Assembly: GCA_020348385.1 (NCBI GenBank)
Contig: CP070750.1
Coordinates: 4,264,520 to 4,328,519 of the forward strand
DNA length: 64,000 nucleotides
From: Candidatus Aminicenantes bacterium
GTDB taxonomy: Bacteria > Acidobacteriota > Aminicenantia > Aminicenantales > Aminicenantaceae
Reading direction: 5' to 3'
Part shown: positions 1 through 64,000 of the stretch, one piece after another
How the letters are laid out: each line of letters starts with the position of its first letter
Numbering within the stretch: position 1 is the stretch's first letter
The notes under the pieces: generated by a model
What the model saw: the letters and a program-made list of their open reading frames with translations, nothing else
The model's database searches: none
What the model was told of the DNA's origin: nothing
Made by a program: the position numbers and the translations under genes

Positions 1-88
1 CTACCTGGACGAAAAGGCAAGAGGACCGATCGAGAAAAAATACATAAACTCCGTTTTTCACGTTTCCCATGCCGAAAAACAGAATAGC

Positions 89-2356
89 ATGGACGATTAT
101 CGCGAAACAGGATTGACGGTCAAACCTCCTGTTGTTTGGAGGTATTTTGTGCGGGTCAAACCGCAACATCTGGAACAGTTCGCCGAGAAAAATAAAATCA
201 CGGATATCCCAGCGGCAGAGGACGAATTCGTTTTTCAGAACAGTTTTCGTCTGAATACAGAATACTACGAGAACCAGCAGAATCCTCGAGCTTTTGTTCT
301 GTCACACGGCCGTGATCTCATGATCCTGAAAGGTGTCGGATATGCAGAGGAGATCGCACGATATTACCGCCTGGAAGAAACCCGGGCACATCTTTGGATC
401 GGGCACCAGCGATACCCGACCAGAGGCCGTGTCTGGCATCCCGGAGGCGCACATCCCTTTGTCGGCCTGCAGGAAGCGCTTGTTCATAATGGAGATTTTG
501 CCAATTACTATGCTGTTTGTGAATACCTCCGTCAATGGGGACTTATCCCTCAGTTTATTACCGATACGGAGGTCTCTGTGTTGCTTTTTGATCTGTACTC
601 CCGTGTACTTGGGTATCCTCTGGAGTTCGTGATCGAAGCATTAGCCCCGACGCCAGAAGGAGATTTCGAACGTTTGTCCAAGCGGCGACAGCGGATCTAC
701 CGTGCGATCCAGTCAGCCCACCTGCACGGCTCTCCCGATGGACCCTGGTTTTTTATCGTCGCCCGGGCCGAGCCCGGAACCGGAGTCCCTCAACTTATCG
801 GGATCACCGATGTTTCCATGCTCAGGCCACAAGTGTTTTGCTTGTATGAAGGCGAAAAGTGCTTTGGAGCGATCGCCAGTGAAAAACAAGCACTGGACGC
901 TTTTTTCGAAGAAGTCGCTTCCGAAGATTCTTCTGTACCCTCCAGAGCAGACCGATATTGGGCAGCGCGTGGAGGAAGCTGCACGGATGGCGGCGCCTTT
1001 GTTTACACGTTGAAAAAGGAAAATGGCAGGGTTCTCCTCGACGTCCGTGACAAATTCGGCCATCAGATCAACGGAATATCCTCTCCGGGAACAGGAATGG
1101 AAAAACCATCTCCGCCCCTTCGTTTGGAATGCAGGACAAATAACAAGGGAAAGGAATCAAGCAGCAGAAAACCAGAAGATGAGGTTCCTGAACGTTCAAC
1201 GATTATCTCCCACGATCCTTTACTGGTAACGTTGGAAAAGCTAAAAAAAGACCTGCAACAAAACCTGTATAAAAAATTTAAAAGCAGAATAAAAAAGCTT
1301 GTCGAAAAAAAAGGGATAAACGAAACCCTCGAAAAATTGACCCTTCTCCTAGACAGACGATGGGATCCAGGAGAGGGGCAGCAGACATTCCAGATCGCTG
1401 CCATCGAACAATCGATCCGGGACATCCTGGATTCTGTACCGCCTCCCGGAAAAAATAACAAGGCGGGAATGATAAGACTGGATGGGAGCAGCGCCTGGGA
1501 AAGCCCGCTTCCCAAACCCGGCCAATCCATGGATACCATGGTAATCGATGCGGGAATTTTCCCCAATGATGGGCCCAACGCTGTTTCTAGAGCCATCGCC
1601 AGCGCCCATGCACAAGGCTGGAGAAAATTTATCCTTTATCGCTGCCGAGGAGATCGTTTTATCGGATGTGGGTTGGGCTCAAACACTGATGATGTTCGTA
1701 TCGACGTTTACGGATCCAGTGGCGATTACCTGGGCAGCGGTTTGGATGGAGCCCAACTATACGTCCATGGCGATGCCCAGGACCAAGTCGGACAGATCCT
1801 TAAGTCGGGGAAAATCGTGATTTTCGGGAACGTGGGCCAGACGTTTCTGTATGGAGCTAAAGGTGGGGAAGCCTTTGTCATGGGGTCTGCGGCAGGTCGT
1901 CCTCTGATCAATGCTGTGGGTCGTATCCGGGCCATCATCAACGGCACCTGCCTCGATTATTGCGCAGAAAGTTTTATGGCAGGAGAACAGACCGGCGGAG
2001 GGTTCGTGATCATCAATGGTTTGACCTATGACACGCGTGGTGAAGTTATCGGATTGGAAATGAAATATCCCGGGAACAACTTGTTCTCCTTGGCATCGGG
2101 CGGAGCATGCTACCTGAATGATCCTTACCAAACCGTCACAGAAAATCAGCTCAACGGCGCGGAGTTCATCTCTTTCCGTCAAGAAGATTGGAACATGATT
2201 TTACCCTATCTAGAAGAAAACGAACGCCTCTTCGGGATCAACATACGGCACGATCTGCTTATGGTAGACGGGGTTCTCAAATGGCCGGAAGAGGTCTTTC
2301 GAAAAATCATTGCCAGTAGAGAAACACAAGAACTTGACTGGACATCTTTGGATTAA
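89..2356 (+). CDS. Glutamate-synthase-like protein with a C-terminal GXGXG domain (GltB C-terminal / FwdC-like fold) and an N-terminal class-II glutamine-amidotransferase-like region. Possibly 5'-partial.
   Basis: 755-aa ORF. The C-terminal ~250 aa show the G-rich GXGXG pattern typical of the glutamate synthase alpha-subunit C-terminal domain (GSSGDYLGSGLDGAQLYVHGDAQDQVG...LYGAKGGEAFVMGSAAGRPL). The N-terminal part resembles an Ntn/GATase-II fold (HQRYPTRG...), but no Cys follows Met1. The reading frame stays open from position 2 to 89, so the true start may lie upstream of the window. Confidence 0.6.
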   Translation: MDDYRETGLTVKPPVVWRYFVRVKPQHLEQFAEKNKITDIPAAEDEFVFQNSFRLNTEYYENQQNPRAFVLSHGRDLMILKGVGYAEEIARYYRLEETRAHLWIGHQRYPTRGRVWHPGGAHPFVGLQEALVHNGDFANYYAVCEYLRQWGLIPQFITDTEVSVLLFDLYSRVLGYPLEFVIEALAPTPEGDFERLSKRRQRIYRAIQSAHLHGSPDGPWFFIVARAEPGTGVPQLIGITDVSMLRPQVFCLYEGEKCFGAIASEKQALDAFFEEVASEDSSVPSRADRYWAARGGSCTDGGAFVYTLKKENGRVLLDVRDKFGHQINGISSPGTGMEKPSPPLRLECRTNNKGKESSSRKPEDEVPERSTIISHDPLLVTLEKLKKDLQQNLYKKFKSRIKKLVEKKGINETLEKLTLLLDRRWDPGEGQQTFQIAAIEQSIRDILDSVPPPGKNNKAGMIRLDGSSAWESPLPKPGQSMDTMVIDAGIFPNDGPNAVSRAIASAHAQGWRKFILYRCRGDRFIGCGLGSNTDDVRIDVYGSSGDYLGSGLDGAQLYVHGDAQDQVGQILKSGKIVIFGNVGQTFLYGAKGGEAFVMGSAAGRPLINAVGRIRAIINGTCLDYCAESFMAGEQTGGGFVIINGLTYDTRGEVIGLEMKYPGNNLFSLASGGACYLNDPYQTVTENQLNGAEFISFRQEDWNMILPYLEENERLFGINIRHDLLMVDGVLKWPEEVFRKIIASRETQELDWTSLD

Positions 2357-2419
2357 ACGGCCCAAATATTATAGAATAGGTATTTGCTCCATCATATCTC
2401 ATCAAACAAAGGTGATAGA

Positions 2420-3835
2420 ATGATAAAAACATTTGTGATCTTCTCAGTATGTATTCTGTGTGTTTTTCTGATATCTTGTGCTGATACGGCCTCATCAGAA
2501 TCGAACGAAGAAAATCCCGATTCCCAGAAGGCAGCACAGAAGGTCCAGACAGAAAACTGGCCGCAATTCCGTGGGCACAACGCATCAGGAATCGCAACCG
2601 GACAAGACCTGCCTTTGAATTGGGATGTAAAAACAGGAACCAACATCCTCTGGAAAAAGCCGATCCCTGGGCTGGGTCATTCCTCTCCAGTAGTTTGGGG
2701 CGATCGGGTATTTGTAACAACAGCGGTAGGAGAGGGCAAAGAAGCTTATCTCAAAGTCGGCCGCTATGGAGAAAGCCCGGATAATCCCGAGGATTTCGTT
2801 CATCACTACAAAGTCTATTGTCTTGACAGGAAGACCGGAGATATCATCTGGGAAAAAACGGCATACAGCGGAAAGCCCAAGGTAAATCGTCACATCAAAT
2901 CCAGCCACGCCAATTGCACACCTGTCACGGATGGCAAACATCTCCTCGTTTTTTTCGGCTCACAAGGGCTGTATTGTTATGATCTCGATGGAAAACTTCT
3001 TTGGACAAAAGATCTGGGATATCTCGATGCTGGGGCCTTCGATGTTCCTGAAGTTCAATGGGGATTCGGCAGCTCCCCGATCATATACGAGGACAAGGTT
3101 ATTGTGCTCTGCGATGTGAACAACCAGTCTTTCATCACAGCCTTGGAATTGGAAACCGGAAAAGACATCTGGCGCACTTTGCGTGATGAAAACCCGACAT
3201 GGGGAACTCCCACGGTTCACAAATCAGAAAACCGCACGCAGGTGATCGTCAATGGATACAAACACATCGGCAGCTATGAGGTCGAGACGGGCAAAGCAAT
3301 ATGGTGGATGCACGGAGGCGGAGACGTCCCCTGCCCGACTCCTGTGGTGTCCAACAGCCTGGTTTTTATCACCAATGCTCACGGCCGGATGCGTCCTATC
3401 TATGCCATCAAACTGGAGGCAGAAGGGGATATATCCCTTGCCAGGGATGAAACGTCTAATCAATACATCCCCTGGTTTTACCCCAGGCGCGGTGCATACC
3501 AACCGACCCCTGTGGTTTTGGATGACCTATTGTATGTGGCAGACAACGGAGGTATACTGACCTGCTACGTAGCTGAAACCGGCGAGGAAATGTACAGGAA
3601 TCCGATCGGTGGTGACATAAGCTCGTACTCAGCCTCGCCCGTGGTAGCCGATGGAAAACTGTATTTTTCAGACGAATACGGAAACATCCATATCGTCAAA
3701 GCAGGACCGAAATACGAGCATCTGGCAGTCAACAAAATGGACGAAATTTGCATGGCATCACCAGCCATATCCGGAAAAACTCTATTTATCCGCGCACGCA
3801 GAAATCTGTATGCGATCAGCAAAGAAGTGAATTAA
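2420..3835 (+). CDS. PQQ-like beta-propeller repeat lipoprotein (paralog family member A)
   Basis: ATG at 2420 is preceded by GGTGA. The signal peptide has an L-I-S-C lipobox. An N-terminal WPQFRG motif is followed by repeated W/G-rich blades (HSSPVVWGDRVFV...). About 55-60% identical to the ORF at 25158..26519. Confidence 0.8.
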   Translation: MIKTFVIFSVCILCVFLISCADTASSESNEENPDSQKAAQKVQTENWPQFRGHNASGIATGQDLPLNWDVKTGTNILWKKPIPGLGHSSPVVWGDRVFVTTAVGEGKEAYLKVGRYGESPDNPEDFVHHYKVYCLDRKTGDIIWEKTAYSGKPKVNRHIKSSHANCTPVTDGKHLLVFFGSQGLYCYDLDGKLLWTKDLGYLDAGAFDVPEVQWGFGSSPIIYEDKVIVLCDVNNQSFITALELETGKDIWRTLRDENPTWGTPTVHKSENRTQVIVNGYKHIGSYEVETGKAIWWMHGGGDVPCPTPVVSNSLVFITNAHGRMRPIYAIKLEAEGDISLARDETSNQYIPWFYPRRGAYQPTPVVLDDLLYVADNGGILTCYVAETGEEMYRNPIGGDISSYSASPVVADGKLYFSDEYGNIHIVKAGPKYEHLAVNKMDEICMASPAISGKTLFIRARRNLYAISKEVN

Positions 3836-3848
3836 TAAGGAGGTGACA

Positions 3849-4226
3849 ATGGGCGAAGCAAAGGAAAATATCTGCACAGGTGGCCCCACATTGATTTTTG
3901 CTTGTTCAGGAGCCGCCGATGTGGGAGCTCTCTCGGATCTGGCCGCAAGGAAGTTGACAACAGATGGTGTGGGCAAAATGTACTGCCTGGCTGGCATCGG
4001 TGGCCGGGTCAAAGGGATTATGCAGACCACACAAAACGCAGCTCATATTCTGGCCATCGATGGGTGTGCCCTCGATTGCGTGAAGCTTTGCCTAGACGAA
4101 GCCGGGTTTGTGGAATTCGATCATATTCGGGTGACAGACTGCGGTTTGGAAAAGGGGCAATCGCCAGCGACAAATGAAAATATTACATCAGTTGTCAGGG
4201 GAGCCCGAAAAAAACTCGGCGCGTAA
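3849..4226 (+). CDS. DGC-domain (putative zinc-binding) protein
   Basis: AAGGAGG lies 5 nt upstream of the ATG at 3849. A conserved AIDGCALDC motif and several Cys residues (FACSG, CLAG) are present. Length is ~125 aa. Confidence 0.55.
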   Translation: MGEAKENICTGGPTLIFACSGAADVGALSDLAARKLTTDGVGKMYCLAGIGGRVKGIMQTTQNAAHILAIDGCALDCVKLCLDEAGFVEFDHIRVTDCGLEKGQSPATNENITSVVRGARKKLGA

Positions 4227-4244
4227 TACGCTCTCAAATTATTA

Positions 4245-5582
4245 TCATTCCTCTTCTATACAGTACAAATATTTGTACCCACGGAGGAAGAGCTGTTTTC
4301 CCAAAACCACAGGCGATGCGTTAAAATTATCCTCCAGGATGTTTTTAGCCAGAGTGGCAAATTCAGGGCCCTGTTTGACCACATAAAATGTACCCTTTTG
4401 CCCGGTGACATAAATCCGGTCTTTAGCACCGACTAAAGAAGCGAAAATATTCCCCATTCCTTCCAGTTTCTGTGCCGTGTAAAGGGGCGTTCCCGTCTTG
4501 GCATCGAAACAGGAAAGGTTCCCATTGTTTCCCCTGAGGAAATACAGATAATTTCCTTGGATCATAGGAGAAGGGGTGTAGGGCGTGTCCTTGTCGTGTT
4601 TCCAGACAATGGCGTCGGAATCGGTTATGTTACCTTTGGCTTTTGCCAACTGGATGGCCAAAAGGGCATTTCCCCTGAATCCGCTCATGACATACAGGAT
4701 GCCATCGGCGGTAAGCGGCATGGGAATAGCATTCTGTGTCATGCCACCGCACTCCCAGATCTGCTCACCCGTTTCCAGGTCATAACTGCGGATGAGCTTT
4801 GTGGCACTGGCGATGACCTGAGGTTTCCCGTTGACTTCGACGACATATGGAGTGGCCCATGAAGTGCCTTCATCGCGATCGACCTTCCATATATCCTTCC
4901 CGGTTTTTTTATCCAACGCAACAATGAACGACTGTCCTTCGTGATCCCATGTAATGATGATTTTGTCTCCAAACAAAGCAGGAGAACTCCCTTCTCCGAA
5001 ATTCATGCGTTTGGACAACTGGCCAAAATCCCGTTCCCATTTGATTTGGCCTTCAAAATCCAGACAATAGAGCCCTCGGGAACCAAAATAGGCATAGACA
5101 TGTTCGCCATCGGTCACAGGCGAATGGGAAGCCCAGCTGCCGAATTCATGCGTTCCTTCTTGGGGCATTTCTTCTTTAACCGTTTTTTGCCAGAGTATCC
5201 TTCCGTCATCCCGATTGACAGCCATAACGACAAACCTGTGGATTTTTGTCGTTCTCGTCAAGGGCATGCCCCGCCCATGTTGTGGTTCTGAAGATTGATC
5301 TAGTGCTTGGCCCTCTTTATCGGTTTCAACAGCGGTTAAGATAAAGATCTTATCACCCCAGATGATCGGAGTGGAATGACCCTTACCGGGGATGGCTATT
5401 TTCCATTTGACGTTTTTTGTCTCGCCCCATTCGACAGGCGGATCTCCATCGGGCGATACGCCTGTCATAAATGGACCGCGCCATTGGTGCCAGTATTTTT
5501 CGATATCCGACGCACTTTGAGCCTGGAGAAACGAACCCGTAACGACAAACACACAAGCTATCAAAATCACACTTTTTTTCAT
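4245..5582 (-). CDS. PQQ-like beta-propeller repeat protein, secreted (paralog)
   Basis: Probable start is MKKSVILIACVFVVTGSFLQAQSAS (signal peptide) at 5582; the ORF track extends it to 5714. HQWRGP motif and repeated blade motifs (HSTPIIWGDKIFI). Confidence 0.8.
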   Translation of the reverse strand: MKKSVILIACVFVVTGSFLQAQSASDIEKYWHQWRGPFMTGVSPDGDPPVEWGETKNVKWKIAIPGKGHSTPIIWGDKIFILTAVETDKEGQALDQSSEPQHGRGMPLTRTTKIHRFVVMAVNRDDGRILWQKTVKEEMPQEGTHEFGSWASHSPVTDGEHVYAYFGSRGLYCLDFEGQIKWERDFGQLSKRMNFGEGSSPALFGDKIIITWDHEGQSFIVALDKKTGKDIWKVDRDEGTSWATPYVVEVNGKPQVIASATKLIRSYDLETGEQIWECGGMTQNAIPMPLTADGILYVMSGFRGNALLAIQLAKAKGNITDSDAIVWKHDKDTPYTPSPMIQGNYLYFLRGNNGNLSCFDAKTGTPLYTAQKLEGMGNIFASLVGAKDRIYVTGQKGTFYVVKQGPEFATLAKNILEDNFNASPVVLGKQLFLRGYKYLYCIEEE

Positions 5583-5616
5583 CAAATTCCGTTTCCTTTT
5601 TTTAAATAGTATTTTT

Positions 5617-6981
5617 TTATTGTTCGATGCAGTACAAATGAGAGGACGTTCGAATGAAAAGCTGCGAACCCGAGACAGCAGGTGAAGCCAGAGTATAAGA
5701 TCCATCCAATTCATTGGTCGCCAGCAGCTTGAATTCCGGCTCGACCGAAATGATCGAGGTCACAGCATTTTCGTTTATGATGTAGAGTTTGCCATCGGCC
5801 AAAATCGGAGACGCACTGACAATGCCTTCAGTTGTGGTCTCAGGCCCCCAGATCAGGGTTCCGGTTTTGGCATCTAGGCAGGTCACCAGTCCACGATCAT
5901 CCACCATGTAAAAATACTTCCCGTCACTCACAGGTGAGGGGACATCTGGGGCTGCTGAGCCCTCATACTTCCAAACAAGATGGCTTTCCGTGATATCCCC
6001 GGTTCCCCCGACATTTAAAGCCAAGAGGGGTTTTTTCCGGGTCGGCGCATAGATGATACCATCCACGATAATTGGCGTGGGGACGACCCGATAATTGGGC
6101 CGCTTGAGGGGATTCAATCCCCCTGCCCGCCAAATTTCTTTCCCTGTCTCGAAGTCATGCCCAGTGACGTAATCTCCTCCGGAAATAACGATTTGGGTAT
6201 GGCCATCATGCTCGAGTAAAACCGGTGTGGTGTAGGCATCGGGAGATTCCCTTTGGGCATCCGTGGGACGCTCTTGATGCCACAATTCTTTGCCTGTGGC
6301 GGCATCCAATGAGACAAGATAAGATGGATCGTCAGTCTTCATCCCGTGCAGGACTTCGATGATCAAATTCCCATCATGCAACAAAGGCGAAGAACCATAT
6401 CCCCAGTTATGGCCAAAAGGGCCATAATCCTTCTGAAGATCTTTTTTCCAAACGGGCTTGCCGTCCATATCGAAGGCCGCCACTTTACCCGTCCCGGTGA
6501 CCACCCAGACGTGTTTGCCATCGGTGACAGGTGATGGGGTAGCGTCGTTTTGTTTGCGGTGGAGCTGGTTTTTATCGTCCAGCTCTCGCTTCCAGAGGAT
6601 CTTGCCGTCCTTTTTGGATAGGCAAAACAACAGCAGTTTCGGACCCCCAGGATCGAGCGTACTCCTTCGTCTTCTTCTCTGTGTCTGGCTTTGTTCCTCC
6701 GCCGGTTTTTGCTCCGGCTCTGGTTTAGGCTCGGATTTGGAGGGGGAGTTGATGAATACCCTATCTCCCCAGATGATCGGGGTTGCCGCACTCCAGGAAG
6801 GTAATGATGTCTTCCACACGATGTTTTCCGTTGCGCTCCAACTCATCGGGAGATTTTTCGCATCGATTATCCCGTTGTGATGGGGACCTCGCCAATGAGG
6901 CCAGTTATTCTCTGCCTGCAAAAAACTAGAGATGGATAAAAGGGCCAACAATAAAGCATAAGTGATGACGTGTTTTTTCAT
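5617..6981 (-). CDS. PQQ-like beta-propeller repeat protein, secreted, with a Pro/Glu/Lys/Arg-rich low-complexity insert
   Basis: GGAGG RBS before the ATG at 6981. Signal peptide, WPHWRGP motif, and an insert SKSEPKPEPEQKPAEEQSQTQRRRRRS between blades (nt ~6637-6747). Confidence 0.8.
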   Translation of the reverse strand: MKKHVITYALLLALLSISSFLQAENNWPHWRGPHHNGIIDAKNLPMSWSATENIVWKTSLPSWSAATPIIWGDRVFINSPSKSEPKPEPEQKPAEEQSQTQRRRRRSTLDPGGPKLLLFCLSKKDGKILWKRELDDKNQLHRKQNDATPSPVTDGKHVWVVTGTGKVAAFDMDGKPVWKKDLQKDYGPFGHNWGYGSSPLLHDGNLIIEVLHGMKTDDPSYLVSLDAATGKELWHQERPTDAQRESPDAYTTPVLLEHDGHTQIVISGGDYVTGHDFETGKEIWRAGGLNPLKRPNYRVVPTPIIVDGIIYAPTRKKPLLALNVGGTGDITESHLVWKYEGSAAPDVPSPVSDGKYFYMVDDRGLVTCLDAKTGTLIWGPETTTEGIVSASPILADGKLYIINENAVTSIISVEPEFKLLATNELDGSYTLASPAVSGSQLFIRTSSHLYCIEQ

Positions 6982-7044
6982 TCTATTCCTCCATGTCTCG
7001 GCTTGTCCATATATACACTTCTACAATTTAGGTGGAAAAAATCC

Positions 7045-10000
7045 TCATTCCTTCCGTAAGGCTGGAATAAGATCTTCTTTTGTTGCCAACAAAGCGGCAG
7101 AAAACGTCCATATGATTCCATTCAGACTCACTATGACTAAGATGATAAGAATTGTAGGATAAGGGATTCCCGCACCCGGTGTCAAGAAGGTAGGAAGGAC
7201 GGCCAACAACGCAGCAATAATCCCGAACAAGATCCCCACAACCAACAAGGCCACATGTTCGGACAGGAGAATCGCCTGAATAGACTTTTTGTTGTAACCC
7301 ACGGCGCGGAGCAGCGCCAATTCTCCTCGTCGTTCATTGACATTCCGCCACACGACAACTCCCAAACCCACACTCCCCAAAAGCAATCCAAAACTTCCCA
7401 GGATCAGGAAAATGGATAAATACGTATTCTGGACCGTGTTGAACTCGGCGAGGCGAGTGGATGCAAGAGTCAAATCTAGGCCCTGATCCTGTAAGGCCCA
7501 GGATAAACGATCAGCAACGGTTGTCACCTTTTCAGGAGGCGCATCGACAAGGAATATCCGATAGCCGCTGATCGAGGGATATTTTTGGATTAATGTTTTT
7601 TCGGATACGATGATGTTCCCCTGAAACACGGAATTGGCCAATCCCCCCACCAGTTTGACTGGGAAGGTTTTTCCTTTTTCATCGCTGTAGGTCAAAACAT
7701 CTCCCACGGATTTGCCCAATCCCCACACGATGACGGATAAATCGGCAACGGCCGGGATCATGCCATCGGGTAATTTTTTATCCAAGACCATCCAGGGATT
7801 TTCCGGATCGATCTCACCTGACATGTCGGCGAACGTGAAAGACTTTCTTGCGGCAAGTTCCGCGGGCATAACGCCAATCAACTGGGGATGAGTTACACGG
7901 TTGAGGTTCAAGCAGCTGGCATCATCTCCTTCTTTCACACGAAACGGAACATATTTCACATCATCCGAGTTTATGGCATCCAATCCATAAAGCTGAGTTC
8001 CCTTCTGGCTGTCGAGGTCGTACAGGATCGGAATGGAACTCTCACCAAAAAGTGCGAATCCTCCTGTCCCTGAATCCCGCCTCTCGGAATCCTTAAGGGC
8101 ATTGAGCCGATTGGCACCCACCGTAAAAACGATGAACAAACCGCACGCCAATAGCCCTATCAACGTAATGCTGCGCGTGTGCTTTCTCGCGTTATTACGG
8201 ATTCCGATGTTCACATTGCTCAACCGAACCGCGTCCGTGTTTTTCCCTAGCATATACAGCAACACACGGGTAAAAGCCATTCCCCCGATGAGAAAAAGAG
8301 TACCGGCCAAGAAGAAAAAGAGAAAGGCCTGATCTCCTCTGCCGAAATCCGCCACGACCAGAATAATCAACAGAGCAGCCCAACTGACCAAGCCGATGAT
8401 CAAGCTCGTATTTGGCCTTTTTTTTTCGATCGTTTCGACTTTGGCTAGACCTCTCTGAAGGCCGGTGATGGGACGCTTGATCTGCCTCCAGGTCGCAAGC
8501 CATATGGTGAAAAAGGCAACGGCCACACCGATTGATACACCGATCAAAAGGGAAGAAAATCGGAAATGAATGTGGAGCGCTGAGGTTCCCACAGCACCCC
8601 GCCAGACTGTTTTTAAAGCGCTCAGGATAATCCCGTTGTACAGAACTCCCACAACACCTCCCAGCAGACTGCCGAGCACAACGAGCACAGCTCCTTCACG
8701 CAGAACTGCCCATTTGACAGCTTTCCTCGAGAAACCCAATGCCCGTAACAACCCGTTTTCTTCTGACCGGTTTTCTGTGTTAAAAACAAAAAGCAGACTG
8801 GTCAGCAAAAGGGCAGCGACGATGATGAAAAAACTCAATCCGAGGAATAGCTGAGAAAAATTGACAGACTGCGAGCTGGCACGGAGTCCTTCTTTTTTGA
8901 CATCCCGGAAAACAAATCCTAAATCGCTTGGATCCAGTTTGTTTATCAGAAAACTCTCCACTTCGGCCTGGTCAGAGATGGAGAAACGTACAGCTGTTAA
9001 ATCCCCGAACCGGTTGGCCCACAAGGCTCGAGCCTTATCCAAAGTCACAAAGGCCTTGGGAGTCCCCCTGAAATCGTCCCAGTATTCCTCATCTTTATCC
9101 CGGATTTTTTCCAAATCTATAGGTATGCCAGGATCCCAATCCCGGCAGTTTTCCTCACCGGACAAACCGGGAAAATCAGGCAGCAGATCTCTGTCCGCAT
9201 AAATACCCTCCAGAGGGACGACATCAATAATCCGGAATCCCGATTTTTTTTCCTGCAATTCCCGCCCCAAGCCCAAAATATAATAAGTCAGCTCTATCTG
9301 ATCTCCCACATTTGCGTTTAAATCTTGGGCAAGCCACCCATTGATGAGGATCTCATCGTCCTTCATGCCAGGGGGAATCAGCGGCGATCCGGGAGCAGAA
9401 ACAAAGGAGTAGGGTGTCGCTCGATCGCCCCGGCGGAGTTCGTTAACAAAATAGGTCAATACAGGCTGAGCCCCTTTACCGTATTCCTGTGCAGCAGCGG
9501 CTACAGGAGGAGCGAGAAAGATTCGATTCGATCTGAGTTCGACCATGTTTCGACCGGGAATATTTCTCAATTCAAGGCCGGCATCGGACAGGGTCCAAGC
9601 CTTTTTAAGAGCGTCATTCACTCCTTGTAAATCGAGAGATGCTTCGGCTTTCTCGGCGACAAGCAGAACATTGGCTCTGCCCTCAAAGCCCATTTCTTTC
9701 GATAAAAAATGCAGAGAGACAAACACTGTGCTGGGCGTGAGTTGGTCGGAACGGAGATTGAATTTCCCCAGCGCTGAATCCGCAGCGATGCTTTTGACCA
9801 GAAACCTTCGTGCTAATGATGAGTCGGAATCCAAAGAAAGAGGGGCATCTTTCGGCATGACATCCCGTTTCTCCATGCGCAGGAGAATCTCGTCGTTCTC
9901 CCGGATGTTCAGACGCGATGCCAGAGATCGGTTGACGATGGCCTCGTCGGGAGCAAGTTGCCCGAATCTTTCTTTAATCCCACCCATCTCCCCAAAACGG

Positions 10001-10338
10001 GAATCCACTCCGATAACTTGAATGTCGTTTACTCTGCGTTGCCCTCCCTCAGCGATGGCAATCCCTCTTGTTTGCAGGAGAGGGGCAACCGTCGTGTTCA
10101 GGGATTCGGCAAGATCGTCTGCCATCCTGACTTGGAAAAAACGATCTCCCGAAGAAAGGGCAAATTCTGTCGTTCCCAGTCTGTCAAACACGATTTTTCG
10201 AAGGCTATGACGAACCGAATCGCCGATAACAAGGGCACCGACCAGTATGGCTGTGCTCATCATGGTCCCCAAGACAACCCAGAGATGTGTTTTTCGATAA
10301 AAGAAAAGGCTTCGGAACAAAAATCGTCCTTTGTTCAT
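7045..10338 (-). CDS. ABC transporter permease, FtsX/MacB-type, with duplicated FtsX domains (1097 aa)
   Basis: N-terminus MNKGRFLFRSLFFYRKTHLWVV...GALVIGDS is typical of FtsX-family permeases. Two 4-TM FtsX-like hydrophobic blocks are separated by large extracytoplasmic domains. The stop overlaps the start of the ATPase gene. Confidence 0.8.
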   Translation of the reverse strand: MNKGRFLFRSLFFYRKTHLWVVLGTMMSTAILVGALVIGDSVRHSLRKIVFDRLGTTEFALSSGDRFFQVRMADDLAESLNTTVAPLLQTRGIAIAEGGQRRVNDIQVIGVDSRFGEMGGIKERFGQLAPDEAIVNRSLASRLNIRENDEILLRMEKRDVMPKDAPLSLDSDSSLARRFLVKSIAADSALGKFNLRSDQLTPSTVFVSLHFLSKEMGFEGRANVLLVAEKAEASLDLQGVNDALKKAWTLSDAGLELRNIPGRNMVELRSNRIFLAPPVAAAAQEYGKGAQPVLTYFVNELRRGDRATPYSFVSAPGSPLIPPGMKDDEILINGWLAQDLNANVGDQIELTYYILGLGRELQEKKSGFRIIDVVPLEGIYADRDLLPDFPGLSGEENCRDWDPGIPIDLEKIRDKDEEYWDDFRGTPKAFVTLDKARALWANRFGDLTAVRFSISDQAEVESFLINKLDPSDLGFVFRDVKKEGLRASSQSVNFSQLFLGLSFFIIVAALLLTSLLFVFNTENRSEENGLLRALGFSRKAVKWAVLREGAVLVVLGSLLGGVVGVLYNGIILSALKTVWRGAVGTSALHIHFRFSSLLIGVSIGVAVAFFTIWLATWRQIKRPITGLQRGLAKVETIEKKRPNTSLIIGLVSWAALLIILVVADFGRGDQAFLFFFLAGTLFLIGGMAFTRVLLYMLGKNTDAVRLSNVNIGIRNNARKHTRSITLIGLLACGLFIVFTVGANRLNALKDSERRDSGTGGFALFGESSIPILYDLDSQKGTQLYGLDAINSDDVKYVPFRVKEGDDASCLNLNRVTHPQLIGVMPAELAARKSFTFADMSGEIDPENPWMVLDKKLPDGMIPAVADLSVIVWGLGKSVGDVLTYSDEKGKTFPVKLVGGLANSVFQGNIIVSEKTLIQKYPSISGYRIFLVDAPPEKVTTVADRLSWALQDQGLDLTLASTRLAEFNTVQNTYLSIFLILGSFGLLLGSVGLGVVVWRNVNERRGELALLRAVGYNKKSIQAILLSEHVALLVVGILFGIIAALLAVLPTFLTPGAGIPYPTILIILVIVSLNGIIWTFSAALLATKEDLIPALRKE

Positions 10339-11039
10339 CAGATCACATAGCTTTCCAGATTCCCATTCTGGAGTTTGAACGCCTTTTCCATCAGCCGGGC
10401 AAAATCGAAGGAATGGGTCACGGTTATAAAGGCGGTCCCTTCCTCTTTATTCATTCCGACCAAAAGTCGACCGAGATTTTCAGAAGAGTCCTTGTCGAGC
10501 GAACCTGTCGGTTCATCTGCCAGGACCAGCTTGGGCTTGTTTATCAAGGCCCTGACGACAGCCACACGCTGCATCTCTCCGCCGGACAATTGCGCCGGGA
10601 AATATTCCCTGTGATTGCCAAGGCCGACTCTATCTAACAATTTTTTTGCCCTTTCCTGAACCTCACCGTCCCTGTCCCGTTTTTTCAATCCGAGCGGAAT
10701 CGTCGGGATCAACACGTTTTCCAAAACCGTGCACTGCGGGAGCAGATGATGGAGTTGAAAAATAAAACCGATCTCTTGGTTCCGGATGCGCGAGAGTTCG
10801 GTATCATCACATTCAGCAAGATTTTTCCCGAAAAGCGACACCACTCCGGAGCTGGGTTTATCAAGGGCTCCCATGATGTTCAACAGAGTGCTTTTCCCAG
10901 ATCCCGATGGTCCCACGATGGCTATGGATTCACCCGAGCTGACCTGCATCGAAATGTCTTTCAGCACGGTCGTGTAGCCCTGGCCAGACGGAATATCGTA
11001 TTTTTTGGCAATATTTTTTAGTTCAAGTAACATCTTCAT
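10338..11039 (-). CDS. ABC transporter ATP-binding protein (MacB/LolD-like)
   Basis: Walker A GPSGSGKST, signature LSGGEMQRVAVVRAL, Walker B LVLADEPTGSLD. Probable start is MKMLLELKNI at 11039; the ORF track extends it to 11240. Confidence 0.9.
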   Translation of the reverse strand: MKMLLELKNIAKKYDIPSGQGYTTVLKDISMQVSSGESIAIVGPSGSGKSTLLNIMGALDKPSSGVVSLFGKNLAECDDTELSRIRNQEIGFIFQLHHLLPQCTVLENVLIPTIPLGLKKRDRDGEVQERAKKLLDRVGLGNHREYFPAQLSGGEMQRVAVVRALINKPKLVLADEPTGSLDKDSSENLGRLLVGMNKEEGTAFITVTHSFDFARLMEKAFKLQNGNLESYVI

Positions 11040-12309
11040 AAACCCCTGCGATATTTTTTGCCATGTGATCCATGGAAAAATTCTCCAATACAACCCGCCT
11101 CCCCTGATCCCCCAGTTTTCTGATTTTATCCGGATCAGACAGGAGGGAGGCCATGGCAGAAGCGAGTTTCTCGCCTGTGTTCGGCTCATAGATAAGGCCG
11201 CCTTGGGTTTTTTCAACAAATTCTGGATAGCAGCCCACATTCGGCTGAACGACCGGAACCCCGGCCGCCAAAGCCTCCACTTGATAGGCGCCGAAGGCCT
11301 CTCCTGTGGGAACCGGGACAGAGAGCAAGGTCAATGATTTGAGAAAAGCAACCCTGCTGCTTTTGCAAAAATCATCGAATAGGATGACATCATCTTTAAA
11401 ACCGTGTTCTGCGATCTTTTTCATCTGCCCATTCAGAAAAGGCTTGTCATCGCCGGAATAACCGCCAGTCAGATGTAATTTCAGATCCCTGAATCGGTTA
11501 TCTTCTTTAAGCGCCATAAAAGCGTCAACCAGTATATCCAGTCCAAAATATTCCGACAATCGGCATAAATATCCAATGACCGGAGGATCGAACGGAAGCG
11601 TTGATTTTTCATAGCCCTCCAGATCTATCCCGCCGTGTATCACTTTAATCCGATCTCCGGGCAATTTCAGCTGCTCCTGAGTTTTATCTGCATAGTACTG
11701 GCTGGCTGAGACAAAAAAGTCCACATCAACAGCCTTTTCCGCCATCAATTTCCAGACTTTTTTTTGGTAATCTATGCCCATCAGGTCTACCCATTCGTTC
11801 TCATCCTGGAGAGAACACACCACGCCTGCTCCCAGGTCCGCCTTGAGCCTGTGGGCCAGCCCGAGCAGCAGGGCATTCGAGAGATGAACCACATCCGGAC
11901 CAACATTGTCCCGAAGGTGTTGGATGAGATGGTCGAGTTCGGATGCCTGGCGTCCCTTTTCTCCTTCCAGCATGGAGAGGGTCATCTCTTCCAGTCCGGT
12001 GGGACGCGTAGAACCGGATTTTTTGGCTGCCAAGTGAAGCAGTGACGGAGAATCGAGAAGACGTTCAATCCATACGGGAGCGCTCCTGTAAAACGGAAGT
12101 TTTTCTTTGAGATAGATGTTGACAGCACCGTAAAACACCGGGGTGACCGCAACATCGGCAGGTGTCTCCATCCCTGAAGGAAGATACATCGGGACCTTGA
12201 TCACCTTGTGCCCGAGAGATGATAAAGATTGGAGCAATGCTGTGTCGCGAAAACAATTCTGGCAGTAGAATTGCAAACCATGACCGGGGGTTACGTAGGC
12301 AATCTTCAT
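11023..12309 (-). CDS. Glycosyltransferase family 4 (GT-B fold, group 1)
   Basis: C-terminal EAFGAYQVEALAAGVPVV...E motif typical of the GT4 EX7E. N-terminus MKIAYVTPGHG. Overlaps both neighbouring genes, suggesting translational coupling. Confidence 0.75.
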   Translation of the reverse strand: MKIAYVTPGHGLQFYCQNCFRDTALLQSLSSLGHKVIKVPMYLPSGMETPADVAVTPVFYGAVNIYLKEKLPFYRSAPVWIERLLDSPSLLHLAAKKSGSTRPTGLEEMTLSMLEGEKGRQASELDHLIQHLRDNVGPDVVHLSNALLLGLAHRLKADLGAGVVCSLQDENEWVDLMGIDYQKKVWKLMAEKAVDVDFFVSASQYYADKTQEQLKLPGDRIKVIHGGIDLEGYEKSTLPFDPPVIGYLCRLSEYFGLDILVDAFMALKEDNRFRDLKLHLTGGYSGDDKPFLNGQMKKIAEHGFKDDVILFDDFCKSSRVAFLKSLTLLSVPVPTGEAFGAYQVEALAAGVPVVQPNVGCYPEFVEKTQGGLIYEPNTGEKLASAMASLLSDPDKIRKLGDQGRRVVLENFSMDHMAKNIAGVYEDVT

Positions 12310-13466
12310 GTTTTTTCTCCAAAGGCATAAATCCGTCCGTCATCGGAACCGATAACGACAAATCCCGAGTCCACAGCAGGACAGCTGAAAAGGGGGGCTC
12401 CTATCTCGTATGACCAGAGTTCTTTGCCGCTGTTTAAATCCACGATATACAATCTTCCATCCAACGACCCTACAACAACCTTTTCTCCGGCAATGACAGG
12501 CGAACTGTCGATATCATCTCGGGTTTGGAAGATCCAAATCTTTTCGCCTGTTTTGCGGTCCACACAGTGCAGAGAATCATTCCGCGACCCGATTAGAACA
12601 CGATCTTTTCCCACGGCAGGGGAAGAAAAAAAGGCATCGGGATTTTCCTTGTCAAAGTACTCCCAGTTTATCTTTTTTTCCTTCCTATCGATACAAACCA
12701 GTTTGCTGTCATAATGACCGAGATAGGCTTTGTCTCCTGCCAAGGCAGCCGAACCGGGAATGTAAGAACCGGCCCATACTTCGCCGATTTTTCTCCCATC
12801 CAAAACAGACAATATGTGTAGCAATTCGTCACAACCACCGAATAGGACATGTTCACCGTCGGTGGACGGCGCCCCATTGATATAGTTATCGGTTTCATAC
12901 GACCAATTCAGTTCTCCCGTTTCTGCATCGAAGCAGTACAGCCGATTGTCATAGCTACCGACCATAACCCAAGTTCTTTGATTTTGCGGATTTATCACCC
13001 AGTTGGCTGAACCATAAATGGAATTATCACATTTGTATTCCCATCGGACCTGTCCTGTGTTTGCATCCAAACAATAAAACTCTCCGCTCAAATTTCCCAC
13101 ATAAACAGCTTCATTCAACAGGAGAGGGGAGGCTTCGATATCATCCTTGGTATCGAACTCCCAGACTTTTTCCCCATCCGACAGGTTTAGCGCATACACT
13201 TTTCCATCGGATGAACCGCTGTAGACACGTCCCAATCCCATCACGGGGGATCCGATTATCCAGGAATCGGTCTGGAAGGACCACAGCAAACCCAGCTTTT
13301 CGGGAAGCCCATTTTTGGCTACTCCTGACAAGGCGGGATCCCCGCGAAATATGGGCCAACTCACATCTGTGATATCCACCGCTTCCTCTTGGGCTTCTTC
13401 TTTTGCACAGGAGAGGAAAAGAATGGGCAGGATCAGCAGTAAAGCCATAAATTTTCGTTTTCGCAT
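12306..13466 (-). CDS. PQQ-like beta-propeller repeat lipoprotein (paralog)
   Basis: Probable start is MRKRKFMALLLILPILFLSC (lipobox) at 13466; the ORF track gives a long upstream extension. WPIFRGDP motif and repeated blades. Confidence 0.8.
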   Translation of the reverse strand: MRKRKFMALLLILPILFLSCAKEEAQEEAVDITDVSWPIFRGDPALSGVAKNGLPEKLGLLWSFQTDSWIIGSPVMGLGRVYSGSSDGKVYALNLSDGEKVWEFDTKDDIEASPLLLNEAVYVGNLSGEFYCLDANTGQVRWEYKCDNSIYGSANWVINPQNQRTWVMVGSYDNRLYCFDAETGELNWSYETDNYINGAPSTDGEHVLFGGCDELLHILSVLDGRKIGEVWAGSYIPGSAALAGDKAYLGHYDSKLVCIDRKEKKINWEYFDKENPDAFFSSPAVGKDRVLIGSRNDSLHCVDRKTGEKIWIFQTRDDIDSSPVIAGEKVVVGSLDGRLYIVDLNSGKELWSYEIGAPLFSCPAVDSGFVVIGSDDGRIYAFGEKT

Positions 13467-13476
13467 GATAAATTCC

Positions 13477-15081
13477 TCAGCGACCGATATCCTCTCTTGT
13501 CTCCCGATCTCTCCAGGAAAGAGCACCCGTCGGACAGGCCGAGACACATGCGGCGGCTGCTTTTTCCAATCCTTGGTTGAGCGGCACACCCAATGACGGT
13601 TGGACGCGAACATCGAATCCGCGGTTAACAAAAACCAGCCCGAATTTTTCACCTGCTTTTTTCGTGATTTGCACGCATAATCCGCACTTGATACATTTCC
13701 CGGACTCATAAACGACCTTGTCATGCTGGATGTTTTTCTGGAATTTTTTCCTTTCCACGAAGGTGAAACGGCGCTGGCTGGCCTTGTATTCTTCGGCATA
13801 TTGCCGCAATTTGCATGTATCGGGTTTGCGGCAATCACAGCCGAAACAGCGCCTGGATTCGCTGACTGCTTCAGAATCTGTGTAGCCTTGGTTATTAAAA
13901 TTGGCGGGAACAATCCTCTCCTGCTCTGTCGCTTCCTTCAGGAATTCACCCGCTTCATCCTCCCGTGTTTTTCCCAGGATGGATTGAAATCTGGCAAAAG
14001 ATGCTGTAACCTCCTCGCCTTTTAAGAACTGGTTCACAGAAAACGCCAAATTTTTACCATGCGCCACGGCTCGGATGGCCATTTGCGATTCCGAAGCAGA
14101 AATCGCATTCCCACCGGCAAAATATCCCGGCACACTTGTTTGATAGGTCTTTCTGTCAATCATGATACCGCGGCGGGTAAGCTCGATGCCCGAAGATTCA
14201 AATAGATCGGGATCTGTTTTGCCGACAGCCAAGACAACCGCGTCATAAGCATTTTTCAGATCGTCCCAATTTAAATCCGTACCCAGAGATCGCTCCATTA
14301 AAAAGGCAGCCCCCATTTCAGCGATGCGATCGATTTCCTGATCCAGGACAGCCTTGGGCAAATTTTCATCGGAAACGCCATAACGGAGCATCCCACCCGG
14401 CTGCCGATTTTTGTCAAACACATCACAGGTATGCCCGAATTGGAGAATATAATAAGCGGTAGACAGGCCTGTGGGTCCGGCCCCGATGATGGCCACTTTT
14501 TTCCCTGTATTCAGAGTCATAATCGGTCGATAGGGAGACTTCTGCTCCAGATCGATATCCGCCACGTGCCTTTTCAGCAAACAGATCGATACAGGATCGT
14601 CATAAGAACCCCGGTGACAACCTTTTTCACAAGGAGCCGGGCAGATTCGACCCAAAACCGCAGGAAGGGCGATTTCTTTTTTTATGGTCTGGATCGCCTC
14701 CTCCAGCTGCCCTTCCCTGATTTGCCTTATCATAAGCGGGATGTTCATGTGGGCAGGGCAGGCACGTTGGCAGGGAGCATCACAATCGCCCACATGCTCA
14801 CTCAACAAAAAGTCCAAAGCATCCTTCCGTGCTTCCCGCACCAACTCATTTCCGGTCTCAATCCGCATTCCCTCGGAAACGACTGCCGAACATGCTGGAA
14901 GCAATTGTTCTGTGTTGGCTTCGTACACGACACAAATCATACAAGAGGTGAACCGTTCAAAACCATTCAAATAACACAGTGTGGGAATGTTTATATTCAG
15001 CTTTTTGGCCGCGTCCAGGATTGAGCCATCCACCGGAATGGCGATTTCCTGTCCGTCGATAGTTAATTTTACGTTTTTCAT
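13477..15081 (-). CDS. Iron-sulfur flavoprotein: NuoG-N-terminal-like [2Fe-2S]/[4Fe-4S] ferredoxin domain fused to a GltD/NfnB-like FAD/NAD(P)H oxidoreductase (StnA-like)
   Basis: Probable start is MKNVKLTIDGQEIAIPVDG at 15081, overlapping the upstream stop by ATGA. Cys motifs CDAPCQRACP and CPAPCEKGC. Dinucleotide-binding motif VAIIGAGPTGL. C-terminal CxxCxxC...CP clusters. Confidence 0.75.
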   Translation of the reverse strand: MKNVKLTIDGQEIAIPVDGSILDAAKKLNINIPTLCYLNGFERFTSCMICVVYEANTEQLLPACSAVVSEGMRIETGNELVREARKDALDFLLSEHVGDCDAPCQRACPAHMNIPLMIRQIREGQLEEAIQTIKKEIALPAVLGRICPAPCEKGCHRGSYDDPVSICLLKRHVADIDLEQKSPYRPIMTLNTGKKVAIIGAGPTGLSTAYYILQFGHTCDVFDKNRQPGGMLRYGVSDENLPKAVLDQEIDRIAEMGAAFLMERSLGTDLNWDDLKNAYDAVVLAVGKTDPDLFESSGIELTRRGIMIDRKTYQTSVPGYFAGGNAISASESQMAIRAVAHGKNLAFSVNQFLKGEEVTASFARFQSILGKTREDEAGEFLKEATEQERIVPANFNNQGYTDSEAVSESRRCFGCDCRKPDTCKLRQYAEEYKASQRRFTFVERKKFQKNIQHDKVVYESGKCIKCGLCVQITKKAGEKFGLVFVNRGFDVRVQPSLGVPLNQGLEKAAAACVSACPTGALSWRDRETREDIGR

Positions 15082-17438
15082 CTGATGTCCACCGATTCTG
15101 TCGGGCACACCTGCTTGCATGTCCCGCATTTGACACACTTCGTCTGATCGATTAAGTGCCGTTGGTAGGGGACTATGGCGATCGCACCGGCCGGACACTT
15201 TTGGGCACAAACGGTACAACCTATGCAGGTTTCATCGATCGTATACGTGATCAGCTCTTTGCATCGCTTGGCAGGGCAGATTCCTTTTAAATGAGCCTCG
15301 TATTCTTCCTTAAAGTAAGCCAGGGTTGTCAGGACGGGATTTGGGGCGGTTTTCCCCAGTCCACACAGACTGCCTCGTTTGGTTTTCTGGGCAATTTCTT
15401 CCAGCTTGTCAAGGTCTTCCTGTTTTCCTTTTCCGGCACACAGATCCTCCAGAATCTGCAGCATGTGCCGTGTGCCTATCCGACAAAAGGTGCATTTCCC
15501 GCAGGATTGGTTTTGCGTGAACGATAAAAAATACCGGGCGATGTCCACCATGCAGTCGGAATCATCCATCACCAACAAGCCACCCGAACCCATCATGGCA
15601 CCCGCATTGGTCAGGTCTTCGTAATCGACTCTGGTGTGGGCCATTTCGGCAGGAATGCAGCCGCCGGACGGCCCTCCGATTTGGACAGCCTTGAACGGTT
15701 TATCATTTTCGATGCCACCACCGATGTCCTGGACGATCTCTTGTATCGTGATGCCCATCGGAACCTCGATAAGCCCACCACGGGCAATTTTCCCCGCCAA
15801 GGAAAAAACTTTGGTTCCCTTGCTTTGGATTGTTCCCATCCGGGCAAATGCGTCCGCCCCATTCCGGATGATCCAGGGTACCGTGGCAAACGTCTCACAA
15901 TTGCTGACCAAGGTGGAATGGCCCCAGAGTCCTTTTTGGGCCGGATAGGGAGGCCTGAAACGGGGGTTCCCCCGTTTTCCTTCCAGGGAAGCAATCAGGG
16001 CCGTTTCTTCCCCGCAGACAAAGGCACCGGCTCCCTCAAGGATGTGCAACTCAAGCGAATATCCTCCCCCCATGATATTTTCCCTCAAAAGCCCGCATTC
16101 CCTGCATTGCCTCAGCGCATCTTTCACCCGCTGGACGGCGAGGGGATACTCCGCACGAATGTAAAAATATCCCTCACAGGCTCCCACCGTGTAGGCCGAA
16201 ATGATCATGCCCTCGATGACCCGAAACGGGTAGGATTCCAGGATCATCCTGTCCATGAATGCACCCGGGTCCCCTTCATCTCCGTTGCAGATGATGTATT
16301 TCGTATCATCTTGGGATTGCTGGACCACTTCCCACTTCTGCCCCGAGGAGAAACCAGCGCCTCCCCTTCCTCGCAGTCCGCTCGATTTGATTTGGCCGAG
16401 CACTGCTCCTGGAGAAGATTTGGTTAGACATAGTTCTAAGGCTTCAAATCCTCCTTTGGAGCGGTATTCTTCGAGATCGAGGGGATCGATCTGGCCGGAA
16501 TGTTCTGTGGCGATGTGTTTCTGTCTACCCAAAAAAGCTTGGATACTCGGATCCCGCATATGAAGGGGGTGGCGTGTAAATCCGTTGGCACGTGGGTCCT
16601 CGAGAATATTTTCAATAAATTGATATGCCGCAATTTTGATACGCTGGCTCAAGGATTTTGGTTTATAGTGTTTAAGAAGGATGTCCCGTACATCTTCCGG
16701 CTTTACGCTGTCATACAAAACAGGATCTTTTTCTGGAATATTCACTTCCAGAAGCGGTGTCCGGTGGCACATCCCCACACACCCGACCCTCTTGACCTGG
16801 GTGCTAATCCCCGTTTGTGCCAGTGACTTTTCCAGAGCCTGCTGCACACGTTGGCTTCCGCTGGCCACACAGCAGGAGCCCAACCCGATCTTGATTTCCC
16901 CAACTTTTTCAGTAGGGATTTTTAGATCACGAGCAGATTCCTCACTTCCGGCCGAGTGCCGAAGAAAATCCTGGATAATAGGGGCAACGCCATCTGTTTT
17001 CACATGTCCGTATGTCACATTGTCGATTTGAACGACTGGGGCGATGGTGCAGCAGCCAAGACATGCGATTTTTTGAACGGTGAATAAAAAATCTGGGTCT
17101 GTGTCTTGGCCATGTTCGATGTGCAGCTCGCGACAGAAAGCATCGTACACAAGCTCAGATCCTTTGACATGGCAAGCCGTGCCCGTACAAATCCGGATAA
17201 TGTGTTTCCCGATCGGGGTGTGCCGGAACTGAGAAAAAAAGGTCGACACACCTGTTATCGCGGCGGGTGTTATCTCGGTGACTTCACACACCCTCCGGAG
17301 GGCCTCCTCTGGAAGATAGTTATATTTTTTCTGAATGGCATGCAGGATCGGGATGACATCACCGGGTTTTGTGCCGATTTTTTCGACTACATTCTCGACA
17401 AAAGAAAGGATGCTGTCCGTCTCCGTCTCTTGTTTCAT
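15078..17438 (-). CDS. Fused NuoE-like (thioredoxin-like 2Fe-2S) and NuoF-like (FMN/NADH, 4Fe-4S) flavoprotein with C-terminal 2x[4Fe-4S] ferredoxin (HydB/HndC/StnB-like)
   Basis: NuoE-like Cys pattern ICTGTACHVKG...CLGCC. NuoF-like GAGAFVCGEETALIASLEG and glycine-rich FMN/NADH motifs. C-terminal CIGCTVCAQKCP...CVKCGTCKQVCP. Confidence 0.85.
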   Translation of the reverse strand: MKQETETDSILSFVENVVEKIGTKPGDVIPILHAIQKKYNYLPEEALRRVCEVTEITPAAITGVSTFFSQFRHTPIGKHIIRICTGTACHVKGSELVYDAFCRELHIEHGQDTDPDFLFTVQKIACLGCCTIAPVVQIDNVTYGHVKTDGVAPIIQDFLRHSAGSEESARDLKIPTEKVGEIKIGLGSCCVASGSQRVQQALEKSLAQTGISTQVKRVGCVGMCHRTPLLEVNIPEKDPVLYDSVKPEDVRDILLKHYKPKSLSQRIKIAAYQFIENILEDPRANGFTRHPLHMRDPSIQAFLGRQKHIATEHSGQIDPLDLEEYRSKGGFEALELCLTKSSPGAVLGQIKSSGLRGRGGAGFSSGQKWEVVQQSQDDTKYIICNGDEGDPGAFMDRMILESYPFRVIEGMIISAYTVGACEGYFYIRAEYPLAVQRVKDALRQCRECGLLRENIMGGGYSLELHILEGAGAFVCGEETALIASLEGKRGNPRFRPPYPAQKGLWGHSTLVSNCETFATVPWIIRNGADAFARMGTIQSKGTKVFSLAGKIARGGLIEVPMGITIQEIVQDIGGGIENDKPFKAVQIGGPSGGCIPAEMAHTRVDYEDLTNAGAMMGSGGLLVMDDSDCMVDIARYFLSFTQNQSCGKCTFCRIGTRHMLQILEDLCAGKGKQEDLDKLEEIAQKTKRGSLCGLGKTAPNPVLTTLAYFKEEYEAHLKGICPAKRCKELITYTIDETCIGCTVCAQKCPAGAIAIVPYQRHLIDQTKCVKCGTCKQVCPTESVDIR

Positions 17439-17445
17439 GATCGTC

Positions 17446-19161
17446 CTATTTCCCTATGCAGTACAAATTTTTTGTTCCCCGGATGTATATCCGATTATGC
17501 ATGAAGGCAGGGATGCTCACCGCCGTTTCACCCAGTTCGTTCCGGCTTATCAGTTCGTATTTCTTATCCGCTTTAAAAATATACATAGTCCCCGACATAT
17601 CCATCAGATACACCAAGTCTCCGACAAGGATGGGAGAGGAATAGAATCCCTCATCGAACTCCTCGATCCACATCCTCTCTCCGGTCTTGTTGTCAAAACA
17701 TGTCACAGTGCCATAACTGGCAGCCATGAATAATAAGTTTTTGGAAGCCAGAGGACTGGATACTTCAGATAGATCGTCGATGTATTCCCACACCAGCTCC
17801 ACGCTCTCTCCTAATTTTATGCCAGCTAGGCGGGCATAGTCGTTGACCGCAAACACCATGCCGTCGGCATAGGCGGGAGAGGGGGCGATTTCCCCCAGCA
17901 TGCATTTCACCCGCCACAACTCCTGCCCTGTTCGGGGATCGTGAGACATCACGAACGGGTTGGAATTGAGGATGATCTCCTCTCTTTTTCCCGTGTTTAC
18001 CAAAATGGGCGATGCCCACGAAATCTCCACTTCCCTCGGTTGATCATATACGATATCCCCTGATTGGGCTCTCAAGGCGAGCAAACGCCCTCCCGTGTTC
18101 TGGTCGTACTGGACCAGCAGCAGATCTTGATAGGTGATCAACGACGACGAGTGCCCGTAATGATTTTCCGGCACGCCTAGGTTTTTGGCCCAGATGCGAT
18201 TCCCCTCTAAATCGAGACAAGCCATATCTCCCGTGGCAAAAAGAGCAAAAATTCGGGTACCATCGGTTGTCATCGTGGGGGCGGCAAAACCTGTATCCTC
18301 GGTAACCTGGGGGCGTCTTTCGGGAGAGCCTGGAATGTCATTCAATTCCATCTGCCAGAGAATCTCTCCCGAGTCGGCATCGATGCAGTACACAACTTGT
18401 GTCCTTCTGTCCGCACCCGAGAGGAAAATCTTTTTTTCCCATATGATCGGGGAATTATAACCGGGATGAGGAATCGGAATTTTCCAAAGGATGTTCAAAC
18501 CTGAGGGGCCGTCCCATTCGGTAGGTACATCCGTATGATAGGCCCAACCAATTCCCTCCGGGCCGCGGAAACCGGGCCAGTTATTCCTTATTTCCTGAAT
18601 GCTGGTATAGTCTGGAACACCCTGTCTTTTTCCCGGTTGAAAAATGCCTATCTTTTTAAGCTCAGTCTGGGATATCACCCCGAAAACCAAGGCCAGCAGC
18701 ACTATTCCCAGTCCACCGTAAAGGATATATTTTCGGGATAAAAGCCTATTCTCCCGAGTCTTTTCCGGGTCGGGACTTTTGGTTAAATCGGGCAACCTGG
18801 GTTCGAGCGAACTCATGTATTTCAGAGCCAGAAGACAAACGAGCACAAACGCGAACAGAAGGTAACTCCCTGTTCGGATCTGCCATTGATGGGTGAAATA
18901 CGCTTTTCTGGCCAGCAAATCGAGAGCCCGGATCTGCTCTATCAAAACCGTGTCTTCCGGATTCTCTCGGAGCTTTGTCATCAGTTGAGAAATGGCCTGG
19001 CTGTTGAGCGGATCAACCGACTTCGTCTGGATGTAATTGGCGATCATCAGAATACTGAGAATTCCCGCCAACACAGCGCAGACAACGGCGATCCTTTTGG
19101 CGATTTTGTACCAAAGCTCTGTCCTGTTTTTTCTGTTATTTTCGATAGGTTGTTTTTCCAT
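17446..19161 (-). CDS. Membrane-anchored PQQ-like beta-propeller repeat protein (paralog with ~190-aa N-terminal region containing TM segments)
   Basis: Hydrophobic segments IAVVCAVLAGILSILMIANYI, LLFAFVLVCLLAL and ILYGGLGIVLLALVFGVI precede a WPGFRGP motif and the propeller blades. Start is most likely MEKQPIENN at 19161, giving a 4-nt gap to the upstream stop; the alternative at 19194 would overlap. Confidence 0.75.
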   Translation of the reverse strand: MEKQPIENNRKNRTELWYKIAKRIAVVCAVLAGILSILMIANYIQTKSVDPLNSQAISQLMTKLRENPEDTVLIEQIRALDLLARKAYFTHQWQIRTGSYLLFAFVLVCLLALKYMSSLEPRLPDLTKSPDPEKTRENRLLSRKYILYGGLGIVLLALVFGVISQTELKKIGIFQPGKRQGVPDYTSIQEIRNNWPGFRGPEGIGWAYHTDVPTEWDGPSGLNILWKIPIPHPGYNSPIIWEKKIFLSGADRRTQVVYCIDADSGEILWQMELNDIPGSPERRPQVTEDTGFAAPTMTTDGTRIFALFATGDMACLDLEGNRIWAKNLGVPENHYGHSSSLITYQDLLLVQYDQNTGGRLLALRAQSGDIVYDQPREVEISWASPILVNTGKREEIILNSNPFVMSHDPRTGQELWRVKCMLGEIAPSPAYADGMVFAVNDYARLAGIKLGESVELVWEYIDDLSEVSSPLASKNLLFMAASYGTVTCFDNKTGERMWIEEFDEGFYSSPILVGDLVYLMDMSGTMYIFKADKKYELISRNELGETAVSIPAFMHNRIYIRGTKNLYCIGK

Positions 19162-19165
19162 GATA

Positions 19166-20512
19166 CTAAGCCCTGAACTGTTTGATTCGAACATCCCGTC
19201 TATCCAATTCCTTGAGTTCCTCTGGCGTCATCAGTCCCAATCGAACTTGCTCATAGGGACAGTAGGCAAAGCAGCGTCCACAGCTGAGGCATGTCCCTTT
19301 GTCCACATCATACTCCAACTGCCTCCGCCGGATAAAAAGGCCGATAAGTTTCAAGCAAAGGATCAAACCGATAAAACCGCCCAATATCCAGCCTCCCCTA
19401 CGGAATTGGCTTTGGATGACACTCGCTTCTGCAAATAACTCTTCCGATGGTTTTCCCGTAGCACGGAAGGCTTTTGTCGCATCGGTCATCTCCGTTCTTT
19501 TTCCCGCATTTTCCAGAAGCACCTCTTCAGCCAAAGATACGGTGGGATGCAGACGGGACAGAGAAACATCCAATCGTGATCCGATCCAGCCAAAACCGAT
19601 GACAACAACAGGAAGGAGGACAAGTAGGGCCGCCACCTGTTTGACATCTCCCTCTCTTTTCATGGGCTGTGTTTCATCATCCGCCTTTTTTATGGCTCCG
19701 AACGGACAGGATTCCTCGCACAACCGGCAGTTGTTGCACTCATCCGGTGTGATCCTGACGTGACGCCTGGAAAGACGTGACATCCAGTTCAAAAGCACTC
19801 CATACGGGCAAAGATAACGGCAGTAGGGACGAGCGACGACTGTTCCCAGCAAGAGCATGGAGAAACCAAAGATGACCATGTTGAAATCTGCCCCAAAACG
19901 GAAAAATCCGATGAAAGGATCGTACTGGCATATGATAAAACCCGCGCCTGTTGCGGCAAACAAGACAGCAAGGCCCAAATAGACATACGGAAAAACACCC
20001 AAGAGGGCAGCCAACCATTCCGGCACGTTGATCGGATTCAGGACGACAGCATCCTGAATGGCCCCGAGAGGACAAACGGCAGCACAGAATGTGCGGCCGA
20101 AAAACAAGGCAAAAACTAAGGGAAGAATAAAAAATAGGACGACAGACAAAGGAATAATGTAGGCTGGGTTGAAAAAAGCGTAGCTGACATTCTGCACAGC
20201 TCCGACAGAACAGACACATCCCTTCCTGTAAAACCCGAAATAGGCAAGAGCAAACACCATCAAAAGGAAGATGTTCCGACGGGAGCGCTGATTGTGAGCG
20301 AAATACGTCGCTAAAGAAAGGGCCGCAACCAAGACGAATATATCCATGTATTCCCATACAGCAGCTCGCGGTGCCGGTGTGAGCAGATCGGGCCGCACAT
20401 AACCCGATTCAAAATCGGGCTTGGGAAAGCGCTCCTGAACTTGGGAGAAGACAAATACAGGACAGAGGAGCACCAGAGCCACAACAAAAATCTTCAACCG
20501 TTTCAATTTCAC
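19166..20512 (-). CDS. NapH/MauN/NosR-family membrane-bound 4Fe-4S ferredoxin-type protein
   Basis: Multiple TM helices. CAAVCPLGA and CRYLCPYG motifs are typical of the NapH/MauN family. C-terminal ferredoxin motifs CNNCRLCEESCP and CLSCGRCFAYCP. Confidence 0.75.
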   Translation of the reverse strand: MKLKRLKIFVVALVLLCPVFVFSQVQERFPKPDFESGYVRPDLLTPAPRAAVWEYMDIFVLVAALSLATYFAHNQRSRRNIFLLMVFALAYFGFYRKGCVCSVGAVQNVSYAFFNPAYIIPLSVVLFFILPLVFALFFGRTFCAAVCPLGAIQDAVVLNPINVPEWLAALLGVFPYVYLGLAVLFAATGAGFIICQYDPFIGFFRFGADFNMVIFGFSMLLLGTVVARPYCRYLCPYGVLLNWMSRLSRRHVRITPDECNNCRLCEESCPFGAIKKADDETQPMKREGDVKQVAALLVLLPVVVIGFGWIGSRLDVSLSRLHPTVSLAEEVLLENAGKRTEMTDATKAFRATGKPSEELFAEASVIQSQFRRGGWILGGFIGLILCLKLIGLFIRRRQLEYDVDKGTCLSCGRCFAYCPYEQVRLGLMTPEELKELDRRDVRIKQFRA

Positions 20513-21096
20513 CCTTCCCGAAATTTTCCGCTCTCATCTCCCCTGAGGATGTAGGGCTGGCTGGCTGGCACCCGTTTCCAAGCCCGGGAGGGACACCTCC
20601 TGGCGATCGAGCACTGATTGCAATTCAAACATCGGTCATGCCGAGCCTGCAGGTACAAAGACCCGTTCCCGAACGAATTGCAGCCTTTCACGCATTTGCC
20701 GCACCCAACACACAATTTCTCATCGATCGTGTATTCAAAATAAGGATCTTCGATGTATGTCCGCTTGATCGCCCCGGAGGGACAGAGCTGGCTTTCCGCT
20801 CCTGTGTCTCTGGATTTGGCCCCGGGCTGAAGATAACCGCTGCACAGGTCGCAATAACCGCACATCGAATAGGAATGAACACATTTCACAGCCGAGTGGG
20901 GCAAAACACAGTTGACCGCGCATTTTTCACACTGGATACAGATGTTGGGATCCAACTGCCAGACCGTCTCTTCGGCTGAAGACTTACGGGACAGGATTCC
21001 TGCCAATCCTCCGACCGTCAGACCCACAATCACATGGAGACTTTTCCTCACAAAATCTCGGCGTTTAACCGGATTTGTTTTCGTTTTTCCCGTCAT
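20509..21096 (-). CDS. Tat-exported 4Fe-4S ferredoxin-type protein (NapG/MauM-like)
   Basis: Twin-arginine motif RRDFVRKSLHVIVGLTVGGLAG. Four CxxCxxC(xx)CP-type clusters (CIQCEKCAVNC, CGYCDLC, CVGCGKCVKGC, CLNCNQC). Overlaps its neighbours by 4 nt. Confidence 0.75.
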   Translation of the reverse strand: MTGKTKTNPVKRRDFVRKSLHVIVGLTVGGLAGILSRKSSAEETVWQLDPNICIQCEKCAVNCVLPHSAVKCVHSYSMCGYCDLCSGYLQPGAKSRDTGAESQLCPSGAIKRTYIEDPYFEYTIDEKLCVGCGKCVKGCNSFGNGSLYLQARHDRCLNCNQCSIARRCPSRAWKRVPASQPYILRGDESGKFREG

Positions 21097-21344
21097 TTCC
21101 GGCCTCTATATTCCTGCTTTGTTTCCCTGGCTTTGCGCTGCCGACAACCGGGAAGCTTCGAACAAATCCTGCAGGGTAAATCGATGACACAGGACGTTTT
21201 TTTCCCTGAGACCTTCCTCCAAGCAAGAGACAAACCCCCAAACGCCAGCCCGCTCAACAAAACCATCCGCACTCCATCCTTCAAAAACTCTCGCCTGTTT
21301 TTTTTCCTATGCTTCTCCTGCATCGTGAAACTCTCCTGCTTCAT
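21093..21344 (-). CDS. Small Tat-signal protein with a C-terminal Cys cluster (hypothetical)
   Basis: RREFLKDG twin-arginine motif plus a hydrophobic helix, then CVIDLPCRICSKLPGC and a basic tail. ATGA overlap with both flanking genes. 83 aa, so coding status is uncertain. Confidence 0.45.
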   Translation of the reverse strand: MKQESFTMQEKHRKKNRREFLKDGVRMVLLSGLAFGGLSLAWRKVSGKKTSCVIDLPCRICSKLPGCRQRKARETKQEYRGRK

Positions 21345-22330
21345 GATTTTTTCTTTGCAAAGATCCTCACTCGCTTTTGAAGCGGATCTAAAACATAGAT
21401 TTTTTGTGTGGAATCGACAGCCAGATCCAGGCCGACCGTGCCCTCCAGAAATTGTTCTGTCGGGGCAACAACGGAAACAAGATTTCCGAGGCGGTTGTAG
21501 ATCTTGATTCTAGGGAGGCCCTTTTCGCTGGTCACAAAGGAACCGTCCACCAACAGGGTAAAGTGGGATGGATTGCAGCACCCGCTGAATCCCTGGATCT
21601 CCATCCCGAACTCACCCCATGATGTCCGGAAATTTCCATCGACGGTATAATTCTCGAGGGAATGGCGCCCGGTGTTGGCGACCCAGAGAAATCCGTCCGC
21701 ATCGATAGCCACGTCGAAATAGGGGCTAGGGATGATGAATCCCGGAATATCTTTGGTTTCGTTTTTATCTCCGATCCTTTGAAGATTCAATCCGGATTTA
21801 TCGAACTTCCAGACAATTTTATTCCCAGCATCAGCGACAAAAACACTTTTTGCTGAGACCGCAATCGATGTGATGATGGCTTTTTCACCCAGAGATTCCC
21901 AACCAGCTTGTCTTATGCCTTTCTGATCGTAAACCTCGACATGATCTCCCATCCCGAGATACAAATCATGGTTTTTGTCGATAGCCAAACAGCGGATCGG
22001 CCCACTTGATTTAAAAGAAGATCGCGGTGTCCCATCGTTGTCGAAGACAAGTACAGAACCGTTGCCGGACACATAAATCCTATCGTCCGGCCCGACGGCA
22101 ATTCCGGAAACCTTCGGCAAATCGATGGGAATGTGTCCCACCTCGGAGTAATGAACCAAATCGGCGCCGCTCTCTGCATAGCTTTGGATATCGTAGGCAA
22201 AAGGATTCTGTTGATCATTTTTTCCATGGCCTCGAACAGCTCTGTATCCGAAGTAGAAGATGCCCGTCAAAGAAACCGCTAAAATCGCACTGGTTAAAAT
22301 TTTTTCTTTTTTCAAATTAAATATACCCAT
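21341..22330 (-). CDS. NHL-repeat beta-propeller protein, N-terminally membrane-anchored
   Basis: N-terminal TM segment ILTSAILAVSLTGIFYF. Repeated D-x-x-G-x-hydrophobic-Y/W-V-hydrophobic-D blades (DRIYVSGNGSVLVFD, HDLYLGMGDHVEVYD, SVFVADAGNKIVWKFD, FLWVANTG) typical of NHL/six-bladed propellers. Confidence 0.7.
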   Translation of the reverse strand: MGIFNLKKEKILTSAILAVSLTGIFYFGYRAVRGHGKNDQQNPFAYDIQSYAESGADLVHYSEVGHIPIDLPKVSGIAVGPDDRIYVSGNGSVLVFDNDGTPRSSFKSSGPIRCLAIDKNHDLYLGMGDHVEVYDQKGIRQAGWESLGEKAIITSIAVSAKSVFVADAGNKIVWKFDKSGLNLQRIGDKNETKDIPGFIIPSPYFDVAIDADGFLWVANTGRHSLENYTVDGNFRTSWGEFGMEIQGFSGCCNPSHFTLLVDGSFVTSEKGLPRIKIYNRLGNLVSVVAPTEQFLEGTVGLDLAVDSTQKIYVLDPLQKRVRIFAKKKS

Positions 22331-22344
22331 TTCGCAGTCTCCGG

Positions 22345-23778
22345 TTATGGATTGACCCTCAGATCGATACAGACCAATCGGCGCGAATCCCGCGCGAGCA
22401 ACCGGCCCTCAACAAAAGCCAACGGCCCCCAAGCATCCACTCCTTCGAGAATTTTGACCTGAGCCAGTTGAACGTATTCCCTTGCACTGGCTCTGGCTAT
22501 AGTTAAAACTCCATCATCGCTGAGTATGAAAAACTTATCATCTGCCACGATATAAGGGCCCAGCCCGAATCGATTCGTCTTTCCGCTGGACCAGATAAAT
22601 CGACTGATGTCATCCGGATGGCAGCACACGAATTGATTGCGCAGCGGTCCGGCATCCTTGGGCAATATGCAAAAAAGATGACCCGAGAAGAATATCGGTG
22701 TTTGTTGCTCGGACGCCATTCCTTCCTCCGGTTTTATCGTTTGGATGGCTTCCACCGAAAAAACACCGGCTTCCTCCTTAATTCTGACCATCGAGCTGCC
22801 CGACCCGTATCCGGCCGTCAGAAAGATTCTCCTATCTCCCAGATAAACGGGAGATGGCGCGATGACATTGTGGTTCCACAAACGGGATTCAAACAATATC
22901 TTGCCCGCTTCCTCCCCATCTGCGGCAACACCAACAATCCCTCCGATAGCGCAGTACACATACATCTTTATGCCGTTTATGACAAAAGGCATGACGGAAG
23001 AATGGGACATTTTCCAGTTGTTGGGATTGGGCGTTTCCCACACCACCTCACCGGTTTCACAATCGACAGCAATGATCAGCGATTTCCCCCCAACAGCAAA
23101 CACGGCCAGGGTGTCATCGATCAGAGGGCACTGCCCGGTGTACCAAAGGGGCACCTCGGTTCCATAGTCTTTTCCCAAATCGATGCCCCATTTGAGATCT
23201 CCGGTGACTGCATCCACACACATGACATGACATTTAGGCCCGATGGTCACAACATACTTTTCTGTTGCCGCTGGAACAGTCCGAGACATCCCATGATTCC
23301 GTTTCACGAAAAGGTCATACCCCCTCCGCCAAATCTCAGCTCCATTATCCAAAGAAAAACAACGCAAAACATCCGCCCTCTGCTCTTCATCGTAATCCAG
23401 AAGATAGACCCGTCCGTTCGAAACGACTGGACCGGCATGACCCTCCCCTAAATCTATGGACCAGAGAATATCTGGCCCTGCATCGTCCCATCTGTCGATA
23501 AGTTGGATGTTTTCCTTGCTGATGTTATCAAAATCGGCTCCCCGGAATCTCGGCCAGCTCCCACGGATTGCGGAGGGGATTCCCTCGAAACTTTCGAAAT
23601 GGGCACCGATTTCCACAGCATCGCTAGCGCTGACAAATCCAAGAGGTCGGTTGTCCATCCCGGGAAGGCTTTCTGCAAAATCCTTGACCGGATTGTACAG
23701 GAGCCACCAAGTCAGAAAAACCAGCCCGAGAAAGGCTGTTCCGAGAATAGTGACACGGTTTACTAATTTCTCATTCAT
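22345..23778 (-). CDS. Membrane-anchored PQQ-like beta-propeller repeat protein (paralog)
   Basis: Probable start is MNEKLVNRVTILGTAFLGLVFLTWWLL (TM anchor) at 23778, preceded by GGTGA. WPRFRGADF motif and blades. Confidence 0.8.
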   Translation of the reverse strand: MNEKLVNRVTILGTAFLGLVFLTWWLLYNPVKDFAESLPGMDNRPLGFVSASDAVEIGAHFESFEGIPSAIRGSWPRFRGADFDNISKENIQLIDRWDDAGPDILWSIDLGEGHAGPVVSNGRVYLLDYDEEQRADVLRCFSLDNGAEIWRRGYDLFVKRNHGMSRTVPAATEKYVVTIGPKCHVMCVDAVTGDLKWGIDLGKDYGTEVPLWYTGQCPLIDDTLAVFAVGGKSLIIAVDCETGEVVWETPNPNNWKMSHSSVMPFVINGIKMYVYCAIGGIVGVAADGEEAGKILFESRLWNHNVIAPSPVYLGDRRIFLTAGYGSGSSMVRIKEEAGVFSVEAIQTIKPEEGMASEQQTPIFFSGHLFCILPKDAGPLRNQFVCCHPDDISRFIWSSGKTNRFGLGPYIVADDKFFILSDDGVLTIARASAREYVQLAQVKILEGVDAWGPLAFVEGRLLARDSRRLVCIDLRVNP

Positions 23779-24994
23779 CACCGATATGATAGACCATAAG
23801 CGCATCGCCGTGCCGGATGTAAAGACGCCCGTCCTTGATAACGGGATGGGCCCAGTGTTCACCAGAGCCTTTTTTCACCCGAAAAGAACTCACCAGATGA
23901 AACTCCTCAGGATTGGGTTTGACCAAACCTACATACCCGTTTTCACTGTAGCAAAACATCATTCCATCGGCAAAAATGATCGCCCCTTTATTCCCAATTT
24001 TTCTTGCCGTGTACTGGACTTTTCCGGTTTTCCAGTCCAGGCAATGCCATCCTCGATTATTATGGCCCGAGCCGTAAATATAGCCGTCGACTAAAATCGC
24101 GGCTCCCATCTGACTGTCAAGCTTTCTTTGCGACCAGACCCGCTTGACACTCGCTCCGTCTTCGGAGAGCTGGAACATCTGACCGCCGGTACCATATCCG
24201 CTCACCGTATACACAAAACCGTTATGATAGAGGGGTGTGTTCGCATTAACTGTATAATCCGTGACATGGGATTGGCGCCACAGATAGTCTCCTGTATCGG
24301 CATCGATGCCGACGAAGGAGCTGCCCGTCATGGTTAAAAGCAGGCGTCTTTTGCCGTGTTTGACAAGACAGGGAGAACAGTATCCTGATGATTCTCCGTC
24401 TGCTTTAATCTCCCAGATCGTTTTCCCGGAATGCCTGTCCAATGCAACGATCGTGACTTTCCGACCTCCAGGGGTGCAAAAAACCCGATCCCCATCCACA
24501 AGAAGGGACTCCGTCATTCCCCACTGCAAATTCCGTGCTCCGAATTGTGCCATCAGATCGACCGACCATATCTTCTTGCCATCCGTGCTAAAACAGACAG
24601 CTTGTCCCTTGGCGCTCATCAAGTAGATCCTGTCGCCGACAACGGTGGGAGTGGTCCGGGCACCGGGTCGACTTCCATTCCATTCCGGGCCGTAGGAGGC
24701 TTTCCAGACAGTTTTCCCATTTCTATCGAAGGAAAACAAAAACCCTTCGCCGCCGGTCATCCCGGTCAGATAAACACGATCCGCTGTCACGGCCGGAGAA
24801 GAATAGCCCTCCCCAAGACCCTCCACAGACCATATTAGCGCAGGCCCTACCTCCGGCCATGCCTTCAATAGATTCTCGCCGGGATAAACACCATCCCGGT
24901 TGGGCCCCCGCCACTGGGATTCTATCTGCCCTAAGGCTATAGAACATCCCAACCCAATAAACAACAAGGTGGTCACCACAAAGATTTTTTTCAT
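23771..24994 (-). CDS. PQQ-like beta-propeller repeat protein, secreted (paralog)
   Basis: Signal peptide MKKIFVVTTLLFIGLGCSIALGQ. QWRGPNRDGVYPG motif. Blades such as YSSPAVTADRVYL. Confidence 0.8.
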   Translation of the reverse strand: MKKIFVVTTLLFIGLGCSIALGQIESQWRGPNRDGVYPGENLLKAWPEVGPALIWSVEGLGEGYSSPAVTADRVYLTGMTGGEGFLFSFDRNGKTVWKASYGPEWNGSRPGARTTPTVVGDRIYLMSAKGQAVCFSTDGKKIWSVDLMAQFGARNLQWGMTESLLVDGDRVFCTPGGRKVTIVALDRHSGKTIWEIKADGESSGYCSPCLVKHGKRRLLLTMTGSSFVGIDADTGDYLWRQSHVTDYTVNANTPLYHNGFVYTVSGYGTGGQMFQLSEDGASVKRVWSQRKLDSQMGAAILVDGYIYGSGHNNRGWHCLDWKTGKVQYTARKIGNKGAIIFADGMMFCYSENGYVGLVKPNPEEFHLVSSFRVKKGSGEHWAHPVIKDGRLYIRHGDALMVYHIGDE

Positions 24995-25094
24995 CTCACA
25001 CCTCTACTCACTTTCTTCATTTATAACCAGAATAACCGAGAGAATTATATTCTAGGACACTTTGCGTATTCTCAGCAATCAACTTGTAACCAGG

Positions 25095-25140
25095 TCTCAA
25101 TATTATACTAATCCTATGGAATTAATATTATAACAGATTT
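25095..25140 (-). promoter_or_regulatory. Candidate sigma70-type promoter with an extended -10 (TGnTATAAT) for the minus-strand gene run starting at 24994
   Basis: The reverse complement of the AT-rich 25000-25157 spacer contains aaatcTGtTATAATatt and, further downstream, a tagTATAAT element. Match by eye only. Confidence 0.25.
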
Positions 25141-25157
25141 TGGATCAAACGTTAGGG

Positions 25158-26519
25158 CTATTTTTCAGAGATGGCCATGAGATGATGATGGGTTCGGATA
25201 TACAAGGTTCCCTCAGATATGGCAGGTGTCGCCATGCATTTATCCTTCATCGGATTGGTTGCCAAGACTTCGAATTCAGGTCCCGCTTTGATGACAAAAA
25301 CATCTCCCTCTTCACTGGCAAAATAAAGTTTTCCATCTGCTGCCACACCGGAGGCTGAAAAACCTGTCATTTTCCCCAGCTGTTCTTTGTATACCACTTC
25401 ACCTGTTTTTGCGTTGTAGCAAGTCAGGGCTCCGTTCCACTGCAAATTGTAAAGAAAATCGCCGTAAATGAGAGGTGTCAGCATATATGAGCCTCCTCGC
25501 CTGACGCTCCAGACAATGGAATCGTTGGAAGTATTGTCTTCCTTCAAGGATATGTCTCCCTCTGACTCCAGTTTTATTGCATAGATAGGAGACAAGCGTC
25601 CGTGAGCACTGTTGATGAACACCATACCATGGGCAACCACAGGTGTGGGAACCGGGATATCCCCTCCCCCGGATATTTCCCATATTTCTTTTCCCGTTTT
25701 AAAATCATAACCACCCATGTGTTTGAATCCGTTTACGATGATCTGCGTTTGTTTTTCTCCCACATGAACGGTCGGTGTGCTCCAAGTGGGAACATCCTCA
25801 CGGGCAGTCCGCCAAATTTCCTTCCCGGTTTTAATGTCCAAGGCAGCAAGGAAGGCAGTGTTGAGAGCATCGCATTGGACGATGACAACGCCCTGGTGGA
25901 TAACCGGAGAACTGGCAAACTCCCATTGGGCCGACGGCACCATAAAAAAGGCCGCATCGAGAAGACCGAAGTCTTTTTTCCAGATCAATTTGCCGTCCAT
26001 ATTGTAACAATAGAGGCCTTCAGAGCCGAAAAAAGCAACCACGTATTTCCCGTCTGTGGAGGGTGTTGAATTGGCATGGGTTGCCTTGGGATGACGTTTA
26101 ACTTTGGGAACACCCTTGTGCGCTGTTTTTTCCCACATTATTTTTCCGGTTTTTTTATCCAAGCAGTACACTTTCCATTCGTGCACAGAGTCATCATCGA
26201 CGGGTTCGATACTTCCATACAGCCCCACTTTGAGCTCCGCATCAGCTTCGCCAGTTGCCGTTGTGACAAACATGCGATCTCCCCAAATAACAGGACTGGA
26301 ATGAGCCAATCCGGGCAGCTTGATTTTCCAATTAATGTTCTTGGGTGTATCTACATCCCAGGATACAGGTGTAGCATATCTATCGGCAATACCACTGGCG
26401 TTTGGCCCACGGAAACTGGGCCAGTTTTCCCCATCAGTCGTATTCTGGCCTTGCAGTACGATTAACGTTCCGAATAAAATCACCGTACTCAGTAAAATCC
26501 TACTTGAATTTCTTAACAC
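25158..26519 (-). CDS. PQQ-like beta-propeller repeat protein, secreted (paralog of 2420..3835)
   Basis: Signal peptide. WPSFRGPNASGIA motif. Co-linear and ~55-60% identical to the + strand ORF at 2420..3835. Confidence 0.85.
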   Translation of the reverse strand: MLRNSSRILLSTVILFGTLIVLQGQNTTDGENWPSFRGPNASGIADRYATPVSWDVDTPKNINWKIKLPGLAHSSPVIWGDRMFVTTATGEADAELKVGLYGSIEPVDDDSVHEWKVYCLDKKTGKIMWEKTAHKGVPKVKRHPKATHANSTPSTDGKYVVAFFGSEGLYCYNMDGKLIWKKDFGLLDAAFFMVPSAQWEFASSPVIHQGVVIVQCDALNTAFLAALDIKTGKEIWRTAREDVPTWSTPTVHVGEKQTQIIVNGFKHMGGYDFKTGKEIWEISGGGDIPVPTPVVAHGMVFINSAHGRLSPIYAIKLESEGDISLKEDNTSNDSIVWSVRRGGSYMLTPLIYGDFLYNLQWNGALTCYNAKTGEVVYKEQLGKMTGFSASGVAADGKLYFASEEGDVFVIKAGPEFEVLATNPMKDKCMATPAISEGTLYIRTHHHLMAISEK

Positions 26520-26715
26520 AGGAACCCTCCTGATTCATGAATTTGTGAAGGTGTCAATAAAATCATCTCGTTTTAAATCCGAATTCAAATAGTAGCAAAA
26601 TCAGGGATAAAGGACAAATTCCTGTGTATTTCCGATTGACCATGGTACCCCTGTATGCTACATTTATCTATCCAAATACGCGGCAAATATCGGCAGGAAA
26701 CCGGAGGAATACAAC

Positions 26716-27138
26716 ATGGCCAAAATAGAATGGGACGATAGCTTATCTGTGGGCGTAGGACTGATCGATGAACAGCACAAAATGCTCATCCAAAAGTTAA
26801 GAGATCTGTCTGACGCTTTAGATGAAGGACGTGAATTCAATAAAATCATGAAAACTCTCGACTTCATGATCGACTACACAGACTTCCATTTTTCCACAGA
26901 AGAAAAACACATGGCAGAACATGACTATCCTGAACTGGAGGATCAAAAAAATCAGCACGAGCACTTCAAAGTCACATTGAACCACATTTTGGAGGATTTC
27001 AAAGAGGAGGGCCCGACAAAGGCACTGGCCACATCGATCAACGTATTTCTGCTCAACTGGCTCATCAATCACATCAAAGGAACCGACCTCAAACTCGGCA
27101 AGTTTTTTGCAGAAAAAGGCTTGACTGATATCCAATAG
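26716..27138 (+). CDS. Bacteriohemerythrin (hemerythrin-like metal-binding domain protein)
   Basis: MAKIEWDDSLSVGVGLIDEQHKMLI is the canonical hemerythrin N-terminus. His/Glu ligand pattern HF...H...E....H...H..D. Confidence 0.85.
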   Translation: MAKIEWDDSLSVGVGLIDEQHKMLIQKLRDLSDALDEGREFNKIMKTLDFMIDYTDFHFSTEEKHMAEHDYPELEDQKNQHEHFKVTLNHILEDFKEEGPTKALATSINVFLLNWLINHIKGTDLKLGKFFAEKGLTDIQ

Positions 27139-27232
27139 AAATCGTCAAAATCTTCTCTTTCCCCAAATTGACTGCCCTCATGAGTTGTGGCATACGCAGG
27201 GTACCAATCCATAATTGCTGAAGGAGAAGAGG

Positions 27233-27322
27233 GTGAAATTCATCAATCGAAGACAATTTCTCAAACACGGAACATTCGCCATAGCTTCCCCAGGCATGTT
27301 TTCTTTAGAATCTCATATATAA
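27233..27322 (+). pseudogene. Truncated 5' gene fragment encoding only a twin-arginine signal peptide (VKFINRRQFLKHGTFAIASPGMFSLESHI-stop)
   Basis: AAGGAG RBS then a GTG start, a Tat motif RRQFLKHG, and a stop after 29 codons inside an AT-rich region with no long ORFs. Resembles the Tat leader of the nitroreductase at 61279..61911. Confidence 0.3.
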
Positions 27323-28118
27323 TAATATAGATAATACCCCTGTAAAAAGGAAGAAATCTCGATCGAATTTTGTCTAATAAACAATATCTGGAATGAGTGA
27401 GGCCATATGACAAAAGAAAAAAACGGAAAAACTTGCTTATTGCTGGCATAATTTTTGTGATTGGATTCTACTTATTGGCCTCGACCGGTTGTAAGAACAC
27501 AACAAGTCCCGATGATTCAACATCCGGAATTATTATCCCGTTAAAAATGATTGCGGTGTTGCTGTGGATATCTTTCTGCACAAAAATTTCCAATTCACGA
27601 TTGAATATCCGGACAGCAATACCATCTATAACGTTGCCCAAGGATTGCTTGAGTTAGAAGCCAAAAAAAAGGGGATCGAAACTCGTCTTGCTTAATTAAA
27701 AATCGACGTATTCGAAGACATATTTTTCACATGGACAGTCGAAACTGCAGCCAGTTTCCATATAACAAACGATTATGGAGAAACTCTGAGTATTTATGCG
27801 GATGGTGAATTAGTAAGTGATATAAGAGCTCAGGGTACCCAGGGCATTGAAAATGTTCTTTTAGCGGAACACCCGTTCCATGCGACAATAAACGACGGCA
27901 CAGAATTGGCTTCCATCCTTATTGATTTTGCCGAGAATATACCGTATCTCTGGACAATCAGCCCGAGAAATTGCCTAAAGCTCGCCTGTCATGAATCGCT
28001 CTCCAAGGACAAAACAAGGAGAGGGAGGTAGTTAAAATTCCTTAGCTTTGACAGTACAACTTTCCTGTGTTAATTTAGACTGCAAGCATAATAACTCAAA
28101 CAACTAAGGGGAATCCCA

Positions 28119-28598
28119 ATGAGAAAAAAAATCCAATTTAACCTCAACGGGAAAATAGTGAATGTGGCTTCTTTCCCGGACCGGATGCTTTTGTGGGTTC
28201 TGCGTTCTGATCTTGAACTCACAGGGACAAAATACAGTTGCGGAAAAGGTTTCTGCGGAGCCTGCACCGTGCTGGTCAATAACGAGCTGGTCCTGTCTTG
28301 TCAATTTCCTCTCAAGGAAGCGGAGGGAAAAAAAGTCTTGACGATCGAAGGACTGAAAAAAAATGGGAAACTTCATCCTTTGCAGGCGGCATTTATACAG
28401 CATAACGCCCTCCAGTGCGGTCACTGCACGCCAGGAATGATCATGGGAGCTTACGCCTTGCTTTTAGAGAATCCTGAACCCTCTGCCAGGGATATCATCG
28501 ACGGGATGGAAGGCAACCTCTGCCGATGCGGAAGCTACAACCGGATCATTCAAGCTATCCAAACGGTGGCCCGAGCCATCAGAGGAGGGACATCATGA
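28119..28598 (+). CDS. (2Fe-2S)-binding small subunit of a molybdenum hydroxylase (IorA/CoxS-like)
   Basis: CGKGFCGACTV and CGHCTPG...CRCGSY motifs typical of xanthine dehydrogenase / aldehyde oxidase small subunits. Confidence 0.9.
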   Translation: MRKKIQFNLNGKIVNVASFPDRMLLWVLRSDLELTGTKYSCGKGFCGACTVLVNNELVLSCQFPLKEAEGKKVLTIEGLKKNGKLHPLQAAFIQHNALQCGHCTPGMIMGAYALLLENPEPSARDIIDGMEGNLCRCGSYNRIIQAIQTVARAIRGGTS

Positions 28599-30712
28599 GA
28601 GATGACGCATACAGTTTCACACTCGACCGGCGTGAATTCCTCAAGCTTGTGGGTGGTGGGATCGTCGTTTTTTTCACGACAGGTGATCCGTCAGCCCTTC
28701 AACAAAGACGGGGCCGCGGGTATCCAGAGGATTTTAATGCCTATCTCCGGATCGGAGAGGATGGCCGTGTTTCGTGTTTCACGGGCAAAATCGAGATGGG
28801 ACAGGGCGTTCACACATCTTTAGCTCAGATGCTGGCAGAGGAGTTGGATGTTCCCTTGGAATTGGTTGACATGGTCATGGGAGATACAGATCTCTGCATG
28901 TATGACAGCGGAACATTCGGATCCCGAAGCACAAAGTATTTCGGCCCCCCTTTGCGACAGGCCGCAGCCGAAGCACGGGCCATCCTAATCCAACTGGCCT
29001 CTGAAAAACTTGGTGTGCCGAAGGGAAAACTGAGAGTAAAGGATGGGACCATCTTTGTTCCTGATGGATCGGCAAAAAAGGTGTCCTACGCCGAACTGGC
29101 GAACGGGAAAAGGATCGAACAACATTTAGGGAAAAAGCCCCCCATCAAACATTATTCCAAGCACACCATATCGGGGAAACCAACAGATCGTATGGACAGC
29201 AGGCTCAAAGTGACCGGAGAAGCAAAATTTGCAGGTGACATCCTTCCTGCGGGGACGCTTCACGCCAAAATACTGAGACCTCCGGCTCATGGTGCGACAC
29301 TCAAAAGCGCAGACACTTCTGAAGCTAAAAAAATCCCAGATATCCAGGTTATTCAGGATAAGGATGTGATCGCTGTGTTGCATAAACACCCTGATGTAGC
29401 CGAAACAGCATTGGGGTTGATAAAAGCCAAATTCGAGCCTTCTGGATCCAAATTGGATAATACAACCATATTCCAACATCTCAAGGACTCCGCCCCAGAA
29501 GGAAATGTCGTGACCGAAGAAGGAAACATACAGGAGGGGAAGCGCTTTTCTACAAAAACATTCGAAAAGGCTTATTACAACCATTATGTCGCTCATGCCC
29601 CCTCCGAACCCCATACAGCTGTGGTCAATATCCAAGGAGACCAAGCAACGGTTTGGGCTTCCACCCAATCCCCTTTTCGGGCTCAAAGAGAAGTCGCGCA
29701 GGTCTTGGGTTTCCCCCAGGAAAAAGTGCGGGTGATCACGCCTTTTGTGGGGTGCGGATTTGGTGGAAAAAACCAGGGGAATCAGATTACAGAAGCTGCC
29801 CGATTGGCCAAACTAACCGGAAAACCGGTCCAGGTTGCCTGGACTAGAAAAGAGGAATTCCTTTACGATACATTCCGGCCCGCCGCTGTTATCGACATCC
29901 AATCGGGCCTAAACAACGCGAATCAAATCGTCTTTTGGGAATATCACAATTATTTCGCTGGCGATAGAAGTTCTCAGCCTTTTTACAAGATCCCTCACTA
30001 CAAAGTCCTTTCCATGGGGGGCTGGGGCGGCAGGAGTGGAGGGAGAAGCGTCCATCCTTTTGGCGTCGGTGCATGGCGTGGGCCCGGGAGCAACACCAAC
30101 GTGTTCGCCATCGAATCCCACATCGATATTATGGCTGAAGGGGCGGGGATGGATCCCTTGGAGTTCCGATTGCACAATCTAACGGATGAAAGAATGAAAC
30201 GGGTTTTACGGGTAGCTGCAGATAAGTTTGGGCAATCATTTTCAAAGGCGCCCAGCGGGAATGGATATGGGCTCGCCTGCACGGATTATCTCGGCACCTA
30301 TCTGGCCACTATGGCCGAAGTCAACGTGAATCAGAAAAGTGGAGAAGTCCGGGTTGAACGTGTGGTTTGTGCCCAAGACACAGGGGAAGTTATCAATCCG
30401 GAAGGTGTAAGAATGCAGATCGAAGGGTGTATCACAATGGGTCTCGGCTATTGTCTCACAGAAGAAATCCGGTTTTCAAACGGCAGGATTTTGGATGAAA
30501 ATTTCGATACCTATGAGATTCCCCGCTTTTCCTGGACCCCTAAGATAGAAACAGTGCTCGTCGACAATCCCGAGATGCCACCCCAGGGGTGTGGAGAACC
30601 GGCAATAACATCAATGGGGGCGGTTATCGCTAACGCGGTCTACGATGCCATCGGCAATAGAATGTTCACGCTCCCGATGACACCGGCTCGTATCAAAAAA
30701 ACTCTGAGCTAA
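28595..30712 (+). CDS. Molybdopterin-dependent hydroxylase large subunit (isoquinoline 1-oxidoreductase beta / aldehyde dehydrogenase-like) with Tat signal
   Basis: AGAGGAGGG RBS, ATG at 28595 overlapping the upstream stop (ATGA). Tat motif RREFLKLVGGGIVVFF. Aldehyde-oxidase/xanthine-dehydrogenase MoCo-binding domain-like sequence. No FAD-subunit gene is present in the window. Confidence 0.85.
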   Translation: MRDDAYSFTLDRREFLKLVGGGIVVFFTTGDPSALQQRRGRGYPEDFNAYLRIGEDGRVSCFTGKIEMGQGVHTSLAQMLAEELDVPLELVDMVMGDTDLCMYDSGTFGSRSTKYFGPPLRQAAAEARAILIQLASEKLGVPKGKLRVKDGTIFVPDGSAKKVSYAELANGKRIEQHLGKKPPIKHYSKHTISGKPTDRMDSRLKVTGEAKFAGDILPAGTLHAKILRPPAHGATLKSADTSEAKKIPDIQVIQDKDVIAVLHKHPDVAETALGLIKAKFEPSGSKLDNTTIFQHLKDSAPEGNVVTEEGNIQEGKRFSTKTFEKAYYNHYVAHAPSEPHTAVVNIQGDQATVWASTQSPFRAQREVAQVLGFPQEKVRVITPFVGCGFGGKNQGNQITEAARLAKLTGKPVQVAWTRKEEFLYDTFRPAAVIDIQSGLNNANQIVFWEYHNYFAGDRSSQPFYKIPHYKVLSMGGWGGRSGGRSVHPFGVGAWRGPGSNTNVFAIESHIDIMAEGAGMDPLEFRLHNLTDERMKRVLRVAADKFGQSFSKAPSGNGYGLACTDYLGTYLATMAEVNVNQKSGEVRVERVVCAQDTGEVINPEGVRMQIEGCITMGLGYCLTEEIRFSNGRILDENFDTYEIPRFSWTPKIETVLVDNPEMPPQGCGEPAITSMGAVIANAVYDAIGNRMFTLPMTPARIKKTLS

Positions 30713-33124
30713 CTACTCATATCTAAGAGAATCGACGGGATTCGTGCGTGCCGCCTTGAACGATTGGAGCCCAACTGTAAACAATGCAATAACAAAGGCA
30801 AACACTGCCGTTAAAATAAATGTGCTGATTCCGATTTTAACCGGATAGGGGAAATTCTGCAGCCATTTGTTCATCGTGAAGTAAGCCATAGGCCAGGCCA
30901 GCACATTCGCTATCCCTACTAATAAAATAAATTTCCGGCAAATTAAAATCACAATGGAACTTACCGAAGAGCCGAGCACCTTTCGGATACCAATTTCCTT
31001 GGTCCTTTTCTCGGTTGTGAATGAGGCGAGTCCAAATAAGCCGAGGGATCCAATGATAATAGCCAAAACAGAAAATGTCCGGAAAAGGCCGCCCAATTTT
31101 TCTTCGGCTTGATGCTGACCATCAAAGAATTCGTCGAGGAAAAAAGAATAATAGGGATGAGTGGGGAAGATGTTTTTCCACTTTTGTTCGATTTTTTTCA
31201 TGATCCCCGGGATGTCGTCTGTTTTCAGCCGTATTGTCAGCCTCCTCGCTCTGTTCTCGATAGGCCCTTCTGTGCCGATGTATTGGATTATCGTTGGAGC
31301 CACCTCAGAGTATAAAGATCTCTGGTGGATGTCCTTGAAAACTCCGATGACGGTTTTCCTGACTAGGGAATCATCCGCAGGAATCTCTATCGTTTTCCCT
31401 ATAGGATTATTCCAGCCAAGGTTTTTAGCAGCCATCTCATTGATCATCACAGCATCTGTAAAATCCGTCGTCATCTCTTTGGAAAATCCCCGCCCTCGGG
31501 TCACTTCGATCTCAAAGGTGTCAAGGAAGCCATAATCCACGAGAAAATTGTCCATCCTGATCATCTGATCGCGGGCATATCCTTCGGGGTAGGTCCCGAT
31601 GTTGAACAAATACATTTCTCCCGGCACCATGGATGAAAGCCCAGCACTTTCGATTCCGCTTATATTCAGCAAGTCCTGTTTGAAAGATTCCAATCCGTTT
31701 CTCACCTCATCATTCTGGACCGCGACAACCAGTAAATCCTGCTTGTTAAAACCGAGGTTTTTGTTTTGCATGTAATTGTGCTGATTAAACACGATTATCG
31801 TGCAGATGATCAGGACGATGGAGAGAGCAAATTGAAAGACGACTAGGATGGAACGAAACCAAGAGCTTTTCATACCTTCTGGGGCATGTCCTCTAAGAGA
31901 CGATATAGGTTTGAAGGCAGAAAGAAAAAACGCAGGATAGCTGCCGGCAACAAACCCAACAAATAACACGATCGCGGCCAGAACAGCATACACATACGAT
32001 ATTTCAAGAGTATTCAAGGAGATATCTTTCCCTGCTAGTCCGGAAAAATAGGGTAAAAAAAGTCGGGCCACAAGGATACCGAGGCCCAAAGACAATAGCG
32101 CATATACAAAAGATTCCCCGAGAAATTGAACGACGAGCTTTGTCCTATGGGCTCCAAGGACTTTGCGCATTCCCACTTCTTTAGCCCGGCCTGCTGAGCG
32201 GGCTGTCGCAAGGTTCATGAAGTTGATACATGCGATCAAAAGAATAATAACAGCAATAGCCCAAAAAGCATAAATCAATCGGATATCGCCATTATCCCCC
32301 AACTCATACTGAACATGGGAGTGCAGGTGAATGCTTTTTAAAGGTTGAAGATAGGTCTCCAGTTCGATTCCTCTTTCCTTCAGCGCAGGCCCTAGATATT
32401 TTTCATGGAATCCTCTCATCTTTTGCTCAAATTTCTTGAGATCGATGTTTTCCTGCAACAACAAATAAGTCTGGAAGCTTCCTCCATTCCAGGACCCGAT
32501 ACGGCGATCATATTTGATAAATGTCGCAAAAGATGCCAGAGCATTAAAGGTGAAGTGGGAATTGGGAGGAGGATCTTTCACAACTCCTGTAACTCGGTAG
32601 TCGAATTTATTATCCCAATTGATAATTTTTCCAACCGGGCTTTCGTCCCCGAAGTATTTTTGAGCTGTTTTTTCGGTAAAAACCATGGTAAACGGGATTT
32701 CCAGAGCTGCTTTAGGATCGCCTTCGACCATCTCAAACGAAAAGACGTCGAAAATGGATTGATCAACATAAAGCACACCCTCTTCGAAAAAAGTCTTGTC
32801 TTTATAGGCAAACACCCTTTTGACTGTTGGGCTAAATCTCACAGCATTTATAACTTCTGGCAGCTCTTCCACCATTGTGGGGCCTACAGGTGCTGGCGAA
32901 ATGGCACGTTCACTTGTCTGTCCCGATACGGTTCTTTTAGAAATGACCCGATAGATATTGCTGGCGTTCTTGTGATAGCCATCATAGGAAAGTTCATACC
33001 CGATGTAAGCAAAGATTAAAATGCAGCTGGCTATTCCGAGGGAGAGCCCAAAAATATTGATCAAGGAATAAAACTTGTGTTTGTGTAAGTTACGATATGC
33101 GATCTTCAAATAGTTTATAAACAT
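30713..33124 (-). CDS. ABC transporter permease, FtsX/MacB family (803 aa, stand-alone)
   Basis: MFINYLKIAYRNLHKHKFYSLINIFGLSLGIASCILI is the canonical FtsX-family N-terminus. Two 4-TM blocks. Ends immediately adjacent to the convergent gene at 30712. Confidence 0.8.
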   Translation of the reverse strand: MFINYLKIAYRNLHKHKFYSLINIFGLSLGIASCILIFAYIGYELSYDGYHKNASNIYRVISKRTVSGQTSERAISPAPVGPTMVEELPEVINAVRFSPTVKRVFAYKDKTFFEEGVLYVDQSIFDVFSFEMVEGDPKAALEIPFTMVFTEKTAQKYFGDESPVGKIINWDNKFDYRVTGVVKDPPPNSHFTFNALASFATFIKYDRRIGSWNGGSFQTYLLLQENIDLKKFEQKMRGFHEKYLGPALKERGIELETYLQPLKSIHLHSHVQYELGDNGDIRLIYAFWAIAVIILLIACINFMNLATARSAGRAKEVGMRKVLGAHRTKLVVQFLGESFVYALLSLGLGILVARLFLPYFSGLAGKDISLNTLEISYVYAVLAAIVLFVGFVAGSYPAFFLSAFKPISSLRGHAPEGMKSSWFRSILVVFQFALSIVLIICTIIVFNQHNYMQNKNLGFNKQDLLVVAVQNDEVRNGLESFKQDLLNISGIESAGLSSMVPGEMYLFNIGTYPEGYARDQMIRMDNFLVDYGFLDTFEIEVTRGRGFSKEMTTDFTDAVMINEMAAKNLGWNNPIGKTIEIPADDSLVRKTVIGVFKDIHQRSLYSEVAPTIIQYIGTEGPIENRARRLTIRLKTDDIPGIMKKIEQKWKNIFPTHPYYSFFLDEFFDGQHQAEEKLGGLFRTFSVLAIIIGSLGLFGLASFTTEKRTKEIGIRKVLGSSVSSIVILICRKFILLVGIANVLAWPMAYFTMNKWLQNFPYPVKIGISTFILTAVFAFVIALFTVGLQSFKAARTNPVDSLRYE

Positions 33125-33269
33125 TCCAAAACTTTTAGGTGTGTTATAAACCAGAAGCAGATTTTATGCAAAAAAACAGATTTAAAAAATTCAAGAAGAA
33201 CGGACTACTCATTTGACTTTCTCATCATGCGACATTAACATTAATCTGTCAGTAATGACGGGTAAAAAA

Positions 33270-34451
33270 ATGGAAAACGCAAGATTAAGAGCCCTGCTAT
33301 CATCCACACTGATATTGCTCCTCCTCGGTACAGCAGTTCCCCAACAAAAAAGGCCTATCGGCGAAATCCCTGAAGATATCAAGAATGAACTCACAGGATA
33401 CCTCAAGACGCACTGGATGACCCCAGAAGACTTTGTCCTGAACAAATTTAAAAAATACGATATCGTTCTCATCGGAGAACACCACTATATCAAACATAAT
33501 GTCGAGTTTATACAGGACTTAATCCCCCTCCTTTATGAGATCGGAGTCACACATCTTGGGATCGAATTTGGCTGCTACGAGCTTCAAGACCAAGTGGATT
33601 CACTGCTGATGGCGGATACATATGACGAAGACCTCGCACGCCGCATCATGTTCCAATGGGCAAGCTACTGGCCCTATATCGAATATTTAGACTTGTACAG
33701 GAAAGCATGGGAGCTGAATAAAATTCTTCCCAAAGACGCGACAAAATTTCGGATTATTGGCCTGGATTACAGGGCTCAATGGAATCTACTCAAGGAAAAC
33801 ATGCCATCAAGATATTGGAAATACATCCTGTTCAGGGGCCCGCGGAATGAGCATATGGCGGCAGTCATCAAAAATGAATTCATCAAGAAACATCGCAAGG
33901 CCCTTGTCTACACAGGACAACATCACGCATTCACCCGCTATCATGAACCGAACTACGATTTTAAGAGAAAAAAGCTGATCGGAGTGAACAAGAAAGGAAT
34001 GGGCAACATCATATACCGCAAGATTCCTGAAAGGGTTTTCAACATTTGTCTCCATTATCCCTGGGAAACGTCCGCATACAAGGGAATTCATGATTATCCG
34101 GTCGATGGGGCCGTCGACAGAGTCATGAAGGAGTTCGAAAAAAAGAAGGTGGGATTCGATGTCAAAGGATCGCCGTTCGGCAATCTAAGTGACCGCAATT
34201 CGGTTTACTCCTGTGGACGCAAGAATTTCACCTTCAGCGATTTCTGCGATGGGTACATATTCCAGAAACATTTTAGCCGATACGAAGGATGCACGGTGGA
34301 TCCTCTTTTCATTACCGAGGAAAATTTAAAGGAGGCAATTGCATACCTGCCGAGCGCATCAATCAAGAAAAAAATCAAAACACGTGCCCAATTCCTCCAT
34401 AAAATGGAATGGGATGCCAATTTTAGGAGATTATACCCCTACCTCGAGTAG
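33270..34451 (+). CDS. ChaN/Tiki-superfamily (haem-binding-uptake-like) secreted protein
   Basis: Signal peptide MENARLRALLSSTLILLLLGTAVP. DIVLIGEHHY motif characteristic of the ChaN family (GExH). Alternative starts at 33213 or 33255. Confidence 0.5.
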   Translation: MENARLRALLSSTLILLLLGTAVPQQKRPIGEIPEDIKNELTGYLKTHWMTPEDFVLNKFKKYDIVLIGEHHYIKHNVEFIQDLIPLLYEIGVTHLGIEFGCYELQDQVDSLLMADTYDEDLARRIMFQWASYWPYIEYLDLYRKAWELNKILPKDATKFRIIGLDYRAQWNLLKENMPSRYWKYILFRGPRNEHMAAVIKNEFIKKHRKALVYTGQHHAFTRYHEPNYDFKRKKLIGVNKKGMGNIIYRKIPERVFNICLHYPWETSAYKGIHDYPVDGAVDRVMKEFEKKKVGFDVKGSPFGNLSDRNSVYSCGRKNFTFSDFCDGYIFQKHFSRYEGCTVDPLFITEENLKEAIAYLPSASIKKKIKTRAQFLHKMEWDANFRRLYPYLE

Positions 34452-34602
34452 GACCTGACGATCAGCAGACACACAGGATTTGTCACCACTCACTTCGTTC
34501 TCCTATCCAAAAGGGACTCATGCATGGATAGACTTTTATGGCGACGAGATCCAGGTTGAATTAATAATTAGGCTGTTTTTCTTTGGCTTCTTGGGTAATC
34601 CC

Positions 34603-35250
34603 CTATTCAAAAACGAGGATGACTACCCGTCGATTCTGTGCCCTTCCCTCGCGGGTGGAGTTGTCACCCACAGGCGCATCACTTCCGTAGCTTATCACTT
34701 CCATCCTATGGAGAGGGATATTGTATTTTTTGTGCAGGTATTCCATCACAGCTTCCGCTCTTCTCTTTCCTAAAATCAAATTCCACTCTTCTTCCCCTGT
34801 GGTATCCGTGTGTCCTTGAATCTCTAAATACACGCCTTTATCCTGGGCGATCAGGACTTCGACAAACTTATCCAATGCGACTTTTGCTTCATCACTCAGA
34901 TCCCATTTGTCAAACTGGAATTTAGCTTCATCATTCTTGAGAACCTCTTCAAATATCAGCTTTCCCTCTGCCATTTTTTTCACTTCGCTCAGTTTGCCGT
35001 CGAATTCAGTCCTCTGCTTGCTCATTTCGGATTCTTGCTCTTTGATTAACGAACCCAAGGTGACCAACCGTTCATCATGCTCCTTGATCCTCTTCTGATT
35101 CTCCTCGACCGAAGTTTCCACACCTTCGACCTTTTGGTCCAGTGTGGCCACTTCACCCAACACAAATTTTTTGGTCGCGCAGCCTGTACTCGCAATCAGA
35201 CCGATGATAAGGATCGTTCCGACTAGAAAGGTTATTTTGTTTTTTTTCAT
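34603..35250 (-). CDS. OmpA-family lipoprotein with coiled-coil N-terminal region
   Basis: Lipobox LIASTGC. C-terminal OmpA-like domain LEIQGHTDTTGEEEWNLILGKRRAEAV...GRAQNRRVVI. Probable start is MKKNKITFLVG at 35250, preceded by GGAGG. Confidence 0.8.
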   Translation of the reverse strand: MKKNKITFLVGTILIIGLIASTGCATKKFVLGEVATLDQKVEGVETSVEENQKRIKEHDERLVTLGSLIKEQESEMSKQRTEFDGKLSEVKKMAEGKLIFEEVLKNDEAKFQFDKWDLSDEAKVALDKFVEVLIAQDKGVYLEIQGHTDTTGEEEWNLILGKRRAEAVMEYLHKKYNIPLHRMEVISYGSDAPVGDNSTREGRAQNRRVVILVFE

Positions 35251-35324
35251 AATTGCCTCCCTTGCTTTTTTTTCGTAAAAAGTATCATAACACATGATTT
35301 CTTTATTTTAAATAAAAAATATTA

Positions 35325-36323
35325 TCAGGAATCTTTCTTCTCTCCGCTGTAATATCCTTCTCTTGTCCGCACCATATAGCTCTTTTTTTTCGTGCTGACC
35401 TTTATTTTCCGGTACTCGTTGTTGGGATCTGTATAGGATGTGTATCCAAGAATGTACTGATGACTCAGTTCCTGTTTGATCAATCTCAAAGCGTTTTTCA
35501 AATCCAAAGTCTTATTGACAAAAAAGGCTTTTCCGCCAGTCGCTTCTGAAAATCTTTCCAGGGATTCAGCGATACCCGAAACGGTCAATCCCTTTGAACG
35601 TTTGTATTTTTTTAAAAACTGTTCATCCAGAGGGATTTTATATCCGATGGTGTATATCGGGATGTCCACCCTCCGCGCAACCTCGATAGCCTGTTCGGGG
35701 GAATATTCGCTATCATTTTCGATTCCGTCTGTGATCAAAAGAAGAGCCCGCTTTTCATTATTCCCCCTGTTTGCAAAATCCGGGGATACACCCACGGCAT
35801 CGTTCAAGGCTGTCTGACCGTATGCTTCTGTCCTTTCCAAAACAGACAAAAAATCTGTTTTGTCTCTGGAAAAACTTGAGGCAACCTCCACATCCCCATC
35901 AGCAAATATCAATAATGAAACTTCATCTCGGTCAGCAAGCAGGTGATTCATCAGATAATCGAGGGCCTCCTTGCTTTCGCTCAGCTTATCCTGAAGGGCC
36001 ATGCTGCCGCTCACATCGAGGAGGACGGTTAAACTCAGCGGCGCTTCAAAATTGTGGCTGAAATAGGTGATCTCTTTTCTTTTGTTATTCTCGTATACAG
36101 AAAAATCTTCCTCCGTGAGGTCGGTAATATGCCTCCCTTTCCTGTTTTGAACGCTCACTGAGATGGATATGGCAGTAACGGCCACGTCATAGGCTATTTC
36201 CTGTTTCTTTTTTTCCTGGGTACAGGACAAGGAAGAATTCCCATCCGATAAAATTGATAATATGAAGACAAGGAATAGGAACATTGACAGACTCTTTTTT
36301 TTGCCAAGGATGATTTTTGCCAT
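35325..36323 (-). CDS. von Willebrand factor type A (VWA) domain protein, secreted
   Basis: MIDAS-like LLDVSGSM ... TALNDAV ... LLLITDGIEN motifs. N-terminal hydrophobic leader. Confidence 0.75.
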   Translation of the reverse strand: MAKIILGKKKSLSMFLFLVFILSILSDGNSSLSCTQEKKKQEIAYDVAVTAISISVSVQNRKGRHITDLTEEDFSVYENNKRKEITYFSHNFEAPLSLTVLLDVSGSMALQDKLSESKEALDYLMNHLLADRDEVSLLIFADGDVEVASSFSRDKTDFLSVLERTEAYGQTALNDAVGVSPDFANRGNNEKRALLLITDGIENDSEYSPEQAIEVARRVDIPIYTIGYKIPLDEQFLKKYKRSKGLTVSGIAESLERFSEATGGKAFFVNKTLDLKNALRLIKQELSHQYILGYTSYTDPNNEYRKIKVSTKKKSYMVRTREGYYSGEKKDS

Positions 36324-36618
36324 CTTCGTTTCTATTATTCAGACCTGTTTCTAGTTTTGTCACACAACCCGCATTAAATCCGGAAACAATTTATCACCAT
36401 AGCACAATTGACCATTTCAGTCACGTCATGACTATCTCTTTGATGGCAAGTCGCGCAATTTTATTGGCATCTCATTCAATTTCAACCTTTTTTGGAAGCC
36501 ACGCAAGGAATTAATTGATTTTATCATCCATTTATATTATGTAATATCTTTCCATGTGTTCACTTCAAACCATCCAATCTTTTTTCTATAAAAACCTTAC
36601 CAATGGAGGGACTCTGTC

Positions 36619-38745
36619 ATGAAGCTTAAATCAAGTTTTTTCCTCAGGATGGCCGTCATGTTTACCATGTTTGGTCTGATTATTCACGTTCCCCTGAACG
36701 CCGCACAAAAAGTGCCGATCAGCTTTGACAAATACCATGGCTTCTATGGCACGGTGGACTATCTCAAAGCCGTGGCCAAAGCCTATCCCGACATCACAAA
36801 ACTCCTGGATATCGGGAAAAGCACGATGGGCAGATCGATCTATGTCCTTGTGATTTCCAATATGGGAACAGGGACGACGATCGACGCCCATGTGGGCCTA
36901 CGAAACATGCGAAAAGAAGGGGTGAAAAATGTAATCCCGATGAAACCCTATCAAGGAAAACCAGCCCTATGGATCTCCGGAGCCACGCATGGGAACGAGT
37001 TCACCGGAACCGAGGTCTGCCTGTATACCATCGACAAACTGGTCTCAGGATATGGATCTGACGAGCAGGTCACAGCAATTATCGATAATAAAACCTTTTA
37101 CATCTGCCCGATTGTCAATCCGGATGGCGTGTACAACAGCGTGGAAAGGGGCATTCCGCAGAGAGCCAACAGCATGAATAAAGACGACGATAAAGATGGC
37201 AAAGTGAACGAGGATGGTCCAGACGACCTCGACAGTGACGGTCGGATCCTCCAGTTCCGTTACAAGAATCCCAAAGGGAACTATGTCGTGGACGACCAAG
37301 ACCCCCGCTTGATGATACGACTCCGGGGAAACCAGAAAACCGACAAGCCCCGTTATTCCGTTATCACAGAGGATAAAGATAACGATGGCGACAACAAGCA
37401 CGGGGAGGATTCAGAGTCAGGGATCGATCTCAACCGCAATTACCCCGAGGGCTGGTGGCGCACCGACGGTTTTGCCGGCGGAAAGGGGGACTACCCCATT
37501 TCAGCGCCTGAAACCCACGCCATGGCCGAATTTGTAACCAACCACACCAATATTCTGATGGCGCAAAATTACCATACATCGGGAGGATTCACCTTCCGGC
37601 CGATGGGGACAGCTCCACACACCAACCTTCACCCCAAGGATGTGGCGGTGATGGATTTCATCATGGGGAAAAAATACCTGGAGATCATCGGAGAAGATGT
37701 GCCGGAAGCATGGAAAAATCCCGAGGATCTGGATAAATATAAAGAAGAGCTCAAAAAAACATCGAAAAACAAATACGCCATCATGCGCGGATACGAGCTG
37801 CCAAGAGGTTGGAGAGTCAGCTACAACGAAGAACGGGACCAACGTTATGGATACGGCATGGCAGCTGACTGGATGTACATGCAATACGGCATGTTCGCCC
37901 TATGCACTGAACTCTGGAATCCGATGAATGACATCCGGGATTTCCCCAAACCCGAAGGGGATGTGAACTACACACAGATTCAACGGGAAGCGCTGAAATA
38001 CCAGGACGAAAAATACGACGGTAAACTTTTTATCGATTGGAAACCATACAATCACCCCGAGCTGGGTGAGGGTGAGATCGGCGGCTGGCTTCCCAACTTG
38101 CGTAACAATGCATGGCCCGGGGATCCGCTCCGTAAAGTCTGCCAAGACCATTGGCAGTTCACGCTCTTCCGCGCTGGGCTTTTACCGGAGGTCGTGATCA
38201 CCGATGTTAAGGCCGAGGTGTTGTACACAGCCAACAGCGCCAAAGAGGCAAAAGCTATTCAGAGTGGTGATCAGGTCACGATCAAAAAAGGGCAGTCAAA
38301 GGGAAAATTCAAGGTAATCAAGATCACAGCTCAAGTCAAAAACGAGGGGAAACTAGCCACCCATGTCGCCCGAGGAGCCCAACTTGCCGGAAATCGGGAG
38401 GATGTGATCTGGTTGGTAGGCGATCCCGCCAAAACAACTTATCTGTTGGGAACGCCATTCCAAAAGCTGGGAGTGATGGAAGGAACCATGAAAATTCCCG
38501 GGTACTCAGGACAAAGGATGCCGGCAGCCCCTGCCCAGCAGCGATCCCAGCGGCGGTTCTTCTATCCTCCGGGCTACCCGATGCCCTTCATGCGGCAACA
38601 ACGGAGGCAGCCGACCCGAGTTGACCAGAAGGGCCCTTCACGGACAGCCAAATGGCTGGTGGCGGTGGAAGGAAACACGCCGCTCAAAGTGGTTGTCAGT
38701 TCGCAGAAGGGCGGCACCAAAGCGAAACCTGTCTCTATCGATTAA
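36619..38745 (+). CDS. M14-family zinc carboxypeptidase with Asp-rich calcium-binding-like inserts and a C-terminal beta-rich domain
   Basis: Signal peptide. WISGATHGNEFTG (HxxE zinc-ligand motif) and later H. Inserts NKDDDKDGKVNEDGPDDLDSDGRI and DKDNDGDNKHGEDSESGIDLNRN. Confidence 0.8.
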   Translation: MKLKSSFFLRMAVMFTMFGLIIHVPLNAAQKVPISFDKYHGFYGTVDYLKAVAKAYPDITKLLDIGKSTMGRSIYVLVISNMGTGTTIDAHVGLRNMRKEGVKNVIPMKPYQGKPALWISGATHGNEFTGTEVCLYTIDKLVSGYGSDEQVTAIIDNKTFYICPIVNPDGVYNSVERGIPQRANSMNKDDDKDGKVNEDGPDDLDSDGRILQFRYKNPKGNYVVDDQDPRLMIRLRGNQKTDKPRYSVITEDKDNDGDNKHGEDSESGIDLNRNYPEGWWRTDGFAGGKGDYPISAPETHAMAEFVTNHTNILMAQNYHTSGGFTFRPMGTAPHTNLHPKDVAVMDFIMGKKYLEIIGEDVPEAWKNPEDLDKYKEELKKTSKNKYAIMRGYELPRGWRVSYNEERDQRYGYGMAADWMYMQYGMFALCTELWNPMNDIRDFPKPEGDVNYTQIQREALKYQDEKYDGKLFIDWKPYNHPELGEGEIGGWLPNLRNNAWPGDPLRKVCQDHWQFTLFRAGLLPEVVITDVKAEVLYTANSAKEAKAIQSGDQVTIKKGQSKGKFKVIKITAQVKNEGKLATHVARGAQLAGNREDVIWLVGDPAKTTYLLGTPFQKLGVMEGTMKIPGYSGQRMPAAPAQQRSQRRFFYPPGYPMPFMRQQRRQPTRVDQKGPSRTAKWLVAVEGNTPLKVVVSSQKGGTKAKPVSID

Positions 38746-38752
38746 ACGGAGG

Positions 38753-40228
38753 ATGAAGATGAAAATCAAAAGATTGATTAGATACACAGCCACTTTCCTA
38801 TTAGCCATGGTCTTGGTCCTGACTCCCCCAGGTTTTTCTCAGAAAAAACAACAAAAAAGCCCGGGCGGCTATCACGGGGAATTGGACTTTCCGATCAGCT
38901 GGAGCCGGTATTACAGCTATGCGGAGTGGACCAAGATCATGCACGACATCCAGAAAAAGTATCCTCAACTCGCGGATATCCAGTCCATCGGAAAAAGCCG
39001 GATGGGCCGAGACCAGTATTTGATCACCATCACAGCCAAGGAAACCGGAAATCATACTGAAAAAACAGCCATGTGGGTGGACGGGGCTATCCACGGTAAC
39101 GAGGTCAACGGGATCACCTGTTCTTTGTATTTGATGTGGTACCTGCTAACACGGTATGACTATGATCCCTATGTGCACGATCTGGTGGACAACTGCACTT
39201 TCTACATCCTGCCGGGACTGCATGTCGATGCCAACGAATCCTTTGTTATGCATCCCAACACCCCGAATAATCCGCGCGAGCCCTACCGGCCGGAAGATAA
39301 CGATGGCGATGGGCTTTATGATGAGGACCGAACCGAGGATGTGGACGGGGATGGGGAGCTCTCCACCATGTACATCGAGGATCCCAAAGGGACCTATAAG
39401 TTATCTGCTGATAAACGGCTGTTCGTACGGACGGATGATCCCGAAGAGGGAGTGCAACTATTCACGCGCATCGGAGGAGAAGGATACGACAACGATAGCG
39501 ATGGATTGATCAATGAGGACGATATCGGGGGACCTGATCCCAATCGGAATTTTCCGTACGGATGGAACCTTAATGCGGGTAATCCCTATCCGATGTCAGA
39601 GCCCGAATGCCGAAACGTGTTCGAGTTTCAACTCAAGCACCCGAACATCTTCGCCAGTTTTCATTATCACAACACGGGCCGTTTGATCATGTTCCAGGCT
39701 CCTCCAGCAGTTCGTGAGCCCGGGATGTCACCTGAACAAACCCAGCGCATGCGGGAAATGCAGGAACAGCGTCTGGCCTTGATGCGGGAAACCAACAAGT
39801 ATGCTCAACTTTTCGACCGCCAGGTAGCACCGGTCAATCAACACGATATGGATACCCAAACAGCCATCGTTACCGCAGGAGCACGGATTCTACAAAACTA
39901 CCGCCCGACCATCGCCGGGCTAAGCGGCCAGGCCCACGCCGCCACTTACTATATGCTCGGTGCCTACAGTTATCTGATCGAACTCTGGGGCTCGAATACA
40001 GAATATGCGGATATGGACGATGACGGCCGTGTTTCCGATGAAGAGATGCTCCAATGGATCGACATCGAGCTCATGGGTGAGGGTTGGATCGATCCCCACA
40101 AAGTCGACCATCCGGACCTGGGTGAGATCTGGATCGGCGGGACACCAAAAAAACACATTCGCAGAACCCCTCCTGCGCGGTATATCGAACAGGAAGCCTA
40201 TAAAAATGCCCAGTTCGTGATGTATTGA
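38753..40228 (+). CDS. M14-family zinc carboxypeptidase (paralog), terminated by an in-frame TGA that separates it from its C-terminal domain
   Basis: ACGGAGG RBS, ATG at 38753. WVDGAIHGNEVNG HxxE motif. Inserts EDNDGDGLYDEDRTEDVDGDGELS and YDNDSDGLINEDDIGGPDPNRN. The TGA at 40226-40228 aligns with an Arg codon of the paralog at 36619..38745. Confidence 0.75.
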   Translation: MKMKIKRLIRYTATFLLAMVLVLTPPGFSQKKQQKSPGGYHGELDFPISWSRYYSYAEWTKIMHDIQKKYPQLADIQSIGKSRMGRDQYLITITAKETGNHTEKTAMWVDGAIHGNEVNGITCSLYLMWYLLTRYDYDPYVHDLVDNCTFYILPGLHVDANESFVMHPNTPNNPREPYRPEDNDGDGLYDEDRTEDVDGDGELSTMYIEDPKGTYKLSADKRLFVRTDDPEEGVQLFTRIGGEGYDNDSDGLINEDDIGGPDPNRNFPYGWNLNAGNPYPMSEPECRNVFEFQLKHPNIFASFHYHNTGRLIMFQAPPAVREPGMSPEQTQRMREMQEQRLALMRETNKYAQLFDRQVAPVNQHDMDTQTAIVTAGARILQNYRPTIAGLSGQAHAATYYMLGAYSYLIELWGSNTEYADMDDDGRVSDEEMLQWIDIELMGEGWIDPHKVDHPDLGEIWIGGTPKKHIRRTPPARYIEQEAYKNAQFVMY

Positions 40229-40636
40229 GTCAGCGAGTTCACCAAAGTTGAAATATCAGATGTCGCTGTGAGGCCTGCCGCAGACAGCCTTTACTGGATC
40301 GAAACAACAGTCAAAAACGACAGGGTTTACCCAACTGCCTCGGATAGAGCTAAACAATTTAAACTGGTTGAACAGGATAGGATCATGCTCAAGGCATCGA
40401 ACAATATTGCGATGATCGAGGTTCCCAAAGGTTCAGCCGCCACCAACCCAACAAATCCCAATGCTCAGGTGGAAGTGATCACAAAAAAGGGAACAGAGTT
40501 TTGGCTCAAAGGAAAGGAGACTCTTCGTTTCGGCGCTTTGGTGAAAATGGACGGAAGTCAGGGTTGGATCGAAGTTCAAGTGAAGTCACAAAACGGAGGC
40601 ACAGACACGAAACGGATCAATCTCAAAATTCAGTAG
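40229..40636 (+). pseudogene. Same-frame continuation after the TGA. It encodes a C-terminal domain homologous to the C-terminal domain of the first M14 carboxypeptidase, so this is either a split/pseudogenised tail or a sequencing error.
   Basis: Translation VSEFTKVEISDVAVRP...VKSQNGG is in the same frame as 38753..40228. It aligns without gaps to ...LLPEVVITDVKAEVLY...VKNEG of the upstream paralog. The ORF track lists it only from a GTG at 40268. Confidence 0.5.
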
Positions 40637-40680
40637 ACTCGTATCGTTTTTAGCATAAATTTTAATTTTGCGAGGTTTTT

Positions 40681-42030
40681 ATGAAAACAAAAAAGTCTTT
40701 GTTTATCTTAACAGTCGTCCTTTTATCCATGGTTGTGGGAACGACACATCCTCAGGATATCGGAACCGCAGCAGTTCGTGACATCGACAACATTCTTCAG
40801 GAAAAAGATAGAGCAAAAGTCATGAACGAAATTCTGGAATGGAGGTTGGAACACATTATTCCCGAGCTGATGCGGAGGGAAAGGATCGATATGTGGCTCA
40901 TCATCTGCAGGGAGTATAACGAGGACCCGGTTTATCTGACTTTGGTACCAGAACCGACCATGGCCGCCCGCCGAACGTCTATCCTCATCTTCCATGATAA
41001 AGGAGAAGAAGAGGGCGTGGCCCGATTGACAGGCAGTTTCTATGGGATGGGAAAATGGTACAAATCCATCTTCACCGACCAAAGCAAAGACCAATTTGAA
41101 GTCCTGGCTGAATATATCAAAGAAAGCGCTCCGAAAAAAATAGGGATCAACGAATCGGAAACTTGGGCCTTCGGAGATGGGTTGTCCGCTTCATTCAAAG
41201 CCAGTTTAATCAAGGCCCTTGGACCTGAATTGTCAGCCCGTCTGGTTTCGGCGGAAAACCTGTGTGTGGGATGGCTGGAAACGCGGAGCCCTCGTGAACT
41301 GAGCCTGTATCGTCACATCTGCGGGATCGCTCATGACATCATTGCCGAATTCTTTTCTAATCAGGTGATCGTTCCCGATGCAACCACCACGGAGGACGTT
41401 GTCTGGTGGATCCGACAAAGGATCACGGGACTCGGGCTAGAACCATGGTTTCAGCCTTCTGTCTCGATTCAACGATCCAAGAAGGACTCGGAGTTGTATA
41501 AAGACAACCCTCGTGTGATCCGGCGGGGAGACCTGTTGCATTGTGATGTCGGCATCGTCTATTTGGGACTATGCACGGACACTCAAGAGAACGCTTACGT
41601 GTGCCGAATCGGCGAAACCGATGCCCCGGAGGGATTGAAAGAAGCGCTGCGGAGGGGAAACCGGTTGCAGGATATCGTGATGGCAGAACACCGTTTCGGC
41701 CGAACCGGCAACGAAGTTCTCAGTACTTCTCTCGAAAAGGCCAAGGCCGAAGGCCTGACTCCTGCCGTTTACTGTCATCCCCTCGGTGTTCATGGCCACG
41801 CAGCCGGATTTGTGGTTGGTCTCTGGAATCGACAGGACGGCGTCCCGGTTAGAGGTGACTATCCTTTGTATTACAACACATGCTACGCGATCGAAATGAA
41901 CAATAAGTATGAAGTTCCGGAGTGGAACAATCAGGAGATCCGGATGGGCCTGGAAGAGGGCGGTGTGTTTACCAAAGGTGGCTGCCATTTCATCGACGGG
42001 CGTCAAACAAAGCTTTTTCTTATTAAATAA
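40681..42030 (+). CDS. M24-family metallopeptidase (Xaa-Pro aminopeptidase / creatinase-like), secreted
   Basis: Signal peptide. Creatinase-like N-domain and a pita-bread-fold C-domain with metal-ligand-like residues (HCDVGIVY, H...HGHAAGF, E). Confidence 0.7.
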   Translation: MKTKKSLFILTVVLLSMVVGTTHPQDIGTAAVRDIDNILQEKDRAKVMNEILEWRLEHIIPELMRRERIDMWLIICREYNEDPVYLTLVPEPTMAARRTSILIFHDKGEEEGVARLTGSFYGMGKWYKSIFTDQSKDQFEVLAEYIKESAPKKIGINESETWAFGDGLSASFKASLIKALGPELSARLVSAENLCVGWLETRSPRELSLYRHICGIAHDIIAEFFSNQVIVPDATTTEDVVWWIRQRITGLGLEPWFQPSVSIQRSKKDSELYKDNPRVIRRGDLLHCDVGIVYLGLCTDTQENAYVCRIGETDAPEGLKEALRRGNRLQDIVMAEHRFGRTGNEVLSTSLEKAKAEGLTPAVYCHPLGVHGHAAGFVVGLWNRQDGVPVRGDYPLYYNTCYAIEMNNKYEVPEWNNQEIRMGLEEGGVFTKGGCHFIDGRQTKLFLIK

Positions 42031-42287
42031 CCCAAAAGATATTTTTGCTATCGAAGCATCCCCCACCAGGAGTGCTTAGAACATCCATTTGACCCCAAAA
42101 AATCGTTTGTAAGCCCTTATTTTCGCACTAAAATGAATGTAACATATTTTTTTTCAACCAGTTAAGTCGGTCTGACCCCCATAAAAAGATTAAAACTTTT
42201 TAATGTTATATTCATATTCTTTTAACATTCATTTGTTATCCTAAGTAATCGTGAAGGAGTGAATTTCGAAAGAAATAGGAGAGCTGA

Positions 42288-43580
42288 ATGAAGCGATCGC
42301 GAATAATCTTTTTTCTACTCGTGTGGATCTTTTGTGCCTTGACCACAACTCAACTTTCGGCTGACGATCTTAAGGTCAACGTGGATGAACTGAAGGAGGC
42401 CGCCCCCAAAGTCTTCCTCGACTGCCGCCGTTGCGACAGGGATTATTTCCGGGAGGAGATCACCTATATCAATTATGTCAGGGATAGGAAGGATGCGGAC
42501 ATCCATGTCCTGGTGACAGAACAAAGCACAGGAAGCGGAGGTCGAGAATACACCTTCGCTTTTATCGGATTGAATCAATTCGCAGGCCTGGACAACACTC
42601 TCACCTACTCATCTGGACCGAATGACACGAGGGATGAAATAAGGAAAGGTCAAGTAGAAGTGATGAAAAGAGGAATCTTCCCGTATGTGCTCAATACACC
42701 GATTGCCGAGCACATATACCTGAGCTTCCGGCAAAAGCTCGAGCCAACCGCTGTGAAGGACCCCTGGAATTTTTGGGTTTTCAGCATAAGCGGAGACGCC
42801 CGTATTTCTGGAGAATCCAGCAGGACGTCCCGCTCTTTGGATGTGAATATCTCGGCCAACAGGGTTACACCCGACTGGAAGATCCGGTTAGGGCTGTCTG
42901 GCGAATTTGACAAACGCACTTACGACTATGAAGACGAATACATCGAAAGTATATCAGAGGAAAAAAACGCAACGAGCATGGTCGTTAAAAGCATCAACGA
43001 CCACTGGTCTGTGGGAGGCTGGGTTGAAGCTGAGTCGAACACGTACAGCAACCTGGATCTCCTTTTCACGATTGCCCCAGCTTTGGAATATAATATTTGG
43101 CCTTATGACGAATCCACCAGGCGTCAACTCCGAATCATGTACAGAATCGGATTCAATCACGCCAATTACATGGAAGAAACGATTTACGAAAAAATGTCCG
43201 AAATCCTGTTCAACCAGTCCCTTACCGTAACCCTAGCGATCAGGGAACCCTGGGGGAGCATATCTACATCGCTGGAAGGCTCTCATTATTTCCATGATTT
43301 CAAAATGAATCGTCTGGAGTGGAACGGATTTCTGGACATCCGTCTTTTCAAAGGGCTTTCGTTGGATATATATGGACGATATGACCTCGTTCATGACCAA
43401 TTGTCCCTGCCAATAGGAGATGCTTCTCTGGATGAGGTCCTCCTGGCAAGAAAAGAGCTGCTCACATCTTATGATTATTCCATATCCGTGGGATTGCGGT
43501 ATACATTCGGATCTGTGTATAGCAACGTGGTCAATCCCCGGTTCGGAAGAACACGATATCGAGGAAGAGGCAGGTTTTAG
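42288..43580 (+). CDS. Putative outer-membrane beta-barrel protein (hypothetical)
   Basis: Signal peptide MKRSRIIFFLLVWIFCALTT. Alternating amphipathic beta-strand-like segments. C-terminal ...RYRGRGRF ends in an aromatic residue, as in OMP C-termini. Confidence 0.45.
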   Translation: MKRSRIIFFLLVWIFCALTTTQLSADDLKVNVDELKEAAPKVFLDCRRCDRDYFREEITYINYVRDRKDADIHVLVTEQSTGSGGREYTFAFIGLNQFAGLDNTLTYSSGPNDTRDEIRKGQVEVMKRGIFPYVLNTPIAEHIYLSFRQKLEPTAVKDPWNFWVFSISGDARISGESSRTSRSLDVNISANRVTPDWKIRLGLSGEFDKRTYDYEDEYIESISEEKNATSMVVKSINDHWSVGGWVEAESNTYSNLDLLFTIAPALEYNIWPYDESTRRQLRIMYRIGFNHANYMEETIYEKMSEILFNQSLTVTLAIREPWGSISTSLEGSHYFHDFKMNRLEWNGFLDIRLFKGLSLDIYGRYDLVHDQLSLPIGDASLDEVLLARKELLTSYDYSISVGLRYTFGSVYSNVVNPRFGRTRYRGRGRF

Positions 43581-43611
43581 CCCCGAAAAACCAGCCTTAA
43601 AGGATACAAAA

Positions 43612-44280
43612 ATGGGAATCAACTTCCATCGTCGTTTTTTCTGTTTTTTCTTAGCCGCCCTTCTCTTCCTTCCGCTTGTTTCAACCAGCCATTCAAAAAC
43701 ACAAAAGGATAACCCAAATCTCGATCAAAGAGTCAGAAATTTTCTCGACAGCCACCGCCGTTCGTGGAGAGACATGAACGTATCGGAAATGGACGGAAAG
43801 ATACTGTACGATCTCATCATCAAGAACAATTACAAAAGAGCCCTGGAAATCGGAACATCCACCGGGCATTCGGGAATCTGGATCGCCTGGGCCCTAAGCA
43901 AAACCGGCGGTAAACTCATCACCATCGAAATAAACGAATGGCGCCACCGAGAAGCCCTGTCGAATTTTGAGGAGGCCGGGCTTTCCGATTACATCGATGC
44001 CAGGCTCGGGGATGCCCACGAACTTGTCCCCAAACTCCAAGGTCCCCTCGATTTTGTTTTCAGCGATGCAGATAAGGGATGGTACAAGAATTATCTCATT
44101 GCCGTTTTACCCAAACTCGAAGTGGGAGGGTGTTTCACAGCCCATAATGTGTCTGGAAGAAGACAGTATGGGATCGGAGAGTTTCTCGATTATCTGGAAA
44201 GTCTCCCCAACATGGAAACCACGATCGACCGATCCAGTTGGTCGGGCATTTCGATCAGCTACAAAAAATCGGAGAAATAA
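43612..44280 (+). CDS. Class I SAM-dependent O-methyltransferase (family 3, caffeoyl-CoA OMT-like) with N-terminal hydrophobic leader
   Basis: ALEIGTSTGHSGIWIAWAL (SAM motif I), GKLITIE, and DFVFSDADKGWY are typical of O-methyltransferase family 3. Leader MGINFHRRFFCFFLAALLFLPLVSTS. Confidence 0.75.
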   Translation: MGINFHRRFFCFFLAALLFLPLVSTSHSKTQKDNPNLDQRVRNFLDSHRRSWRDMNVSEMDGKILYDLIIKNNYKRALEIGTSTGHSGIWIAWALSKTGGKLITIEINEWRHREALSNFEEAGLSDYIDARLGDAHELVPKLQGPLDFVFSDADKGWYKNYLIAVLPKLEVGGCFTAHNVSGRRQYGIGEFLDYLESLPNMETTIDRSSWSGISISYKKSEK

Positions 44281-44332
44281 GCGCATGCCCAATTCCATTT
44301 CCTTTTCCGACGACGTGAATTATAATAAATCC

Positions 44333-45004
44333 ATGCGGATCCTGATCGTGGAAGACGACAAAAAAGTCGGGGGATTCTTGAAGAGGGGGCTTCAGGAAGA
44401 ACAATATGCTGTTGATGTGTGCCGCAACGGTGCCGATGCTCTGTACATGGCCCAGCTCAACCCGTACGATGTGATCATTTTGGATATCATGCTGCCAGGG
44501 ATGGACGGCTTCTCTGTTTGTCGGGAAATAAGACAAAAAGCTATCCTCACGCCGATCCTCATGTTGACAGCCAAAGACGAAATCGAGGATAAGGTGGCCG
44601 GGCTTTCCGAAGGCGCCGATGACTACCTGACCAAACCCTTCTCCTTCGATGAACTATTGGCCCGGATTCGCGCACTCCTCAGGAGAAGTCAGGATTACAA
44701 GACCAAAGTGTTGAAAGCGGGAGACCTGGAATTGGATCCTACGAGGCGGATGGTAACCAGATCAGGCAAAAAGATCGAGCTCACAGGCAAAGAATACGCT
44801 TTGTTGGAGTATTTGCTGCGAAGCCGAGGCAGAACCGTGACCCCATCCATGATCCTGGAACATGTCTGGGATATGGATTATATGGGATCCAGCAATATCG
44901 TGAATGTTTACATCAATCATCTCCGCAACAAGATCGATAAAGATTTTGATAACAAACTCATTCAAACCGTACGCGGCCATGGATTCAGGATCGATGAAGA
45001 TTAA
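44333..45004 (+). CDS. OmpR-family two-component response regulator
   Basis: MRILIVEDD...D...LMLTAKD receiver followed by a winged-helix trans_reg_C (LTGKEYALLEYLLRSRGRTVT...VRGHGFRI). Alternative upstream ATG at 44285. Confidence 0.9.
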   Translation: MRILIVEDDKKVGGFLKRGLQEEQYAVDVCRNGADALYMAQLNPYDVIILDIMLPGMDGFSVCREIRQKAILTPILMLTAKDEIEDKVAGLSEGADDYLTKPFSFDELLARIRALLRRSQDYKTKVLKAGDLELDPTRRMVTRSGKKIELTGKEYALLEYLLRSRGRTVTPSMILEHVWDMDYMGSSNIVNVYINHLRNKIDKDFDNKLIQTVRGHGFRIDED

Positions 45005-46421
45005 AAAATTCCGGTCACTCAGCTTCAAACTTACGCTCTGGTATGTCGTCATCCTGGGAGGAATCATCATCCTGGCGGGGATTTTTCAATATCAAGGATT
45101 CAAAGACGGCCTCCTGCATGACTTGGATGTCAAGCTCCTCGAGATCGCCGACGAAACATATGAATCCTGGTACCGTGAGCGAGGTGTGTCCTGGGAAGAT
45201 GCCATCCAGAAGTCAAAAATCAGGTTCCAATCTTACCAACCGCTGATCCAACTGGTCCAACTGGGTGAAAAAGACAAAAAAAAGATCGAAAAGGTTATTC
45301 GCGATCCACAAATTCCAGAGAAAAGTTTTCTGTTTGATAATAAAACATATTACCAGGCCGATCGCTCTGATATCGATAGTCTGATCTACGAGACTTTAAT
45401 AGAAAAAAAACTGGGCGCCTATCCCGTTCGCACCCTTCTATTTCCCATAAGAGGACCTAATATCATGCAGGTGGGGATTTCGCTGGAAAAAACCGAGCTC
45501 GATCTGAGAAGACTGATGATCGTCATGTTTCTCGCAGGAGGCGGGTTGATGCTGCTGGCTTCTTTGGGAGGTAACTTCATCATCCGGAAGGCCCTAAAAC
45601 CGGTCAAGAGTGTCGTGCGAACAGCAAAGGATATCACAGCCGATGACCTGTCCCTGCGGATCGAGGCTGGAAAACGGAAAGATGAGATCGGAGAACTGGT
45701 TGATACCATTAATGATATGATCTCCCGGTTGGAAAAATCGGTCAAAAAAATCAAACAATTCAGCGGCGATGTCTCCCACGAGTTGAGAACGCCGCTGACC
45801 ATCATTCGTGGTGAGATCGAAGTGCTTCTCCGGAAAGAGCGCAGCAAAGAAGAGTATCAAAAAACATTGAAGAGCAATCTCGAAGAGGCTGCCTATCTGG
45901 AGCGGATAATCGATGACCTGCTTTTCCTGTCCCGAATCGAAGCTCTGGAAAAAAAAGAGTTCGACAAGTCGGTCCCGTTGGATGAGATCCTGCTCAAAGT
46001 CCTGGAAAGCCAGGAGCTTGCTGCAAAAAAGGAAAGCATAACACTGGATATCAAAAAGGTAGAACCCGCCCAAATCAAAGGTGAAGAAATCTTGTTGGAA
46101 AGGATGATCGCCAACATCGTCGACAATGCCATCCGGTACACACATCCGGGAGGAAAAGTGGAAGTCAGCCTGGATAAAAAGAACGGGATATACACCCTCC
46201 AAGTACAAGACACGGGCTCCGGGATACCGGAGGAATCACTCCCCCTGATCTTCGACCGTTTTTACGTCGTGGATAAATCCCGCTTCAAGGAAACGGGCGG
46301 TTTGGGACTGGGCCTCTCCATCGTCAAACAGGTGGCCGATTGCCACGGGGGAAAAATCGAAGTGGAGAGCGAACTGAACGAAGGGACCAAGTTCCTCATC
46401 CGCTTCCCGGAAACACAATAA
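44994..46421 (+). CDS. Sensor histidine kinase (two TM, HAMP, HisKA, HATPase_c)
   Basis: Start overlaps the response-regulator stop. H-box SHELRTPLT. N/G1/G2 boxes (IVDNAIRYT, DTGSGIP, GGLGLGLSIV). Confidence 0.9.
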   Translation: MKIKKFRSLSFKLTLWYVVILGGIIILAGIFQYQGFKDGLLHDLDVKLLEIADETYESWYRERGVSWEDAIQKSKIRFQSYQPLIQLVQLGEKDKKKIEKVIRDPQIPEKSFLFDNKTYYQADRSDIDSLIYETLIEKKLGAYPVRTLLFPIRGPNIMQVGISLEKTELDLRRLMIVMFLAGGGLMLLASLGGNFIIRKALKPVKSVVRTAKDITADDLSLRIEAGKRKDEIGELVDTINDMISRLEKSVKKIKQFSGDVSHELRTPLTIIRGEIEVLLRKERSKEEYQKTLKSNLEEAAYLERIIDDLLFLSRIEALEKKEFDKSVPLDEILLKVLESQELAAKKESITLDIKKVEPAQIKGEEILLERMIANIVDNAIRYTHPGGKVEVSLDKKNGIYTLQVQDTGSGIPEESLPLIFDRFYVVDKSRFKETGGLGLGLSIVKQVADCHGGKIEVESELNEGTKFLIRFPETQ

Positions 46422-46429
46422 ACTGGAAA

Positions 46430-47695
46430 CTAGCGCTTTATCTTTCTGGCTTTACGCGGAACCCACTGCTCGATAAAACGCGTTCGTCCCTCGTATTCGT
46501 CCACCAGATCTTGGAATATGGACCGCATGTGCTCGTAAGGCAGGGTTCCGATGATCATCCGGCCATTGATGATCATGGTTGGTGTTGAACGGATGCCGTA
46601 AGTGAATTCATCGGAAGTCTTTTCGTATTCCATACCTGTATCGGCGATAGACTTCACGATATCGTGCGTGATGGGATCGTTTAGCGCTTGCTCCACACCG
46701 TATCTCATGGCTAATTCCTGGCGCCATTCCGATCTTCGAGCTTCGTTAAAGTTGGCAAAAATCTCATCATGGATGGCGACGAACTGGGCCGGGTCGTAGG
46801 CCGCAATGAAAGCCAGTTCACAGGCTCCCGGATGAATATCCTTTTCCTGAGCAGCCGGGTTGCAACGTCCTTCGAGTGGAAAGAACTGGAAGGCGATGTT
46901 GATCTGCCCGGGGAACTCTTCTTTCAGTTTGTCGAACTCCTGGGTAAGAAATAAACAGTCTGGGCAGAGAAAATCGGAAAACGCGATAATCTGGATCGGG
47001 GCGTCCTCAAAGAACTCGGTGGACCGGATCGTCCAGTAGGGAGAGATGATGCTGGGAGAGTCCACAAAAGGCAGATCGCGGAATTGCTTGATAATCCGAA
47101 GTGTGACTGCCGCCTGCGCATCCTTTTTTGCATCATGATACTGGATCATTCCGTAGGCTCCGAGGGCCGTGATGCACGCAAAGGTCACGAGCATCTTGAG
47201 GGAAGGTTGGAAAAAACGGATAAAAGAAATCCGTTTGTCCCTGCCAACTCCGTATTTCCAGAAAAGAAAAAAGCTCAGGAGAGAAAAGACATAAAAACCA
47301 GTGCAAAGCAGACACAGGCTTCCCATGAAAAAAACGGAATAAGCTAAAAGTGCCAAAACTCCGAAGATATTGAGGAAGGCAATAAATGAATTGGTGCGTT
47401 CGAAGCTTTCCGATGGAAACAGGGCGCCAAGAGCCACGAGGGCACCAACGATAATTCCGAAAAAACCGAGAGGAACTCCCATCACCTGGGAAATGACGGA
47501 AAAGGCAGAGCTGTCACAGTTGAAAAAAGCGCTGATGTCGCAAAAGGATCCCTCGAAAATGCTTTCAGGATAGTTGGCAAGAAAATAATGACGTATGGTC
47601 AGAATCGAGGCTATCATCATCCCGATCCCGGAGAAAAAGCTAAGAATTCTGGGCCACCGAACACCATCCAGAGTCAATGTTTTGGCCATCTGCAC
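46430..47695 (-). CDS. Vitamin K epoxide reductase (VKOR) family membrane protein fused to a DsbA/thioredoxin-like domain
   Basis: Five TM helices with a loop Cys pair (CDISAFFNCDSS) and an in-membrane LCLLCTG CxxC. C-terminal thioredoxin-like domain with FSDFLCPDC. Confidence 0.8.
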   Translation of the reverse strand: MQMAKTLTLDGVRWPRILSFFSGIGMMIASILTIRHYFLANYPESIFEGSFCDISAFFNCDSSAFSVISQVMGVPLGFFGIIVGALVALGALFPSESFERTNSFIAFLNIFGVLALLAYSVFFMGSLCLLCTGFYVFSLLSFFLFWKYGVGRDKRISFIRFFQPSLKMLVTFACITALGAYGMIQYHDAKKDAQAAVTLRIIKQFRDLPFVDSPSIISPYWTIRSTEFFEDAPIQIIAFSDFLCPDCLFLTQEFDKLKEEFPGQINIAFQFFPLEGRCNPAAQEKDIHPGACELAFIAAYDPAQFVAIHDEIFANFNEARRSEWRQELAMRYGVEQALNDPITHDIVKSIADTGMEYEKTSDEFTYGIRSTPTMIINGRMIIGTLPYEHMRSIFQDLVDEYEGRTRFIEQWVPRKARKIKR

Positions 47696-47796
47696 CCTCT
47701 CCGAAAAGTTTTATCAAATATACCAATCTAGGGTACTGATTTTCCTGCATCAAATCAAGGGTTATCCTGCGGGCGTGCAGGCAGACTTATAAGTGA

Positions 47797-47851
47797 TTCT
47801 TAGAATGAAAGAAAAGTAGGAGGCCGACTATGGTTTTGAAGCCGACCTCCT
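47797..47851 (-). terminator. Possible intrinsic terminator for the minus-strand gene 47860..48399
   Basis: An imperfect hairpin (aggaggccgac...gccgacctcct, 47818-47851) is followed on the minus strand by ACTTTTCTTTCATTCT. Confidence 0.3.
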
Positions 47852-47859
47852 CCGGAAGA

Positions 47860-48399
47860 TTATTTCGCTGGTTTGTAGACGATGGTTATGGCTGTTTTTG
47901 CGCCGGGCAGAAAATCGGTTTGGGCAGAAAAAGCCTCCATGATGACCAGATTCGGCGTTGTGGCACTCTCGGTTACATCCATGTTATTGAATGTCTCTTT
48001 GCCTGTCCAGAATATGTCGAACATGTTCATCTGATTTTTGTGCTTCCAGTCAGCAAGCTTTTCCTTGTAGAAGGCCGTAACCTTTGCCGGCTCGTCCTTG
48101 GTTGCCAGCGTTAAGGAAGGCAAAGTATCCATTTTCTCGCCGTTGGCTTCCATCCAGCTTTTTCCTTGTAATGCTACTATGACTGAGCCCGGATAAGCGG
48201 GAATACCGACTTCTTCCTTGCTGGGAACGACCCAATTCTTAATCATGTTGACCCACATGCCCCGGTTCTCCAGCTTTTCAGGAAGCTTGACAACAGGAGC
48301 GAATTCTTCTCCTGCTGATGCTGACAAAACAGTCAATCCCATGGTCATAATCATGCTCATCCCGATCAAAAAGGCATTTTTTTTGTTGATTCTTTTCAT
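47860..48399 (-). CDS. Hypothetical secreted protein
   Basis: N-terminal signal-like segment FLIGMSMIMTMGLTVLSASA. No recognisable motifs. Confidence 0.5.
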   Translation of the reverse strand: MKRINKKNAFLIGMSMIMTMGLTVLSASAGEEFAPVVKLPEKLENRGMWVNMIKNWVVPSKEEVGIPAYPGSVIVALQGKSWMEANGEKMDTLPSLTLATKDEPAKVTAFYKEKLADWKHKNQMNMFDIFWTGKETFNNMDVTESATTPNLVIMEAFSAQTDFLPGAKTAITIVYKPAK

Positions 48400-48405
48400 G
48401 ATTTA

Positions 48406-49428
48406 TTATCCTTTCTTTTTATAATTGGCCGGCACCTGGAAGACATCATCGCCCACATCGAACGGGCTGAATTCTATGAGCTCCGTGTAATAGGTGAAGG
48501 CTGGTTCATTCTCGTTTTTGGAGCCCTTTTTTAGGGCCTTTTTAGCTAAACCGCCCAACATTCCTTTCACGCCTCCGCCTGAATCTTCGTCCGCTTCTTC
48601 CTCTTCTGCTCCGCCCTCACGTTTGGCGAAGTACTTTCCATCGATGATGACAGGATAGCCCTCGATCTTATTCATTTCGTCCGCGAAATTCGATCCTTTG
48701 TGTCGTCGACTCTGGCCCTCCTCACTCATGCTGCCGAGCAATGCTAGCCAATTGGTCCCCAAGATCGTCTGTTGGAGAGAGTCTGCATCGATTCCGATGC
48801 TCTTCATATAAGCCTTGGTGAACGTTTGTTCTTCGTCCCTGGCCTTCTGCAAATCGCCGGTGAGGGGAGTCGTCCAAACATCCGTGACCAAATGATCGGT
48901 TCCCTTTTCTCCGGTCCGGACATTTTCCCATTCCGTTAACCAGTTGACGATGTATTTACTTGAGGAAAAATTATTGATAGTTTTAGATTCTCCGGTGTCA
49001 TCGACCGTGAATTCAGAACGGATGATCTTTATTTCGCTTTCCTCATCCTCTTCGACGTCAACTTCCCCACCATATCCCGCTTCGGTAGCATCTTCTTCGG
49101 ATGTGATTTTTTCGATTGGTTCAATCCTGTATTCCTTTTTCTTATGGTTCATCCTGTAGATCATCATTTCCGGAAGGACGATCATTTCTCCGGTTTCCCC
49201 AGACTTCAAGAAAAACTTGCCGGAGAGATTCCCCACGATCCCTTTCCCTTTGAACTTGTTTTTAGAATCGGTAAGCTTTTTCTCGGAGGTAAGCTTCTCA
49301 CTTTGTTCAGATGTAAACTTGCCGAAATCTTTAAAGGACACCTCGATTTTAGTCTTTTTAACCACGTCGGCAAAAACTGAGCCTGTAATCAAAATACCGA
49401 TAACAACCAAGACAACGAATCTCTTCAT
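48406..49428 (-). CDS. Hypothetical secreted protein with acidic low-complexity stretches
   Basis: Signal peptide MKRFVVLVVIGILITGSVFA. Acidic runs EEDEESE and AEEEEADEDSGGG. Confidence 0.5.
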   Translation of the reverse strand: MKRFVVLVVIGILITGSVFADVVKKTKIEVSFKDFGKFTSEQSEKLTSEKKLTDSKNKFKGKGIVGNLSGKFFLKSGETGEMIVLPEMMIYRMNHKKKEYRIEPIEKITSEEDATEAGYGGEVDVEEDEESEIKIIRSEFTVDDTGESKTINNFSSSKYIVNWLTEWENVRTGEKGTDHLVTDVWTTPLTGDLQKARDEEQTFTKAYMKSIGIDADSLQQTILGTNWLALLGSMSEEGQSRRHKGSNFADEMNKIEGYPVIIDGKYFAKREGGAEEEEADEDSGGGVKGMLGGLAKKALKKGSKNENEPAFTYYTELIEFSPFDVGDDVFQVPANYKKKG

Positions 49429-49633
49429 CTTAACACTCCTCTCAATTTTATTTTGTATATTATTTCTATATTATATATAGAAATTCTAAACATTGTAAGG
49501 TTTCACCCTAAATTTGTCAACTATTTTCAACGGAAGAAACATGCTTTTTTTTGCGAGATGATATTGAGTTATTCTCCTCTTCTTTGATAATGTATCCATA
49601 AGAAAAATAAGGAATCAGAAGGAGAACTGACGA

Positions 49634-50221
49634 ATGAAACATTTATCACGGTTATTTCTGATCATAATTCTTGGAAGCATGCTGATCCCAGCTGCGGGAG
49701 CGGAAAATCCTGAAGTTTTGATCAAGACAGAACTGGGGGATATCACGATCGAAATTTATGAAAAGGAGGCACCGATCACGGCATCCAACTTTCTGAAGTA
49801 TGTGGATGAGGGCCGCTACAAGGACGGATGTTTTTACCGAGTGGTGACGATGGAGAACCAGCCCAACAATGACATCAAGATCGAAGTCATCCAAGGCGGA
49901 TTGAGTGCAGAAACCCGCGGGAATATGCTTGCTCCTATCGAACACGAAACGACGGATAGAACCGGCATCCTCCACAAAAACGGTGTGATATCCATGGCCA
50001 GATCAAAACCAGGCACTGCCTCTTCGGAGTTTTTCATCTGTGTGGGCGATCAGCCCGAACTGGATGGGGGGGGTAAACGCAACCCGGATGGACAAGGCTT
50101 TTCTGCCTTCGGAAAAGTTATTAAAGGTATGGATGTGGTGAAAAAAATTCACCAACAGCCGGTAGATGGACAGATACTCAACCCAAGAATCAAAATTTTT
50201 AGTATCACCAGAGTTGAGTGA
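49634..50221 (+). CDS. ppiA: Peptidyl-prolyl cis-trans isomerase, cyclophilin type, periplasmic
   Basis: Signal peptide. Cyclophilin motifs FYRVV..., GVISMARS..., SEFFICVGDQPELDG. I am confident of the family; the gene name is by analogy. Confidence 0.85.
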   Translation: MKHLSRLFLIIILGSMLIPAAGAENPEVLIKTELGDITIEIYEKEAPITASNFLKYVDEGRYKDGCFYRVVTMENQPNNDIKIEVIQGGLSAETRGNMLAPIEHETTDRTGILHKNGVISMARSKPGTASSEFFICVGDQPELDGGGKRNPDGQGFSAFGKVIKGMDVVKKIHQQPVDGQILNPRIKIFSITRVE

Positions 50222-50252
50222 AGATAGCGTTCTTTAACGAAGCAGTCCAATC

Positions 50253-52685
50253 ATGAAAATGCAACTACACATCCGAATTCTATTTTTAGGAATACTTTTA
50301 GTACAGTCTTTCTCCATTTTCGCATGCAAACCGGGCAAGTTTCTTCCTGAGAGGATCCTTTGGTACGAAAAACCAGCCTCTTATTTTGAAGAGGCGATGC
50401 CTTTGGGGAACGGCCGGATCGGAGCCATGGTTTACGGGGGTGTCCCTTCCGAACGCATCCTTTTGAATGAGGAGACGTTGTGGGCGGGAGGGCCTGTGGA
50501 TCCCGACATGAATCCGGAAGCTGTCGAATATCTCCCCCGAGTCCGTGAAGCATTATTCAACGGAGATTACCCATTAGCAGATAAAACGATCCGGAACATG
50601 CAGGGTAAATTCTCTGAATCTTTTTTGCCGTTGGGGGATATGTATATCGACTTTCAACACGATGGAGAAACAGAAGAATACCAGAGGGATCTGAACATAA
50701 GAGACGCCATCGCGACAACGCAATACAGGATAGGAGCCACCACATACATAAGGGAGATATTCGTCTCCCATCCCGACCAATTGTTGATCCTCAAACTCAC
50801 AGCCAGTGAGCCGGAAGCGCTGAGCTTTACTCTACAGTGCTCCAGCCAACTTCGTCATATCACCCGGACAACTCCGGACAACCGGTTGATCCTCGAAGGA
50901 CGTGCGCCTGTGCACGCTGAACCCAATTACAGAGGAGATGTCCCGAACGCCATCGTGTATGACGACGACCCAGAGGGGAAAGGCATGAAGTTTCAAGTCG
51001 AAGCGCGCATCCTGGAAACAGACGGGTATCTGGCGCATTCGGACGCGGCAATAACAGTCGAACAGGCAAAAAACGCTGTTATTGCCGTGGCCATTGCCAC
51101 AAGCTACAATGGTTTCGACAAAGAGCCGGGGACAGAAGGGAAAAATCCGGGGAAGCAAATAAACACCTGGTTTGAAAAGGCAGAAGGCCGATCCTACACA
51201 CAACTCAGAAAAGCGCATGTCCAGGATTTCCGGAGATTTTTCGACAGGGTTGCTATGTTTGTCGGGGAAACAGAACAAACAGACCTGCCCACAGATCTTC
51301 GTCTCAAACAATATTTGGAGGGGGAGGAAGATCCGGACCTGGAAGCCCTGTATTTTCAGTTCGGCCGCTATCTATTGATAAGCTGTTCCCGGCCGGGGGG
51401 AATCCCAGCCAACCTCCAAGGAGTGTGGAATCCCCACATGCGTCCGCCTTGGAGCAGCAACTACACCACCAACATCAACGTGGAAATGAACTACTGGCCG
51501 GCCGAAGTATGCAACCTGACAGAGATGCACGAGCCACTTCTACGATTTATCGGGAAACTGGCCACCACAGGCAAAGTGACTGCCAGAACATTTTTCGGAT
51601 GCCGGGGCTGGTGTTGCAATCACAACACCGATATCTGGGCCATGACCAATCCAGTGGGAGATTTCGGGCAGGGGCATCCGGTATGGGCCAATTGGCCGAT
51701 GGCCGGGACCTGGTTCAGCCTGCATCTTTGGGAAAACTATGCTTTTAATCGCAATGATGAATGGTTGAAGGACTATGCCTATCCTCTGATGAAAGGAGCA
51801 GCCCGGTTTTGTCTCGACTGGTTGGTGGAAGGACCTGATGGTTATCTGGTAACGGCTCCGGCTACCTCGCCGGAGAATCTGTACAAAAATCCGGAAGGCT
51901 ACGCAGGGGCTGTTTCCATCGGAACCACAGCCGATATGGCTTTAATCAAAGGACTTTTCCAGAAAATCATCATAGCCGGAGAGGTATTGCAAACAGACCT
52001 TGACTTCCAGAATGAGATAAAAGGCGCTCTCGATCGGTTATATCCCTATCAGATCGGCCACAAAGGGAACCTTCAAGAATGGTACTATGACTGGGAGGAC
52101 CAGCACCCCCAGCACCGGCACATGTCCCATCTGATCGGGCTCCATCCGGACAATCAGATCTCGCCCCTCACAACGCCCAACCTGTCTGAAGCTTGCCGTC
52201 GATCGCTGGAGCTCCGGGGAGACAGCGGCACAGGCTGGAGCAAAGCGTGGAAGATCAACATGTGGGCCCGGTTGCTGGACGGGAATCACGCTCACAAGAT
52301 GCTCCGAACCCACCTCAGGTATGTGGACCCATCCCCCAAGACCCAATACTCCGGCGGCGGAACCTATCCCAATTTATTCGATGCTCATCCTCCCTTCCAG
52401 ATCGACGGGAACTTCGGCGGCACGGCCGGGATCGCCGAAATGCTCCTGCAAAGCCACAACGGCGAAATCCATTTGCTACCGGCGCTCCCCGACGCCTGGG
52501 CATCGGGATACGTTACAGGATTGAGAGCCCGGGGCGGTTACACCGTAGATCAGGAATGGGAGGACGGCAAACTTGTCGAAGCTCTGATCCATCCGGACTT
52601 CGACGGCGAGGTAAAAATCCGCTACAGGAATCAAGTCAAAACGCTATACTTGAAATCCGGAACAAAACAAAAAACCAGCTTTTAG
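50253..52685 (+). CDS. Glycoside hydrolase family 95 (alpha-L-fucosidase-like), secreted/lipoprotein
   Basis: [28 protein letters not shown]...ETLWAGGP is the characteristic GH95 N-terminal domain. Length ~810 aa. Leader ends FACK. Confidence 0.85.
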
Positions 52686-52949
52686 CCTCACATTCCATCA
52701 CGTATATCCACAGTGACATTGAAGATTTAGCCTTCACTAACCGCTATTAGAGGGTATCCGGCAAAGCCGGACGGCGAAGATGTATTGAGCACGACTATTA
52801 ATCATGGGATGGGGTTGGGATTAACATAAGATATGACATTGGTGGATTCGAGTGAGAATGCGGAGTTCCGCAGCCGCCGAGAATAGAGGTGAGTGAATGG
52901 CGTTAAAAATCTGAACTAAAGCGGAGGATATGTGTGATGGGATGAGGGC

Positions 52950-55223
52950 TTACTCAATGTTCCACTTTCCATTTTTCAAGTACTGATCGATGGATTGAGC
53001 CGCATTTTTTCCCGCACCCATCGCAAGGATAACGGTGGCCGCACCCGAAACGATATCGCCACCGGCAAAAACACCCTTTTTCGATGTCCGGCCCGTTTCT
53101 TCATCAGCCACGATGTTTCCCCATTTTGTCAGTTTTAGGTCGGGTGTTGTCGAAGTCAACAAAGGATTGGGCCCCTGGCCGATGGCCACGACCACCATAT
53201 CCACATCGATGACATGCTCAGAGCCCTCAATAGCAACGGGACGCCTCCGGCCAGAATCATCCGGCTCTGTCAGTTCCATCTGGACACATTCCAATCCTTT
53301 GACCCACCCTCTATCATCGCCCAAGATCCGTACAGGATTGGTTAACAAACGGGATTCGATGCCTTCTTCAAATGCATTTTCGATCTCCTCTTCCCGAGCA
53401 GGCATTTCCTCGCGGGATCTCCGGTAAACCAGGTAGACCTTTTCTGCACCCAAGCGAAGGGAAGTTCGAGCTGAATCCATGGCCACGTTCCCTCCGCCGA
53501 TGACCGCGATCCTTTGGCCAAGACGGATGGGCGTGTTGTATTCGGGAAAAAGATAAGCTTTCATCAGATTGACTCGTGTCAAAAACTCATTCGCCGAATA
53601 AACGCCGTTCAGGTTCTCTCCCGGAATATTCAGAAAATAGGGCAATCCTGCCCCAGTCCCTATAAACACCGCATCGTATCCATCCTCGAGAAGCTGGTCC
53701 ACTGTTTTGGCTTTGCCCACGATATAACTGACTTTGATATCCGCTCCCAACTTCCCGATGTAATCGCTCTCCCTCTGGACAATCCATTTAGGGAGACGAA
53801 ACTCGGGAATGCCGTAAACAAGAACCCCTCCCGGTGCATGAAGAGCCTCGAAAACCGTGACTCCGTGACCGATCTTGCACAATTCCCCGGCAACAGTGAG
53901 CCCAGCAGGGCCGGCCCCGATAACGGCAATCCTTTTCCCGGTGGATTCGGGAAGCTTCGGGACGCGTGTTTCGCCCTGGTTGAATTCATAATCCGCCACA
54001 AACCGTTCCAACCGCCCTATGGCGACGGGATCTTTTTTCTTCCCTAGGATACATTCCACCTCACACTGCTCCTCTTGAGGGCATACTCTGCCGCACACGG
54101 CAGGCAGGCTGTTTTTTTCCTTGATCTTGTGGATGGCGCCCATGAAATCGCCTTCTTTAATTTTGGCGACAAACGCCGGAATATCGATATCCACCGGGCA
54201 TCCGGCCACACAAAAGGCTTTTTTACACTGGAGACAGCGTGAGGCCTCGCGCATGGCTTGCTCCCGGGTGTATCCCAGTGCCACCTCGTCAAAATTCTGG
54301 ATCCGCATTTTGGGATCCTGTTTGGGCATGGGCTCCCGTTTGTTTGCTCTTTTGAGGTTATCTTCGGCTTGCTGCAGCCGGCATTCATAATCCCACATGG
54401 CGCGGTGTTCTTCCCGGATATACATCTCTGAGCGTTGCATGAGCTCGTCAAAATCGACCTGATGGCCGTCAAACTCCGGCCCATCCACACAAACGAATTT
54501 TGTTTCTCCTCCGACTGTGATCCGACATCCGCCGCACATGCCTGTCCCATCCACCATCAAGGAGTTGAGGCTCACGATGGTTTTGATGCCCGGCTCCTTT
54601 GTGATATCGGCCACGGCCTTCATCATTATCCCTGGGCCTACGGCCACGACTTTATTGATCTCTGTTCCATCTGAAAGAAGCTTTTTCAGCACATCCGTTA
54701 CAAATCCACGATGCCCTGCGGAGCCATCATCTGTAGCGATATCCAGCTCGTCACTTATCGCCCGCATCTCGTCTTCCAGGATGAGCATTTCCTTGGATCT
54801 TGCCCCGATGATGGAAATGATGCGGTTTCCCGCTTGTTTAAGCGCTTTGGTTATCGGGTACACAGGAGCGACACCGACGCCCCCTCCGATACACACCACG
54901 GTTCCCTCGCTCTCTATTTCTGTCGCCTCACCCAAGGGACCGACAACATCGAGAAAAGAATCTCCCACATTCAAGGAATCCATTTTTCGTGTTGCTGTCC
55001 CCACAACCTGTGCGATTAGCGTGATGGTCTCTTCTTTTATGTCTTTATCCGCCACCGTTAAGGGGACTCGCTCGGCATAATCATCTGTCCGGATGACGAC
55101 GAACTGCCCCGCTTTCACAGCATTGGCAACCACCGGTGTGTGTATTTTGAACAATGTGATGGAGGGAGCTATGCTCTCTTTATGGATAATCTCATTCAAC
55201 TTGTATCTTTCATTAATGCTCAT
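52950..55223 (-). CDS. Fused NfnA/SudB-like (FAD/[2Fe-2S] ferredoxin-NADP reductase-type) and NfnB/GltD-like (2x[4Fe-4S], FAD, NADPH) oxidoreductase
   Basis: N-terminal PyrK/SudB-like domain (GTVVCIGGGVGVAPV...CGGC). C-terminal GltD-like domain with CLQCKKAFCVAGCP, VCPQEEQCEVEC, and Rossmann motifs IAVIGAGPAGL and IAVIGGGNVAMD. Probable start is MSINERYKL at 55223, preceded by AAGAGG. Confidence 0.8.
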   Translation of the reverse strand: MSINERYKLNEIIHKESIAPSITLFKIHTPVVANAVKAGQFVVIRTDDYAERVPLTVADKDIKEETITLIAQVVGTATRKMDSLNVGDSFLDVVGPLGEATEIESEGTVVCIGGGVGVAPVYPITKALKQAGNRIISIIGARSKEMLILEDEMRAISDELDIATDDGSAGHRGFVTDVLKKLLSDGTEINKVVAVGPGIMMKAVADITKEPGIKTIVSLNSLMVDGTGMCGGCRITVGGETKFVCVDGPEFDGHQVDFDELMQRSEMYIREEHRAMWDYECRLQQAEDNLKRANKREPMPKQDPKMRIQNFDEVALGYTREQAMREASRCLQCKKAFCVAGCPVDIDIPAFVAKIKEGDFMGAIHKIKEKNSLPAVCGRVCPQEEQCEVECILGKKKDPVAIGRLERFVADYEFNQGETRVPKLPESTGKRIAVIGAGPAGLTVAGELCKIGHGVTVFEALHAPGGVLVYGIPEFRLPKWIVQRESDYIGKLGADIKVSYIVGKAKTVDQLLEDGYDAVFIGTGAGLPYFLNIPGENLNGVYSANEFLTRVNLMKAYLFPEYNTPIRLGQRIAVIGGGNVAMDSARTSLRLGAEKVYLVYRRSREEMPAREEEIENAFEEGIESRLLTNPVRILGDDRGWVKGLECVQMELTEPDDSGRRRPVAIEGSEHVIDVDMVVVAIGQGPNPLLTSTTPDLKLTKWGNIVADEETGRTSKKGVFAGGDIVSGAATVILAMGAGKNAAQSIDQYLKNGKWNIE

Positions 55224-55233
55224 TTTTGACCTC

Positions 55234-56721
55234 TTAGTCTTTGCGATGCTCAAGCGGAAGGAACACAGAAAAGATGCTTCCTTTATCGGGTTCGCTCGTC
55301 ACCTCGATGCGTCCAAAATGGGAATTCACGATTTTGCTGGCTATCGTGAGGCCGAGTCCCGTACCGGGTATTTTTTTTGTCCTTTCATCATCGGCTCTGT
55401 AGAAATCATCGAAAATACAGGAAAGGTGTTCGGCTGAAATACCGATGCCCGTGTCCTTTATCCTATAGCAGACAAAGTTGCCTTCAACCTTGCCTTCAAG
55501 GAAGACCGATCCGTTTTTCCTGTTGTATTTGATCGCATTGCTTATCAAATTGGTGAAAAGCTTTTCCATGTCTCTCACATCAGCCTGGATCGAGGGAAGG
55601 TCTTCTGCCAATTCGGCCGCGATGGACACCTTGTGTTTTTCGGCATCCGGTCCAAGCAAATCCACGATTTTGAGGATGATATCATTAATTTTAACAGGGC
55701 CCATCTTTTGTGCGACCTTGCCTGTTTCCATCCGGTTGATCACAAGGAGATCATCGACAAGAGCCAACAAAGAGTCAGAACGGTCCATGGCCCGCTGAAG
55801 CCACTGCTTATTCTGCTCAGCATCCCCCCCAGCCTCTCCTGAAACAACCACCTCCAGCCAACCTTTGATCGCAGCCATCGGCGCCCTGAGCTCATGGGCG
55901 ACCATCGATACAAACTGTGACTTGATCTTGTTGATTTCCTTGAGTGCTGTGATGTCTCTAAGAACCGTCACTGCCCCAAGGATTTTGCCATCCTCGTCCC
56001 TGACAGGCGCAATATTGGCCATCAAAATGACCTTTTCATCCTGAGCGGGAATCTCGTGACTTATCATCGAAAAATCCTGATCGTCCGAATTCAAGATCTC
56101 TTTGATGGCTACGATAAGCGGTTCATTCGAAATGTAATACTCGAGGGGTTCTCCGGCTATATCAAAACCCTTGGACTTAAGCATCTTGACACTGGAAGCA
56201 TTCCATAGCACCAACCGACCTTCCAGATTGGCCACCAAAACGCCATCGGCCATACATCCGATAATCGTGCGCAACCGGCTTCTCTCGTTCACAAGCTCCA
56301 GCATTTTTTGCGTCCTCTCAGCATAGAGTTTTTTCGCTTCTAGACGGAGCATCCGCTTTTCCAATCCGCGCTTAACCACTACGGAAAGTGCCTCGGGTGA
56401 GAAGGGTTTGGGCAGATAATCGTATGCGCCAAGCTTTGTCGCTTCCACGGCTGTTTCTATCGTTGCATTCCCTGTTATCACGACCGTTATGATCTCGGGA
56501 TCACAATGATGAACTTTTTTGATCAGTTCCATGCCTCCTATCCCCGGCATCATCAAGTCCACCAAGATGAGGTCATAATTTTTCTCTTTCACCTTCTGGA
56601 GGCCCGTCTTGCCATCCTCTGCAGCATCTACGGCATAACCTTCTTCGGAGAGAGCTCGCTTGCAGCCCTCCCGGATTCCCATCTCATCATCCACGATCAG
56701 GATGTTCGCTTCTGTGTTCAA
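55234..56721 (-). CDS. Hybrid two-component protein: N-terminal receiver (REC), PAS-like region, HisKA, HATPase_c
   Basis: ILIVDDE...DLILVDLMMPG...ITGNA receiver. H-box VAHELRAPMAAI. N/G boxes LISNAIKYN, DTGIGI, GTGLGLTIA. Confidence 0.85.
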   Translation of the reverse strand: MNTEANILIVDDEMGIREGCKRALSEEGYAVDAAEDGKTGLQKVKEKNYDLILVDLMMPGIGGMELIKKVHHCDPEIITVVITGNATIETAVEATKLGAYDYLPKPFSPEALSVVVKRGLEKRMLRLEAKKLYAERTQKMLELVNERSRLRTIIGCMADGVLVANLEGRLVLWNASSVKMLKSKGFDIAGEPLEYYISNEPLIVAIKEILNSDDQDFSMISHEIPAQDEKVILMANIAPVRDEDGKILGAVTVLRDITALKEINKIKSQFVSMVAHELRAPMAAIKGWLEVVVSGEAGGDAEQNKQWLQRAMDRSDSLLALVDDLLVINRMETGKVAQKMGPVKINDIILKIVDLLGPDAEKHKVSIAAELAEDLPSIQADVRDMEKLFTNLISNAIKYNRKNGSVFLEGKVEGNFVCYRIKDTGIGISAEHLSCIFDDFYRADDERTKKIPGTGLGLTIASKIVNSHFGRIEVTSEPDKGSIFSVFLPLEHRKD

Positions 56722-56722
56722 T

Positions 56723-57124
56723 TTAATCCTCTTTTTCTCCGATTAATTTTTCGACTTTGCTGATGAGAACCGCAGGTTCGACGGGTTTGTCGAGAAACTC
56801 ATCTGTTTTCATCCAGTAGCCGTCCTTCTCTAACGAAAACTTGAAGCCTGTTGCATCGGCCACGGCTGTCACCATCAGGATGGGGATTTTTTTAAATAAC
56901 GGATCGCTTTTGATCTGTTTGCTGAAGGAAAATCCAGCATCATGTTTTTCCATCATCAAATCCAAGACGATCAGATCTGGCATTTCTGCTCGCACTTTTT
57001 CCAATCCCTCTTGAGCACTGGTGGCAGTTATCACCTCGTATCCGTGATTCACCAACACAACTTTATGCATTTCGAGAAAATCCAGATCATCATCCACCAA
57101 TAAGATTCGTTTTTTTAGAGTCAT
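56723..57124 (-). CDS. Single-domain response regulator (CheY-like receiver only)
   Basis: RILLVDDDLDFLEM...DLIVLDLMME...ILMVTA...K. 133 aa with no output domain. Confidence 0.85.
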   Translation of the reverse strand: MTLKKRILLVDDDLDFLEMHKVVLVNHGYEVITATSAQEGLEKVRAEMPDLIVLDLMMEKHDAGFSFSKQIKSDPLFKKIPILMVTAVADATGFKFSLEKDGYWMKTDEFLDKPVEPAVLISKVEKLIGEKED

Positions 57125-59180
57125 CTTCCCCTCCTTTCTGCACTTTATTCAAATTAACAATCTTACTCTCGCCCTTCATCCACTCTTTTTGATCCAAAAC
57201 AGGAAGCTGAATGAAAAATTCTGCTCCTTTTCCCAACTCGCTTTTCACATCGATCGTCCCCTTGTGTTTGGACACAATCCCGTAGACTAGAGCCAACCCT
57301 AGCCCTGTCCCTTTTCTCTTTGTCGTGAAAAAAGGATCAAAAAGACGGGAAAGGTGTTCCTCTGCAATTCCTTTCCCCGTATCTTGAATCTGGATTTCGA
57401 TCGCGCTCCTCCCGTTTTTAGATTGACTTCTGATTGTCAAAACACCACTCCCTTCCATGGCTTGAGCCCCGTTCAGGATGATGTTGAAAAAGACCTGCTT
57501 GAGCAGATCAGGGACGGCAAACGTGGTCGGGATCGAGGCCTCCAGTTCTTGTTTCACCTCAATATTCCGGAATAAGGATCGTTTGATGAGAAGAGAGACC
57601 GCCTCTTCGATAATACTGTTGATGTTCACAAGCCCGGGTTTCCATTGGGTCTCCCGAGAAAAACCCAACAGGTCCTTGACTATCTTGGCAGCTCTTTCTG
57701 CCTCTTTGATGACAAGGTCGATGTCCTTTTCCCACTTAGGATTGTGAGCCAAATCTTTCTTCAGCATGCTGCTGAAAAGGGTGATCGTTCCCAAGGGATT
57801 GTTCAATTCGTGGGCCACGCCGGCTGCCAACTGACCGATCGAAGCCAGCTTTTCCGACTGGATGAGCTGTCTCTGGGCCTTTTCCAATTCCTCATGTGAA
57901 ATTTTAAGCTCCTGATGAGATTTCTCCAGACGGGAGTACAGGCGTCGTGATTGGGTGAGAAGATAATGCATGCACATTTCTTTATCCGCCAGACCCTGCA
58001 TGACGGCGATGGCCTTCTCGCGGCAGGTGTTGAAACCACATGCTCCGCAATCCAGATTCCGATTGGGATAGGTCTTGCCCAATTCAGCCAAAACAGCCCG
58101 GATCTCTTCTTCCTTCGGCTCTGGCAGAGATATATCTTGAACAGAAAAGGCGCGTTCAAGGTCCATTGAGGTCAATTTTATAGCAACGTCTTTATCTCCT
58201 TCCCAAACCTCCTCGCTTTGAGACTCAAAAAAATCCACGACAATCTGCTTTCGGCCCGGTCCCGAAATATTCTTGTCCACGATAGGCCCATCGATGCAGC
58301 CTTGACAAAAAAGCACATCGAGAAACTTGGGTCGGATGGCCCCATCCTGCAATTGTTGGAGAGCCCTTATGGCACTCTTCGGACCCGCCGTAATCACGTT
58401 ATCCAAATTCACCAAGTCCTGTTCGAACCCAACGCATTTGGACATTCCGCCAGAGACGCTGAGCACTCTGCCAAGACCCGGCTGAGGTCCATCAAACGCG
58501 GATTCCTTCTGCTTTTCTCGCCTGCTGCCTTTGGCGTTGAGTATATCTCTGTTATCGTGGTAGGTCAGAACACAATCAACGATCCCAGCCAGATGGGGGA
58601 TACGGCACTCATGAATCCGGGAGATACAGGAGCCGAAAAACACCACTTTGGTCTCATCTCCCCGAAGCTTCTTGATGGCTTTACCTGTCGCCACCATCGG
58701 CGAAACCACAGGCAAGAGATGATCGACCAACTGTGGTGCAAATTTTTCGATGTAAAGCACGACCGAGGGACAGAATGAAGAGATATAGGACGTCTTGGCG
58801 TCTTTCCACAGCCATTTTCGATACTCCCGGCTGATCAGGTCTCCGCCGAGAGCAGATTCCCATACTTCCTGGAATACTAGCTTTTTCAGGGCCGTCACCA
58901 ACTGACCCGGCGTTCCCACATCCAGAACAGCCGGGAAAGTGGGATCGAGGCACGCGATCATCTTTTCCCCCGCGTCCAGGCCATCCAAAACCAAGTTCAC
59001 GCCTGTTTGTGTCTGGACAGCCCCATGCGGGCAGTACTTGTAACAGGATCCGCATAATATACAGCGGTTCTCGATCCGAACCACTTTCCTCTGCTCAAGC
59101 ATCAAGGCATTGGTGGGGCAATCCCGCACACACCGGCCGCACAACCGACACTTCTGCCTTGAAATGCTTAAATATTCCAT
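57090..59180 (-). CDS. Sensory [FeFe]-hydrogenase-like (HydS-type H-domain) histidine kinase with N-terminal 2x[4Fe-4S] ferredoxin domain
   Basis: N-terminal CRLCGRCVRDCP + CILCGSCYKYCP. H-domain-like motifs SSFCPSV (cf. TSCCP, first Cys replaced by Phe), FFGSCISRIHE (cf. MPCxxKxxE, Met replaced by Gly), FCQGCIDGP (cf. CxxGCxxG). CGACGFNTC-x16-C matches Cx2Cx4Cx16C. These are followed by a coiled coil, H-box AAGVAHELNNPLG, and N/G boxes ILNGAQAM, DTGKGI, GTGLGLALV. Confidence 0.75.
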   Translation of the reverse strand: MEYLSISRQKCRLCGRCVRDCPTNALMLEQRKVVRIENRCILCGSCYKYCPHGAVQTQTGVNLVLDGLDAGEKMIACLDPTFPAVLDVGTPGQLVTALKKLVFQEVWESALGGDLISREYRKWLWKDAKTSYISSFCPSVVLYIEKFAPQLVDHLLPVVSPMVATGKAIKKLRGDETKVVFFGSCISRIHECRIPHLAGIVDCVLTYHDNRDILNAKGSRREKQKESAFDGPQPGLGRVLSVSGGMSKCVGFEQDLVNLDNVITAGPKSAIRALQQLQDGAIRPKFLDVLFCQGCIDGPIVDKNISGPGRKQIVVDFFESQSEEVWEGDKDVAIKLTSMDLERAFSVQDISLPEPKEEEIRAVLAELGKTYPNRNLDCGACGFNTCREKAIAVMQGLADKEMCMHYLLTQSRRLYSRLEKSHQELKISHEELEKAQRQLIQSEKLASIGQLAAGVAHELNNPLGTITLFSSMLKKDLAHNPKWEKDIDLVIKEAERAAKIVKDLLGFSRETQWKPGLVNINSIIEEAVSLLIKRSLFRNIEVKQELEASIPTTFAVPDLLKQVFFNIILNGAQAMEGSGVLTIRSQSKNGRSAIEIQIQDTGKGIAEEHLSRLFDPFFTTKRKGTGLGLALVYGIVSKHKGTIDVKSELGKGAEFFIQLPVLDQKEWMKGESKIVNLNKVQKGGEDDSKKTNLIGG

Positions 59181-59204
59181 GGGACTCGAAGGATTATTTG
59201 CCTT

Positions 59205-59885
59205 CTAGCTTGTCAGCCTTTCGATCTCATCGATCAAGACTTTGGGGCTCACGGGTTTATCCAGGAGAACATCCGCCCCGCTGATTTTCAGGACATCATC
59301 GCTGGATGAAAAATCCAAGTTCGTCTGCGCACTGATCGAGGTCAATAACATGACGGGGAGATCTTTGTGCTTTTGCTTGATCTTCTCGCTGGCTTTGAAA
59401 CCCGAATCGAACTGCTCCATCATGACATCGAGAATAACGATGTCAGGTTTAGCCTCATCTAAGACAGCCATGCATTCCTTCGAGCTCCGGGCTGTAACGA
59501 CCGCATAACCCCTATGCTCCAACACAGCAGTATGCATTTCTAAAAAATCTCTATCATCATCCACAAGAAGGACCTTTTTAGGCGTTCCCTCCACCTGCTT
59601 GCTGTCTTTTTTCGTCACCAATGAGAGGATACGGCGAAGACTCTCAGGATCTTCGATCGCTTCCTCGACTTTTGTGACCAATTGATCACCCTCGTAATAA
59701 GAGTACTCGATCTTGCAATCGCACTGGACGTGGCAGCGGAAGATTTGTTTCATCGCATCTTCCGTGTCCGCAATATCCAGCTTTTCGCCTTCAAAATAAG
59801 GACAGGCCGTCCACTCCCCCGGACTTATCATTTCCTGACATTCCGGACAATACACTTGAATGAAAGGTTTCGTCTTATTTTCCAT
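59205..59885 (-). CDS. Response-regulator receiver protein with N-terminal Cys-rich (zinc-ribbon-like) domain
   Basis: N-terminal CPECQEMISPGEWTACPYFEG...CHVQCDC (7 Cys + His). C-terminal receiver VLLVDDDRDFLEM...DIVILDVMME...VMLLTS...K. No DNA-binding domain. Confidence 0.75.
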   Translation of the reverse strand: MENKTKPFIQVYCPECQEMISPGEWTACPYFEGEKLDIADTEDAMKQIFRCHVQCDCKIEYSYYEGDQLVTKVEEAIEDPESLRRILSLVTKKDSKQVEGTPKKVLLVDDDRDFLEMHTAVLEHRGYAVVTARSSKECMAVLDEAKPDIVILDVMMEQFDSGFKASEKIKQKHKDLPVMLLTSISAQTNLDFSSSDDVLKISGADVLLDKPVSPKVLIDEIERLTS

Positions 59886-60040
59886 TATTCCCTGCTCCTG
59901 TTATAAAAAGCCTATTATTATAGATTATGATTTAAACACAGATTTTGTTAGGTTAATGCCAAATGATGGCTATTTATCTTATCAAATACCTCAGAAATTC
60001 AGTAATTTATATTTTAAACGAAACAGGGTGATATTTCAAT

Positions 60041-60097
60041 AAAAAAGGGGACGGTTCTATTTTTTTTGTTAAAAAAAATAGAACCGTCCCCTTTTTT
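60041..60097. repeat. Perfect 27-bp inverted repeat with a 3-nt loop (A-run/GC-core/T-run on both arms). Candidate bidirectional intrinsic terminator or operator.
   Basis: aaaaaaggggacggttctatttttttt-gtt-aaaaaaaatagaaccgtcccctttttt read directly at 60041-60097. It lies in the divergent spacer between genes ending/starting at 59885 and 60150. Confidence 0.5.
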
Positions 60098-60149
60098 TCT
60101 TTTGAAGTTAGTCCCGTATTAACTTATTATAACTTGGGAGGAAAGGGAA

Positions 60150-61229
60150 ATGGCTGAACGACTCAAAGACATGTTTTTCACCCGAGAATCGATCGATAAA
60201 TTTGCAGATACGATAAAACTGCATTATTCGGACTTCGAAAAGTCAGAATTTCTAAAGCACATGTTCGATGAATCTTTCGAAGCAAAAGAACTGCTGGACA
60301 AGATGAAACACACGACAAAATGTTTGTTTGACACACTGCCTAAACCATACAAAAAAGCTCTCGATATCTTGATAAAAGCGGCGCCAGATGTCAAAGGATT
60401 CGAAGCGATGGCCCTTCCAGACTTTGTGGCCACCTACGGAATGGATGATTGGGATCTGTCTTTGCCTGCCTTGAGACACTTCACACAGTACTATTCATCC
60501 GAGCTGGCCATCCGACCTTTCCTGGCCAAAGATCCTGAAAAAGGCATGACCACCATGGCCGCCTGGGCAGAAGATAAAAATCCAAAGGTCCGCCGACTGG
60601 CCAGCGAGGGCTGCCGCCCGAGGCTCCCTTGGGCCATGGCACTGCCCAAATTTAAAAAAGACCCAAGCCTCGTGTTGCCCATCTTGGAAAAACTGAAAGA
60701 CGATGTGTCGGAAGATGTACGGCGAAGCGTTGCCAACAACTTGAACGACATCTCCAAAGACAATCCCAAATTGGCCTTGGGAATCTGCGAGAACTGGTAC
60801 GGGCAGTCAGAAAAAGTGGATAAAATCGTGAAACATGCCTGCCGCACCCTGCTCAAGGCAGGAGACAAACGGGCTCTTGCGATTTTTGGGTACAGCGATC
60901 CGGATTTGATCAGTGTAGAAAATCTAAGCCTCGATAAAGAAGCTTTGAATATCGGAGATGTTTTAACCTTTTCATTTGATATCATCGTCACAAAAAAAAG
61001 CAAAGTCCGTCTGGAGTATGCGGTTTATTTTGTCAAAGCCAAGGATAAACTTTCAAAAAAAGTGTTTAAGATCACGGAAAAAGATTATGAATCAGGAAGC
61101 TTTTCTATCGCGAGGAAACAGTCCTTCATAGAGCAGACAACCCGAAAACATTATCCCGGCATACACCAGATTTCCATCATCGTGAATGGGGAAGAAAAGG
61201 CTAAAGCTTCGTTTGAACTGACAAAGTAG
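60150..61229 (+). CDS. DNA alkylation repair protein (HEAT-like repeat AlkC/AlkD family) with C-terminal extension
   Basis: GGGAGG RBS. PKVRRLASEGCRPRLPWA and VRRSVANNLNDISK are typical of the DNA-alkylation-repair-enzyme (AlkC/AlkD) HEAT-like fold. A ~110-aa C-terminal beta-rich tail resembles the extra domain of AlkC. Confidence 0.6.
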   Translation: MAERLKDMFFTRESIDKFADTIKLHYSDFEKSEFLKHMFDESFEAKELLDKMKHTTKCLFDTLPKPYKKALDILIKAAPDVKGFEAMALPDFVATYGMDDWDLSLPALRHFTQYYSSELAIRPFLAKDPEKGMTTMAAWAEDKNPKVRRLASEGCRPRLPWAMALPKFKKDPSLVLPILEKLKDDVSEDVRRSVANNLNDISKDNPKLALGICENWYGQSEKVDKIVKHACRTLLKAGDKRALAIFGYSDPDLISVENLSLDKEALNIGDVLTFSFDIIVTKKSKVRLEYAVYFVKAKDKLSKKVFKITEKDYESGSFSIARKQSFIEQTTRKHYPGIHQISIIVNGEEKAKASFELTK

Positions 61230-61278
61230 CAAACCACGTCTCACATATCGACTTGTGAATAATCCAGTGAAAATATCC

Positions 61279-61911
61279 CTAAAATCGGTCATAAACGATG
61301 GCCTCCTTGAGATCCTTTTTCGGAGGCGTTTCGGGCCATTTATCCGGAATACCTATAGGAGTTATGCAGACCCTTTTGTAATTATCGGGTATATTGAGTA
61401 TTTTATTAGTTACATCCTCGGGAATAGAATTCACACAAAAAACAGAGCCATATCCTAAAGCTCGCGCGGCAAGCATAAGGTTTTCTGCAGCCAGAGCACC
61501 AGCAGTTGCATCGTTCACCGGATTCCTCGTTTGGGTATCGGCCAACACGACCACATAAACAGGCGCCGACATATAGTCGGTGAAATACTGTTTACTCTGC
61601 TCTCCTCCCCTTTTTATGCACTCATCTCTTATCTGATCCAAAATATCCCGGTTTTTGATGACCACAAATTTCCAAGCCTGTCTGTTTCTAGGGCAGGGAG
61701 CATAGTGGGCTGCTTCCAGGATTTGGAGAATGTGTTCATCCGGCACGGGTGTGGGCTTGAATTTCCGAACCGAGCGGCGCGTTTTGAAAGTTATGAACAG
61801 ATCCGTTTGGGACTGCGAATCCTCTGTCACTGCGGCAAACGGAGAACAGAAAAATCCTGCAGACCCCACAAATCCGGTTTTTAGAAATTGTCGTCTTTTT
61901 GTAGTTTTCAT
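61279..61911 (-). CDS. Nitroreductase-family flavoprotein with twin-arginine (Tat) signal peptide
   Basis: MKTTKRRQFLKTGFVGSAGFF Tat leader. Nitroreductase-family motifs (RRSVRKF, ...AAENLMLAARALGYGS). Confidence 0.75.
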   Translation of the reverse strand: MKTTKRRQFLKTGFVGSAGFFCSPFAAVTEDSQSQTDLFITFKTRRSVRKFKPTPVPDEHILQILEAAHYAPCPRNRQAWKFVVIKNRDILDQIRDECIKRGGEQSKQYFTDYMSAPVYVVVLADTQTRNPVNDATAGALAAENLMLAARALGYGSVFCVNSIPEDVTNKILNIPDNYKRVCITPIGIPDKWPETPPKKDLKEAIVYDRF

Positions 61912-62063
61912 GTCTTCTCCCTCTATGACACTATGTTTGTTTATAATTCTAATTACGAACTTTCAAAAAAATGGTTCAATTGCCCGGTCCTACCTGTAAC
62001 ATTATCCCAGTTGCAGCGTATAAAAGGGTGAAAAAACAAATTCTGGCAGAAAAGGAGAAAAAA

Positions 62064-63008
62064 ATGAAAAAAGCTGTCATCGTTTTGGTAACTGTCATTC
62101 TCGCCATGTTTTTCTGTTGCGAACTTTTGGCAACCAACCTCCAAAAATCCATCATCCCTGCCGAGGCAAGCTGGGTGATCCACTTTGATTTGGAAAAATT
62201 CGCTGCAACCCAGATCGGGAACCACTTGCTCACCGAGCAAGACGCATTGGGGTTGGGGAAAAAGAACGCCGAATTCAAGAAGAAGTACCAGATCGATCTT
62301 CTTGAAGATATTGATGGCATCACCGTTTTCGGATTTGGAAATGGAGAGGAGAACTTGGTGGCCTGTCTCCATGGAAATTTGAATCGGGATTATCTTCTGG
62401 AGCTTCTGGGAGCAGAAGAATCCCACAAAGAAATCCCGCACGGCAAATTCACCATTCACAATTGGGATGGGGATGAATACGGGGTTTTTGCCAGTGATAC
62501 TCTCGCATTAATGGGACCAAACCAGGATGCCATCAAGCTGGCGCTGGATGTCATCGCTGGAAAAAAGGCGAATATCGGAAGCTCCCCGATGAATGACTAC
62601 ATCAAAGAGATCCCCTCCAACGCCTTTATGGCCGCTTTGGCTAAAGACATCTCGTCATTGGCAAAAGGTGGATCCAAAGTTTTTATCATCAAAAAAACAG
62701 AATCGGTCATGTTCTCTCTTTCGGAAATCAAAGAAAATTTCAATATCCGCTTGAATTTTACGGTCAAAACTTTGGAAGATGCCGAGAATATGGAAAACGT
62801 TTTGAGGGGTCTTATTTCTTTGGCAAACATGCAGCTGGAAGAAATGAAAACCGGATTCAAGGTTCCTGAGGACATTGTGATTGCGACAAAGGGGAAAAAA
62901 GTCTACGTGGAAATGAACTATCCCAGTAAAGCTTTGCTCGATATCGCGATGGGTAAAACAAAATTCTCCCCCTTCCATCTTATAAGCGATTTCAATCTCC
63001 TTCCATAA
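62064..63008 (+). CDS. Hypothetical secreted protein
   Basis: AAGGAG RBS. Signal peptide MKKAVIVLVTVILAMFFCCELLA. No recognisable motifs. The ORF track start at 61971 is an upstream extension. Confidence 0.5.
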   Translation: MKKAVIVLVTVILAMFFCCELLATNLQKSIIPAEASWVIHFDLEKFAATQIGNHLLTEQDALGLGKKNAEFKKKYQIDLLEDIDGITVFGFGNGEENLVACLHGNLNRDYLLELLGAEESHKEIPHGKFTIHNWDGDEYGVFASDTLALMGPNQDAIKLALDVIAGKKANIGSSPMNDYIKEIPSNAFMAALAKDISSLAKGGSKVFIIKKTESVMFSLSEIKENFNIRLNFTVKTLEDAENMENVLRGLISLANMQLEEMKTGFKVPEDIVIATKGKKVYVEMNYPSKALLDIAMGKTKFSPFHLISDFNLLP

Positions 63009-63059
63009 ACTCTAGGAATTAGGTGAACTAAGGATTATAATAAGGGAGCCAGTAAGCGG

Positions 63060-63662
63060 ATGGAAAACATCTCAGCGGTCAAACAGCTCTCCGATGAAGA
63101 ACTGGCCTCTAAGGTGGCTACTGGTTCTCGTGCGTCTTTCGAGGAACTGGTCTTACGCTACAGTTCCCGGTTATTTTATTTTCTGCGGCACCGTTTCAAA
63201 ACAGACCAGGATATCGAAGACCTAATCCAGGATACATTTCTCAAAGCCTTCAGGAATATCGATCGATTCAACCCCGAACGGAAATTCTCGACATGGCTGT
63301 ACACGATTGCCATCCGGCAGGCCATCAGCCGCTTCCGTTCGGAGAAAAAAAGATCGACCTCTCTCGATCCCTCTCCCTCCCCTCCAGATCCACAGGAAAT
63401 CGTCATCCAGAAGGAAGAGTCACAAAATATCTGGTATTTGGCCAGTAAGCTGGGAGAGAGACAATACGAGGCCCTCTGGCTGCATTATGGTGAGGATATG
63501 CCGATCAAAGAGATGGCAAAAATCCTGAATAAAAAACCGATCACAGTCCGGGTCCTCCTCCACAGGGCCCGGTTGAATCTCGGAAAGAGGATGGATCAAC
63601 CGATCACATCTGGAAAACTTGCAGGAACAACTTCTGCAGCCCATAAATTTTCATTCTTATGA
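63060..63662 (+). CDS. ECF-type RNA polymerase sigma-70 family factor
   Basis: Region 2 (DLIQDTFLKAFRNIDRFNPERKFSTWLYTIA) and region 4 (PIKEMAKILNKKPITVRVLLHRAR) signatures. Confidence 0.85.
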   Translation: MENISAVKQLSDEELASKVATGSRASFEELVLRYSSRLFYFLRHRFKTDQDIEDLIQDTFLKAFRNIDRFNPERKFSTWLYTIAIRQAISRFRSEKKRSTSLDPSPSPPDPQEIVIQKEESQNIWYLASKLGERQYEALWLHYGEDMPIKEMAKILNKKPITVRVLLHRARLNLGKRMDQPITSGKLAGTTSAAHKFSFL

Positions 63663-63682
63663 TTGCGATGAGGAGAAGCAAA

Positions 63683-64000
63683 ATGTTTTGCTCAATATAT
63701 AAATGGAAGATATCCCAGGCCATGGATTCGGGAAAACCCACATCCAGCAAGGTGCATAGGCATATGAACAAGTGTGATTCATGCCGTAAATATGCCGAAC
63801 TCTGCACATCCCTCAAGCCGAAGTTTACCCAGGATAAGCACCTGATTCTCCAAAATTTCCATGCGGGTTTGAACAAAAAGATAATGGCTGGGATTCCTGA
63901 AAAACCAGAACTCTTGCCTGAATCGGGGCGCAAGGTTCGTGATCACAATTGGCCGTTCCGAAGGCTTGCCTTGATGCCTTCTCTGGCTGCGGCCGTATCG
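63683..64000 (+). CDS. Putative anti-sigma factor (zinc-finger anti-sigma-like H-x3-C-x2-C), 3'-partial at window end
   Basis: Begins 20-25 nt after the sigma-factor stop. An alternative in-frame ATG lies at ~63658. Translation MFCSIYKWKISQAMDSGKPTSSKVHRHMNKCDSCRKY... contains HRHMNKCDSC. The frame is open to the window end. Confidence 0.5.
   Translation, partial: MFCSIYKWKISQAMDSGKPTSSKVHRHMNKCDSCRKYAELCTSLKPKFTQDKHLILQNFHAGLNKKIMAGIPEKPELLPESGRKVRDHNWPFRRLALMPSLAAAVS

Follow-up and report, generated by a model that had tools for sequence, protein, structure and literature searches.

Results

Gene content of the locus

The window, the 64,000-nucleotide stretch of DNA analysed here, contains an unbroken series of minus-strand open reading frames running from 26519 to 4245, which we designate P1 to P16, and one further related gene on the plus strand:

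25158..26519, minus strand: P1, secreted PQQ_2 propeller with signal peptide, 453 aa (PQQ_2 87 bits; accessory)
23771..24994, minus strand: P2, secreted PQQ_2 propeller of P3 type, 407 aa (PQQ_2 94.5 bits; accessory)
22345..23778, minus strand: P3, N-terminally membrane-anchored 8-bladed PQQ_2 propeller, 477 aa (usual, not universal)
21341..22330, minus strand: P4, membrane-anchored six-bladed NHL propeller, 329 aa (NHL Pfam match; core)
21093..21344, minus strand: P5, small Tat-signal protein, 83 aa, C-x6-C-x2-C-x5-C (frequent accessory)
20509..21096, minus strand: P6, Tat-exported polyferredoxin with about four [4Fe-4S] clusters, 195 aa (Fer4 families; core)
19166..20512, minus strand: P7, polytopic NapH/NosR-superfamily Fe-S membrane protein, 448 aa (core; synteny-scan query)
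17446..19194, minus strand: P8, 3-TM N-terminal domain plus periplasmic PQQ_2 propeller, 582 aa (PQQ_2 83 bits; core)
15078..17438, minus strand: P9, predicted fused BfuC-BfuB, 786 aa (Pfam and NCBIfam domain matches; core)
13477..15081, minus strand: P10, predicted BfuA/NfnA-like Fe-S flavoprotein, 534 aa (Fer2_4, Fer4_20 and Pyr_redox_2 matches; core)
12306..13466, minus strand: P11, lipoprotein 8-bladed PQQ_2/ACSF4-type propeller, 386 aa, lipobox LFLSC (accessory)
11023..12309, minus strand: P12, cytoplasmic GT4 glycosyltransferase, 428 aa (Glycos_transf_1 and Glyco_transf_4; accessory)
10338..11039, minus strand: P13, ABC ATPase of LolD/MacB/DevA type, 233 aa (ABC_tran 121 bits; accessory)
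7045..10338, minus strand: P14, duplicated FtsX/MacB-type permease, 1097 aa (two FtsX stretches, weak MacB_PCD; accessory)
5617..6981, minus strand: P15, secreted PQQ_2 paralog, 454 aa (PQQ_2 131 bits; accessory)
4245..5582, minus strand: P16, secreted PQQ_2 paralog, 445 aa (PQQ_2 90 bits; accessory)
2384..3835, plus strand: eighth PQQ_2 paralog with lipoprotein-like N-terminus, 483 aa (PQQ_2 85.5 bits; 58% identical to P1)

The co-directional run described in the original prediction is therefore real, but it comprises 16 genes and not 17; a search of the AT-rich, 163-nt gap between P1 and P2 returned no plausible extra open reading frame. Adjacent genes share 4-nt overlaps of ATGA type at 21344/21341, 21096/21093, 20512/20509, 15081/15078 and 12309/12306, together with a 17-nt overlap at 11039/11023 and a 1-nt overlap at 10338. 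Tight spacing extends to most of the remaining gaps (1-14 nt), but not to three loose junctions: P1/P2, P14/P15 (63 nt, in which 7009-6980 resembles a promoter at 10 of 12 positions) and P15/P16 (34 nt). P15 is possibly under its own promoter. Promoter and terminator scans of the run gave results at chance level and are uninformative on co-transcription.

Domain searches confirmed the PQQ_2 and NHL propellers, the Tat Fer4 protein, the Fer4_5 membrane polyferredoxin, the fused 2Fe-2S_thioredx, Complex1_51K and NADH_4Fe-4S protein, the Fer2_4, Fer4_20 and Pyr_redox_2 protein, and the GT4, ABC_tran and double FtsX calls. Within the run the PQQ_2 propellers number seven (P1, P2, P3, P8, P11, P15 and P16) rather than the eight first counted, the eighth lying outside it on the opposite strand, convergent with the run. 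These paralogs are mutually distant (21-35% identity). The W-P-x-F/W-R-G motif ascribed to the whole family occurs in P1, P8, P11 and P15; in P16 it is altered to W-H-Q-W-R-G, and P3 reads SWPRFRG.

Conservation across phyla

A profile of P7 searched against one genome per species gave 80 loci. It is important to note that, because these loci were collected via P7, the association is established from P7 outward only. In all 49 loci with sufficient flanking sequence we find the NHL propeller, the Tat polyferredoxin, the NapH-like protein, the P8-type propeller, the fused NuoE-NuoF and the GltD-like gene, so that the redox genes are missing from none of these orthologous clusters. The full-flank loci derive from Aminicenantes, KSB1, Latescibacterota, Calditrichota, Bacteroidota, Planctomycetota, Verrucomicrobiota, Armatimonadota and others, about ten phyla in total. 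Wherever the core genes are found, they lie on a single strand in the order seen in the window, with median intergenic gaps of 1-22 nt; the cluster is kept as a unit elsewhere, in gene order and tight spacing alike. An identical gene order is also present on two independent metagenome/MAG contigs. Recurrence in about ten phyla puts this gene order far beyond what chance would produce.

A search of the P7-locus neighbourhoods for further conserved gene families returned none. Frequent additions to the core are P3, the small Tat four-cysteine protein P5, and a set comprising the lipoprotein propeller, GT4 and MacB-type ABC genes, while the soluble propeller paralogs differ by lineage. We found no published description of this gene system in the literature. 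The run appears to encode an uncharacterised, heme-free machine whose genes have stayed together as one unit across about ten bacterial phyla.

The eight paralogs originally taken as the essence of the system are not what is conserved. The soluble paralogs P1, P2, P15, P16 and 2384-3835 are lineage-specific add-ons. P1 (27% identity with the propeller domain of P8, 58% with the plus-strand paralog) is found in just some Aminicenantes and Calditrichota loci. P2, which matches P3 with a BLAST E of 1e-25, has zero to four counterparts in other phyla, with one to four upstream of P3 in Bacteroidota and Calditrichota. P15 shares 26% identity with the P8 propeller, and within the flanks read no open reading frame of another locus has it as best match. 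P16 shares 35% identity with P1 and 27% with P8, and just two other loci have similar genes. What is conserved on the periplasmic side is instead the NHL protein P4, the 3-TM propeller P8 and, usually, P3.

Anchored periplasmic propellers

P3, P4 and P8 all carry N-terminal hydrophobic anchors. P4, present in 49 of 49 full-flank loci, has an invariant vicinal cysteine pair (C251 and C252, in G-C-C-N-P), and CCNP is found in 147 of 150 representatives of its family, which comprises 1178 clusters (50% identity) at E<=1e-30. Its AF2 model (pLDDT 79) has an NHL fold in which the conserved loops 191-202 and 240-246 are of low confidence. P8, with hydrophobic segments at 35-53, 112-130 and 157-175, directly follows P7 in 72 loci with a median gap of 3 nt and is found in all phyla sampled.

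In 43 loci, drawn from most of the phyla, a P3 ortholog adjoins the NHL gene. The invariant motifs of these orthologs are KRNHGMSRT, WYTGQCP, PNP..M.HSS, GYG.G, QQTP and FGLGP, and the invariant polar motifs sit on loops into the innermost strand of successive blades of the AF2 model (pLDDT 85), whose closest fold matches in the PDB, at 13-15% identity, are BamB and tetrathionate hydrolase. P3 is a candidate catalytic or ligand-binding subunit. However, P3 adjoins the core in only a minority of Verrucomicrobiota loci (3 of 17); being mostly away from the core there, it cannot carry the catalytic assignment universally.

We also considered whether the propellers are a housekeeping family, true BamB or PQQ dehydrogenase. 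None reaches the equivalog cut-offs for either; P3 falls far below, and P11 scores 159 against a BamB cut-off of 285. Fold and sequence searches of the propellers gave generic BamB, tetrathionate-hydrolase and NHL matches, with no recognisable redox cofactor site.

Iron-sulfur and flavin proteins

P7 has two Fer4_5 stretches and ferredoxin motifs. Read by eye, its sequence contains two CX3CP and two CxxCxxCxxxCP motifs, predicted to face the cytoplasm, and at the N-terminus the invariant motif ERFPKPDF, predicted to be periplasmic. A search for a related solved structure found none. The NapG/NapH-like label proposed for P6 and P7 holds at the level of superfamily and architecture but not of equivalogs, since HMM scores are below the cut-offs (P7, 45.7-46.6 bits against NapH cut-offs of 213-234; P6, 16.5 against a NapG cut-off of 269). 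Among 79 P6 orthologs the RR motif and 17 cysteines are invariant, with 50-88% identity across phyla; PDB matches to P6 are generic ferredoxins only. P5, with its twin-arginine motif RREFLK and four cysteines, has no match in Pfam or NCBIfam. Homologous open reading frames occupy the gap between NHL and ferredoxin genes in seven phyla and are absent from Verrucomicrobiota and one Aminicenantes subclade. P5 is possibly a membrane-anchored mini Fe-S protein.

P9 consists of NuoE, a thioredoxin-like 2Fe-2S domain, the NuoF FMN/NADH domain, a [4Fe-4S] site and a C-terminal 2x[4Fe-4S] domain, a NuoE-NuoF fusion kept in essentially all loci. Its top PDB matches are NfnB 9n5u_B (704 bits), 9bov_B, Stn 8oh5_B and HydB. 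P10 has an N-terminal [2Fe-2S] domain, an NfnL/GltD-like FAD domain and NuoG-like [4Fe-4S] clusters. It aligns to residues 1-288 and 427-672 of NfnA 9bov_A, skipping 289-426 and ending at about 680 of 1178. The NAD(P)H-binding subdomain is missing from this GltD-like protein, a deletion common to 45 P10 orthologs in all phyla examined. Elsewhere the window encodes, at 52950-55253, a canonical protein of NfnSL type whose NADPH domain is complete.

Accessory genes P11 to P14

P11 (Beta-prop_ACSF4 206 bits, PQQ_2 173 bits) comes after P10 in Aminicenantes, KSB1, Latescibacterota, Calditrichota and Bacteroidota, and before P3 in a Pirellulales locus. P12, which reaches no NCBIfam equivalog, lies beside P11 in 28 loci, where the two genes overlap by a median of 4 nt. 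P13 scores 247.6 against a LolD cut-off of 307.75, and its orthologs (46-76% identity) adjoin the core, at varying positions, in six or more phyla. P14 has ten hydrophobic segments (10 TM) and two large periplasmic domains; in Phycisphaerales and Pirellulales its orthologs are found upstream of P3, one further locus (L047) has the gene downstream of P10, and in another (L051) it is divergent from the core. Despite this shuffling, at least six phyla keep the ABC, FtsX, GT4 and P11 genes close to the core. The alternative to a redox machine, a family of surface proteins accompanied by genes for its maturation and export, matches this P11-GT4-ABC part but does not extend beyond it. Within a redox machine, P11-P14 may serve to assemble or anchor the periplasmic part, or to supply it with an exported glycoconjugate.

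Discussion

The original prediction of one extracytoplasmic redox machine stands in that cytoplasmic flavoprotein, membrane and periplasmic ferredoxins and propellers are co-conserved, though its details are revised. From the domains and cofactor motifs observed, the topology predicted and the co-location conserved across phyla, we lean towards reading the run as a heme-free, membrane-spanning iron-sulfur/flavin electron-transfer complex serving periplasmic propellers, and we infer that its products associate physically. The cytoplasmic Bfu-type proteins would exchange electrons with NADH and possibly ferredoxin, P9 contributing an NADH/FMN site and a full set of extra clusters, and P10 an Fe-S chain with an FAD domain. 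This module would dock on the cytoplasmic [4Fe-4S]/CX3CP face of P7, which would pass electrons through the membrane to P6, the Tat-exported ferredoxin with four clusters, with participation of the small Tat four-cysteine protein P5 in most phyla; P7 has neither heme nor flavin, and a quinone intermediate is possible in its relay. P6 would in turn serve P4, P8 and usually P3, held at the outer membrane face by their N-terminal anchors. Net flow would be outward, from NADH to the periplasm, where P4 and/or P3 would reduce a substrate. Because the module is of a bifurcation type, that substrate may need a low redox potential.

NapH-like modules combine modularly with the periplasmic propeller oxidoreductases NosZ, NirS and ExaA, and only a minority of such systems has been characterised (PMC8238504). 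On the cytoplasmic side, P9/P10 is, judging from domain layout and alignment, a Bfu-type (NfnABC/Stn-like) module with its NADPH domain deleted; hence NADH can bind, and NADPH probably cannot at the P10 site. P9 shares with BfuB the N-terminal thioredoxin-like 2Fe-2S domain and C-terminal 2x[4Fe-4S] that are the marks of BfuB. P10 is alignable with NfnA/StnC but has, in every phylum, neither the NADPH subdomain nor the Fdh-like C-terminal domain, and therefore needs a partner other than NADPH.

Gene run and conserved core

The ORF listing contains an unbroken series of minus-strand reading frames from 26519 down to 4245, which resolves into 16 genes, P1 to P16, when gene starts are picked by signal peptides and orthologs. 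The original prediction had described seventeen co-directional genes here; the unbroken run stands but the count falls to 16, and no credible ORF for a seventeenth gene lies in the sole sizeable gap of the run. Its domain calls for the run are borne out by Pfam, and every gene overlap that it listed is found in the sequence. It had also counted eight paralogous PQQ-like propellers within the run, of which seven PQQ_2 proteins are indeed there and the eighth is encoded outside it, on the opposite strand.

Genes of the minus-strand run, listed from 26519 down to 4245
P1, 25158-26519, minus strand, PQQ_2 propeller (Pfam)
P2, 23771-24994, minus strand, PQQ_2 propeller (Pfam)
P3, 22345-23778, minus strand, PQQ_2 propeller (Pfam)
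P4, 21341-22330, minus strand, NHL propeller (Pfam)
P5, 21093-21344, minus strand, no family match; RREFLK and four Cys
P6, 20509-21096, minus strand, Fer4 protein with twin-arginine motif
P7, 19166-20512, minus strand, Fer4_5 membrane polyferredoxin
P8, 17446-19194, minus strand, PQQ_2 propeller (Pfam)
P9, 15078-17438, minus strand, NuoE, NuoF, NADH_4Fe-4S and two ferredoxin motifs
P10, 13477-15081, minus strand, Fer2_4 / Fer4_20 / Pyr_redox_2 protein
P11, 12306-13466, minus strand, PQQ_2 propeller (Pfam)
P12, 11023-12309, minus strand, GT4 glycosyltransferase
P13, 10338-11039, minus strand, ABC ATPase
P14, 7045-10338, minus strand, duplicated FtsX permease
P15, 5617-6981, minus strand, PQQ_2 propeller (Pfam)
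P16, 4245-5582, minus strand, PQQ_2 propeller (Pfam)

From P2 to P14 the genes either overlap (by 4 nt between P6 and P7) or lie no more than 14 nt apart. Spacing is looser at P1/P2 (an AT-rich 163 nt), P14/P15 (63 nt that include a promoter-like site) and P15/P16 (34 nt). G+C is even across the run (0.48-0.51) and so gives no hint of a recent island. Promoter and terminator consensus scans of positions 3800-28600 returned counts at or below shuffled expectation, and are uninformative on operon structure. Searches of the window for tRNA genes and Rfam families gave zero matches, as did a permissive Rfam search of the AT-rich region upstream of the run.

That upstream region (26520-28118, G+C about 0.42) precedes P1 and holds a divergent hemerythrin gene (26716-27138, plus strand); in the roughly 1 kb after it the longest ORFs do not exceed 86 aa, and Rfam gives no match there even at a permissive threshold. 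Next to it, at 28119-30712 on the plus strand, is a 2Fe-2S and molybdopterin-binding pair of the xanthine-dehydrogenase/aldehyde-oxidase family. At the other end, the eighth PQQ_2 paralog (2384-3835, plus strand) is convergent with the run, 58% identical to P1 and lipoprotein-like at its N-terminus; it is preceded by a GXGXG/GATase glutamate-synthase-like protein (89-2356) and followed by a DGC-domain protein (3843-4226).

Two independent contigs with P7 homologs about 70% identical to the window's protein have the same gene order. A P7 profile scan restricted to one genome per species returned 80 loci, in which ORFs were called and each assigned by BLASTP to one of the 16 window proteins. Six genes, encoding the NHL protein P4, the Tat ferredoxin P6, the NapH-like P7, the membrane-anchored propeller P8, the NuoEF protein P9 and the GltD-like P10, are on one strand and in the window's order wherever they are found, and all six are present in each of the 49 loci with enough flanking sequence, across about ten phyla. 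Carriers include Aminicenantes, other Acidobacteriota, KSB1, Latescibacterota, Calditrichota, Bacteroidota (among them the cultured Perlabentimonas gracilis M08_MB), Planctomycetota, Lentisphaerota, Verrucomicrobiota (about 24 loci), Armatimonadota, one Limnocylindrales MAG and Firestonebacteria. Median gaps between core neighbours are 1-22 nt except from the NHL gene to the ferredoxin gene, between which the small Tat gene (P5) is located.

Around these six the loci vary. P3, the other membrane-anchored PQQ_2 propeller, precedes the NHL gene in 43 loci but is adjacent in only 3 of 17 Verrucomicrobiota loci, and soluble propeller paralogs number from 0 to 4 per locus. Clustering of all unassigned ORFs from 83 loci yielded no further conserved neighbour family; the lineage-restricted neighbours (FtsK, a sulfatase, a pilin-like protein and a LolA-like protein) appear unrelated or only suggestive. 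In the genome of a single KSB1 cell (L021:7922-9262) an extra P3-like gene separates the NHL and small Tat genes from that of the Tat ferredoxin, and in a Firestonebacteria MAG (L083:7767-8990) another lies between the NHL and Tat ferredoxin genes, so the periplasmic propeller set has been remodelled even within the core. The striking expansion of paralogs in the window is a local addition to a core that is smaller and conserved very widely. The earlier view of the run as one putative redox machine gains support from comparative genomics.

This synteny bears directly on the possibility that the run is a chance juxtaposition, in this genome, of a housekeeping transhydrogenase of Nfn type, lipoproteins resembling BamB and a Lol-like ABC transporter beside a NapGH-like pair. 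Each module does have plausible stand-alone relatives, and P1, P15 and P16 are variable, possibly with promoters of their own. However, recurrence of the six core genes in 49 of 49 loci, their order and orientation unchanged wherever they are found and almost no space between them, largely refutes chance, P10 is without the NADPH domain that a transhydrogenase needs, and zero propellers reach a BamB cut-off. We consider this explanation very improbable.

Membrane protein and Tat-exported proteins

P7 begins with a signal-like segment followed by an invariant motif, ERFPKPDF..Y.RP, that is predicted to be periplasmic. It has at least 7 hydrophobic segments, two CX3CP motifs and two CxxCxxCxxxCP motifs (CAAVCP, CRYLCP, CNNCRLCEESCP and CLSCGRCFAYCP), in which all Cys are invariant; from the positive-inside rule, we read the CX3CP and ferredoxin motifs as probably cytoplasmic. 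Fer4_5 (PF12801) matches in two stretches with 52.7 bits, which places P7 within the NapH-like superfamily as defined, and its scores of 45.7 and 46.6 bits against the NapH/MauN models are below the respective cut-offs of 213 and 234 (TIGR02163, NF007013).

P6 carries the twin-arginine sequence KRRDFVRK, whose RR motif is invariant, and 17 Cys that are invariant in 79 orthologs and make up four cluster motifs. It is the best conserved protein of the set, with 50-88% identity between phyla. A twin-arginine signal, four [4Fe-4S] motifs and a gene adjoining one of NapH type are the architecture of NapG, and the score against the NapG equivalog (NF007012) is 16.5 bits with a cut-off of 269; P6 is NapG-like by architecture only. 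The small P5 has homologs in seven phyla with the consensus RRxFLK ... C-x6-C-x2-C-x5-C-x2-P-x-A, and among the loci scanned was not found in Verrucomicrobiota nor in one Aminicenantes subclade.

Cytoplasmic flavoprotein module

The closest solved relatives of P9 are NfnB (9n5u_B, 704 bits, aligned over P9 residues 179-785), 9bov_B, StnB (8oh5_B) and HydB, with scores of 660-704 bits, and those of P10 are the corresponding NfnA/StnC subunits. In bifurcating (Bfu) enzymes the BC core comprises a NuoE-like [2Fe-2S] domain, a second thioredoxin-like domain, an FMN/NADH site, a helix-bundle [4Fe-4S] cluster and a C-terminal domain with two [4Fe-4S] clusters, which in NfnABC passes low-potential electrons to ferredoxin (PMC9304861, PMC11829005). 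P9 holds every one of these elements, with the NuoE-like domain fused to the rest: its BfuC part is a 2Fe-2S_thioredx match at residues 15-157 (169 bits), joined in a conserved fusion to a BfuB part with Complex1_51K, SLBB and NADH_4Fe-4S matches, and there is a second 2Fe-2S_thioredx stretch at about 185-270 and a pair of Fer4 motifs at 731-785.

P10 corresponds to BfuA, with Fer2_4 at residues 2-78, Fer4_Nqo3 at 457-521 and an alignment to NfnA/StnC; its parts are an N-terminal [2Fe-2S] domain, an NfnL/GltD-like Fe-S and FAD-binding region, and NuoG-like clusters. A residue-level alignment to Thermococcus NfnA (9bov_A) skips residues 289-426, the NADPH-binding Rossmann subdomain with GGGNTAMD, and stops at about 680 of 1178 (NfnA numbering), before the Fdh-like domain. 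This short form is common to 45 orthologs from all phyla, none of which has a second dinucleotide motif. A true NfnABC/StnABC transhydrogenase was rejected, since P10 is without the NADPH subdomain and without the Fdh/NuoG-like C-terminal domain. From these sequence features, P9/P10 is a putative Bfu-type module whose 'third substrate' branch would end in FAD without a nicotinamide site, for which a protein or membrane partner is to be expected.

The window also encodes a canonical NADPH-binding Nfn-type protein that contrasts with P10, a 767-aa fusion of NfnS-like (NAD_binding_1, DHODB Fe-S) and NfnL/GltD-like parts with a full-length Pyr_redox_2 domain (52950-55253, minus strand). Near it, a fusion joins a [FeFe]-hydrogenase-like domain (Fe_hyd_lg_C, ferredoxin motifs) to HisKA/HATPase_c (57090-59180, minus strand), with a hybrid PAS histidine kinase/receiver on one side (55234-56721) and a receiver protein on the other (59205-59885, minus strand). 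By its domains, the stretch 55234-59885 looks like a sensory hydrogenase-kinase signalling unit.

Beta-propeller proteins

All seven PQQ_2 propellers of the run match Pfam PQQ_2, with weak and partial PF01011 matches, and zero of the seven reach curated NCBIfam cut-offs. The paralogs share 21-35% identity, a divergence from which we take them to be old: P1, P15, P16 and the plus-strand copy resemble the P8 propeller, and P2 resembles P3. P11 carries a lipobox (LFLSC) and matches PQQ_2/ACSF4 strongly; P3 and P8 instead carry transmembrane anchors. N-terminal hydrophobic anchors are present in P3, P4 and P8, with three such segments in P8. True BamB was rejected for every propeller: P11 scores best against the BamB equivalogs TIGR03300 and NF008351 (159 and 113.5 bits) and the other six score 23-63 bits, under cut-offs of 285.2 and 423 bits.

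The AlphaFold2 model of P3 is a confident eight-bladed propeller (pLDDT 85). Its invariant motifs (KRNHGMSRT, WYTGQCP, PNP..M.HSS, QQTP and FGLGP) map to the loops that enter the innermost strand of successive blades. In propellers these loops line the central funnel, which suggests that in P3 they may form a ligand or cofactor pocket and not a scaffold surface. Conservation in P8 is mainly of the generic blade type.

P4 scores 40.3 bits against the Pfam NHL model, above its cut-off of 20, and its AlphaFold2 model is six-bladed, with the NHL domains of Thin, TRIM2/3 and PknD as best matches. The P4 profile recovers 1178 clusters at 50% identity (E <= 1e-30). Among the best 150 of these 1178 cluster representatives, nearly all are single-domain proteins of about 300-390 aa, the exceptions being a few fragments and two longer entries; a profile search for domain fusions of the NHL family gave none. 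The G-C-C-N-P that is invariant in the family occurs in 147 of 150 representatives. The family has in addition a conserved PGF..PSP.FD loop, and both the CCNP and the PGF..PSP.FD loops fall in low-confidence regions of an otherwise good model. The protein itself is identical to UCE41362.1 (Candidatus Aminicenantes), and the nearest named homologs of P7, P3 and P4 are from Aminicenantes, Acidobacteriota or Latescibacterota. By both sequence and fold, P3 and P4 have only generic matches among solved structures (BamB and tetrathionate hydrolase, and NHL domains of TRIM type, at 13-21% identity). PDB sequence searches with P7, with P6 and with profiles made from P3 and the NHL protein returned only generic ferredoxin, BamB, PQQ, designer-propeller and TRIM-NHL entries, and Foldseek searches of the P3 and P4 models against the PDB gave equally generic matches.

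The propellers could be true PQQ-dependent quinoprotein dehydrogenases that deliver electrons to a NapH-like acceptor, as proposed for clusters of ExaA with NapH-like proteins. Besides the PQQ_2 and partial PF01011 matches, this reading can draw on the existence of ExaA and NapH-like clusters in 172 genomes (PMC8238504). A vicinal Cys pair, moreover, is a feature of methanol dehydrogenase. Against it, the vicinal Cys of the run are in the NHL protein and not in a PQQ_2 propeller, the run proteins have 390-480 aa compared with about 570-780 aa in quinoproteins, and the electrons of quinoproteins would have too high a potential to call for a module of Bfu type. The seven propellers score 15-92 bits with the PQQ dehydrogenase models, far from the subfamily cut-offs of 480 and 833 bits (TIGR03075 and TIGR03074), and true PQQ quinoproteins were rejected. 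No pqq genes lie within the 64-kb window. We give this reading hardly any credence. A cytochrome-based conduit was likewise rejected, the CxxCH heme motif being present in 0 of the 16 run proteins.

Accessory ABC, glycosyltransferase and lipoprotein genes

The set of P11, GT4, ABC and in part FtsX genes lies after the GltD-like gene in five phyla but ahead of P3 in Pirellulales and Phycisphaerales, and one Acidoferrum MAG has it in divergent orientation; its retention despite rearrangement argues for a functional tie. P13 matches ABC_tran with 121 bits, and P14, with ten hydrophobic segments and two long loops, matches FtsX in two stretches and MacB_PCD weakly, together a MacB/LolCDE-type (type VII) architecture. 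Equivalog cut-offs are not reached for LolD (247.6 bits, cut-off 307.75) or lolCE (37.6 bits, cut-off 362). The set may assemble or anchor the periplasmic part of the system, or supply something exported. A LolA-like gene (PF17131) lies upstream of P2-like propellers in four Bacteroidota loci (L036, the Perlabentimonas gracilis M08_MB locus, L037, L038 and L046, for example L046:1780-2508), which hints at a lipoprotein- or lipid-carrier link for this set. The window encodes a second, separate MacB/FtsX-type permease of 803 aa (30713-33124, minus strand).

An alternative explanation is that the system exports reductant for periplasmic thiol/disulfide chemistry or envelope upkeep in the manner of DsbD. 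The vicinal Cys of P4 would act as a redox-active disulfide to which the Tat ferredoxin passes electrons, much as happens in ferredoxin:thioredoxin reductase; the PQQ_2 propellers would serve as scaffolds or clients and not as enzymes, and the product exported by P11-GT4-ABC would be a lipoprotein or glycoconjugate belonging to the same structure of the envelope. Consistent with this are the invariance of CCNP in the NHL family, the mainly generic conservation of P8, the position of P11 as the most BamB-like propeller at 159 bits, the LolD/LolC-like matches of P13 and P14, and the LolA-like gene upstream in four Bacteroidota loci. A VKOR-DsbA/thioredoxin fusion of 421 aa encoded at 46430-47695 (minus strand), periplasmic and disulfide-forming, bears on the propeller Cys in that the organism manages periplasmic disulfides. 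However, disulfide reduction normally proceeds through NADPH/thioredoxin-driven DsbD or CcdA, and a bifurcation-type flavoprotein with a four-cluster ferredoxin is heavy machinery for the task. The invariant polar inner-strand loops of P3 are the pattern of a ligand pocket, not of a scaffold, and a thioredoxin-fold protein is absent from the cluster. We regard this explanation as unlikely.

Proposed electron transfer

The fixed co-location of the core genes, a Bfu-type module without a soluble third substrate, NapH-superfamily cytoplasmic clusters, two Tat-exported Fe-S proteins and three membrane-anchored periplasmic propellers together indicate that the core would form one membrane-spanning electron-transfer complex. 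By analogy with NapGH, NosGH, NosR and PceC (PMC8238504), P7 would be the electron route that links the cytoplasmic module with the periplasmic ferredoxin, and the terminal sites would be P4 and/or P3. Flow would be outward, making the complex an electron outlet for NADH, perhaps together with ferredoxin in a Bfu-type reaction; we favour this direction because the membrane potential aids it and the cluster encodes no catalyst that would act on a low-potential donor. The bifurcation-type module hints that the periplasmic reaction is a low-potential one, and a quinone is possible as an intermediate. We tentatively propose, as a possibility short of even chances, a new class of membrane-bound Bfu complex that sends low-potential electrons out through a heme-free, possibly quinone-independent Fe-S relay to a new kind of catalyst, made of NHL/PQQ_2 propellers with a vicinal-Cys active centre. 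If so, a reductive or respiratory reaction of the periplasm that has gone unrecognised would be common to many uncultured lineages of FCB, PVC and Acidobacteriota.

Electrons might run the other way, with the propellers oxidising a low-potential periplasmic donor and P6 and P7 feeding the Bfu module, which would reduce NAD+ and/or ferredoxin; the system would then work as a dehydrogenase for uptake or energy conservation. Enzymes of the Bfu family can run in either direction, and the potential of the third substrate is usually between those of NADH and ferredoxin (PMC9304861, PMC11829005). NapH-like modules pair with reductases and also with oxidases such as ExaA (PMC8238504), and the direction is not fixed by any sequence feature. 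However, electrons moving inward would oppose the membrane potential, the cluster encodes no known catalyst for low-potential substrates (Ni-Fe, Fe-Fe, Mo/W-pterin or heme), and many carriers are apparently fermentative heterotrophs, for which an outlet seems more useful. Reverse flow is in our judgement unlikely.

If this reading is correct, a large and widespread gene cluster ties the cytoplasmic NADH/ferredoxin pool to chemistry beyond the membrane without hemes. It occurs in about ten phyla, and the NHL subunit alone forms more than 1100 clusters at 50% identity. The Bfu family would gain a membrane-bound, periplasm-facing type, one of many orphan NapH-like systems would acquire defined partners, and propellers routinely annotated as 'BamB' or 'PQQ-binding-like' would become possible catalysts. 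Carriers are abundant heterotrophs of sediment, peat, groundwater and bioreactors (Aminicenantes, Latescibacterota, Calditrichota, Verrucomicrobiota and Planctomycetota), and an unrecognised electron outlet or inlet would alter the metabolic reconstructions of these groups. The matter is relevant to anaerobic bioenergetics and to the annotation of uncultured phyla, and because at least one carrier, P. gracilis M08_MB, is cultured, the question is directly testable.

Comparison with known systems

We found no published description of this cluster, in a literature coverage that is incomplete, so that an earlier description is possible. It is not described in the survey of NapH-like proteins and flavinylation (PMC8238504), and a Hydrogenedentota Bfu paper that cites Perlabentimonas has hydrogenase clusters as its subject. 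A 2022 Bfu survey left 17 BfuB clades unassigned and does not describe the P9/P10 type (PMC9304861).

The cluster resembles NapGH/NosGH and the wider NapH-like family (NosR, PceC/RdhC, MauMN) in pairing a polytopic Fer4_5 protein, with CX3CP motifs and cytoplasmic [4Fe-4S] clusters, with a Tat multi-cluster ferredoxin; in both cases the pair adjoins a gene for a periplasmic beta-propeller oxidoreductase, here a putative one, and is used in a modular way (PMC8238504). Unlike those systems, P7 and P6 are far under the NapH and NapG cut-offs, P7 has extra transmembrane helices and the invariant ERFPKPDF motif, and there is no FMN-binding domain, ApbE, cytochrome, NapA, NosZ or RdhA. A NuoEF-type cytoplasmic flavoprotein is fixed in the operon here, whereas NapGH/NosGH are without one. 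With NfnABC/StnABC (9n5u, 9bov, 8oh5), P9 shares the thioredoxin-like 2Fe-2S domains, the FMN/NADH site, the [4Fe-4S] cluster and the C-terminal pair of [4Fe-4S] clusters, and P10 the N-terminal [2Fe-2S], the NfnL-like FAD domain and the NuoG-like clusters. The differences are that BfuC and BfuB are fused, that the NADPH subdomain and the whole Fdh-like domain are missing, and that the genes are tied to those of partners in the membrane and periplasm.

Among propellers, BamB (YfgL) and tetrathionate hydrolase have the same eight-bladed PQQ_2 fold and are the best structural matches of the P3 model, and BamB is a lipoprotein, as P11 is predicted to be. Identity to them is 13-15%, however, all scores are below the BamB cut-offs, and P3 and P8 are anchored in the inner membrane and co-occur with redox genes, not Bam genes. 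For the role of the accessory set, the nearest analogy is the nos system (nosZ, nosR or nosGH, nosDFY, nosL), whose logic is that of a propeller enzyme with a NapH-type electron supply, an ABC transporter and a maturation lipoprotein. In contrast to it, the run has no NosZ, cupredoxin domain or NosD, its ABC transporter is of MacB/FtsX type and not NosFY, and its PQQ_2 and NHL propellers are without a His-rich copper site. Rnf and EtfABCX/FixABCX, flavin/Fe-S complexes at the membrane that connect it with NADH and ferredoxin, are comparable in combining an NADH-flavin site of NuoF/RnfC type with membrane-located polyferredoxin domains, where ferredoxin, NADH and a membrane acceptor may be coupled. 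The cluster differs in containing no RnfA/D/E/G or Etf subunits, and its periplasmic carriers are Fe-S proteins and propellers in place of covalent flavins.

The building blocks, namely a Bfu flavoprotein, a NapH-like protein, a Tat polyferredoxin, PQQ_2/NHL propellers and a MacB-type ABC transporter, are thus known, and their fixed combination matches no described system, since the proteins fall below the thresholds for NapH, NapG, BamB, PQQ dehydrogenase and LolD and depart from NfnABC, and at the same time have the features of Fer4_5, the Bfu core and NHL. We rate the cluster as a putative NapH-type extracytoplasmic electron-transfer system functionally fused to a Bfu-type module.

Follow-up and report, generated by a model that had tools for sequence, protein, structure and literature searches.

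Among described systems, those closest to the locus reported here are the NfnABC and StnABC enzymes of the Bfu family, of which three structures were compared (Sporomusa ovata, 8oh5; Caldicellulosiruptor saccharolyticus, 9bov; Thermococcus sibiricus, 9n5u). The hallmarks of a bifurcating BfuB comprise ligand sets such as the B2 site (His+3Cys), B3/B4 and C1 (PMC9304861, PMC12018979); the B2 site and the B3/B4 cysteines are absent from non-bifurcating homologues (PMC9304861), and the B3/B4 domain is the ferredoxin port of Bfu enzymes. In NfnA a lysine is found among the cluster ligands, the NAD(P)H-binding subdomain of Stn/Nfn is where NADPH reduces FAD, and an electron path FAD-A7-A6-A3-A2-A1 has been described for the T. 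sibiricus (Tsi) protein (PMC12018979).

We analysed a stretch of 64,000 nucleotides from a Candidatus Aminicenantes bacterium (CP070750.1:4264520-4328519; hereafter the window), in which gene B (15078..17438, minus strand) encodes a protein of 786 aa. Its Pfam content (2Fe-2S_thioredx twice, 5.5e-50; Complex1_51K, 4.7e-42; SLBB; NADH_4Fe-4S, 4e-32; and a C-terminal 2x[4Fe-4S] domain) therefore identifies a true fusion of a NuoE/HydC-like with a NuoF/HydB-like protein (BfuC-BfuB), which confirms, together with the PDB matches, what the first-pass annotation had proposed. The best solved relatives in phmmer searches of the PDB were T. sibiricus NfnB (9n5u_B, the top match, 2.2e-210), C. saccharolyticus NfnB and S. 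ovata StnC with 704-666 bits, whereas Thermus Nqo1 reached 355 bits; matches to NfnB/StnC/HydB ranged from 1e-168 to 1e-210, compared with 1e-105 for the complex I protein Nqo1, and the alignments place gene B in the HydABC/StnABC (Bfu) lineage, not in that of complex I.

The BfuC-like part (residues 1-160; 16959..17438) was recognised by 2Fe-2S_thioredx (residues 15-157) and a NuoE NCBIfam match (3e-42) and carries the invariant C1 [2Fe-2S] ligands C84, C89, C126 and C130. It is followed by a second thioredoxin-like domain (residues ~179-262; 16653..16904) that aligns with the N-terminal domain of NfnB/HydB and has four B5-site cysteines in the window (189, 190, 220 and 224), of which only C190 and C220 are invariant family-wide. 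The NuoF-type core (residues ~300-720; 15279..16541), delimited by Pfam, PDB alignment and conservation, contains the GLRGRGGAG FMN/NADH loop, SLBB, the B1 [4Fe-4S] ligands (C646, C649, C652, C692) and the B2 site (C629, H716, C721, C726, mapped from Tsi NfnB C437/H524/C529/C534; PMC12018979), and the protein ends in a 2x[4Fe-4S] ferredoxin domain of the Fer4 families (B3/B4; C738-C748, C768-C778; 15081..15257) with 8/8 cysteines invariant. Across 69 orthologues, which come from more than ten phyla, the FMN loop and the ligands of B1, B2 (His+3Cys), B3/B4 and C1 do not vary, so that the signatures expected of a candidate for flavin-based bifurcation are all present. Judged by its sequence, gene B is a complete BfuC-BfuB core that retains all ligand sets of the bifurcating type.

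The longest open reading frame of gene A spans 13477-15219 (minus strand); initiation at the ATG at 15081 yields a product of 534 aa (13477..15081) and an ATGA overlap of 4 nt with the stop of gene B, and this product is 100% identical to an NCBI-named protein of a Candidatus Aminicenantes MAG (P0001). Both reading frames of the first-pass annotation are thus real. Pfam assigned Fer2_4 (residues 1-78), Fer4_20 (100-180), a partial Pyr_redox_2 (190-342) and a NuoG-like Fe-S stretch (410-525), and the closest solved relatives, by sequence and by fold, are C. saccharolyticus NfnA, Tsi NfnA and S. ovata StnA. The A1 [2Fe-2S] domain (14797..15081; Fer2_4) has four cysteines (C36, C47, C50, C64) that are invariant in 82 orthologues. 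The NfnL/GltD-type domain for two [4Fe-4S] clusters (A6/A7; 14542..14796), supported by Fer4_20 (3.2e-20), the NfnA alignment and conservation, offers H96, C100, C104, C108, C147, C151, C155 and C167 as candidate ligands, and K170 aligns with the Lys ligand of NfnA. In the NuoG-type region (13507..13869; NfnA alignment, conservation; PMC9304861), A3 (C412, C415, C417, C423) and A2 (C463, C466, C469, C516) are present, and the A4 ligands are absent, as they are from T. sibiricus NfnA.

The first-pass annotation had equated the domain content of the two genes with that of StnABC and had assigned to gene A an FAD/NAD(P) domain; the [2Fe-2S]/[4Fe-4S] motifs and the FAD half of the GltD/NfnL-like module were recovered, but its NAD(P)H-binding half is missing. 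What remains is an FAD-binding Rossmann domain only (14014..14514; GxGxxG 200-205, GG 229-230, GGN 323-325), defined by Pfam, motifs and an AF2 model (block pLDDT mostly 84-97, and 72-78 over residues ~321-340), with a deletion scar at residues ~288-299 (14185..14220), where the NAD(P)H-binding subdomain of ~140 residues is inserted in NfnA/GltD: NfnA residues ~290-425 have no counterpart in gene A, and the alignment with homologues of 645-709 aa shows a gap of ~140 residues. Because gene A stops at about NfnA residue 680, the NuoG/Fdh-like C-terminal domain of StnA/NfnA (~500 residues) is missing as well, and with both losses gene A fails a defining Stn/Nfn feature. One 2Fe-2S and four 4Fe-4S clusters and the FAD motifs are retained, and every ligand along the FAD-A7-A6-A3-A2-A1 path is conserved. 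As judged from these ligands, gene A keeps the whole electron wire of NfnA (FAD, A7, A6, A3, A2, A1 to B1), although neither the Fdh-like domain nor the subdomain for NAD(P)H is left.

The genes of the window around this pair overlap or nearly abut and form one minus-strand operon. As the first-pass annotation had noted, the pair lies between propeller genes: upstream, gene B adjoins tP (17446..19194; Pfam, hydropathy), whose periplasmic PQQ_2 propeller is preceded by three predicted TM helices, and directly downstream of gene A is P10 (12306..13469; Pfam, synteny), a PQQ_2 propeller with a lipoprotein-like signal. Overlooked, however, were two genes beyond tP. H (19166..20512) is a NapH-like membrane polyferredoxin with two CX3CP and two CX2CX2CX3CP motifs (Fer4_5; NapH/MauN/NosR NCBIfam matches; conservation and hydropathy), all cysteines of which, including C99, C101 and C195, are invariant among its relatives; G (20509..21096) is a NapG-like ferredoxin with a twin-arginine signal and 4x[4Fe-4S], its 16 invariant cysteines falling into four ferredoxin motifs. 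It is the NapH-like and NapG-like genes, and not the propellers as such, that explain how a cytoplasmic flavoprotein could be coupled to periplasmic proteins. Further upstream follow an 83-aa protein (21093..21344), in which inspection revealed an RREFLK twin-arginine motif, a hydrophobic segment and a four-Cys motif (CX6CX2CX5C in the window, CX5CX2CX5C in the majority of relatives); an NHL-repeat propeller (21341..22330; Pfam, conservation) that is anchored at its N-terminus and has an invariant pair of adjacent cysteines, C251-C252 (GFxGCCNP); P2 (22345..23778), a TM-anchored, 8-bladed PQQ_2-like propeller (Pfam, conservation, fold comparison); and a PQQ_2 propeller with a signal peptide (23771..24994; Pfam, synteny), with which the conserved block opens in FCB-type loci. 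The top database matches of P2 are 68-88% identical and its invariant Cys/His/Met include H190, H287 and C413 (505-aa ORF numbering); by sequence it has no significant match among solved structures, and its fold matches are limited to BamB, tetrathionate hydrolase and PQQ dehydrogenases, with 12-16% identity. The downstream genes (4245..12309), a GT4 glycosyltransferase (11023-12309), an ABC ATPase (10338-11039), a duplicated FtsX/MacB-type permease (7045-10338) and two further propellers (5617-6981 and 4245-5582), are syntenic in FCB-type and Bacteroidota loci only. All TM topologies (tP, H and the BfuC variants below) were predicted by a simple hydropathy scan.

Among loci with enough upstream DNA, the partners kept near gene A homologues were BfuCB (CB, 61/62), tP (55/56), H (52/53), G (48/49), NHL (44/46) and P2 (42/44), and the full upstream order of anchored PQQ-like P2, NHL Cys-Cys propeller, twin-arginine Cys4 protein, G, H and tP was found in 41 of 44 loci, which represent more than ten phyla; an ORF comparable to the 83-aa protein sits between NHL and G in most loci, including those of Planctomycetota. 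In Planctomycetota-type loci GT4, ABC and FtsX are absent and the redox core is retained, so these genes are accessory. The cross-phylum synteny strongly supports the coupling to propeller genes that had been suggested earlier, and we consider it very probable that the B/A pair is a module of the Bfu family and that its function is linked to the NapH/NapG-like and propeller genes.

The carriers belong to Acidobacteriota/Aminicenantes, Zixibacteria, Latescibacterota, KSB1, Calditrichota, Lentisphaerota, Kiritimatiellia, Planctomycetota, Poribacteria, Armatimonadota and Bacteroidota, and the cultured Maribellus comscasis also has the cluster. Some of them are aerobic or facultative, an unusual setting for Bfu enzymes, which are sensitive to oxygen.

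Deeper-branching variants have a full NADPH site and TM helices on BfuC. The long gene A homologues (645-709 aa) of loci L085, L086 and L088 belong to the same cluster type, and in a further locus (L084, 4.6 kb) only a downstream glycosyltransferase is visible. In L088, gene A has the canonical NADPH motif (VVVGGGNTAMDAARTA) and BfuB has kept its NADH site; since both sites are occupied, B3/B4 is the only free Fe-S wiring end for a NapH-like partner. In many intermediate gene A homologues the NAD(P)H motif is already degenerate (GxGxxA). Variants without tP (L088, L086) carry two predicted N-terminal TM helices on BfuC or BfuCB, and no homology was detectable between this extension and the N-terminus of tP.

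Because it is encoded with membrane and periplasmic iron-sulfur and propeller proteins across phyla, the pair looks like the inner end of a transmembrane electron-transfer machine, and the sequence data favour, with some reserve, the reading that B and A form a Bfu-type module which reacts with NADH on the cytoplasmic side of a conserved redox system spanning the membrane, and not a soluble transhydrogenase. FMN, with B1 and C1 the 'flavobicluster' core of the module, would oxidise NADH, and the low-potential branch might run from C1 through B3/B4 to the cytoplasmic 2x[4Fe-4S] ferredoxin-like domain of the NapH-like protein, replacing soluble ferredoxin; this assignment of the port is tentative. 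From there electrons could be transferred across the membrane to the NapG-like ferredoxin, and from it to the propeller proteins, among which P2 and the Cys-Cys NHL protein are candidate catalytic subunits. The gene A branch may exchange the companion electron with a partner that substitutes for NADP(H) at the strongly conserved, now-exposed FAD, perhaps a quinone or another protein, and membrane attachment would be provided by the TM module of tP or, in the deeper-branching variants, by the helices of BfuC. NapGH-type proteins are usually regarded as quinol dehydrogenases, so electrons might pass via quinone and not by direct contact with the Bfu core. We regard a net flow outward as an even call.

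If the pair were a simple NADH dehydrogenase (diaphorase) module without bifurcation, on the lines of NuoEFG or HoxEFU, it would send NADH electrons through the Fe-S wire and FAD of gene A to the membrane (quinone or the NapH-like protein), with the Bfu-specific features as inherited baggage or docking surfaces. The strong NuoF/NuoE family matches fit such a module, as do the two obvious ports left once the NADPH site is gone, an exposed FAD that could reduce quinone, and a moderate- or high-potential periplasmic acceptor that would not require bifurcation. The invariance of the B2 site and of all B3/B4 cysteines, however, argues for their continued use, and L088, of the same cluster type, has an intact NADPH site and all three ports of the Nfn layout; we therefore hold a diaphorase to be unlikely.

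The same machine might also work inward, a periplasmic propeller enzyme oxidising a low- or mid-potential donor and passing electrons through G and H to the Bfu core and on to NAD+ (and ferredoxin), in analogy to bifurcating hydrogenases or formate dehydrogenases working in uptake. In favour of this direction, sulfate reducers have transmembrane complexes (Hmc/Tmc) through which electrons from the periplasm are brought in. Bfu enzymes are reversible (PMC9304861) and direction is not fixed by sequence, but import against the membrane potential costs energy, and the propellers, screened by domain families, fold and solved structures, gave no sign of a catalytic cofactor with which H2, formate, CO or sulfur could be oxidised, so that inward flow seems rather improbable.

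Envelope biogenesis or maintenance, with the BamB-like propellers, GT4 and the FtsX/MacB-type ABC transporter building or repairing an envelope component and the redox module only supplying reducing power (e.g., to mend oxidised proteins of the periplasm or to mature cofactors), would agree with the PQQ_2/BamB-type folds and with the presence of GT4, ABC and FtsX in the operon of FCB-type and Bacteroidota loci. MsrPQ and DsbD are precedents for such export of cytoplasmic reducing power. The redox core persists, however, in Planctomycetota-type loci that lack these three genes, the cluster has no thioredoxin-fold or Msr-type protein, and a thiol-based repair system would hardly need four or more periplasmic [4Fe-4S] clusters and a core of the bifurcating type, which makes this role highly improbable. 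A soluble Sporomusa-type (StnABC-like) transhydrogenase bifurcating between NADPH, NAD+ and ferredoxin, the equivalence drawn in the first-pass annotation, is scarcely tenable: NfnABC/StnABC subunits are the closest solved relatives of both proteins and the BfuBC core is intact, but the NAD(P)H-binding Rossmann subdomain is deleted, in the loci compared the pair always has membrane and periplasmic partners, and a second transhydrogenase is unnecessary, since the window also encodes a canonical NfnS-NfnL fusion (52950-55253).

The membrane-spanning reading thus favoured corresponds to an apparently undescribed arrangement, a Bfu core coupled to a NapH/NapG-like conduit and periplasmic propellers; no published description of such a cluster was found in the literature, and it is absent from the types named in the main text of PMC9304861 and gave no match in its supplementary text, compared by taxon names only. 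NfnABC/StnABC share with the window pair BfuB with FMN, B1, the B2 His/Cys site and B3/B4, BfuC with C1 and, in NfnA/StnA and gene A, A1, the inserted NfnL-like Fe-S domain with the Lys position, the FAD motif, A3 and A2. They differ in that BfuC is fused to BfuB in the window, that gene A (534 aa, compared with 963-1178 aa) lacks the NADPH-binding subdomain and the whole NuoG/Fdh-like domain, and that a three-gene operon stands against a conserved membrane/periplasmic cluster. With NfnAB (NfnSL), gene A has the NfnL-like Fe-S and FAD domains in common, but the pair lacks an NfnS-type subunit and the NADPH subdomain. The order of domains in gene A (2Fe-2S, Fer4_20, FAD domain, NuoG-type Fe-S) is that of NCBIfam PRK12814 ('putative NADPH-dependent glutamate synthase small subunit', 657 aa) and of the 645-709-aa homologues, yet gene A scored 431 bits against a cut-off of 916, and for lack of the NAD(P)H subdomain its match was split into two stretches.

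Several NapGH-type systems serve periplasmic beta-propeller enzymes (NosZ, cd1 NirS, methylamine dehydrogenase). As in the NapGH/NosGH/MauMN/NosR-type pairs, H shares two CX3CP and the cytoplasmic 2x[4Fe-4S] motifs with NapH, and G, like NapG, is a twin-arginine-exported tetra-cluster ferredoxin; however, H reached only 46.6 bits with the NapH NCBIfam (cut-off 234), two extra TM helices split its ferredoxin domain and C99, C101 and C195 are its own invariant cysteines, and the cluster has no Nap, Nos or Mau catalytic gene and is coupled to a cytoplasmic NADH flavoprotein. The BfuBC core is also common to the electron-bifurcating HydABC [FeFe]-hydrogenases and NiFe-HydABCSL (1e-168 to 1e-198), and the N-terminal Fe-S domains of HydA match gene A, whereas the gene A/B operon has no H-cluster or NiFe subunit; apart from a sensory histidine kinase fusion at a distance of 40 kb, the window has no hydrogenase-like gene. 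In the predicted membrane-bound Nuo-Bfu and Mbh-Bfu (Schut et al. 2022, PMC9304861), the BfuABC genes likewise lie inside a membrane-complex operon, and the concept of linking a Bfu core to electron transfer at the membrane applies to the window as well, but their partners are proton-pumping modules of the complex-I or Mbh type, whereas those of the window pair are NapH/NapG-like polyferredoxins and periplasmic propellers.

The long open reading frame at window positions 15078-17438 (minus strand; gene B) encodes a 786-aa protein for which an exact look-up returned no identical record. Its Pfam architecture comprises two thioredoxin-like [2Fe-2S] domains, a NuoF FMN domain (Complex1_51K), SLBB, NADH_4Fe-4S and a C-terminal two-cluster ferredoxin domain. 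Among all solved structures, the nearest to gene B was the B subunit of T. sibiricus NfnABC (2.2e-210), followed by C. saccharolyticus NfnABC (2.6e-210) and S. ovata StnABC (7e-199); bifurcating NiFe and FeFe hydrogenases ranged from 1e-197 to 5e-168, and complex I subunits reached about half the score of the Bfu relatives. The first-pass annotation, which had described a fusion of HydC-like and HydB-like subunits in one 786-aa protein, is thus borne out by both the Pfam and the structure-database matches. According to the enzyme papers, the bifurcating core consists of FMN, the [4Fe-4S] cluster B1 and the [2Fe-2S] cluster C1, together with the B2 site (one His and three Cys) and the B3/B4 ferredoxin domain, and both B2 and B3/B4 are missing from non-bifurcating NuoF homologues (PMC11829005, PMC12018979, PMC9304861). 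The same annotation had proposed to check for the signatures of a bifurcating flavin site; the FMN loop, B1, B2, B3/B4 and C1 are all present and invariant in 69 gene B orthologues: C84, C89, C126 and C130 for C1, within the N-terminal 160 residues that correspond to BfuC; C646, C649, C652 and C692 for B1, with the GLRGRGGAG loop; C629, H716, C721 and C726 for B2, aligned with C437, H524, C529 and C534 of T. sibiricus NfnB; and all eight Cys of B3/B4. This complete ligand set identifies gene B, as far as cofactor sites can tell, as a BfuC-BfuB fusion of the Bfu family with an intact core. The B5 site has four Cys in the window protein, and only C190 and C220 are kept among the 69 orthologues; B5 is occupied by Zn in two Nfn enzymes and lies outside the minimal bifurcating site (PMC12018979).

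The longest reading frame of the second gene (gene A) begins at TTG 15219, and an ATG at 15081 yields a 534-aa product whose start overlaps the gene B stop codon (ATGA) on the minus strand; this product is 100% identical to a recorded, NCBI-named protein from a Candidatus Aminicenantes MAG. Pfam finds Fer2_4, Fer4_20, a partial Pyr_redox_2 and a NuoG-type Fe-S stretch, and the closest relatives in sequence and predicted fold are the NfnA of C. saccharolyticus and of T. sibiricus and the StnA of S. ovata. In T. sibiricus NfnA the electrons follow the path FAD-A7-A6-A3-A2-A1-B1 (PMC12018979), and gene A keeps ligands for every cofactor along it, conserved in 82 orthologues: C36, C47, C50 and C64 (A1); H96, C100, C104, C108, C147, C151, C155 and C167 (the two NfnL-type clusters), with K170 at the position of the Lys ligand of NfnA; a GxGxxG motif at 200-205 and GG motifs (FAD); C412, C415, C417 and C423 (A3); and C463, C466, C469 and C516 (A2). 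A4 is absent, as it is from the archaeal T. sibiricus enzyme (PMC9304861).

What gene A does not retain is the NADPH-binding Rossmann subdomain. In HMMER alignments, residues 1-289 of gene A match NfnA 1-288 and residues 280-522 match NfnA 427-672, and MAFFT alignment with 645-709-aa homologues of the same architecture places a single clean gap of about 140 residues at this subdomain. The Pyr_redox_2 match is confined to profile positions 142-291, and the NCBIfam model PRK12814 (full-length architecture, 657 positions) hits in two pieces with 431 bits against a cut-off of 916. This deletion argues that the gene A protein is unable to use NADP(H) in the manner of Stn and Nfn. Since gene A ends near NfnA residue 680 (NfnA and StnA have 963-1178 aa), it also lacks the NuoG/Fdh-like C-terminal half of these proteins. 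The short form is common: of the best 150 gene A representatives (at 50% identity), about 130 have fewer than 590 aa, mostly 480-560 aa. Among short-form relatives, P0129 is fused to a second, complete GltD-like flavoprotein with Fer4, and P0138 to a URO-D-like domain. A fusion of gene A with a PQQ_2 propeller (P0214) was left out of the evidence, because only 7 nt separate gene A from the propeller in the window and a sequencing frameshift could produce such a fusion.

The pair lies within a tightly packed series of genes that covers about 24994 to 4245 on one strand, where neighbours overlap or are at most 63 nt apart. Upstream of gene B, on the minus strand, are in order a signal-peptide propeller, the TM-anchored propeller P2, an anchored NHL propeller, an 83-aa twin-arginine Cys4 protein, a 195-aa twin-arginine ferredoxin, a 448-aa NapH-like membrane polyferredoxin, and tP, a propeller that follows three TM helices. 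Gene A is followed on the same strand by genes for a lipoprotein-like propeller, a GT4 glycosyltransferase and an ABC ATPase, then for a duplicated permease of the FtsX/MacB type and for two further propellers. The genes directly flanking the pair are PQQ_2 propellers according to Pfam; the two overlapping genes between propeller genes, as first annotated, were recovered with the 4-nt ATGA overlap and these flanks. Promoter and terminator scans at both ends of the operon gave sites no more numerous than in shuffled sequences, and an Rfam search of the whole window found no riboswitch or RNA.

The surroundings of the operon were annotated as well. Two more signal-peptide PQQ_2 propeller paralogues bracket it (2384-3835, plus strand; 25158-26519, minus strand) and begin, as do other propellers, with a W-x-x-[FW]-R-G motif. 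Past its 3' end, on the opposite strand, a 755-aa protein (89-2356, plus strand) combines a glutamine-amidotransferase-like N-terminus with a GXGXG domain (glutamate synthase alpha C-terminal) and lacks the FMN and synthase domains, and a 140-aa hemerythrin-domain protein (26716-27138, plus strand) is encoded divergently in the low-GC stretch that immediately precedes the operon. Farther away are a xanthine-dehydrogenase/aldehyde-oxidase-type enzyme with a [2Fe-2S] small subunit and a twin-arginine-signal molybdopterin-binding subunit (28119-30712, plus strand), unrelated to the Fdh-like domain absent from gene A; a second MacB/FtsX-type permease (30713-33124, minus strand); and a VKOR-DsbA/thioredoxin fusion, a periplasmic disulfide-forming system (46430-47695, minus strand). 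At 57090-59180 (minus strand), one protein joins Fe-S domains and an [FeFe]-hydrogenase large-subunit domain to a HisKA/HATPase histidine kinase, suggesting a sensory hydrogenase-like protein; it adjoins a hybrid response-regulator/PAS histidine kinase (55234-56721, minus strand).

A Zixibacteria contig shows the identical 15-gene order and a Latescibacterota contig has 13 of these genes with the order kept. A pattern scan of species-representative genomes yielded at least 592 candidate stretches, of which the best 80 were taken on; these belong to Aminicenantes/Acidobacteriota, KSB1, Calditrichota, Lentisphaerota, Kiritimatiellia, Planctomycetota, Poribacteria, Armatimonadota and Bacteroidota. 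The 15 proteins of the window were then compared by blastp with all ORFs of the related loci, and counts were limited to loci with enough upstream DNA. The BfuC-BfuB fusion was present in 61/62 of these, tP in 55/56, the NapH-like protein in 52/53, the ferredoxin in 48/49, the NHL protein in 44/46 and P2 in 42/44. The full upstream order was kept in 41 of 44 loci, in agreement with the functional coupling to propeller genes that had been proposed from the window alone. Taken over more than ten phyla, at least 80 species-level genomes combine the Bfu core with the NapH/NapG-type conduit and propellers. The system is widespread in Planctomycetota, Kiritimatiellia, Lentisphaerota, Bacteroidota and FCB candidate phyla; the GT4, ABC and FtsX genes are limited to FCB-type loci, Bacteroidota and a small number of others. 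All-against-all clustering of the ORFs of 83 loci gave only shadow ORFs and no additional conserved partner (catalytic subunit, regulator or maturase). The entire cluster is present in cultured Prolixibacteraceae (Maribellus, Mariniphaga), including Maribellus comscasis, which makes the system directly testable. In the M. comscasis locus (L087), a 61-aa ORF precedes the BfuCB orthologue, which is separated from the gene A orthologue by a GDSL-lipase-like gene (8896-9972).

The partner genes encode a putative route across the membrane. The NapH-like protein has the two CX3CP and the two CX2CX2CX3CP motifs of NapH, all invariant, plus invariant C99, C101 and C195, and its ferredoxin motifs are predicted from hydropathy and the positive-inside rule to face the cytoplasm. 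The ferredoxin is regarded as NapG-like because its twin-arginine motif is conserved and its four ferredoxin motifs contain 16 invariant Cys. The likeness of both proteins to NapGH is one of motifs and not of equivalog membership, their scores being far under the curated cut-offs of the NapGH families. P2 is strongly conserved (68-88% identity among the top matches; invariant residues include H190, H287 and C413) and its model is an 8-bladed propeller with generic structural neighbours only, and the NHL protein contains an invariant vicinal Cys-Cys. In the small ORF at 21093-21344 (minus strand; about 70-93 aa in relatives), an RRxF twin-arginine motif is followed by a hydrophobic segment, then by basic residues and finally by a motif of four Cys, spaced CX5CX2CX5C in most loci. 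Most loci that have an NHL and a ferredoxin gene carry a similar ORF between the two, across phyla, and its product may be a very small exported subunit that binds metal or Fe-S.

Gene A homologues that retain the extra subdomain occur in the same type of cluster (loci L085, L086 and L088). L088 has P2, NHL, ferredoxin, the NapH-like protein, separate BfuC and BfuB, and a 709-aa gene A with a canonical NADPH motif (VVVGGGNTAMDAARTA). L086 and L085 have the fused BfuCB with a gene A of 659 and 675 aa, respectively; in L086 the GGG is kept and the NTAMD consensus is lost (LGGGVEAVDCAR), and in L085 the second Rossmann motif is degenerate (IAAGSPGTDEAR). In loci without tP, BfuC (L088, 5309-6205) or BfuCB (L086, 7881-10004) opens with two predicted TM helices separated by a charged linker of about 50 residues, so that the BfuC part would be a membrane-anchored NuoE-like protein, which suggests that the Bfu module is attached to the membrane. 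The N-terminal TM module of tP resembles the TM extension of L088 BfuC in architecture alone, BLASTP giving no significant match (E = 3.1). In the L088 type, with NADPH at the FAD end and NADH at FMN, the B3/B4 ferredoxin port would be the only free end of the Fe-S wiring, and the cytoplasmic ferredoxin-like domain of the NapH-like protein is then the most economical replacement for a soluble ferredoxin. At the FAD end of the window type, NADP(H) has been lost and strong selection persists, so this end must have another partner.

Our leading, though tentative, reading is that genes B and A encode the membrane-attached NADH module of a redox system that spans the membrane. NADH would be oxidized at FMN; the flavobicluster would pass low-potential electrons via C1 and B3/B4 to the NapH-like protein, presumably by direct contact; the NapG-like ferredoxin would receive these electrons on the other side of the membrane and hand them to the propeller proteins; and the companion electron would be handled by the gene A wire and FAD with another partner. 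A bolder reading, less likely than not, is that these proteins represent a new class of membrane-integrated bifurcating complex, in which NADH and a second partner at the NADPH-less FAD would charge the NapH-like protein as a membrane 'ferredoxin' and the periplasmic beta-propeller enzymes would use the exported electrons for reductive chemistry. Tightly coupled bifurcation, or confurcation, is a putative activity of the gene B/gene A module. That the module is simply an NADH diaphorase, with the conduit or quinone as its acceptor, seems rather unlikely, and that the same machine runs inward is more doubtful again. A role in envelope maintenance is highly improbable. The soluble Stn/Nfn transhydrogenase first proposed has the least in its favour: it shares the Bfu ancestry, but it is contradicted by the deletion of the NADPH subdomain, by the gene context, and by a 767-aa fusion at 52950-55253 (minus strand) of an NfnS-like part (NAD_binding_1 and DHODB_Fe-S_bind) with a full NfnL-like part (Fer4_20 and complete Pyr_redox_2), which by its domains is a canonical NfnAB-type transhydrogenase in one polypeptide.

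To our knowledge, flavin-based bifurcating enzymes characterised so far are soluble and cytoplasmic, except for the menaquinone-linked, membrane-associated EtfABCX. In the present cluster, a complete Bfu core is firmly linked by its genes to a transmembrane Fe-S conduit of the NapH/NapG type and to conserved periplasmic propellers. If the bifurcating membrane complex is real, it would provide a new path, in one direction or the other, between the periplasm and the NADH or ferredoxin electrons of the cytoplasm, would give a function to a large set of 'BamB-like/PQQ-like' proteins that are now unannotatable, and would turn the gene A variants into a natural series of loss and replacement of the NADPH port, from an intact site through a degenerate motif to a deleted subdomain. 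In the periplasm-directed case, flavin-based bifurcation would drive a periplasmic reaction.

Several known families can be compared with the pair. It is not a fragment of complex I, since gene B scores 460 bits against the nuoF_fam cut-off of 558.65 and no other nuo genes were found in the operon or the window. Assignment to a HydABC hydrogenase or an FdhF2-HylABC formate dehydrogenase was rejected because the operon has no H-cluster or molybdopterin catalytic subunit, and no such partner family is conserved across 83 related loci; membership of NfnAB was also rejected on a tested feature. With NapGH-type systems the gene cluster shares, at the level of motifs, the two CX3CP and cytoplasmic 2x[4Fe-4S] of NapH and the twin-arginine-exported 4x[4Fe-4S] ferredoxin NapG, and no nap, nos or mau catalytic genes were found in the window or the related loci. 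In full-text literature searches, no paper was found that describes the coupling of a Bfu module to propellers and NapH/NapG-like proteins; the accessible part of the Bfu-family survey names Nuo-Bfu and Mbh-Bfu as the sole membrane-bound types and leaves 17 of its 57 BfuB clades (clades 1-17) unassigned (Schut et al. 2022, PMC9304861). By its sequence, the gene B/gene A pair descends from the Nfn-type Bfu enzymes and is expected to work like them, but it departs from that subfamily in two structural features, one of them functional, namely the NADPH site. The earlier equation of its domain content with StnABC therefore holds for A1, A2, A3 and the inserted NfnL-like module (two [4Fe-4S] and FAD), but not for the NADP(H)-binding Rossmann subdomain and the NuoG/Fdh-like C-terminal domain, both of which are missing when gene A is aligned to NfnA. 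Nfn-Bfu/StnABC is moreover a self-contained soluble three-subunit enzyme, whereas the window pair is accompanied by conserved genes for membrane and periplasmic partners and has relatives with TM helices on BfuC.

Follow-up and report, generated by a model that had tools for sequence, protein, structure and literature searches.

Clusters of mau genes combine the MauM/MauN pair with a propeller heavy subunit, MauB, and a small Cys-rich exported light subunit, MauA. NapH, the polytopic member of the NapGH pair, contacts the cytoplasmic Fe-S protein NapF (PMC5928378), and NapH-like proteins act in modular transmembrane electron transfer, including with the beta-propeller enzymes NirS and ExaA (Méheust et al. 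2021, PMC8238504). For Bfu cores, ferredoxin and NAD(H) are the known interaction partners (PMC9304861, PMC11829005), and one overview lists only Mbh- and Nuo-linked types as membrane-linked (PMC9304861). Relatives of both kinds of protein occur together in a 64,000-nucleotide stretch of a Candidatus Aminicenantes bacterium (contig CP070750.1; hereafter the window). On the minus strand of 19166-22330, four overlapping genes, neighbours sharing 4-nt stop/start overlaps, encode an NHL propeller, a small Cys protein, a ferredoxin with a Tat signal and a polytopic protein with CAAVCPLGA and CRYLCPYG motifs, all of which had been recognized in an initial sequence-only reading and were confirmed here. 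These four form the heart of a conserved system that comprises about 12 genes, apparently belongs to anaerobic sediment bacteria and seems to be undescribed; a literature search found no published account of it.

The NapH-family polytopic iron-sulfur protein (19166..20512, minus strand, 448 aa) is matched twice by Fer4_5 (Pfam), at C143/C147 (CAAVCPLGA) and at C231/C235 (CRYLCPYG), and C143/C147-P and C231/C235-P are invariant in the family. It is predicted to have a signal peptide and seven TM helices, with the N-terminus outside and the C-terminus inside. Both CX3CP motifs would then lie on the cytoplasmic face, together with two CxxCxxCxxxCP ferredoxin half-motifs (259-270 and 408-419) that are separated by a TM hairpin, and the predicted periplasmic face carries three invariant Cys, those of GC99xC101xxG and C195. 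Homology to NapH is confined to residues 120-285 (26% identity to E. coli NapH; hhalign probability 93%), over a TM3-CX3CP-TM4-TM5-CX3CP-ferredoxin module. A characteristic part of NapH/MauN, the membrane module in which four TM helices carry two CX3CP motifs, is present. Along residues 12 to 195, Tat signal included, the ferredoxin runs collinear with E. coli NapG (23% identity), and like NapG it has a twin-arginine signal and four groups of Cys that could hold 4x[4Fe-4S]. The proposal that these two proteins are the NapGH/MauMN pair therefore holds as homology and fails as family membership: the polytopic protein scores 45.7 bits against a cut-off of 213 (TIGR02163) and 46.6 against 234 (NF007013), and the ferredoxin 16.5 bits against 269 (NF007012). 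A NapH-type arrangement of adjacent 4Fe-4S motifs was ruled out, since 149 aa, including two TM helices, separate the motifs (34 aa in E. coli NapH), as was a NapH-type cytoplasmic N-terminus, since the signal peptide is followed by a conserved periplasmic segment. Several other assignments were rejected: NosR/NirI by score (38.8 bits against 1000 for NF046105) and by lack of an FMN_bind domain; CcoG/FixG, the alternative that the sequence-only reading had itself raised, as FixG_C was not detected (Pfam) and no CcoG model was among the best 25 of 53 NCBIfam hits; and the flavinylated NapH-like system (PMC8238504), as the cluster has neither an FMN-binding domain nor ApbE. At E<1e-30 the protein has 429 relatives (50%-identity clusters). 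Among 139 NapH-like representatives of at least 400 aa, GCxCxxG is found in 136 and the split ferredoxin motifs in 133; E. coli NapH has neither. Judged by sequence, the NapH-like/ferredoxin pair is a large subfamily of its own, with its own signature, and a remote relative of NapGH.

The periplasmic ferredoxin (20509..21096, minus strand, 195 aa) has RRDFV at residues 12-16 and 17 Cys, of which one stands outside four groups. Across 65 homologues, conservation reaches at least 93% for the RR, for the F and for each of the 17 Cys. The motif bears out its reading as a Tat-exported protein, and the Cys are enough for four putative [4Fe-4S] sites and one extra Cys. The small RR-signal protein (21093..21344, minus strand, 83 aa) begins with NRREFLK, followed by a hydrophobic stretch and then C-x5-C-x2-C-x5-C. 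It has no match in Pfam or NCBIfam, yet is found in nearly all related loci, across phyla, with RR changed to RK, RE or RV in some lineages. Because its mature part has only about 35-50 residues, without conserved Trp or Tyr, it cannot form TTQ, for which two conserved Trp are needed, and identity with the TTQ light subunit of methylamine dehydrogenase was rejected. The sequence-only reading had named a Cys-bound cofactor on it as one possible electron sink or source. It is likelier to be a subunit of the ferredoxin than a cofactor carrier in its own right, because in two related loci, L032 and L058, it is fused to the ferredoxin N-terminus, and it probably contributes an extra metal or Fe-S site to that protein.

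Propellers surround these genes on the same strand. The NHL protein (21341..22330, 329 aa) is a type-II membrane protein with an N-terminal TM helix and a six-bladed NHL propeller, in which G-C251-C252-N-P and T267xEKG are invariant, the former across phyla at 30-75% identity; the Cys-bearing loop has low confidence in the structure model. Upstream are the TM-anchored propeller Pc (22345..23862, probable start 23778) and two exported paralogues, Pb (23771..24994, with a signal peptide and a possible lipobox LGC) and Pa (25158..26519, the first gene of the string), and downstream of the NapH-like gene is Pd (17446..19194, 582 aa), with three TM helices and a propeller. All four are PQQ_2/BamB-like, and by Pfam those flanking the core genes are genuine PQQ_2 (BamB-like) propellers. 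The closest solved structure to Pd is BamB (E 8e-8), with quinoprotein ethanol dehydrogenase at E 4e-4. Pc is the best conserved, with many invariant polar residues (K187, H190-G-x-S-R-T, Q244-C-P, H287); the conserved residues of Pb and Pd are structural G/W/Y only, and in many loci one to three Pb-type copies lie upstream of Pc. A PQQ-dependent dehydrogenase (TIGR03075) was rejected, as five propellers of the string score 14.6-36 bits and a further one, Pe, 88.7, against a cut-off of 480. The propellers, called 'PQQ-like' in the sequence-only reading, are BamB-like and show no sign of PQQ or another known redox cofactor. As partners of the pair, the propellers are supported by gene fusion and by gene order. 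In 10 of 149 family representatives the NapH-like protein is fused to Pd, the C-terminal halves matching Pd over its full length (E 1e-75 to 1e-134), and the fusion is topologically consistent, joining a predicted cytoplasmic C-terminus to a cytoplasmic N-terminus. Pd is on this evidence a physical partner of the NapH-like protein.

Co-occurrence was counted across 98 related loci, using only those whose flank allows testing. In 68 of 69 loci the ferredoxin gene immediately precedes the NapH-like gene, and in at least 57 of 60 Pd immediately follows it; the NHL gene is found in 49 of 50 and Pc in 36 of 41. Named homologues come from Aminicenantes, Planctomycetes/Sedimentisphaerales and KSB1, and the NapH-like proteins of the compared loci are only 44-54% identical to P0242, which heads the A2 query alignment. 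Across phyla the genes keep the order propeller-NHL-small protein-ferredoxin-NapH-like-propeller, and NapGH-like pairs were indeed met beside beta-propeller genes in other genomes. That the genes are chance neighbours in this genome is effectively refuted, both by the fusions (NapH-like::Pd and small Cys protein::ferredoxin) and by gene content that is retained in 98 loci of several phyla although block order is permuted between lineages; with 429 relatives of the NapH-like protein, the gene set is far beyond chance. Neither NapA, NosZ, Nir nor another terminal reductase was found in the conserved cluster, either in the window or in the 98 related loci, in agreement with the earlier remark that the pair lacks a canonical reductase, and napA/napB/napC, nos and mau structural genes were likewise absent from the cluster in the window and from these loci. 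No cluster protein contains CxxCH of a cytochrome c, and Pfam and a recurrent-family search across loci revealed no conserved molybdoenzyme, FMN-binding gene, ApbE or flavinylation gene in the cluster.

Just past the four genes lies a conserved cytoplasmic pair of genes on the same strand, 7 nt from Pd here and overlapping or abutting it in some related loci. The product of 15078..17438 (786 aa) is a BfuC-BfuB (HydC/HydB, NuoE/NuoF-like) fusion with the Pfam order 2Fe-2S_thioredx, Complex1_51K, NADH_4Fe-4S, Fer4, corresponding to 2Fe-2S domains, sites for FMN/NADH and for a [4Fe-4S] cluster, and a ferredoxin domain of 2x[4Fe-4S] at the C-terminus; the BfuB architecture of Nfn-Bfu enzymes is complete in it, and BfuC is fused to its N-terminus. 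It aligns with NfnB (9n5u_B) at 704 bits over residues 179-785, an alignment that spans the N-terminal 2Fe-2S and C-terminal ferredoxin domains, and with complex I NuoF at about 340-355 bits. The product of 13477..15081 (534 aa, start at 15081) is a BfuA of the Nfn type (E 3e-95 to NfnA, 9n5u_A), with both BfuA features, a NuoG-like 2Fe-2S domain and a GltD/NfnB-like FAD/NADP(H) domain, and a C-terminal Fe-S domain (Pfam Fer2_4, Fer4_20, Pyr_redox_2). By these similarities the pair is an Nfn-Bfu-type NADH/NADPH module, of the Bfu type rather than the complex I type. The BfuC-BfuB gene is present in 35-36 of 38 testable loci and the BfuA gene in 31 of 36. A classical fused NfnAB-type enzyme is encoded elsewhere in the window (52950-55253), which makes it less likely that the Bfu pair is a second, housekeeping transhydrogenase. 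Synteny by itself fits docking of the Bfu module to the NapH-like protein and mere shared regulation alike, and the absence of the Bfu genes beside the core in 2-3 of 38 loci (L076, L087) indicates that coupling may not be obligatory.

This module makes the label 'quinol dehydrogenase', given in the sequence-only reading, doubtful. Under that label the pair would be a NapGH/MauMN-type enzyme passing electrons from menaquinol through the ferredoxin to the propellers, with the Bfu genes as mere neighbours. The homology of the membrane module (four TM helices and two CX3CP motifs) to NapH argues for such a role, the NapH module having been proposed as the quinol-oxidising part (PMC5928378, PMC8238504). 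However, both proteins score far under the NapH and NapG cut-offs, the Bfu pair adjoins the core in nearly all testable loci across phyla with starts and stops close or overlapping, and the cytoplasmic ferredoxin domain would be left without a role. We consider a plain quinol dehydrogenase unlikely.

The reading that we prefer, at a probability of about one half, is a heme-free iron-sulfur conduit that is tied to NAD(P)H instead of to quinol alone and serves periplasmic propellers. The NapH-like protein, the Tat ferredoxin and the small four-Cys subunit would form a heme-free, flavin-free path across the cytoplasmic membrane. Its cytoplasmic partner would be the BfuC-BfuB fusion with the NfnA-like BfuA, offering NADH and NADPH sites, and the cytoplasmic ferredoxin domain of the NapH-like protein, a putative 2x[4Fe-4S] domain, would replace ferredoxin, the third partner in characterised Bfu relatives. 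On the outer side, the membrane-anchored Pd, Pc and NHL propellers and further exported paralogues would be served. Outward flow is the most likely, from NAD(P)H to the NapH-like protein, then to the ferredoxin with its small subunit on the periplasmic side and on to a propeller site, and the low-potential branch of a bifurcation possibly feeds the NapH-like protein from NAD(P)H. Cluster proteins other than the ferredoxins show no recognisable redox cofactor site; by analogy with Fe-S-cluster-driven thiol/disulfide chemistry, the most promising candidate for a redox-active end point is the invariant vicinal pair Cys251-Cys252 in the NHL propeller protein. These two Cys alone cannot hold a cluster. 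Against the conduit, heme-free crossing of a membrane of about 25-30 Å is a standing difficulty for the whole NapH family; for the CX3CP motifs of NosR, no iron was found beyond its two [4Fe-4S] clusters (PMC5928378).

The same components could also run in reverse, with a periplasmic substrate oxidised at the propellers and electrons passing inward via the ferredoxin and the NapH-like protein to NAD(P)+, either together with NADH to reduce NADP+ (confurcation) or in simple NAD(P)+ reduction. Bfu enzymes are reversible (PMC9304861), NapH-like proteins occur with periplasmic oxidases such as ExaA, itself a propeller (PMC8238504), and the propellers of the cluster belong to the PQQ_2 superfamily. 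They are, however, BamB-like and far below PQQ-dehydrogenase models, no candidate cofactor is visible, and inward transfer would oppose the membrane potential and so need a very low-potential donor; inward flow thus seems rather improbable.

Downstream of the Bfu genes, again on the minus strand, an accessory block begins with the PQQ_2 propeller Pe (12306..13466; a signal peptide at the N-terminus, and LSC with a likely lipoprotein Cys) and continues with a GT4 glycosyltransferase (11023..12309), a LolD/MacB-type ABC ATPase (10338..11240, probable start 11039 or 11033) and a permease of the MacB/Lol superfamily with two FtsX domains (7045..10338, 1097 aa). Of 14 loci, 12 have Pe ahead of the glycosyltransferase, and the permease is also conserved in L015, in L017-L019 and in many loci from metagenomes. 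Genes of the peroxiredoxin type or other redox genes adjoin the cluster in L015 and L019, as a hemerythrin gene does in the window. The block is tied to the core in two different orders, which would suit a machine for maturation or maintenance that supplies reductant, as NosR may do for NosZ or CcoG for cbb3 oxidase, to the propeller complex or to an envelope product of the glycosyltransferase and ABC system, for example by maintaining the NHL Cys-Cys in the reduced state or undoing oxidative damage in anaerobes. BamB-like propellers are scaffolds, an activation role has been proposed for NosR (PMC5928378), and the redox neighbours would fit as well. But the peroxiredoxin and hemerythrin neighbours are not conserved among loci, and a dedicated bifurcating-type enzyme plus five metal sites in the periplasm would be costly equipment for upkeep, which we regard as a rather unlikely function.

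Compared with known systems, the conduit resembles NapGH of E. coli and Wolinella in its polytopic two-CX3CP protein with cytoplasmic 4Fe-4S motifs and its Tat-exported four-cluster ferredoxin. It differs in that the polytopic protein adds a signal peptide, an extra TM helix, GCxCxxG and hairpin-split ferredoxin half-motifs, the ferredoxin has 17 Cys instead of the 16 of NapG, and NapA, NapB and NapC are absent, with propellers and a Bfu module as partners. Like NapH-like extracytosolic systems including NosR and PceC/RdhC, it has a modular Fe-S unit in the membrane for the service of periplasmic proteins; what defines those systems is an ApbE-flavinylated FMN-binding domain (PMC8238504), whereas a Tat ferredoxin and a small Cys subunit are found here. 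The complete BfuB, the BfuC (as an N-terminal fusion) and the two BfuA domains are those of the Nfn-Bfu (NfnABC/StnABC) bifurcating transhydrogenase, but the genes form part of an operon encoding membrane and periplasmic proteins, C is joined to B in one polypeptide, BfuA at 534 aa is shorter than its 963-aa counterpart, and a membrane-protein domain is proposed as the ferredoxin partner, an arrangement not described for Bfu enzymes. As in mau clusters, the neighbours of the NapGH-like pair include a beta-propeller protein and an exported Cys-rich protein of small size, though here MauG, MauD and MauE are absent and the propellers are BamB-like or NHL. Finally, BamB (outer membrane protein assembly factor B) is the closest solved relative of the PQQ_2 propellers, at weak similarity (the E-value for Pd given above), but Pd and Pc have inner-membrane anchors, and some lineages have Pd fused to a redox protein.

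The four core genes of the cluster occupy 19166-22330, overlap by 4 nt at every junction, and are part of a series of minus-strand genes that are closely spaced or overlap and that extend from 26519 to position 7045 or beyond. The NapH-like polytopic protein (19166-20512, minus strand, 448 aa) carries two Pfam Fer4_5 matches at CAAVCPLGA and CRYLCPYG, and two CxxCxxCxxxCP motifs. It is joined by a ferredoxin of 195 aa with RRDFV near its N-terminus and 17 Cys residues (20509-21096, minus strand), a small Cys protein of 83 aa with NRREFLK, a hydrophobic stretch and C-x5-C-x2-C-x5-C (21093-21344, minus strand), and a protein of 329 aa with an N-terminal TM helix followed by an NHL propeller (21341-22330, minus strand). 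All four genes, with the motifs that the sequence-only reading had ascribed to them, are borne out by ORF and Pfam analysis. The small Cys protein has no family match in scans of Pfam and NCBIfam models, and its interpretation as a TTQ/CTQ-type light subunit is ruled out by the absence of a conserved Trp.

The proposal that the polytopic protein and the ferredoxin form a NapGH/MauMN pair holds as remote homology but not as membership. The NapH-like protein scores 46 bits against the NapH and NapH/MauN models (cut-offs 213-234) and 39 bits against NosR (cut-off 1000), and the ferredoxin 16.5 bits against NapG (cut-off 269). On the other hand, E. coli NapH aligns at 26% identity over residues 120-285 (hhalign probability 93%), a stretch covering TM3, CX3CP, TM4, TM5, the second CX3CP and the first ferredoxin motif, while E. 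coli NapG aligns collinearly with the ferredoxin, over the signal peptide as well, at 23% identity. Both proteins are therefore distant homologues of NapH and NapG that fall outside those families. The NapH-like protein is part of a large separate family (429 clusters at 50% identity with E<1e-30, the majority full-length and at 36-57% identity), whose signature is a signal peptide followed by a conserved periplasmic RFPxPxFESGY segment. Both CX3CP motifs are found in 139/139 family representatives and a third Cys motif, GCxCxxG, in 136/139; the ferredoxin half-motifs are at least 100 residues apart with an intervening TM hairpin in 133/139. Except for the CX3CP motifs, E. coli NapH has none of these features. 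Hydropathy and an AlphaFold model (pLDDT 78.6) give a signal peptide and seven TM helices, a topology in which both ferredoxin half-motifs and both CX3CP motifs are predicted to be cytoplasmic, and C99, C101 and C195 to lie on the periplasmic face. No solved structure in the PDB resembles this protein, either by sequence or by fold.

Gene fusions connect the core subunits. Among the 149 family representatives, ten are about 1000 aa long, and their C-terminal half matches, including the TM region, full-length Pd, the propeller encoded downstream of the core (E 1e-75 to 1e-134); such a fusion is topologically coherent, because the two termini that it joins, the C-terminus of the NapH-like protein and the N-terminus of Pd, are both predicted to be cytoplasmic. 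In two related loci (L032 and L058), the small Cys protein forms the N-terminal part of a fusion with the ferredoxin, taking the place of the ferredoxin's own signal; in most other loci it is a separate ORF. Its twin arginine is replaced by RK, RE, RV, RA or RY in several lineages (L021-L096, e.g., L043, L067, L081 and L092), and RRxF of the neighbouring ferredoxin is retained in at least 93% of sequences. In these lineages, the small Cys protein may be exported together with the ferredoxin by hitch-hiking, or may be an uncleaved anchor. That the NapH-like protein, Pd, the ferredoxin and the small Cys protein form one complex is supported most strongly by the fusions.

The entire gene string is syntenic in 14 Aminicenantes genome loci. 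A genome scan with a single protein reaches close Aminicenantes relatives only, and the wider context comes from a profile search and a metagenome scan; the profile, built from distant family members, retrieves proteins whose sources are named Planctomycetes, Sedimentisphaerales and KSB1. A search of other genomes for such a pair beside propeller genes, suggested in the sequence-only reading, returned the same gene set in genome and metagenome loci alike, namely in 5 contexts from the profile search and 80 metagenome loci, the NapH-like proteins of the latter being 44-54% identical to P0242, the first sequence of the A2 query alignment. Where loci with sufficient flank are counted, the ferredoxin is present in 68/69, the NHL protein in 49/50, the upstream TM-anchored propeller Pc in 36/41, the downstream 3-TM propeller Pd in at least 57/60, the NuoE-NuoF-like fusion (BfuC-BfuB) in 35-36/38, and the 2Fe-2S/GltD-like protein (BfuA) in 31/36. 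An accessory block encodes the exported propeller Pe, a GT4 glycosyltransferase, a LolD/MacB-type ATPase and a permease of about 1100 aa with two FtsX domains. In the window and KSB1 this block is found downstream of the core, and in Planctomycete-type loci upstream; block order is permuted between lineages and content retained. The components and their conservation can be regarded as settled, and so can the physical association of the components, docking of the Bfu module being a proposal. Two loci have no Bfu genes beside the core; the Pd gene is followed by an AbiEi/AbiEii toxin-antitoxin pair in one (L087, 4201-5807 of that locus) and by a NifU gene in the other (L076, 8846-9853 of that locus).

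Eight PQQ_2/BamB-like propeller paralogues are encoded in 24 kb (2384-26519), one on the plus strand (2384-3835) and seven on the minus strand (4245-5714, 5617-6981, Pe at 12306-13466, Pd at 17446-19194, Pc at 22345-23862, 23771-24994, and 25158-26519). The PQQ_2 propellers of the cluster resemble BamB, and their scores fall far short of the PQQ-dehydrogenase models. Conservation is highest in Pc, with many invariant polar residues; in Pd and the propeller at 23771-24994, only structural Gly, Trp and Tyr are conserved. In many related loci there are one to three extra propeller genes upstream of Pc, so the set of periplasmic partners may be expandable. The NHL protein is modelled as a six-bladed propeller of generic type, for which a fold search returned only generic NHL propellers (TRIM2, Thin, PknD), and a PDB search centred on its GCCNP motif gave nothing specific. 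Of note, G-C251-C252-N-P and T267xEKG are kept in at least 93% of the aligned sequences from the wider loci (30-75% identity to the window protein). The loop bearing these Cys residues is modelled with low confidence, as would be expected of a site of partner or ligand contact. We would guess, with low confidence, that the vicinal Cys251-Cys252 beside an Fe-S subunit performs disulfide/dithiol chemistry driven by the cluster chain.

The sequence-only reading had also noted the lack of a terminal reductase, and this stands: a search of the flanks of related loci for other recurrent families gave only further propellers, and CxxCH occurs in no cluster protein. A CoxS-like 2Fe-2S subunit and a molybdenum hydroxylase large subunit (PaoC/XdhA-like, DRREFLK signal) are encoded divergently from the cluster (28119-30712, plus strand); the Tat-signal large subunit (28526-30712) is ruled out as the missing reductase, as it adjoins the cluster only in the closest relative, L002. 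A hemerythrin gene divergent from the first cluster gene (26716-27138, plus strand) is likewise conserved only in L002. G+C content is 0.42-0.44 at 26001-28000 and 32001-36000, against about 0.49-0.51 inside the cluster. Two further genes have no evident link to the cluster; these encode a 755-aa protein with glutamine amidotransferase and GXGXG (glutamate synthase C-terminal) domains (89-2356, plus strand) and a second MacB/FtsX-type permease of 803 aa (30713-33124, minus strand). A 696-aa fusion of a [FeFe]-hydrogenase large-subunit-like domain and Fe-S motifs to HisKA/HATPase (57090-59180, minus strand) is possibly a histidine kinase that senses hydrogen or redox state.

The label of quinol dehydrogenase given to the NapH-like pair is probably wrong, the pair being linked instead to a Bfu module. 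The 786-aa protein of this module (15078-17438) has the domain order NuoE/HydC, a further 2Fe-2S domain, NuoF FMN/NADH plus [4Fe-4S], and, at the C-terminus, 2x[4Fe-4S]. Among solved structures, those closest to it are all Bfu-type B subunits, with 704 bits against NfnB (9n5u_B, residues 179-785) and 609-625 bits against HydB; complex I NuoF gives about 340-355 bits over residues 310-719 only. The 534-aa protein (13477-15081) matches the N-terminal half of NfnA (9n5u_A, E 3e-95), and its FAD/NADPH domain matches GltD and NfnI large subunits. Judging by domain order and homology, the pair is of the Nfn-Bfu (NfnABC/StnABC) architecture, the substrates of which are NADH, NADPH and ferredoxin (PMC9304861, PMC11829005, PMC12018979). 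The cluster copy might instead be the housekeeping transhydrogenase; a classical Nfn-type enzyme, a single chain of 767 aa with NfnA-like (NAD_binding_1, DHODB Fe-S) and NfnB/GltD-like (Fer4_20, Pyr_redox_2) parts, is encoded at 52950-55253 (minus strand), which argues weakly against this. Since a housekeeping role is thus less likely, the cytoplasmic ferredoxin domain of the NapH-like protein is proposed for the ferredoxin role, and synteny suggests that it would be the partner of the Bfu module.

In the boldest reading, to which we give roughly one chance in four, a pathway of Fe-S clusters only would export electrons at about the ferredoxin level; the Bfu-type bifurcating enzyme would use the ferredoxin domain of the membrane protein as its low-potential acceptor, driving periplasmic reduction at Cys-based beta-propeller reductases, a new class free of conventional cofactors. 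If true, this would amount to a form of extracytoplasmic redox metabolism so far unrecognised and widespread among phyla of anaerobic sediments (Aminicenantes, Planctomycetota, KSB1), and would be the first link of a Bfu-type bifurcating enzyme to a membrane polyferredoxin. The 'PQQ-like/BamB-like' propellers, which are very abundant in Planctomycetes, Acidobacteriota and candidate phyla, would also gain a function. The NapH family is a widespread transmembrane electron route that is structurally unsolved, and the present system is a clean natural variant of it, with no heme, flavin or molybdenum partner, with invariant Cys residues on both predicted membrane faces, and with gene fusions that mark the neighbouring subunits; these traits combined make it a good case for studying how Fe-S-only transmembrane transfer works.

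The literature searched includes no paper on this gene cluster and nothing on MauM/MauN. NapH-like proteins are described as modular units of transmembrane electron transfer; the proteins served are NosZ, reductive dehalogenases, NirS or the PQQ propeller ExaA, and an FMN-binding domain flavinylated by ApbE is always present (PMC8238504). They share a module with four TM helices and two CX3CP motifs, and NapH contacts NapF on the cytoplasmic side (PMC5928378). Unlike in the former systems (PMC8238504), the flavin domain is absent here, and the Tat ferredoxin and the small Cys subunit stand in its place. The present system further differs in its extra outer-face Cys residues, in its link to a Bfu module, and in having as its sole periplasmic partners propellers without a known cofactor. 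We regard it as a conduit of NapH type whose partners, on either side, are without precedent.
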